From Oculina patagonica (lineage: Eukaryota), in the NCBI RefSeq assembly GCF_052425735.1, contig NC_135766.1:11594001-11658000 (forward strand): a DNA stretch of 64,000 nt, written 5' to 3'. The position numbers and the translations under genes are program-made. The notes under the pieces were generated by a model. It was not told the DNA's origin. It saw only the letters and a program-made list of their open reading frames with translations, and ran no database searches. The first letter of the stretch is position 1. Every line of letters begins with the position of its first letter. Shown one piece after another: positions 1 through 64,000 of the stretch.

Positions 1-426
1 GCCTTCAAAGAGCATCTCTTCCAGCGGGTTAGAAGCAACAAAAACACTCTTGCAATGGTGACGTTCCTTGAACAATTGTGCAATTTTTCCAAGCCTCTCA
101 CCTACACCAACTACAATGTCAGTCGTAAGGTCTTGTGGTGGGAAGATCAACCAATCAACAGGGTCATCAAAACCTGGCTGTTCCTTTGCTTCAACAATGG
201 TAATACCATAACTGGCAGCTTCTCTCTTGTCCTTTTCACTACACGAATCTTCTTCTGGAACAAACAAAGTGACTCTCATCCAAGGGATTTTTGCCAATTT
301 AATGGCAAAGTCAATGGCAAAAGTTGATTGGGATGACGAGTAGGGAACAGCAACGTGCAGTGGACCGCTGGAGGAAAAACTTCCACTTTTGTCTACTGTA
401 CATTTTGAGCTGTTATCAGAGCAACA
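1..426 (-). CDS. GT4 glycosyltransferase-like exon (second GT domain of gene D), truncated by window edge
   Basis: Phase-0 acceptor ttgctattgcag|TGT at 426. Open frame to the edge reading CCSDNSSKCTVDKSGSF...AIKLAKIPWMRVTLFVPEEDSCSEKDKREAASYGITIVEAKEQPGFDDPVDWLIFPPQDLTTDIVVGVGERLGKIAQLFKERHHCKSVFVAS. Near-duplicate of the exon at 5056-6196. Not in the ORF track. Confidence 0.85.
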
Positions 427-830
427 CTGCAATAGCAAAGCAGAATGTTTTAGAGCAAAACCGACTGTGCATTAATACTTTTTGTATATGTACCATGAGT
501 GGTACTATTTTACTATATAAACTGCTTAACTAATAGATTCCATTTTGCAAACAAATTATACAAGTTACAAATTATTTGAGATATCTCTTTCTTCATATTT
601 TAACCAAATATGGTCGAGTAGATGATGTCATCATTTTGCTTATTTGCATATTTTATAAACTTGAATATCTCTGGAAAGAAACGAGATATTTGAAAACAGT
701 AAACAGAGTTTTTTCTTCTCACACAGACTTCTTGCTCATGTTTTAAAACGCTTTATACAATAACCGAGCTAGTATTGCGTCTGTTGTGATTGGGTGATGC
801 CTGTCATCTATTAGAGTACAGACGCACAGA

Positions 831-1222
831 TTCAGTTGCACAAAGCAATCCGTCACTTACATGCCAATTGATATTTGGAAAGACCTTCCATCTTCTTTGA
901 AAGACTTAAGTGTGTTAGCATTTCCCAAGCAAATAAAACGTTACCTCCTGTCAGAACAAAAACTAAACTGATTCTCCACTAAACTAAGTCTGTAAATTCG
1001 TAAGTCCTCTTCCCTATTGTTACTTATTAATCACCTGCTTTTTATACTATTGATAACAGTAATTGTACGGGGAGCTAACTTAAAAACCTACCGGTTCATT
1101 TAGCTCCCCAGCTCAATACTAAATTAACTACAAATTCCTGTAATACCTTATTTCTATTTAATTAAGAATACGAACACAATGTTCTGTAAACTTTAATATG
1201 AGCGAAATAAAATTATTATTAT
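831..1222 (+). mobile_element. 3' remnant of a CR1/L2-type LINE
   Basis: Translates as ...SCTKQSVTYMPIDIWKDLPSSLKDLSVLAFPKQIKRYLLSEQ, resembling the C-terminus of CR1/L2 ORF2. Ends in aaataaaattattattatt. Confidence 0.55.
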
Positions 1223-2065
1223 TCAAGAAATCATTGAAATCTGTATGAAAGTGTTTGACTGATGTTGTACAGTTGGAAGACGCTGCGGGAAACAAATGAA
1301 TGGGGGTTGAACACTTTGGTTAATGCTTACAGATTTGAGCAACTTTTCAAACCGGAATAAAGGTTAGTTTTTTCATAACTGACTTTCAATATACCATTTT
1401 TCTGCTTATTTAATCGGTTTAATAACAGAGCTTCGTGGTTACGGAAACTTTATATATCATGAAGTCACTTTTGAAAATGTACGTTGCTAAGCAAATGAAA
1501 CGTCAAGTTTAGTAAAATGCATTATTTTGTCATGTTTATAACTGCTGTTTGTTTTATATTTTAATTTTTTTATTAAAAAAACTGCTTCAAAAATTGCTGC
1601 TTCAAAATAATCTGTCCTCCTCAACAAAAAAATACACAATTATAGCGGAGCTCCTAAGCGTAGCACCATAACCATGAAAGAAGGAACACTATCGAAATGA
1701 GTTTTCATGGTCAACATGGATAGCGGCATGGTTCGCGGGCGCGTACGTACGGCGTACATACCTAGTACGGAGTCGCGCAACATGGCGGCCATAGTTTGAT
1801 GGTAGAAAGAGTGAAGCAAGAAGGCCGTATAAAGGCGGCCTTTGAAATTTAAAGAGGTTTGAAAAGAAAAACAAGAAGCAATGAAACAAAATGTGGCTGA
1901 AAATTACGTGTAGAAAGTAATCGACCGCCAAAAAAGTGGACATTGAGAGCCATAATCGATCGATGACTTTCGTGTCTATCTGTAAAGCCAGCATCGTACA
2001 TGAAGGAGCATTCGAAAGCTAAATCGGGTTGATATAATAAACAAACCATTTTATTGCTACGGGGT

Positions 2066-2155
2066 ATAAAAAAAAAAAAACTTGACCCTCTGGGATTTGA
2101 ACTCACGACCTCCCGAGCCGCAGACTGGCACCTTACCGATTGAGCTAATCCGACA
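2066..2155 (-). repeat. tRNA-derived segment (Pol III A/B boxes + oligo-T), not a functional tRNA
   Basis: Minus strand GTCGGATTAGCTCAATCGGTAAGG...GAGGTCGTGAGTTCAAATCCCAGAGGGTCAAG(T)n. A and B boxes are present but the acceptor stem does not pair. Confidence 0.65.
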
Positions 2156-2416
2156 GACTCTGTAATGCACGTTGAATATATCCTATATCAATGTAATAAA
2201 TATTGTGGAGTCTACTAAACTGCTGCGAAACTATAACAGGATCGCGAAACTATTTTCTATTGCTAGAAAGCAGATAATTTACTGTACTCTAAAGTAATTT
2301 TTCGTGCCATGAGTAATGATTTTGCCCCGCTTTAAGATTGTTATTTTTGTCGTACTGCTGACATTCAGTTTAACCGTGAGCTATTTAAATTTGTCTTGCA
2401 CCTGGGCATTTCCACA

Positions 2417-3375
2417 GTTACGGACGTTACATTCAGAGTCATTTTTGAAACTTTAATCTAGCACAGGCAAAGAATAGGAAGAGGTTGTCCAATGTTACAT
2501 TGATTATCATGTTTGTGCCTACTGAAGCAATACTTGAGTTATAAAAGTTTTCCACTTGACTGGCCTATTATGTTAAAATAGAGCAAAAAACTCACCGTTA
2601 CGGACGTTACATAAAAAACAACCACATGAGCAAGAGCACTGGTATTAATGGAAAATTCCTGTGAAGTGTCAGGGCTTATTGCATGAACTGCTCCAAATAT
2701 TTGAAGTATAGTAGTTGTGTGAACCAAAAAGCTTCATTTCATTTAAACTCACTTTCGCAATTATACAATGCTATGTGAACTTTAACGTTACGGATGTTAC
2801 AGCCAATGTTACGGACGTTACACTGTGTGATTTATTATATTATTTTGTATTGTTGGCCACATTTTTTTTGGACATTTAAGTTCAAAATGGCTTGTATTTA
2901 ACATTTTATAAATCAAACTGGTTGGTACTTTATGTTAAAGCTGTGAAATGTCCCAACACAGTATGAAGGACACTACGTGTATTTTACATAAAGTACTCAG
3001 CCTTAAACATGAGCATGCTCAAACTATCATAGGCCCACAGACATATACTGGACTCCAGTGGGTATAATCCATTCCTTCTCTAAAACACTGCTTTCTTTGA
3101 GAATTCACATATCCAAAATTGCCTTTAACTGTGGCAGAAACAGTCCAAATCACAAGCTTCAAGAATTGTAACGTCCGTAACGTAACGTCCGTAACAAAGT
3201 TTTGTTACCATTTTTTGGAAAATGTTGCAGTTTTTCAGGGACCGCTTTTTACCAAAGTGTTTCTGAAGAATATTTAGCTTTGTGGCAGAAATATCTTGGA
3301 AATCTTTTCAATGGTTGTTTCAAGAATGGAAAAAGATTGTGTAAACGTTACGGACGTTACGTAACATCCGTAACA
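2417..3375. repeat. Dispersed GTTACGGACGTTAC motif array (probable DNA-transposon interior)
   Basis: Motif copies at ~2417, 2597, 2788, 2808 and 3346; inverted copies at ~3168-3195 and ~3361. Confidence 0.55.
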
Positions 3376-3875
3376 AAATTTACTTTGTTAATAACTTTTT
3401 TTTAAAAAGTTCAGGGTGAAATTTATTTTTTTTATGTATTAACTCCTTTGAGGTATTTCTTCTGATATAACTGTTTGTAGACACAAATCATTTCCAAATT
3501 TTATAAAGCAAGTTAAAAAATTTGTCTCTCACCTATTGGTTATTATTAAAAATTAAACACTTACTTTGGAGACCCCCCATGAATGCGTTGCATTCACAAG
3601 CGAACTGAAACTTATTTTTCTATGTACTATAACTTGTCAACAATATAGTGCATGGTATGATTTTATGTCCAATCACTTTTTAAAAATCTGGATTTTTCAC
3701 ATTCTCACATGGAATTGCCCACCTATAAACCGCCATAAACATTAGTACTTTGGCCGCTTATTCACTAGAATGAAAACATTGTAAGCTCCAGTGAAAATTA
3801 AATAAATGGGGAGCTCCGCTTTTAGGCGTGCCTAAATCTACATATTAATAGTTTATACTAACAATGTTCTCTTAC

Positions 3876-4129
3876 CTTTTCTATGTCCTCTTGTTTCTTC
3901 TCTTCTAGATCTGTTAACTGGCAGTCCTTAGATGTGACTTGGTCAACTGTCTCCATTCCTTCACTTTGCTCCTCACTGGGGCCAGAAGGGACCTTTTCGA
4001 ATCTTGTTTTCCCTGTACAGTCCTGGCCAAGTGAACTAATGGTGTGAACTGGCACACAGTTTTCACTCTCCACGGACTTTTGAAAAGTCACTCCGGTACT
4101 CTTGCCCTGGTCTTGGCTCTCTGGTGATA
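3876..4129 (-). CDS. Disordered charged linker exon of gene D (phase 1 to 0)
   Basis: Acceptor ttattag|TA TCA CCA at 4129; donor AAG|gtaagag at 3876. 254 nt, SPESQDQGKST...LEEKKQEDIEK. Phases fit both flanking GT exons. Confidence 0.75.
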
Positions 4130-5055
4130 CTAATAAATCATAGAAACACAAACAGTAAGCTAGTGTTACCACCATTTGCATTGAAACCCGACTTCAGAAG
4201 TCAAAAGGTTTCCAAGATTTCCATCAATCAAAGGTTGAAGGGGGTTTCCGACAACATTTGGCACAAGCGATCACGAAAGTGAACTGGTGATAAATAAATT
4301 TCATTGCAGCCAAAACTCCAATAAACTGCTTTTTAACAGATTTGTAGCTAAGTTGCCAAAAAGGGCTTTGTCTCCCTAAACCGTTGGAATTAACACTAAA
4401 AACATAAAAGATACAAAATTTTTATGTTCATCGAGCTGCACTGTGGTGCGACATTTAGTCTGGCACTGTCACCTTCCGTCGTATAAAAATATTTTTTTCA
4501 TAAAATCTGTAAGCCGTTTAGTTCCATTCAGTTTACAAATGCAAAAGATTTAAAATGAAGGTAAAGTCTTTTTAAAGCCCTGAAAACTTTAGTGGTGATC
4601 ACAGCATTTCACAAAAGTTGCATGGAGGCTAACTGACCAGAAGCTAATCATCTTGGGAACTAAACTACAAAACTAATATCCAATTGAATATTAGTCATTA
4701 CATCACAAATTATCAAGAGCTCATTTAACTGTTACACTCCAACACTGTAAGGTGTAATGCTGACTGAACTGCATCTTTTTTTTTCGGTTTCTTTTTATGT
4801 CATGCACACAGTTCAACATGCCCTATGCGCCACTGGGCATTTAAAGGATTGATGACACAGTTCAACAAACAGCACAACTTCCAATATTATGCTGAAATGC
4901 CTTGCTACAGTGTTAAATTGTACAGAAAATTTTAAAATACTTTGCTTTGACAGCCCAATGATCACAGTGCAACTTTTCACTTGATTATGCGATTGACATT
5001 TCTGATTGAAATTCTTAGAGAAAATAATACAAAATAAAAGAAGTTACGTTCATAC

Positions 5056-6196
5056 CAGAAACAATGCTAGACATCTTATTAGCCAAATCTCCACACTGTT
5101 CCTCCCAACTGAACTTCTCATTATAATGCGCGCGCTGTGTTGCAGCCTGCTCAAGCCTTTCCTTCCTTTCTGTTTCTCGCACTTTCTTGATTGCCTTGGC
5201 CCACACCTTGGCATCCTCAGAATCCACAGTGGATGATGTACCAGACTCAACCTCTCTGAGGGCTTCACCGAATCCTGAATCCCCATGTACCAGGATGGGC
5301 AGACCAGCAGATAATGCTGCAAGAGCTATCATTTCAAATCCCTGTTCACCTGAAGGCATGATGGCAAGGTCTACCTCACAGAGCAATCTTTTCAAATCTT
5401 CTTCACATTTTGGAGGGCTTCGAATAGTAAGCTGACTTTCAGAAATGCCATGATTTTTGGAAAACTGCTTCTGGTTTACTTCTGCTGCATTAACATAGAA
5501 AAGATGATAAGATCTGTCATCCAACTCTGCAACTGCTTTTGCAGCAATGTCAAGTCCCCCTCGGTTGCTACTATCTAAGACCAACACACGAAACTTTCCA
5601 CCACCATTTGTAGCGTGGTTCTCATTCAAAATTTCACAAAATTTACTAAGTAAGCCTGGGGTAAGGTTGAAAACTTTTTTCATGTCAAAACAGAGAGAAG
5701 CAGACAGTTTCTCTGTCATCTTTGGCCCAATGGCAATAGGCAGATCAGCCGCTTGACAGAGTCCAACATTTCTCTGATGCCTCAATTCTCTATCCTTTAG
5801 GGTGGTATTTTTATCAATTGTACCTTGGAATGTAAGGTCCTGATCATCAGGGTCTAAAGCTACATAAATGCTCTTACAATGGAGACTCTCCTTCAAATGT
5901 TCTGCAATTTTTCCAAGTCTCTCACCTACACCAACTACAATGTCAGTAGCAAGGTCTTGTGGTGGGAAGTTCAACCAATCAACAGGGTCATCAAAACCTG
6001 GCTGTTTCTTTGCTTCAACAATGGTAACACCATGTCTGGCAGCTTCTCTCTTGTCCCTTTCACTACATGAATCTTCTTCTGGAACAAACAAAGTGACTCT
6101 CATCCCAGGGATTTTTGCCAATTGAATAGCCAATGTATTCAGTACAGTCAGGCAACGCCAGCGTGGTGCCAGGATGATAACTTTCAATGGGTAAAC
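5056..6196 (-). CDS. GT4 glycosyltransferase-like exon of gene D, catalytically degenerate
   Basis: Acceptor ttgcag|GTT at 6196; donor G|gtatga at 5056. GT-B/GT4 signature region DLAIMPSGEQGFEMIALAALSAGLPILV lacks both Glu of E-x7-E. Confidence 0.88.
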
Positions 6197-7254
6197 CTGC
6201 AACAGAGGAGCATTAGCTGACTCAGCATTAATGAGTACGGTATTCACATACTGTAAGTGACATGTTGCTGACATTGGCTGCAGCTGCACTTAGAGAGTTG
6301 ACTGGGTTAATTTTCTAGAAACCCGGGTTAAAAAATTCCACAAAACTTAACTCGGTTAAAGTATCACTAACTCGGTTAAATTTTTTTAGCGGCCGCATTA
6401 AGATCAGACCAGACTGAAGTGATGTCATGATTAAGCTATTTGAAAACAAGCGAAAACGGCCGGCTTTCATGATAATTCTATTACTTTCTCAATTCTTCTC
6501 CTGCTTTTTTTATTTATTTCAATGCATTTTCGACTTACACCGTTCTTTCCCTTCCTAATGGGTTCTATGCAAATATTCAAGCCCAGTTGTTTCGAATAGG
6601 TTTTTTTTCACAGTCGTTGTAAGGCTCATCGCTCGTCTCCATATTGAAATCGCCCTTAAGTGTGCATTTTCCAAAGAATCTGCGAAGAGCTCGAAGAGAT
6701 CATCAGAAACTATGATAGCCCTGTTGGAGCCAAATAATCATTGCTCAGGTGGTTCTAGAGTTTCCTAGTAGCAAGGGAAATTATAGAATTAAGCCGCTAA
6801 TTGTGTCCGAATGCCATGTTTGCGTGCACGTGTGATGGAAAAGAACATCTTTATGGTGACGATTGACACATTTGACAAATAAAGCAATAGTTGAATCTGA
6901 TAAAAGAACACTAACCTCAGGTTAAAACTACCCAGAAAGGTGGTTTAGAATTAACCTAACCCAGTTAAAAAAATCTATTGTTGATTAATTTCCATGGGAG
7001 CCGCTTACTGGGTTAAGAGTCGGTTAACTTTCCAAATAAGCGGCCTTATTAGACATTTTTTCAAACCCATTTAATTTTAATTGATTAATTGGAAATAACC
7101 CGGCCATTTTATATTTAAAATAAATAAGCTGAGTGAGTTTTTCGTTAGAAACTGGATTTAAAACACTATCAAGTAGCATCTATAACACTTTTACAAATAA
7201 AATTAAATCTTGATTGCACTAAATACACACATGTATGTACATGTACATGTATAC

Positions 7255-7295
7255 CTTTTTGTCGCCCTTCTTAAGAAGAGAAGGAGGACTGGAAT
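7255..7295 (-). CDS. Candidate 41-nt linker micro-exon (phase 1 to 0) upstream of gene D GT exon
   Basis: taag|AT TCC AGT CCT CCT TCT CTT CTT AAG AAG GGC GAC AAA AAG|gtatac = (D)SSPPSLLKKGDKK. The acceptor is weak. Confidence 0.3.
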
Positions 7296-10200
7296 CTTAT
7301 TATCTGACAAAATGTCACAGAACATACATGTTTACTTTTATTTAATAAGTGGTAACTACACTGTACATAATAATTAATTAATTGCCAGAGTGACATTTTC
7401 TTGTTGTATCAAACCTGGATCCTAGTCAGCCTGCACGATTTTCAATGTCATTGAAATTATGAAAACTGTATGGTGAAGTGAAATCTTATTGCACTGCTGT
7501 AAGTTGTGTTTAACTTACTGGAAGTCTGTTTAATGACCTTATTAAGCAGTTTCACAGTGATCCTTTTGGTTTATATACATCATCCTATAACTCAGTACAA
7601 GCTCGAGCAAATTTGAATTGAAAGTTGCAAGTTGTGATGAGCAAACTGTCAATCAATACTGGAACATTGTGCCGCAATATTGCAGAGTTCCCGTCAAAAG
7701 AACATCCGGTTTGACTGTAATGTTTGAATCTAAAATAACTTTGTTAGAGTTATTTCTGTATTTTCTACTGTAGGGTAATTTTAAAAAGTTAGAAAAGAAT
7801 TGTCAAAAAGAATTGGTAGTGATGAAAATGAATTTAAGCCATGCCCACAAAGCAAGATGTTGGCACCATTTGGGTGTTTCTTCCAAAAGTTTGGATGATC
7901 ACTCTGCTAGTTATTTTTATGAGATAACAAACCGGGTAATCCCTGGGACCTTAACATTATGACTTTACTAAAGACACCCTTAAAGTGCAATCAAATATAT
8001 ATGGTTCCCTTTAGGCACTGATCAAATTGAAATTTCAACAGACCCCACATGCATCAGAACTTAAATTGAAAATTGGTTAATATTGAAATTCCCATACCCT
8101 GGGCCAAAAAGGGGGTTTAAATGCCCCCACATTAGGGTCATATCACAAACACAAATACCCTCACCCCAAGACATACATGGCATTAAAAATGAGGAGCAGA
8201 TACTGGTTGGAGACCCACCAGGTTCTTGGGTCTAAAAGATTCCCCAATGCTGTTTGACAAACCACGCTGAATAGAAAGTATGACCTTGAGGGTTTTTTGT
8301 GAAAATCAAATTTAGTTTTTTTAAGCTAAAAAAGAAATGCTGTGGGGGTTCATGTGGGACTCATTTGGGAGAATACTGTGTCCAATATATTTCAGAAAAT
8401 ATTGGACTGGTGATGGAGCAATCAGATTGGTTGTTTTCTGTTATTTGCCCTTGGACTACCTAAATTGTGTTATAAAAGCAAATACATATACTGTCCCGTG
8501 AAAGCTCACACAAATTTACCAAGATTGTTTATATGCTGAATATCAAGATGGTATCAAATCCAGCCATTTTGTTCAAATTCCCTTCTACCCTCTCCATATG
8601 ATGTCAAATAGCCCTGCACCCCAATAACAACTGCCTATGTCAAATTTATGTCCCTCAGGGGACATCAAGGAGTCAAAATGCCAGCTTATGCCGAGGGGAA
8701 AATTATGATTGAAGTCTCTATTTGATCGATTACTACAAATTATGAAAAACAATTAGCGAGGAACTTTACGGTTTTCCAGCAAGCCCACTTCAACAATCAG
8801 AAAAGTAAAACGGAAAAATAGTACTAATGATCATGAGACGATACTTATAAATGCCTATAGATATAAATAGACCTAAATACTATATTAATTAATCACTCCA
8901 AAATTTTCATTTGGATCACCTAAGCACAAGGCTAAAGAAAAAAACAGTAAAGAACGCTGAATCTCACCGTCTCAAGAAGAAAATCAACTCGTTGACGATA
9001 GAGCCACGGAAGCTCATGATTTAGTCTTAGTACTTTCAAAGGAATGGACTCTTCCTCGTCCATGTTACCAAGCTTTATACAGCTGATCCGTCTCTACATC
9101 TTGTATTGTTTTCACAAATTTCTCATCTGTACCCAGACGTCTTTTCTGTTGTTCAACATGTAGCTAAAAGGCCAAAAAGTGAAAGACTTGCTTCGCCAAG
9201 CAGTTTTTCAGGGTAGTTCGTCGTGTAAGCCACCACAAAACGTCCCGAGCTTATCCTGTACCTTGTTACTTTTGTTGGTCGTGTAAGACTAAACAAAACG
9301 TCCCTTAGATTGATTAAACTTAGTTACTTTTACCTTGTTACTTCTGTTACCTTGTTACTTTGTTATTTCAATCTGTTACTTTGTTACTGGAATGGTTGCG
9401 ATGCAAAGTGTTGCTTTCAGTTTACTGATCGTAGGCGACCAGTCTAGATGCAGATCCTATTAGTCAGCACTTTACTGAAAGTACGCATTACTTGATCATA
9501 TTTACCGTAATATAACAATGCCTAATGAAATTAGTTGATGAAGATTTCCGAAATTTAAATTCCAAATTATTAACGGCTGGAGAAAAAGTGTTACCCTTAG
9601 ATTGAGGTTTAGAGTGCCTCTTGTTGAAAGCTCTGGTAAGCGACTAGTTCTTGTTACGGCCACTTTTTTTGAATTTCCTTGGTGTTCGCTTATGAGAGCT
9701 TCGACTGTAATGGTTACTTTGGTTTGGATTTGCGCATGATATCTCTTCTGAGGCAAAATCATCAAGAGAATCGAATTAATTGTCTTAACTTTTGGAAGAG
9801 CGAAAGAAGATTGGCATACCGGTACCACACACTCTGTTTTGCTTATAAGAAACCAGCCTGGAAAATTAATAATTATATTGGGCATTTTAAGAAATTTCTG
9901 ATCTTACTGCATAACATATTTTGTTCTGCATCATTTATTTGGAAAACTAGAGCAGAGATCAAAGCAAAAGCATTTTCAATCTTGAAAGAGATCGCAAAGA
10001 ACGCCAGTCAGAATGTGATCTGTGATAATAAACTGCCGCTGGAACTTGAATCAGATGACACGCGCAAGATGTGCGCAATATCATTTAATTTAATTTATTA
10101 TCTTGCTATAACAAAGCCTGCTAAAAAAAGTCCAACACTTAATTGAGACTTAAAGACGGATCAGTCATAAACATGTCGCTTGATATTCTGATAGAAGAAA

Positions 10201-11595
10201 ACTATTTTCTGTACAGTTCAAGGCAAAAACATATTCAGGCCCAATCAACATCTTCCCTTTTCCGACAGTAAACAGGCACTGTAAAAGATAAGGCATTGTC
10301 ACTGAAGGATGCGTTGCAAGTTTTTAAAGAATTTACTGAAAGTCTGAAAGTAAGGATGGTTCACATTCTCAGTTACTCTCTCATATTCAGGTTGTGTTTG
10401 GTGGGGGAGTGGGCGAGGGGGGGGGGGGGGAGGGAAGGTGCGTAATACGCATGAGGGTCCTGAGAACGTTTTACGGATTTCACTAAAATTCTAGTTTTAT
10501 CATCTTTCATTACATTTCATGACAAATTAACTTAATTTTCGTTTTCACACTGCAAATCTCTCGGAAAATCACGGCTTACGCCTACGACACAGCAAATCAT
10601 GTTTCGTGAGGAAGACTGAAAGGTCCCTACAAATATGGCAAGTCGCAGCTTTAATTAGTTTTATTCGTGTTTACGTCTCTTTTTCTAACGTTTAGTTAAC
10701 TGTCATCCAAGTGTATTTGTATTTCGTTTGGGAAAAACCTGATTCGACATAGAAACTTTTTGCTCCAAAGTTTTATATATTTCTTCTCCTCTCGGATTAC
10801 TATATATTCCAATTTATTACGAAAAAGGAATAAAGTTCACTGAAGATTTAAAGGACACACCAAATGAACTTAAATATACTTTATTCCATTGCCATGGAAG
10901 CATGGCAAATTTGACTGTCTAAGTAATTCATGCATTCCATTACATTTCACGGGCTACGGAGTCGAAGTGGTTATCAGTATCGAAGTGTTACGAGAGGTAG
11001 ATAGATAGTTTATCTAAAAGGTGATCTATGTACATTAAAACAATGATCTAGTAAAAATCAAACCGACGGGGTCGTAAGCAGAGTTCCGGTTCCGTTTATG
11101 ACTCCGTCGCTTATGATCTGGTGAGAACTAGATTGACCGAGTCGCAAGCAGAAATTAAGTATTCTGAGGGCGTGATTACTAGCACTGTGATTGGTTTGTT
11201 CTTCCGCTAATGGTTGCGACTCCGACAATCTAGTTTTCACTAGATCATAAGCGACGTTATCATTGGAATCGAAGAAAATGGAAACCCTCTCATTCTTCCG
11301 TATGTCCAGTTTCGTAAAGCTTATATATATGTCTGAATTTATCAAAACCGGGTCACGACCAAAAAGCCTGGTCTGCACTTTTTCCAGCAAAAGCACCGTC
11401 CTTGTCAATCAATCAATCAAAAGCAAACTGTCACTTGTTAGCATGCACACCAACCTTGCTTGTGTGTGAAAGCCTCATGGCAGCTTCTCAACCCTGCACG
11501 CAGCCGCCATCTGGAAGTTTAAAGACGATTTCAGCCCCAAAATACCACTTTTGGAAAGTGACCAAACCTTGACTAGGACCACCCCCCCCCCCCAG

Positions 11596-12173
11596 CAAGC
11601 CCACAAATCAATGACTGACCCTGGTCTCCCTTGCGCTGTTAGGTCATTGACTAAGCTACCCAGCACAGGCTCCTGTGACGGAGCCCCCCCTCAATTTTTA
11701 TGCGTGCGGCTGGCTTGAAGGCCGACTGTCATCGGCCTTCAAGCAGGGCTCGCGGAGTCCAAAATTTGTCCAATCAGTGTGTAGAATTTCAAGCCCACAA
11801 TTCAATGACTGAACCTGGTCTCCCTTGGGCTGTTAGGTCATTGACTAAGCTACCCAGCACAGGCTCCTGTGACGGAGCCCCCCCTCAATTTTTATGCGTG
11901 CGGCTGGCTTGAAGGCCGACTGTCATCGGCCTTCAAGCAGGGCTCGCGGAGTCCAAAATTTGTCCAATCAGTGTAGAATTTCAAGCCCACAATTCAATGA
12001 CTGAACCTGGTCTCCCTTGGGCTGTTAGGTCATTGACTAAGCTAACCAGCACAGGCTCCGGTGACGGAGCCCCCCCTCAATTTTTATGCGTGCGGCTGGC
12101 TTGAAGGCCGACTGTCGTCGGCCTTCAAGCAGGGCTCGCGGAGTCCAAAATTTGTCCAATCAGTGTAGAATTT
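11596..12173. repeat. Three-copy ~193-bp tandem repeat with multiple internal hairpins
   Basis: Units start at 11596, 11790 and 11982. Each has GCTTGAAGGCCGA-n6-TCGGCCTTCAAGC, GGCTCC-n6-GGAGCC and TCAATGAC...GTCATTGA stems. Confidence 0.9.
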
Positions 12174-12325
12174 CATGGTGTAGCAAGCTGTGACTGACAA
12201 AAGATGGCTGCTTAGATAACCAAAGTAGTCACTTGGATAGTTAGCTAGTCCTAACCGGATTTCTTCCCTCTCCTGCTAAATAGCAGATTAAAGAAATTTC
12301 CACTCAGGAAAAGCAGAATATAACT

Positions 12326-12490
12326 GTTGTGGTTTAACTTTGTCTTTGGCTTAATATTTTTCAAACCAGTTTGATTTCTATTTCCCTTTGTTTCACATTG
12401 TGATAATGAATGTAAGACAATGAAAATTAAAAATCAAACGGGTTTGAAAAAATTTAAACCAAAGATAAAATTAACATAAAAACCACAACA
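12326..12490. mobile_element. Short palindromic MITE
   Basis: TGTTGTGGTTT...TTCAAACCAGTTTGATTT is mirrored by AAATCAAACGGGTTTGAA...AAACCACAACA. Confidence 0.5.
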
Positions 12491-13262
12491 AAACCATGCC
12501 GAATTCTGACCCTATTTTGATAAATTCAGACATATATATGACTACAGTTACGACTCCAATTTAGATTTTCACTACGTAACAAGCGCTTTGCAATTTGGCA
12601 TAAAGATCAGGATGCCCAAACACGAAGGGCATGTAGCAGACAGAAAAACACAGAATGTAGACACGCAAGAAAATATAGCGGAGACATGCTACAGCGACAC
12701 GTCCCCTGAAACGTGTTCCCGCCACATTTTCTGAGTGTGCACATACCGTGATCTTGTCACTGCTAAACGTACCTTCGTGTCAGGACCTGAAGTGGGCGAA
12801 TATTGTGTTATTAGTTTGATGGATCAAGTGGCTGGTTCAGACAGTATAAGCATAAGCTCATTCCGTATTAAATATCCTCTTTCTATACAAATATACAGGA
12901 AGTAACTTACTAACAAAACGAGCTAGGCCCATTCAAACGAGGGTAAAGAACTGAAAAAAAATGCGAAATATTTTGTATTTTCATTATTTTCTGACTTTAA
13001 TCTATTCGAGTTTCCAAGAATGAATATCTTGTCTTTGCGCTTCCTGTGGTTACCTAGAAAATAGTTAAAAGAACGTTTTTCTCTTTTTCATTTAAGTAAA
13101 GCGTATTAGCTACAGAAAGTAAACGTAAAACTTCTCAAAATACTATCTGATCCAATGGATTTAGAGACATACTGCTGCTGTTGCTTAGAGTACTTTTAAC
13201 AACAGCTACTTAAGGGAATATACCAAACATTTTTTCTAAGATTATAAAAATTTCGTTTTCCA

Positions 13263-13297
13263 CTATATTACAAAACGTTGCTCTTTGGACGCTGCAT
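13263..13297 (-). CDS. Last exon of gene C (alternative coding end DAASKEQRFVI*, or 3' UTR exon after the TM exon)
   Basis: Acceptor ttttattttacag|AT GCA GCG TCC AAA GAG CAA CGT. Paralogous exons begin at 40558 and 58104. Confidence 0.55.
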
Positions 13298-13509
13298 CTG
13301 TAAAATAAAATAAAGACATAAATAAATAATAATGAAAGGTACACGAACAAGTAAATATGAAGGAACTCGCCATAGGCAAGAAGAAGGAAAGAAATAAAAA
13401 AATGTTTAGTCTTCCCGACGCAAGTGGAATTCGACCTGTCTTTGCAGGGTTGAGGGCAGTCACTTTGATAATGATCTTTTCGTCAAGGCTGATTTGGATG
13501 GGTGTTTTA

Positions 13510-13815
13510 ATGGAGGGGGAGGAGGAGCTAGGGGAGGAGAGGACGAGGAGGGGCAGAAGAGNNNNNNNNNNNNNNNNNNNNNNNNNNNNNNNNNNNNNNN
13601 NNNNNNNNNNNNNNNNNNNNNNNNNNNNNNNNNNNNNNNNNNNNNNNNNNNNNNNNNNNNNNNNNNNNNNNNNNNNNNNNNNNNNNNNNNNNNNNNNNNN
13701 NNNNNNGAGGGGGGAGGGGGGGGGGGGGGAAGGGGGGGAGGAGAAGGAGGCAGAGGAGAAGGAGGAGCAGGAGAACCAGGACAAGGAGCAGGAGGACGAC
13801 GCCACCGACGAGACG
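13510..13815 (+). repeat. GA-rich purine low-complexity tract containing the assembly gap (N 13562-13706)
   Basis: GGAGGA-type repeats flank 145 N. A paralogous tract lies at ~40820-41125. Confidence 0.9.
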
Positions 13816-14584
13816 AAGGCATGGTAAACAAAGATAATTTAGTTCTTTACACTTTAATTTAGTTCTTACCACGTAGTGAATAATTAGTCAATGAAGAGCG
13901 ATTCAGCTGTGCAACTAAGAAATAGTTGGAATGGTAGTTTAAAACTTCATAAACTACTCCACCATAAGTTGCACAATACAAGCAACGTTGCTCAAAAACA
14001 ACACGCTAGTTAAAAAATTAACAAATTGAAACTACTCTTGAACGGTACGTTCCAGGAGATTTTTTAATGATCATGGTTGTGATTTTGTATATCCAGCTCT
14101 CCTCTTTTTCACCTACGGTCTCACCAATAGAACAGTTACCTACAAAGAGTTGTCAGTATAACAACCCAAATCATTTCTACATCAGGAAAGTAGCAGGTCA
14201 ATTTCGCATTTTTTTGTTGAAATGATGTCTCCTGTTTTATAAGTCAAATGAGTAAATAAGTCATGAGTCAGTAAGTCAAGCTAATTTTTGCACAAAGTAG
14301 GTTATCTATTATTCAAACGATGGTTTGCCTGTATATAAAATTACAAGCAGTCAACTTTGATTTCGGTTAGTTCCACGCCAATTTGCTTGCAGTTAGGTCC
14401 ACTTCAGTTTGCTTGCAGTTAGTTCCAATCTAGTTTGCTTGCGTTTAAATTTTACATCTTTTAGTAAGGGCAGCACCATTTTCAAATGAATAACTAAATA
14501 AAAAATGTGACTCATGACGCACTGACTTACAAAAACTTTAATCTCTGTTGAAATAACTATGATTAAGGAAAAAATAACTCACCC

Positions 14585-14697
14585 TCAGAGCACAGCATAA
14601 GCAATAACTGCTAGAATGCCTATCAACACTGCTACGATTATCAAAACATTCCAATTGGTCCTTAAATCCTCTTGCACACTTGGCTGCGAAGTTTCAG
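14585..14697 (-). CDS. C-terminal transmembrane (tail-anchor) exon of gene C
   Basis: Strong acceptor tttcttttctctag|CT GAA. Reads (A)ETSQPSVQEDLRTNWNVLIIVAVLIGILAVIAYAVL*. Donor gg|gtgagt lies 2 nt after the stop. Confidence 0.7.
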
Positions 14698-17600
14698 CTA
14701 GAGAAAAGAAAAGCAAGAAAATTCAGCTAAATGACAACATCAGGACAGAAAAGACGGTTTACGGAGAAGCTAACCGAAGCTAAGTCCTTTACTTTAATTT
14801 TGTTTATTATAAAAACAAATTATCTGGGAAGAGTAAGAGAAAATCGTAGTGATTGACACAGGAATGTTAGAACAGACAAAACGCTCTGTGGGTAACTATT
14901 TTCTAACACTTTGAAACCTTGATTGTCTTTACCAAAGTCAACAGACTGACCTGAGACAGCGAAATAACAAGCTGCACATTTCAGAGACAAGGGAAAACAC
15001 AAGCATGCATCCATTAAGTGGTCACCACCGACTGTGGGTTACATTTTAGCACCCGCCATTTAAAGAATTTCAAAAGGAAGTCAGGCCACACTATTTTAAT
15101 TAGTTAACTGATATTAAGATACAAAACGGACACAGTAATGAGTATAGTGAAACCAAAAATGGGGTTTAAAAGAAAGTAAAACTTAAAGCCTATTTGTAAG
15201 TTACTTTAAAAATAAAAATATAAACCCGAAAGTAATTTCCAAGCTATTTAAAAATAGTTTTTGGTCTCAAAGACTCAAAACAAAACAAACCAAAACACAA
15301 CCTATCGAGTCTACTTGGCGAACCTGGGAACAGATTCACAAAGCTGCTCTGCAAGTTAAAAGATGCATCCTACATGTTGAGAAAGATGTAATTTTTCTGT
15401 TGTCACGAGCGTGGGGCAAAGAAAAAACCTGAATCTCCAACGGGAATCGAACCCATGGCCTTTCGAATGATGACCTTTCATGACTGATCGGACGCTCTAA
15501 AATAAGGAAGATTCGTTGCGAGCAGACTTTTCCTTCTACTAGGCTCATGGGACATGCGTCCTGTATACTGCTAGGACCGGTAATATCGAAAGCGTACTGT
15601 GTGGAGATTGACAAAGAAAGATGGTAATTTTAAGCTACGTAAATAAAATGAGAAAAGTGTAATTTTCTTTCATGAGCGTGGGACAAGAAAAATATTGGAA
15701 TCCCTAAATTTTGTATCTTAACAATAGGCTTTGATATCTAAATGATAAATTTGAACCTACGAAGACATTCTAACAGTCCCTGGTTTAATATATTCATGAA
15801 GCATTTTTTTTTATGGTTATCATAGCTCGACAGGTAAAAGGCAGCCCGTGTAATAACTGACCGGTTAATTTTTAGCGGAAAATAAAATTCTTTTATTTTC
15901 TCTGCAAAAGTCGAACATTATGTTCTAAATACGAAAATCGCGTATGGTTTGTATTAATAGTTGCATTTGGCTGTTTGGTAGAAGCAACCGTAGGGTGAGC
16001 TAATCCGTTGTTTTTAAAACTGGTTTTGGCCTGAAACTCTCGGCCGTAGATTTACACAGCAAGCTCATGCTAACAAGAAATTAATAAGCACTAAATCAAC
16101 TTGTTCATATCCTACAAAAATCCTCCTATCGATGCCACGCGAGTCATTTACCAGGTGCCTCTCTAATGCGAATTCACAAAAGGCCAAAATGACTGTTAAG
16201 AAAAACAGATTAGCTTATCCTATGGTCACTTCGAAAGAAACGGCGAAACGCAAGTATTAATACTTGCAAGCCAAGACAAACAAATACAAATTCTGTATTT
16301 AGAACATAATGTTTGACTTCTGCAAAAGAAAACGAACGCAAAAACTTAATTTTTATTTTCCGCCGAAAATTGAAAAGTTATACTGAGACAAGCAGCCTGG
16401 ATTGCTTTATAAAATGATCCCAGAAACTAAGATTTACTTATTAGCTCATACCTTGAACGATGTTCCGCATCTTTTCTACAAGCTTTGTACACTGTGTCTC
16501 CCAGCTGTACTTCTGACCATAGGATTCACGTAACGTTTCGATTTCTAGCAGACGTTCTCCATGTCTCGCACGGACAGTCTTGATGGCCTTTGCCCAGTCC
16601 TTGGGCTCCTTTGAATCAACTATAGATGAATTGTCAAATTGTAGGTTCTGTAATGCTCTAGCAAAGCCTGAATTACCACTCACAAGAATTGGCAGACCAG
16701 CAGATAAGGCTTCAAGAACAATCAGACCAAAACCTTCAGTCCTCGATGGCATAATAGCTAGATCAACTTCACAAAACAAGTCTTTCATTTTCTCTCTGTT
16801 TTCTACAAATTTTCTCACCGTCAGTTGTTCTTCAGCAATACCACAGTTGAGTAACGTTTCTGCTACCTCGTCTTCTTTTCCATCAGGGGCACCCACAAAT
16901 AGGAGGCGATAAGGCTCTCCTTTCAGTTCCTGGTCAGCAAATGCTTTAGCAGCGATGTCATAACCTTTCAGCTTGAAATCCTCAGCATCACCCCGACCAC
17001 ACAACAACACTTTGAACTCGGAATTCTCGTTAGCATTTCGCTTCAAACCTGTGAATTCTCTGAAGAGTCCTGGAGTGAGGGTAAAAATGTCTTGATCTCC
17101 CTTACATCTTAAGTATGAAGAGTAAGCCTCTGCCAGTTTGGGGCCAATTGGTACGACAAGATCAGCCAGTTTGCAGAGATCAACTTCAGTCTGATGTTTT
17201 TTCCCACCCTTTGAAATAGCACCAGAATGACTCTTGAACATGCCAAGCTGTTCCGGAGCAGTATGCACCACTTGAACCCATTTACAATTGTAAGATCGAG
17301 GATCTTTTAAAACTTGCCCTTGACAACCAAGCTTCATACCATGGCCAATAACAACATCCATTCTGAGGTCTTGTGACGGAAAGCTCAACCAATCAAGACG
17401 GTCGTACCCTGGGCGTTCCTTTGCCTCAATGACAGTAATGCCGTTCCTCTGAGCTGCGTTCTTGTGCACATCCGTACAGGCACCCTCAGGGACAAAGAAA
17501 GTGACATCTACTCTAGGTTGCTTTGCCAAGTGAATAGCCAGCTCTCTGTTTAACGTTGACAAACCACCAGCCGACGAGGACCACTCATCACCGAGAAGAG

Positions 17601-20600
17601 TAACTTTCAAGGCCGCCGCGGTACAAAGAGGACCTTGTTGCTCAGGTACCACCTGCGACGTAGCCTTTGCACCAACGTCAGGATGAAACTGCAACAGAAT
17701 ACAAGTTGAACAAGGTTACTTAATAATAGTTGAATGACAGAAGATCTATTTCAAGAAATCCAGTTCTGCAGCAACATATTCTGAGTAAAAAGGCACTGTT
17801 CTATGCGCCTGGATTTATGTCCTGCCAGAGAGGTGTCTAAGATTCAACCTGAAGAACATTCTATACTGATGATGTACATGTAGCTCTTCAGAGCTCCGTG
17901 TAACATGTATAATTGCTTGATTACGAAATATCAAAGTTGAGTAAAAGCAAACGAGCAACAACATGTAACTTTATAAAGTGACCTCATTTAAGACGCTTTA
18001 TAGTTTGATGTAATTAACGTTTCTTTGGGAAAATCCAAATCCGGATTCTTGTATCCAAAAAAGGATTTTGTGTTTCTTTACCTATATAATCTGAAAATGG
18101 ATTAATCTTGGATCAATGATCTCAAGAATCCACACTTCGAGTGGATACATCAGATCATATCTAAATCCGGACTTTTTGGATTCATGACCCGTGGGTTTCT
18201 TTTGAAAAGGATTTGAAAAAAGTGCATTGGCCCAGCGGTCTTTGCTGTGAAAGTACAGTTTCGCTCTGTGTAAACACTGTCATACGGTAAGTCTTCAGGC
18301 GCTTATTTCGATCAAAATACAAGAATAATTCACGAGACAGGATGCAGGTTTTCGAGAACAGCCACCTTGTACCTATGGAAGTTGTATCCTTTTGAAATTG
18401 CCACGAGTGAAGTTTGCATTGTTCCTTTTGCAAACATTCTTCGCTCTCAGATGCATTCTCGCCACATTGTGCTTGAGGCTAAAGATGATATTTTCTGTTT
18501 TGTGCGAAATGTGTTTACGGGGTTGTCATGCGAAAAATCCATTTTCGGATTCTTCGTTTCTTTGGGAGCAAAGTATCCATGTGATTTGAGATCAATGATC
18601 CAATTTTGGATTTTCCCAAAGAAACGCACCCTAAGTCACGGTATCACTTTTGGTGTAAAGAAAAGTTCATATCTGTTTAGGTTTTTCAACAAGAACCAAC
18701 ATAGCATTAGAGATTTAGTTGTTTCGAAAATATGATTAACACAATGTCGGTTTCTGATTGTCCGAGCAGCGGTTAACACTAGCCCTGGAATAAACACTTA
18801 ACAAGAGTTTTACTCTGCCTGTTTAAGAATCAGTTTTTTTGAGCTAATTTAAGTCTTAAGTCGCATCACGCTCAATATTTTCACTTGTAACCTCCAGTAA
18901 CTGCCAAAGTCAATGAATAAAACGTGAATTCCATAATTCTAGCTGACATTATAAATAATTAAAGGATTTTTACCTCAGTTCCACGGAGTAGCAACCATTG
19001 CTCTAATCCAACTGGGGCGATTGGTTCATCGCCGAAATTAATTGGACAGATCATCTGTCCTTTGGGACGTAATGGAAGGAGACGCAGGCAGTCATCATGA
19101 GTGCAGCATACTGATCTGTGCTTGTCACACGGGTCAGTGCAGTTCAAGCAGTGAGCGCACGCCACACACAGTTCATACTTGAGATTACGTAGCCAGGATA
19201 ATTCATGTGACATGACTTTTAAGGTATCTTCAAGAAAGGCCCGAACGTCACTTGCCATTGTCGCTGTGGTTGGAGGAGCTGAAGCAGGTTTTCGTTTCAA
19301 AATGACCTTAATGAACCTCTTTCTGCAAATAAGGATCAGATAAAAAATGGTCTGCTTTCCAATGAAGAGCCTCGCTCCATTTTGGTACAAGTTAGGAGCT
19401 GTTTTGGGATTGTACTCAGAGCACCACCGTATGCATCTTGCCAGAAGCTGAGCAAAGAGCCCGTGAGGTACAAAGCCATCAAGGAACTCTAGATACAGTG
19501 GGCAAGGATCACAGTCAGAGGGCTCTATCTGATACAGCTCTGAAGGAGATGATCTAAGCTGGGCTGGTACAAAGTATCTTTCTTCCTGTTCGCCATCTGC
19601 TGGAAGGAAGGAAAGTTTGGCAATTAAACCATAGAGCTCCATCATGTTCAAAATGTCCTCCTTGGAAAGGCCTTTCTGAACAAGATCTGCAAAAACATGA
19701 TCGACAAGAGCCATTCTGAGAATGCCACTTTCCTCGAGCTCCTGCCAGCACTCTGAGTACAGAGAATTCTAAATGAAAAAAGAATAATGTGAATTGTTAG
19801 AAAGTAATGCTCTTTTCAGTAACAAAGAAATAAAAACTCCAAACAAAACCTAAAAACGTGATAGGTTTAGTTTTCCTCCTGACTGACTGATCCCCTCCCT
19901 ACCTAGTTTGTTGCAAGACTTTTTGTTTTTGAACTAATAGACAATTTGCACGATGACATGATTTTGCTGTACAACAACCGGAATCCTTCAGGTAGTCCTT
20001 TCATTCCGATCTACTGGTATATGAACGTTGGACACCTAACAGGTTGGTTGTCACAACTCCCAATTGACCCCAAAACAAATTTATTACATGTACATGGAGT
20101 ATCGTTATTAATATTTACCACTTCGTCGTAAGGTCGAACGGTAATCAGTAGTTTGAAAAGATCGATTAGCCACTGAGCCTGTAAAACCACAGTACGGCCA
20201 AACTTCACAATCACACCTAGGTCATGATAGAAATCCAACATGGTTGACAATTCTTCCTCGTCATCAATACGGCAAACTCGTTTGGTGACTGTTAGAAGCT
20301 GATCGAGGTCCATGTGATAGATTTTTGTTGCCACCAGTTCTTCAACAACTTTTTCGAAGTTGAACCACCTAAGAAAGACAACAGGTCATAAGAAGCTGGT
20401 TTGTGAAGTGTTAGCTGTTACTGTTGCGGTGATATGATTTCTAAAGATTGCTGTTAGTTGTTATCGTCATCGCTAACTACTGTAGATATGACAGAATAAA
20501 TTAAATTATCATTCTTTTTATTGGCCAAGAGGCTACCACATGACCTGCAAATAACAGCAACAAACAATGGTCTGCTCATACGTATTACCGTCTGACAGTG

Positions 20601-23600
20601 ATTTCTGCAAATATTATTCTGCTCCTGCGTAGTTTTGTTCAATTATATGGAAAATGGCAGCTAGTTTTCCAGAGTTGTGGAAGAGTGGTTGGATCTGTCT
20701 ACAAGTCCCGCAAGGCAAAAAATTTCCCCCTAATGTATTTAGGTGATATCTGAAGTATGTCTGTATTCAGGTAATATATATCTGAAATTAACAATAACTG
20801 AACTCGGTTTTTGCAAAGTAACAAGATCATTTATTTGCCGAAGCCGAAATAATTGATAGACCTGCAAGATACTGACAAATCACGATATTTTGCTCAACCT
20901 CGTCGAATAATTGTTAATTATTTGCATGGCGGAGAGAAACAAGCATTGACACGATCCTCGGAATGGGTCCACCAATATAAACATTTGGGGAAAAGAAACC
21001 CGAATAATATTCAGGACTTCAATGGGAAGTCCTAAATTTTCTCAGGCTTCTTTACGCCTATTGCTTAAATTGATGGGCTCACGGTTAGAACGGTGGCAAT
21101 GCTTGTTTAGAGTACATGTAAACACAAGATTTCATATTTGCTTAAGGAAACTTTCAAGGGTTGTATTCACTTAATTGAAGAAACGTTGACCATGTGAAAA
21201 GTATAAAACATTAAAGATATGACCCAATGGCATTCTGGGTAGACTTGGTAAGCTTGGTAATATTCCTTTTATTAATAGTAAAGATGTTTTATTTCTTTGA
21301 GAGCCTTTTCCAACCTGTCTTATTATTACGTTTATTCTGTCACAGGCGACAATTATATTTTTTTCCGATTTCCCGGTAAACATTTAGATCGCATCGTTCA
21401 TGATTTATGCTTTTTATGGGTCAGCGGTTCTTCAATCTGGTGCACCTCACTACTGAAACGTTCATGCGCAAAATGAACATTTGGCACGTCAAATGTCGTC
21501 ATCATCAGGCCCTACTTGACAACTGTATTGGTTATTACAGGCACCATACCTGATCGGCACCTCTTCACCCATGTATGGTTCCTGGTTCAACACCTCCATG
21601 ATCTTATTCTGCAGTGATTGAACCCCATAACCACTCAATGATCCTGTGTTATCAACAGCAAAGAATGGCCTGATAACATGCTTCTCATATGCCTTTCCTT
21701 TAATACTCTTCTTGATGCACCTTTCCATTTCCACGATGTCCTCAAATGGTTTATCGGCATGCGTACCTACAATAAAGACTGGAGGACGGAGGCAGCGTGG
21801 ATTTCCCTTCCGATCATCTGCTTCATCTCTTGTGGGTCGAATACAGTGCACTGAGACCAACCAGGACAATAAATTGTCCAAATTTGTCTGATTGGTTGGG
21901 TTTTCCAGGAGGATATCAAGAGTCCCCTGCCTTGCACAAGGCTCTGCTTGGGTGCTCAGATCTTTGCTAAGGTTATGCACCAAAACGTAAACAGCTCGCA
22001 AGGAAAGGAATATGGAATGTGATGCGTAATAAAGGTGTTGCCCAGCAAAATCCCACACAGATAACATGACTTCTTTGGCTTTGATGTCATCCTCTAATTT
22101 CAGACCCTGTAAGTACTGCTCAACCATTTCCATGACATCATTTGGCAAAACTGCAGTTGTATCAATTCTTGATTGAGTATCTTGATCTGCTGGCATGCTC
22201 CTTTGTGGCACATTACTGCTGGGAGGGTCAATCTCTGTTTTGCTTACCTGGTTTGAATCTGGTATTGAGTCACCCATCGTAGGAGAAGCTTCTGATTGCT
22301 TGAGACGTTCATCGTCAGCCTGGAACGGAAGAAAAACACCTGAGCACAATTAATGTTTCATGGAAATAAAACCAATTGACCTAATGAAAAACCTATAACA
22401 GATTTTCGGTATCTATTGTAAACTGGATTAGATTAGGCACAGTAACACACAAGTTTGGTAGAAAGTTCATAAAGTGCAACGGATAGCACGCGGTAAGGGC
22501 GCGCAGAAAGATGGTACAAATGAAGAGAGTACAGTTAAATCATCAAAACAAAGCAGTCAGTTATACCTCAATACCAGGCAAAATGAGAGCATGTGAGCTT
22601 AGAAATTTATTAATTACCTGCTCCAAATCCATCTTGTCAATAGTCTTTGGGTCTTTGCCTTCCAATTCTTGTAAGTCTCTGGCAATTATTTTTGCTAGGT
22701 CGTCATTAAACTCAGACACATCAAGTTTCTTCTGTTCTGTGCACTGCCAGTTCTGAACTTGGTCGACCCCCACTTCACACTTGGATGGGTCAACTTTGAC
22801 TCCTAGAGTACTCTCTTCTTTAGGGTCAAAAGGGATGCCAAGCAGAGATTTCTTCAGGCTTGTCTTCCCTGCACGGCCTTGGCCAAGTAACATAATACGA
22901 CCGCGGTAAACTTTCACACTTCCCTTTTTCAGAGCTTTTTGATAAGCAGCCTCTGCTTTATGGCCCTGGGCTTGAATTTCATGTGGTACTGAGGAACCTG
23001 GGTTGAAATGAATGACATTTAATGCCTAACTTCACTTAGTAGAACAGCACTGTTTGGGGATGTTGCAGTAAAAGTCTCGCCGACAAACTTCAGAAGCTGC
23101 AAAACCGTGCGGCTCACATATTGTTATCCGCTCCTTGTGATTCTAATACTGCAGACCTGCCTCGAAAGGCCCCTGCTAAACAATTGTGGCATTAGACAAT
23201 TATTGAATTAATCGAATAAATGAATTATTTATTCTCAGGCTAGCTAGAAATGCAGCGATGTTCTTTAATTTATGTTAAATTAAGGTTATTTAAGCGTATA
23301 CACGAAGTGCAACGACTGACATCGACAACTTAACGAGCAAGTATTTGCATAAAAATATACATGAGCGCGCGCGCGTGATTTGATGTATTTGCGTGTGGAA
23401 TTGTTTGTGAACAAAATGTTTACTCAAAGTGAAGTAGGGCTCTAAAAATACCCGTGTTTCTTTGATTTCTAAAACAACGAAAAATGTTAGAGCTCTTAAG
23501 AGATTTTACCCAATTTACAGCAACGCTTAACATAATACGTTTGTATAGATTGAAGGAAGTCTGTGGCCTAATATTCATACAAATTTGAATATTCTTGCAA

Positions 23601-58740: not shown

Positions 58741-61241
58741 CATCCTCGTCGTCGTCACTAGATTGCTGTTCAGCTAACCAAAGAAATTGAAATTCAGCTA
58801 AAAATCTTTAATAAAACTCCACCAATACAAAACTAAACAGAAAAGAAGAATCTTTTATTTTACATGTTGAATTGACAAAAACTAGCCATGGTATATTGCA
58901 ACTATTGAGTTTTGATTGGATTACAGGTCATGGTATATGAGCTCATATATCATTGACCACAAATATGTTAGGTGTACGCGTCAGCGAGAACAGCTGGGGA
59001 GCTCAAATATTGCAATTCTTTTGTTGTTTTTAATAAAAAAAATAATTCTACTGCACGCTACCATCTCATTACCAACACGCACACTCGTGGAATAGTTGTT
59101 TAATTTAAAATACCTGCTGATTCGAATGCAAGAAGGAATCGTAAGGAGCCCATTAGTGATCCACTTTGCTTGGCTTCCTAAACAGATGAAGGAAGAAAGA
59201 TACATCAAAAACAACAATGGTCACAAAGTGTTCAGGGCTAAGGTGGCATTAACTTCGCTTGTTGCTAGGGCAGTTATTCACGTATCTGTCTCGCCACGGT
59301 TATAGTACAGTAATGGCCTTCACTGGTTACCAGGCCTAAAATGTCAAGAGGCTAATGACCTTTTAAAGGATCAGATTTGATCACCACGATTTTAAAACCT
59401 ACTTAGGACCTTAGGATATTGCCAGCAATAATTCTGCGATTGGCTGTTCTTCAGTCATCATATCATTAAGACTTGTATATATTTGAATTAGAAAAAAAGC
59501 GTGGAGTAGTCTTCTGTTTTAGTAGACACTCCTAAGGAATACAGTCCAAAACCTGTCAATATCAGTAAATAGAAAACAGTGGGAATCGCGTCAATCAGAT
59601 TTGCGGATTTCCAAAAGAATGCCAAAAAAAAACGTTGCTTACCTTTAACAAGTTCCCGTACTTCTGTGCCTTCTTCTCGTCCTTGAATGACGAAGAGTAG
59701 TTTTGAAGCAAAGTGAGAATGTCGATTCTGTCGTGTCGCGTCATCTCTTCCTTGTTCTTTTTCCACAGCTTTTCATAAAATTTAAATGCCTCGGCTTCGT
59801 ACTTTTTGACCAGATCCTTCTCACGGAGTATTTTACACAATCTTAACAGATCTTGCAAAATATCTTCTCTCTGTTGGCGCGGTAGCTTTTTGGTGTCTGG
59901 GGAATTCCATGCCCCTTCATAGAACCAAAGAGCTTCTCGTTGGTACTTTTTCTCCGTCTGCCTGTCACCAAAGTCACTGAGCCGTTCGTTTATTGATTCA
60001 ATGATTTTCTTGTTGGCCAATGAAAATTCAAATCCTTCGAATTCTCTTTCTTCATCCCAGTAACGTAGATAAAACTCAAACCATTCCTTCTGAAATTTTG
60101 TCCTTCTCAAGCCTCTAAGCATCCCCTCGTAGGTTTGAACGAGTCGGACCATAATTTCGCTGTGATTTCCTTGTCCCAAGGATTTTTCAATCTCCCAGGC
60201 TTCTGCGTAGTACTCTTCCGCTTCATCAAAGTCCTCTAAAGTTCGACAAAGTTCCGCCATTTGAAAGGCACTCCGAGCAGTCAACGGATGGTTTCCTAGA
60301 ATGTCTTTCCTAATCTCGTACGCGTCCTTTGCAGGCTGGTAAGCTTCTTCGAACTCTCTCAGCCACGCGTACGAGTTTGCAATGTTTCTGTCATACAGCG
60401 CTGTGTTTAGCATTCCTGGGATTTTGAGCTCCTTGGCGAGTTCTAGGGCCTCTTTATAGCATTCAATTGCCTTGTGGAATTCCCTCTTCCCTTCATAAAC
60501 TGTACCGATCTGAACTTTGAAAAATGGCATGTCAAAGTGATTCATAGAACCAGAGAGTTTCTTCCTCATTTCGTAAGCTTTCGTGTAGTACTTTATCGCT
60601 TCATCATGTTTGCCTGACTTGTTGTGACAGTTCCCAATGGCGTTCAAGCATCTGGAGGTGCTTGTGTGGCTCTGCAGGGTCTTCCATTATCTTCAGTGAC
60701 CGATGCAAGATCCTTAGTGATTTTGCCATTTTTCCTGCTCTGTAGTAAACTTCACCCTGAACATAGAGGTAAGAGCTTTGAATAAGCCTGAAGAATTCGC
60801 TGTCTTTGGCTTCTTTTTGTATTGTCTTCAGTGACTCATCTGCCCCCTTTAGCACTTCCAAAGCTTTCTGCCATCCCTCAAGTTGAAGGACCTGTAAAGC
60901 TTCTCGGCTCTTCAATTCCGCTCGAAGTAAGGATCCTAGTTAAACATAAAACACAATAAAATCACGAAATAGCATTTTCATAGACAAACACCACAAAAAA
61001 TGGCTTATTCATTTTGTAGGAAACAAAACTAGGATGTTTATTTCTGAAAAGCCTGCGAATTCGGACAGTAATTTAAAATCCTCTCAAACGTACTTAAAGA
61101 TGTCATTTTGTCCCAGCACAAATGGGTGTAAACTGTAGCTGCCTTACACACCTCGATTTGGTTTAAGTCATTTCATTAAAATAAATGCTAAAACTAATCT
61201 CATAGTTGTCTCAGGCAAAATGCAAGTGCTGTTTTTCTTAT

Positions 61242-61293
<52 letters not shown>

Positions 61294-61440
61294 GTCAGTC
61301 AGTCAGTCAATCAGTCAGTCAGTCAATCATTCAGTCAATCAGTCAGTCACTAAAATCAATCAATGGCTCAATCCATACACCCATTCATCAATCTTCCCAT
61401 CGATCGATCGATCAAACGATAAATCAAAAATCGATCAAAC
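61242..61440. repeat. (TCAA)n/(TCAG)n microsatellite
   Basis: Direct reading. Confidence 0.9.
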
Positions 61441-63639
61441 ACACAAACACAAACACAAACACATCAACTAACAAATGAAAAAAAAAACATGATTCTGTCC
61501 AGCATCTCTATCTCTCTTTACGGAAAAAAAAGACACGCATATATAAGGGTCCAACAGACAGGACTGACAGGAGTAAGATGAAAAGGCAAACATGGAACTC
61601 ATTGACTCTTTTCTTGGCAAGAGTCTGATGTACCATTTTATGCTTCTCATTTTTGGATTTTTTGGGACGCATGAATTAATAATCTACAAACAAAACAAAA
61701 TCATCCAATCAGTAAATAAATCAGCAACATTTTTCTTAGTTGATCTTTAACTGGAAATTCATTAATGTTAATATAAAACGTTTGCTTCGACGAAGGGTAA
61801 CGCTCGAAACATCAGCTTTTCAAAATTCACTGCTGCAGTTTACTAATTTTCGACAATTTACAATCAACTACAATCAAGTGTTTCTCTCCCTGAAATATCC
61901 TTCAGTTTGGACATGAAAAGGTTACAAAACCTTTATCTTGCCTTCTGGTAAACTTTCATGAAAACGGTGCTGTTACCGATGCTCCTTAAAAACTTTCGCA
62001 TCAACGGATGAATGTCGTAGGAGAGGACCTTCGCCTCTGGGTCAACCGATACTACTTTGCAATTTCGCAAGCCCTCCAGCTGTATAACAGCTTCCGACAA
62101 GTCCACCCCGAGGATGGTAGCGGCTGCTTCGGCAGAGAAAGGACGGCCAAATAATGACACTGAAACGGCACTCTCTTTTAACCTTTTACTCGGCAGGAAG
62201 AAAAACATTTTTCTCAAGCAGTTCTCTTGTTCTTTGTCAATTCCTTCCTTTTTGTAATCGAATAGTTCTCTCTCCTGTGTAACTTTCTCTGTCGGTGTTA
62301 ATCTCGTTTCTGGGATTCCGATCACCACCTCTTGCTCTATGGTTTCAAGAAGCTTTTTGTCATCTGTTGTCTTCTGCCTTAAGATGGCGGCCATTCCGTT
62401 TAGGATAAGGGGATTCCCTTGGCACATTTGTATCAATTTCTCCCTTTGTTCGTCTCCAAGACCAAGATTTCCATGGGTTTGAAGCAATATACCTGCGACA
62501 GTCTTATCTAACGCCTTAACCTCATAATTTTCGACATCTAGAGAATCACCGTGACGAATCGTAGTTCTCGAAGTCAACAAAATCTTCAACTTTGATTTTC
62601 CCTGAACGCGCTGAAGTCTTCGGAGAAACGTCGCAAAGTTGATATTGTGGTCCTTGGCAGCGTCTGCTTCTCCTCCCGCAAACTGATCAACATTATCCAA
62701 AAGTAACAGGATGTCGCTTTCGTCGTCTTGCATCAGTTGTTGCATTTGACCAATGACTGGATTTGCTTCGTAGCTTACGAACATTTGCTTCGATCCCGTT
62801 AATGCGTTCAGAACGTGGAAGTGAACGCTTTTTATCTCGGTTATTCCTCTAAAGTCGGCTTTCAATTTTCTGCCAGGCCACTTTGATAAAGTTTCAATGG
62901 CTAGCGTAGTCTTGCCAACCCCACTGGATCCATACAAATTCATAACACTCGAACTGCCTGTTAATAGCTTTGTCATAACTCTCTCCAAGTCGTGAACTCT
63001 GCCAGTTAAATCTCCTTTTGTCTTTTCGGCCTCTCCCTGGCGTACAGTTTTGAAGCATTGAATCTTTTCTTGGATGCTCTCCTTCTTGGAGGTTTTTGGA
63101 GTTACAAACCCCTCTAACAAAGTTAGATTGTCCTCCGACACGAGTCCTTGATTGGCAAATATGTGCAGACATGAATACAGATCTCGCTCTTGTTGATCTT
63201 CAAATTTGCCTTTAAAATTTCTTTTAATAGACGAAACGGCAACTTCGAGTTCTTCAGGGCTTAATTCACTTGAAACGTCTTTAAGAAGTTTGTCAAAATC
63301 AGGAGAAATCTCTCCTGTCGCCGAAACTGTTTCGATCGACGCCATCTTTGCCAAATATCAATGCAATAAAGTTATGCAAAGTATAATCAGACATTGTTCA
63401 TAAAATGATGAAAACATTCACGCAACCCTCGACCTACAGAGAGCTGTCCTATTTTCTGCATTTAATCTGTACTACAGCTGGTCACAAAGATAAGAAAATT
63501 TTGCCACCAAAGCCATCATCATCCACTCAATTAATTAACTGGTCATGATAAAGAGCATAACCGCGGCAATAATGTTTTACAAGTGCGAAACACGCAACGC
63601 TCAAAGGCATAACTGATGAAAATATCTACTAATGATAAA

Positions 63640-63720
63640 GATGAAATGTTTATTTGTCAAGAGCGTGCATGGGACAAAGGAAAATATCTGAGTCCCCGAT
63701 GGGAATCGAACCCATGGCCG
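63640..63720 (-). mobile_element. tRNA-derived SINE fragment
   Basis: Minus strand GGGTTCGATTCCCATCGGGGACTCAGATATTTTCCTTTGTCCCATGC. Same family as 15390-15700. Confidence 0.55.
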
Positions 63721-64000
63721 TGAAAACGGCTTTGACGCAAGCATAAGCACAAGGATCAATTTTTTTTTTCCTTTTCTTGCGCTTGTGCTTGCGTTCATGT
63801 GAAAACAAAACACCGCATAAGCACAAGAAAATTGTTTACGTCTGGCCATGTCTAGCCAATTACTGAGCACTCGCTTCAAATTCTCCCGGGTCTGAACATT
63901 TGAACAAATTAGCGGAGGCAGGACCTTTTTATTTGATAAAAAGTGCTTTGGAAAGAGTAAATAATAGAAGCTTAAAAATATTAAATTAAATCAGATGTTC

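Follow-up and report, generated by a model that had tools for sequence, protein, structure and literature searches.

GT4 exons and gene structures across the window

Within a 64-kb window of the Oculina patagonica genome (the whole stretch of DNA analysed here, 64,000 nt), Pfam and tblastn searches identified five exons encoding GT4 glycosyltransferase domains, at positions 1-444 (partial, crossing the window edge), 5018-6289, 16444-17715, 25197-26558 and 41842-43191. All five lie on the minus strand, as do the other gene features described below. The co-oriented, shuffling cluster of five GT4 exons reported in a preliminary description of this DNA is upheld. The Pfam family PF20706 (GT4-conflict; curated cut-off 26 bits) matched the four complete exons at 152-288 bits (E 4e-44 to 2e-85), with the three best copies at 226-288 bits, and the partial copy, GT_0, was detected by tblastn. 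Among the deposited proteins of the locus, two PF20706 stretches occur in P0153 (gene C) and one in P0210 (gene B). The nearest solved structures of the GT4 domain are remote (glycogen synthase, MshA and WaaG; E about 1e-8, C-terminal half only) and point to no particular donor sugar.

Gene C comprises seven exons, from 26384 to 14585, which on translation give exactly P0153 (1573 aa, RefSeq LOC144665651); the model is based on the RefSeq prediction and on splice phases, and orders the domains as GT4, Roc, COR, GT4 and tail anchor. Exon 1 (25208-26384) encodes the N-terminal GT4 domain, GT_C1 (PF20706, 226 bits), which has lost several motif residues. Exons 2-3 (22997-22618 and 22319-21550, spanning 21550-22997) encode a Roc GTPase with a long disordered insert, matching P0153 exactly; Roc was identified by Pfam at 54 bits against a cut-off of 27, with the motifs GQGRAGKTS (P-loop), DFAGQ (G3) and THAD (G4). 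The COR domain follows in exons 4-5 (20368-20119 and 19768-18974, spanning 18974-20368). Its COR-A score of 35.0 bits falls just short of the 35.3 cut-off (E 1.5e-8), the paralog P0213 reaching 40.6. Furthermore, the top 35 Foldseek matches of an AF2 model of the gene C Roc-COR region are all LRRK2, LRRK1 or prokaryotic Roco proteins (best E 4e-11), and the isolated COR domain 3dpt is also among its matches (TMt 0.60). Exon 6 (16452-17688) encodes the C-terminal GT4 domain, GT_C2 (PF20706, 281 bits), with an intact motif set, in 1237 nt running from phase 0 to phase 1; two sequencing runs presumed to be RNA contain its sequence words at a fraction of 0.54-0.55.

The tail-anchor exon of gene C, exon 7 (14585-14697), again matches P0153 exactly and ends the protein in ...WNVLIIVAVLIGILAVIAYAVL*. 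Given a 22-residue hydrophobic C-terminal end (mean Kyte-Doolittle hydropathy 3.18 over 19 residues) and an N-terminus (MSDTALRV...) that is not signal-like, the product is predicted to be a tail-anchored membrane protein. A Pfam scan found no LRRs in P0153, whereas most coral relatives possess them. An assembly gap (a run of N at 13562-13706, without strand) lies in non-coding sequence about 880 nt downstream of the gene C stop codon (14585-14587); because it falls past this stop and upstream of the conserved 3' segment considered below, no coding frame crosses it.

Gene B encodes, in order, a putative DED, NB-ARC, TPR repeats, an acidic linker and GT4. Its exons at 48929-47246, 46210-44969, 44578-44340 and 43086-41839, once joined, give on translation exactly the 1470-aa protein P0210 (GenBank ACROYT_G030868), and every intron of genes B and C is GT-AG. 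Exon 1 (47246-48929), which matches P0210 exactly, carries a divergent DED-like region (about residues 15-106) and an NB-ARC/STAND ATPase, the latter scoring 43.3 bits in Pfam against a cut-off of 23.5 and displaying Walker A (GSSGVGKTT) and Walker B (LLLLDNVD) motifs in the exon translation. The N-terminal region scored 20.4 bits against Pfam DED, under the 35.9 cut-off (E 6e-4); the top four matches of a profile search against the PDB were c-FLIP DED (E 0.1), and the top 32 Foldseek matches of an AF2 model (pLDDT 67) were all DEDs (TM 0.79 to the FADD DED, E 0.05 or worse). Together, these matches concordantly, if weakly, suggest a DED. With respect to a strict NLR (NACHT plus LRR), NACHT scored 31 bits, weaker than NB-ARC, and the Pfam scan gave no LRR match; judged by its domain matches, the protein is NLR-like in logic only.

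Exon 2 of gene B (44969-46210; phase 1 in, phase 1 out) encodes sensor-type TPR repeats (Pfam TPR_12, E 5.5e-32), also matched by MalT-like TPR. With a phase 1 donor on the TPR exon and a phase 0 acceptor on the GT4 exon, no direct in-frame join is available; the two are in frame because exon 3 (44340-44578), a 239-nt acidic low-complexity linker recognised from splice phases, its exact P0210 match and an RNA joint, converts phase 1 to phase 0. Exon 4 (41850-43086) encodes the GT4-conflict domain GT_B (PF20706, 288 bits) with intact motif residues, again in 1237 nt from phase 0 to phase 1. A fifth exon (41261-41511), identified from an RNA joint and by alignment to the gene C tail-anchor exon, is a decayed homologue of the latter, frame-disrupted relative to it. 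The deposited model misses this exon and reads through to HGMR*; across the RNA-supported join, translation instead adds TATHVQH before terminating, and this stop precedes another exon junction by about 225 nt.

Transcript evidence for gene B derives from runs X1-X4, presumed to be RNA. The joint between linker and GT4 (44340->43086) was observed in X1, X2 and X3, that between GT4 and the tail exon (41850->41511) in X1 and X2, and loose ends at 46211 reading into the 3' end of exon 1 (NB to TPR) in X1, X3 and X4; the comparison skipped a repeat at 44482-44566, and the junction of TPR and linker thus lies outside the observed joins. In X2 and X3 the depth of retained intron 3, immediately upstream of the GT4 exon, is similar to that of the spliced form, and a GT-less protein would therefore be the product of many transcripts. 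The early stop and decayed tail-anchor exon are compatible with a young gene B chimera, possibly not yet optimised or decaying. Two in-frame fusions proposed for the locus are upheld: that of GT4 to STAND-TPR with its putative DED by the exact ACROYT_G030868 match, splice phases and RNA joints, the join running via the linker exon, and that of GT4 to Roc-COR by the exact LOC144665651 match and splice phases.

Also identified were more degenerate copies. GT_A (5056-6274; PF20706, 152 bits), a GT4 exon belonging to a third gene (gene D), has lost all of the motif residues in the alignment (GG loop, H, R, K, both E), and GT_0 (1-426; tblastn), 75% identical to GT_A, is the 5' portion of another degenerate GT4 exon, which continues past the window. 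Between GT_A and the next GT4 exon lies a candidate linker exon (3876-4129, phase 1 to 0) predicted in silico only, which weakly resembles a Roc P-loop exon; by blastp it matches P0153, in the part covered by the Roc exons, and other coral ROCOs at E about 1e-3. Through this exon the GT4-GT4 fusion previously put forward for gene D would be phase-compatible. Paralog E (57704-63345), recognised by sequence comparison, is a pseudogene copy of gene B with NB, TPR, linker and 3' segments. It bears four disabling lesions, among them stop codons in the NB exon (in-frame TAA) and the linker exon (TAG) and a frameshift in the TPR exon, and a search of the window sequence found neither its GT4 exon nor its tail-anchor exon, in agreement with the decayed paralog noted earlier.

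Residue conservation and phylogeny of the GT4 domains

We examined the donor-binding and catalytic set of the GT4 domains (GG loop, His, Arg/Lys pair and EX7E glutamates), which is complete in GT_B and GT_C2 and incomplete in GT_C1, GT_A and GT_0. A database search identified 24 annotated coral proteins in which GT4 comes straight after Roc-COR. The set G, G, H, R, K, E and E is invariant in 24 coral GT4 domains following Roc-COR, and also in GT_B and GT_C2 (26/26). In this comparison GT_C1 alone loses R, K and both EX7E glutamates, with S, Q, G and A in their place, while the 24 coral ROCO GT4s keep all four, and it is thus likely, from its motif residues, to be a pseudo-enzyme. Because three of the five GT4 copies lack catalytic or donor-binding residues, the description of GT4 as an effector enzyme would fit GT_B and GT_C2 only, and that part of the original proposal is retained here for these two copies and given up for GT_C1, GT_A and GT_0.

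Between GT_B and GT_C2, dN/dS is 0.33 at a dS of 0.36, indicating that the GT4 exon has been constrained since duplication. GT_C1 gives a dN/dS of about 0.2 against its relatives, which is weak evidence because dS is saturated in these comparisons. Phylogenetic reconstruction, including 172 sampled database GT4 domains (127 of them N-terminal), placed the two GT4 domains of gene C in different clades. GT_B, GT_C2 and the GT4 of P0213 form one clade (SH-aLRT 99); among coral GT4s following Roc-COR, GT_C2 groups with P0213 only, outside the clade of the other 23. GT_C1 is nested in the clade of coral GT4 domains that follow Roc-COR, that is, C-terminal of the ROCO core (support 100).

Proposed cassette turnover and function, and competing explanations

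A conserved 3' segment of gene C (12631-13332) is colinear with segments of gene B (39713-40818) and paralog E (57704-58349), that of gene B being transcribed (RNA depth at 40451-40650). These segments share the acceptor-like site TTTACAG|ATGCAGCGTCC, and genes B and C have in common a colinear GT4/tail-anchor/3' cassette. Within the DED-NB-ARC-TPR family of gene B, GT4 is found in gene B only; 23 of the 24 members are without GT4, and 11 possess ZU5 and/or Death. The locus probably evolves through the shuffling of a GT4 exon whose length (1237 nt) and phase (0 to 1) stay constant. Gene B would have acquired the gene C-type GT4/tail-anchor/3' cassette in replacement of its relatives' ZU5-Death end, the N-terminal GT4 of gene C would derive from the coral post-Roc-COR GT4 lineage with loss of donor-binding and catalytic residues after relocation, and paralog E would have lost the cassette and subsequently decayed. 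We tentatively raise a broader possibility, less probable than its alternatives taken as a whole, in which a 3' effector module, consisting of the GT4 exon with its constant length and phase, the tail-anchor exon and the 3' end, moves between unrelated ROCO and STAND genes, each move turning the displaced or duplicated GT4 into a dead regulatory or sensor domain. Gene C might then represent a membrane-anchored ROCO switch whose pseudo-GT replaces the LRR sensor and controls the active GT, and retention of intron 3 in gene B might switch between GT-bearing and GT-less isoforms.

The window encodes an NLR-like ATPase and an LRRK-like GTPase, each with a bacterial-type sugar-transferring enzyme as its likely output. 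We consider it probable that it belongs to a lineage-specific expansion cluster, one in which NTPase switches of cell-death/innate-immunity type bear a bacterial-derived GT4 in effector position. The make-up of the genes and their domains, the splice joins, the state of the motifs and the paralogy are shown at the locus itself; ligand gating, the immune role, enzyme activity, and the donor and acceptor are inferred. In gene B, an Apaf-1/NB-ARC-type STAND, the TPR array would sense a ligand, driving nucleotide exchange and oligomerisation; this would cluster the N-terminal DED for adaptor recruitment and activate or concentrate the C-terminal GT4, which would move a sugar from an NDP-sugar onto a host or invader molecule. 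Gene C, a ROCO without LRRs or kinase, runs from a presumably inactive GT4-fold domain through the Roc GTPase and the dimerising COR domain to an intact GT4 and the predicted tail anchor. Through this anchor the protein would sit at the cytosolic face of an organelle membrane and, by analogy with ROCO proteins, the GTP cycle of Roc-COR may gate the C-terminal enzyme.

Gene B could instead be a young, effectively neutral chimera that arose when a GT4/tail-anchor cassette inserted into the 3' end of a gene of DED-NB-ARC-TPR-(ZU5-Death) type; the fusion would be transcribed, have no selected function and be heading for the fate of paralog E. Such an origin would account for GT4 in one of 24 family members, for a frame-disrupted tail-anchor exon and premature stop upstream of another exon junction, for specific retention of the intron before the GT4 exon, and for a decayed neighbour that has lost the cassette. 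We nevertheless regard it as rather unlikely, given that GT_B keeps 7/7 motif residues, that GT_B and GT_C2 diverge at a dN/dS of 0.33 (dS 0.36), that the linker is correctly spliced to GT4 in three runs, and that the phase-adapting exon arrangement is precise. It appears more doubtful still that the GT4 folds act mainly as sensors, decoys or regulators, binding NDP-sugars, glycans or pathogen factors directed against host GTs, with output via the DED, oligomerisation or membrane events. The invariance of catalytic and donor positions in GT4 domains following Roc-COR or TPR (26/26) argues for real enzymes in the effector slot. Three of the five copies (GT_C1, GT_A and GT_0) have lost donor-binding and catalytic residues while keeping the fold signature, and the dead GT4 of gene C occupies the usual LRR/repeat position of ROCO proteins in a protein without LRRs, both of which would suit a sensor; the dN/dS of GT_C1 (about 0.2) points the same way, but weakly, dS being saturated.

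Animal ROCO proteins have trafficking roles, and the genes might accordingly be non-immune regulators of housekeeping or developmental glycosylation, for example LRRK-like membrane-trafficking ROCOs, with the "conflict" label reflecting guilt by association. The tail anchor of gene C would suggest a fixed organelle location. This explanation seems to us the most improbable, in view of the massive lineage-specific expansion with varied fusion partners (NACHT, Ank, Death, ZU5, caspase, OTU and TRADD-N; database search; PMC8195603), the presence of NB-ARC and a putative DED, and the pseudogenisation and cassette turnover within a 64-kb cluster, which are typical of conflict rather than housekeeping genes. 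Our preferred reading is of NTPase switches with GT4 in effector position, whose relation to known systems is considered below.

Relation to known GT4, STAND and ROCO systems

The architectures had initially been taken to have no known precedent, a view contradicted by published source data and by the 24 coral Roc-COR-GT4 proteins. Comparative genomics has already described the coral GT4 expansion and assigned GT4 the effector position in bacterial conflict systems of STAND and AP-GTPase/COR type (Kaur, Iyer, Burroughs, Aravind 2021, eLife 10:e70394, PMC8195603), and section 15 of that study had earlier predicted GT4 as a ligand-gated glycosylation/NDP-sugar immune output. Among the term-matched entries of its source data are DED+TPR+GT4 (Acropora and Exaiptasia), GT4+sGTP+sGTP (Acropora) and GT4+NACHT, besides the bacterial STAND+TPR+GT4 and LRR+AP-GTPase+COR+GT4 (PMC8195603). 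Our locus shares with that system the PF20706 family, the GT4 effector slot of STAND (AP-ATPase/NACHT, with or without TPR) and AP-GTPase(Roc)-COR proteins, and its occurrence in scleractinian corals. It differs in that Oculina patagonica is not among the species analysed there (PMC8195603), in that gene B belongs to a DED-NB-ARC-TPR subfamily otherwise ending in ZU5/Death, and in the splice-level and transcript evidence added here. The combination found in gene C (two GT4s of different clades, one dead, a tail anchor and no LRR) was not found among the term-matched entries of these tables (PMC8195603).

Proteins of LRR-Roc-COR-GT4(-OTU) type annotated in the corals Stylophora, Pocillopora, Porites and Oculina, among them P0236 ("probable serine/threonine-protein kinase pats1") and P0214-P0219, possess a Roc-COR core 42-55% identical to that of gene C and, as in gene C, a GT4 about 30 residues past COR with an invariant motif set. 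Unlike these, gene C is without LRR and OTU and has an extra N-terminal dead GT4 and a predicted C-terminal transmembrane anchor. The Roc-COR tandem is also shared with LRRK1/LRRK2 and prokaryotic Roco proteins, the gene C model matching LRRK2, LRRK1 and the C. tepidum and M. barkeri Roco proteins; gene C differs from them in lacking kinase, LRR, ANK and WD40 domains, in having a glycosyltransferase as output domain and in its predicted tail anchor. Gene B shares with Apaf-1/NB-ARC-TPR STAND proteins and cnidarian NLR-like repertoires a putative N-terminal death-fold, a STAND NTPase, C-terminal repeats and the fusion of a GT to STAND; in contrast to the cnidarian NLR-like repertoires, its NTPase is NB-ARC-like with TPRs, not NACHT-LRR. 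NACHT proteins with Glycos_transf_1 were reportedly described in Acropora by Hamada et al. in 2013. The GT4 of gene B is C-terminal, after the sensor repeats, whereas it is N-terminal in most coral GT4-NACHT proteins (127/172 sampled database GT4 domains).

Given that such fusions are already catalogued in corals and bacteria, the locus is a new and well-documented instance of them and does not constitute a new system. New here are the finding that gene B is the sole GT4 bearer of its 24-member family, the colinear cassette of genes B and C, the placement of the gene C GT4s in two clades, and the residue loss in GT_C1.

Gene models of the GT4 cluster

The window is AT-rich animal DNA interrupted by a single assembly gap (13562-13706), and its minus strand carries every large open segment. 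Pfam scans of the large exons identified four complete glycosyltransferase exons matching PF20706 ("Family 4 glycosyltransferase in conflict systems"; GT4) at 5018-6289, 16444-17715, 25197-26558 and 41842-43191 (E 4e-44 to 2e-85), together with NB-ARC domains accompanied by sub-threshold DED matches (47208-48989 and 61936-63357), TPR arrays (44811-46283 and 59598-60939) and a Roc domain (21492-22349), all on the minus strand. A partial GT4 exon on the same strand (1-444) continues past the window start and brings the total to the five counted in the preliminary description; the observation is real, and is now precisely mapped.

When a long coral GT4 protein was used as the query of a homology search, two of the proteins recovered, both from Oculina patagonica, mapped onto the window; translating it with canonical GT-AG splicing reproduces each of them exactly. 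Gene B (48929-47246, 46210-44969, 44578-44340 and 43086-41839, minus strand) encodes P0210 (1470 aa; GenBank ACROYT_G030868), with the domain order DED, NB-ARC, TPR, acidic linker and GT4. Gene C (26384-25208, 22997-22618, 22319-21550, 20368-20119, 19768-18974, 17688-16452 and 14697-14585, minus strand) encodes P0153 (1573 aa; RefSeq LOC144665651), in which GT4, Roc, COR and a further GT4 are followed by a 37-residue tail closing with a 22-residue hydrophobic segment. The intact GT4 exons, that of gene B (GT_B) and the C-terminal one of gene C (GT_C2), have the identical length of 1237 nt and the same phases, 0 at the start and 1 at the end.

ORFs called across the N gap are artefacts of translating N. 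The gap lies within a low-complexity tract ~880 nt downstream of the gene C stop codon (14585-14587), upstream of a conserved 3' segment, and no coding frame depends on it. After their tail exons, gene B (40776-41153) and gene C (13266-13838) have homologous CT-rich, low-complexity tracts coding for poly-Pro/Ser, the gap falling inside the gene C copy. Between the gene C 3' region and the GT4 exon of gene D (GT_A), a ~194 bp unit is repeated three times in tandem at 96-98% identity (11596-12175). Two pairs of inverted repeated segments (24441-24898 and 52427-52907, 86% identity; 30212-30423 and 34764-34973, 94%) and an open stretch of 252 codons that matches nothing in Pfam (34893-35648) probably represent transposon fragments dispersed among the genes.

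Splicing and transcripts

A direct splice from the TPR exon to the GT4 exon of gene B was ruled out, as phase 1 would meet phase 0 and yield an immediate TGA; the frame is restored by an intervening acidic exon of 239 nt, which is conserved and runs from phase 1 to 0. Upon placement of contigs from four RNA-type runs on 40451-46450, the linker-to-GT4 joint (44340 to 43086) was recovered in three runs, and the GT4 exon was found joined through its conserved G|GTATG donor to a downstream exon (41850 to 41511) in two. In three runs, loose ends at the TPR acceptor continued exactly into the NB-ARC exon, at its 3' end. Contig placement skipped a repeat at 44482-44566, and hence the TPR-to-linker junction fell outside what was covered. 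A loose end in run X1 at 44983 matches the TPR exon of gene B, followed by a 13-nt segment absent from gene B and present in its decayed copy, paralog E, and in P0266 (LOC144665649), a ZU5-bearing paralog elsewhere on the chromosome. Since this contig probably derives from P0266, it was counted neither for nor against gene B.

The exon at 41261-41511 is a decayed homologue of the tail-anchor exon of gene C, and appends TATHVQH and a stop to GT_B (RNA contigs reading HGTATHVQH, then stop). Because the RNA contigs splice the GT4 exon to this exon, the deposited ACROYT_G030868 model, which reads through to HGMR and a stop, is slightly wrong at its end. Another exon junction, at 41261, follows ~225 nt downstream of the gene B stop, and this arrangement could render the mRNA sensitive to nonsense-mediated decay. 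A conserved acceptor, at 40565 in gene B, 13304 in gene C and 58111 in paralog E, was considered as the start of a coding tail after GT4 and rejected, given that RNA contigs splice GT_B to 41511 and the RefSeq model continues from GT_C2 to 14697; a 3' UTR or alternative end is the likelier role of the conserved segment at these positions. For gene C, 0.54-0.55 of the sampled words of the GT_C2 exon were present in two RNA-type runs.

Intron 3 of gene B (43087-44339), immediately preceding the GT4 exon, was covered at a depth of 11-29 in runs X1-X3, compared with 0 for the other introns. As general DNA carry-over would cover every intron, this pattern argues for specific intron retention. The retained form would end in KVKINE and a stop, giving a receptor that lacks GT4. 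The contigs over intron 3 carry mismatches to the reference at ~3.7% of their positions, suggesting that the intron is polymorphic.

Domain identity and origin of the GT4 copies

The Roc domain of gene C scores 54 bits against Pfam and contains the G1, G3 and G4 motifs, with COR-A at 35.0 bits against a cut-off of 35.3. For an AF2 model of Roc-COR built with 18 coral sequences, the top 35 Foldseek matches were all LRRK2, LRRK1 or prokaryotic Roco proteins (E down to 4e-11). The DED of gene B is sub-threshold in Pfam (E 6e-4), and a profile search of this region against the PDB placed the c-FLIP DED best at E 0.1; the top 32 fold matches were all DEDs. We assign the N-terminus as a divergent DED with moderate confidence. 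Gene B is NLR-like in logic, its architecture being NB-ARC-TPR rather than NACHT-LRR.

Both GT_B and GT_C2 retain the GG loop, His, Arg, Lys and both glutamates of the EX7E motif, and their comparison gave a dN/dS of 0.33 at a dS of 0.36. The N-terminal copy of gene C, GT_C1, carries S, Q, G and A where Arg, Lys, Glu and Glu are expected. All seven motif positions are invariant across 24 coral GT4s following Roc-COR, GT_C1 being the sole departure from this pattern. GT_A and the partial copy at the window edge (GT_0) have lost essentially all motif residues. Comparison with solved structures for inference of the donor sugar returned only remote, uninformative GT-B matches.

In a quick maximum-likelihood tree covering 176 GT4 domains, GT_B and GT_C2 grouped with the GT4 domain of P0213, a ROCO paralog (SH-aLRT 99), GT_C1 fell within the main coral clade of GT4s C-terminal to the Roc-COR core (SH-aLRT 100) and GT_A within a third. 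As the two GT4 domains of gene C fall in different clades, they are not tandem copies of each other. GT_C1 is 76% identical to an Oculina LRR-Roc-COR-GT4 protein. It appears to be a ROCO effector domain that was relocated and subsequently lost its active site. Ahead of the annotated ATG, its frame is open for a further 58 codons (26385-26558), a stretch that includes a polypyrimidine tract and then CAG (TLLFQ|D) and resembles an acceptor, either relic or still in use, from an earlier internal position.

The region at 17.7-12.6 kb in gene C is colinear with 43.1-39.7 kb in gene B, comprising GT4 exon, tail-anchor exon, low-complexity tract and conserved 3' segment. Among relatives of the DED-NB-ARC-TPR part of gene B, 23 of 24 lack GT4 and eleven carry ZU5 and/or Death domains, including the 91%-identical Oculina paralog P0266, which lies outside the window; tblastn within the window found no ZU5/Death exons downstream of gene B and no extra Roc/COR exons. 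Gene B was probably made by a cassette swap. Paralog E (57704-63345, minus strand), already described as decayed, is a pseudogene: homology continues beyond an in-frame TAA, the TPR part is frameshifted and a TAG interrupts the linker exon. It also lacks the 3.4 kb in which gene B carries its GT4 and tail exons.

The in-frame GT4-GT4 fusion proposed for gene D holds in silico as far as phase compatibility, through a candidate exon at 4129-3876. This exon, which separates the degenerate GT4 exons GT_A and GT_0, contains GQDCTGKT. Its weak alignment (E ~1e-3) with the P-loop exon of Roc, in gene C and in other coral ROCOs, hints that gene D is a ROCO gene from which the Roc-core and COR exons were lost in frame.

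Relation to known GT4 systems

Corals carry hundreds of GT4 "conflict" glycosyltransferases, and this locus displays, exon by exon, how coral immune-type gene families produce new architectures. To our knowledge, none of the animal enzymes has been tested experimentally. Genes B and C, STAND-gated and ROCO-gated respectively and both with intact predicted enzymes, are compact test cases, fully specified and backed by transcripts. The locus further offers GT_C1 (a natural GT4 predicted to be catalytically dead) and, as an internal comparison, paralog E (a natural GT-less pseudogene). Oculina patagonica is, moreover, a long-standing host for coral-Vibrio infection work.

In Acropora digitifera, an expansion of >500 GT4 paralogs with variable conflict-type fusions has been described, its domains derived from bacterial conflict GT4s (Kaur, Iyer, Burroughs and Aravind 2021, PMC8195603). 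The same study assigned GT4 the effector position in bacterial STAND and LRR-AP-GTPase-COR proteins, and hypothesized that GT4s modify invader molecules or block host-invader interfaces. Its source data list "DED+TPR+GT4" (Acropora, Exaiptasia), "DED+GT4" (Nematostella), "GT4+NACHT" and "GT4+sGTP+sGTP", as well as the bacterial "STAND+TPR+GT4" and "LRR+AP-GTPase+COR+GT4". Among the best 120 long GT4 proteins from our homology search, spanning six coral genera, ~26 carry Roc, mostly with COR, and ~36 carry NACHT; GT4 directly follows COR in 24 of 26 Roc-COR-GT4 proteins. A literature search for coral ROCO-glycosyltransferases found only Kaur et al. 2021, with no specific description of a coral ROCO-GT and no test of an animal GT4 effector.

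The preliminary description named no precedent for these architectures; the concept and most of them are already in the literature (PMC8195603), and the locus does not amount to a novel type of system. Its reading as immune switches wired to GT4 is plausible and, having been published by Kaur et al. 2021, already known as a computational prediction. Relative to that work, what is new here is the exon-level and transcript evidence, the apparent cassette swap in gene B, the putative composite origin of gene C with its predicted dead N-terminal GT4, and the predicted tail anchor.
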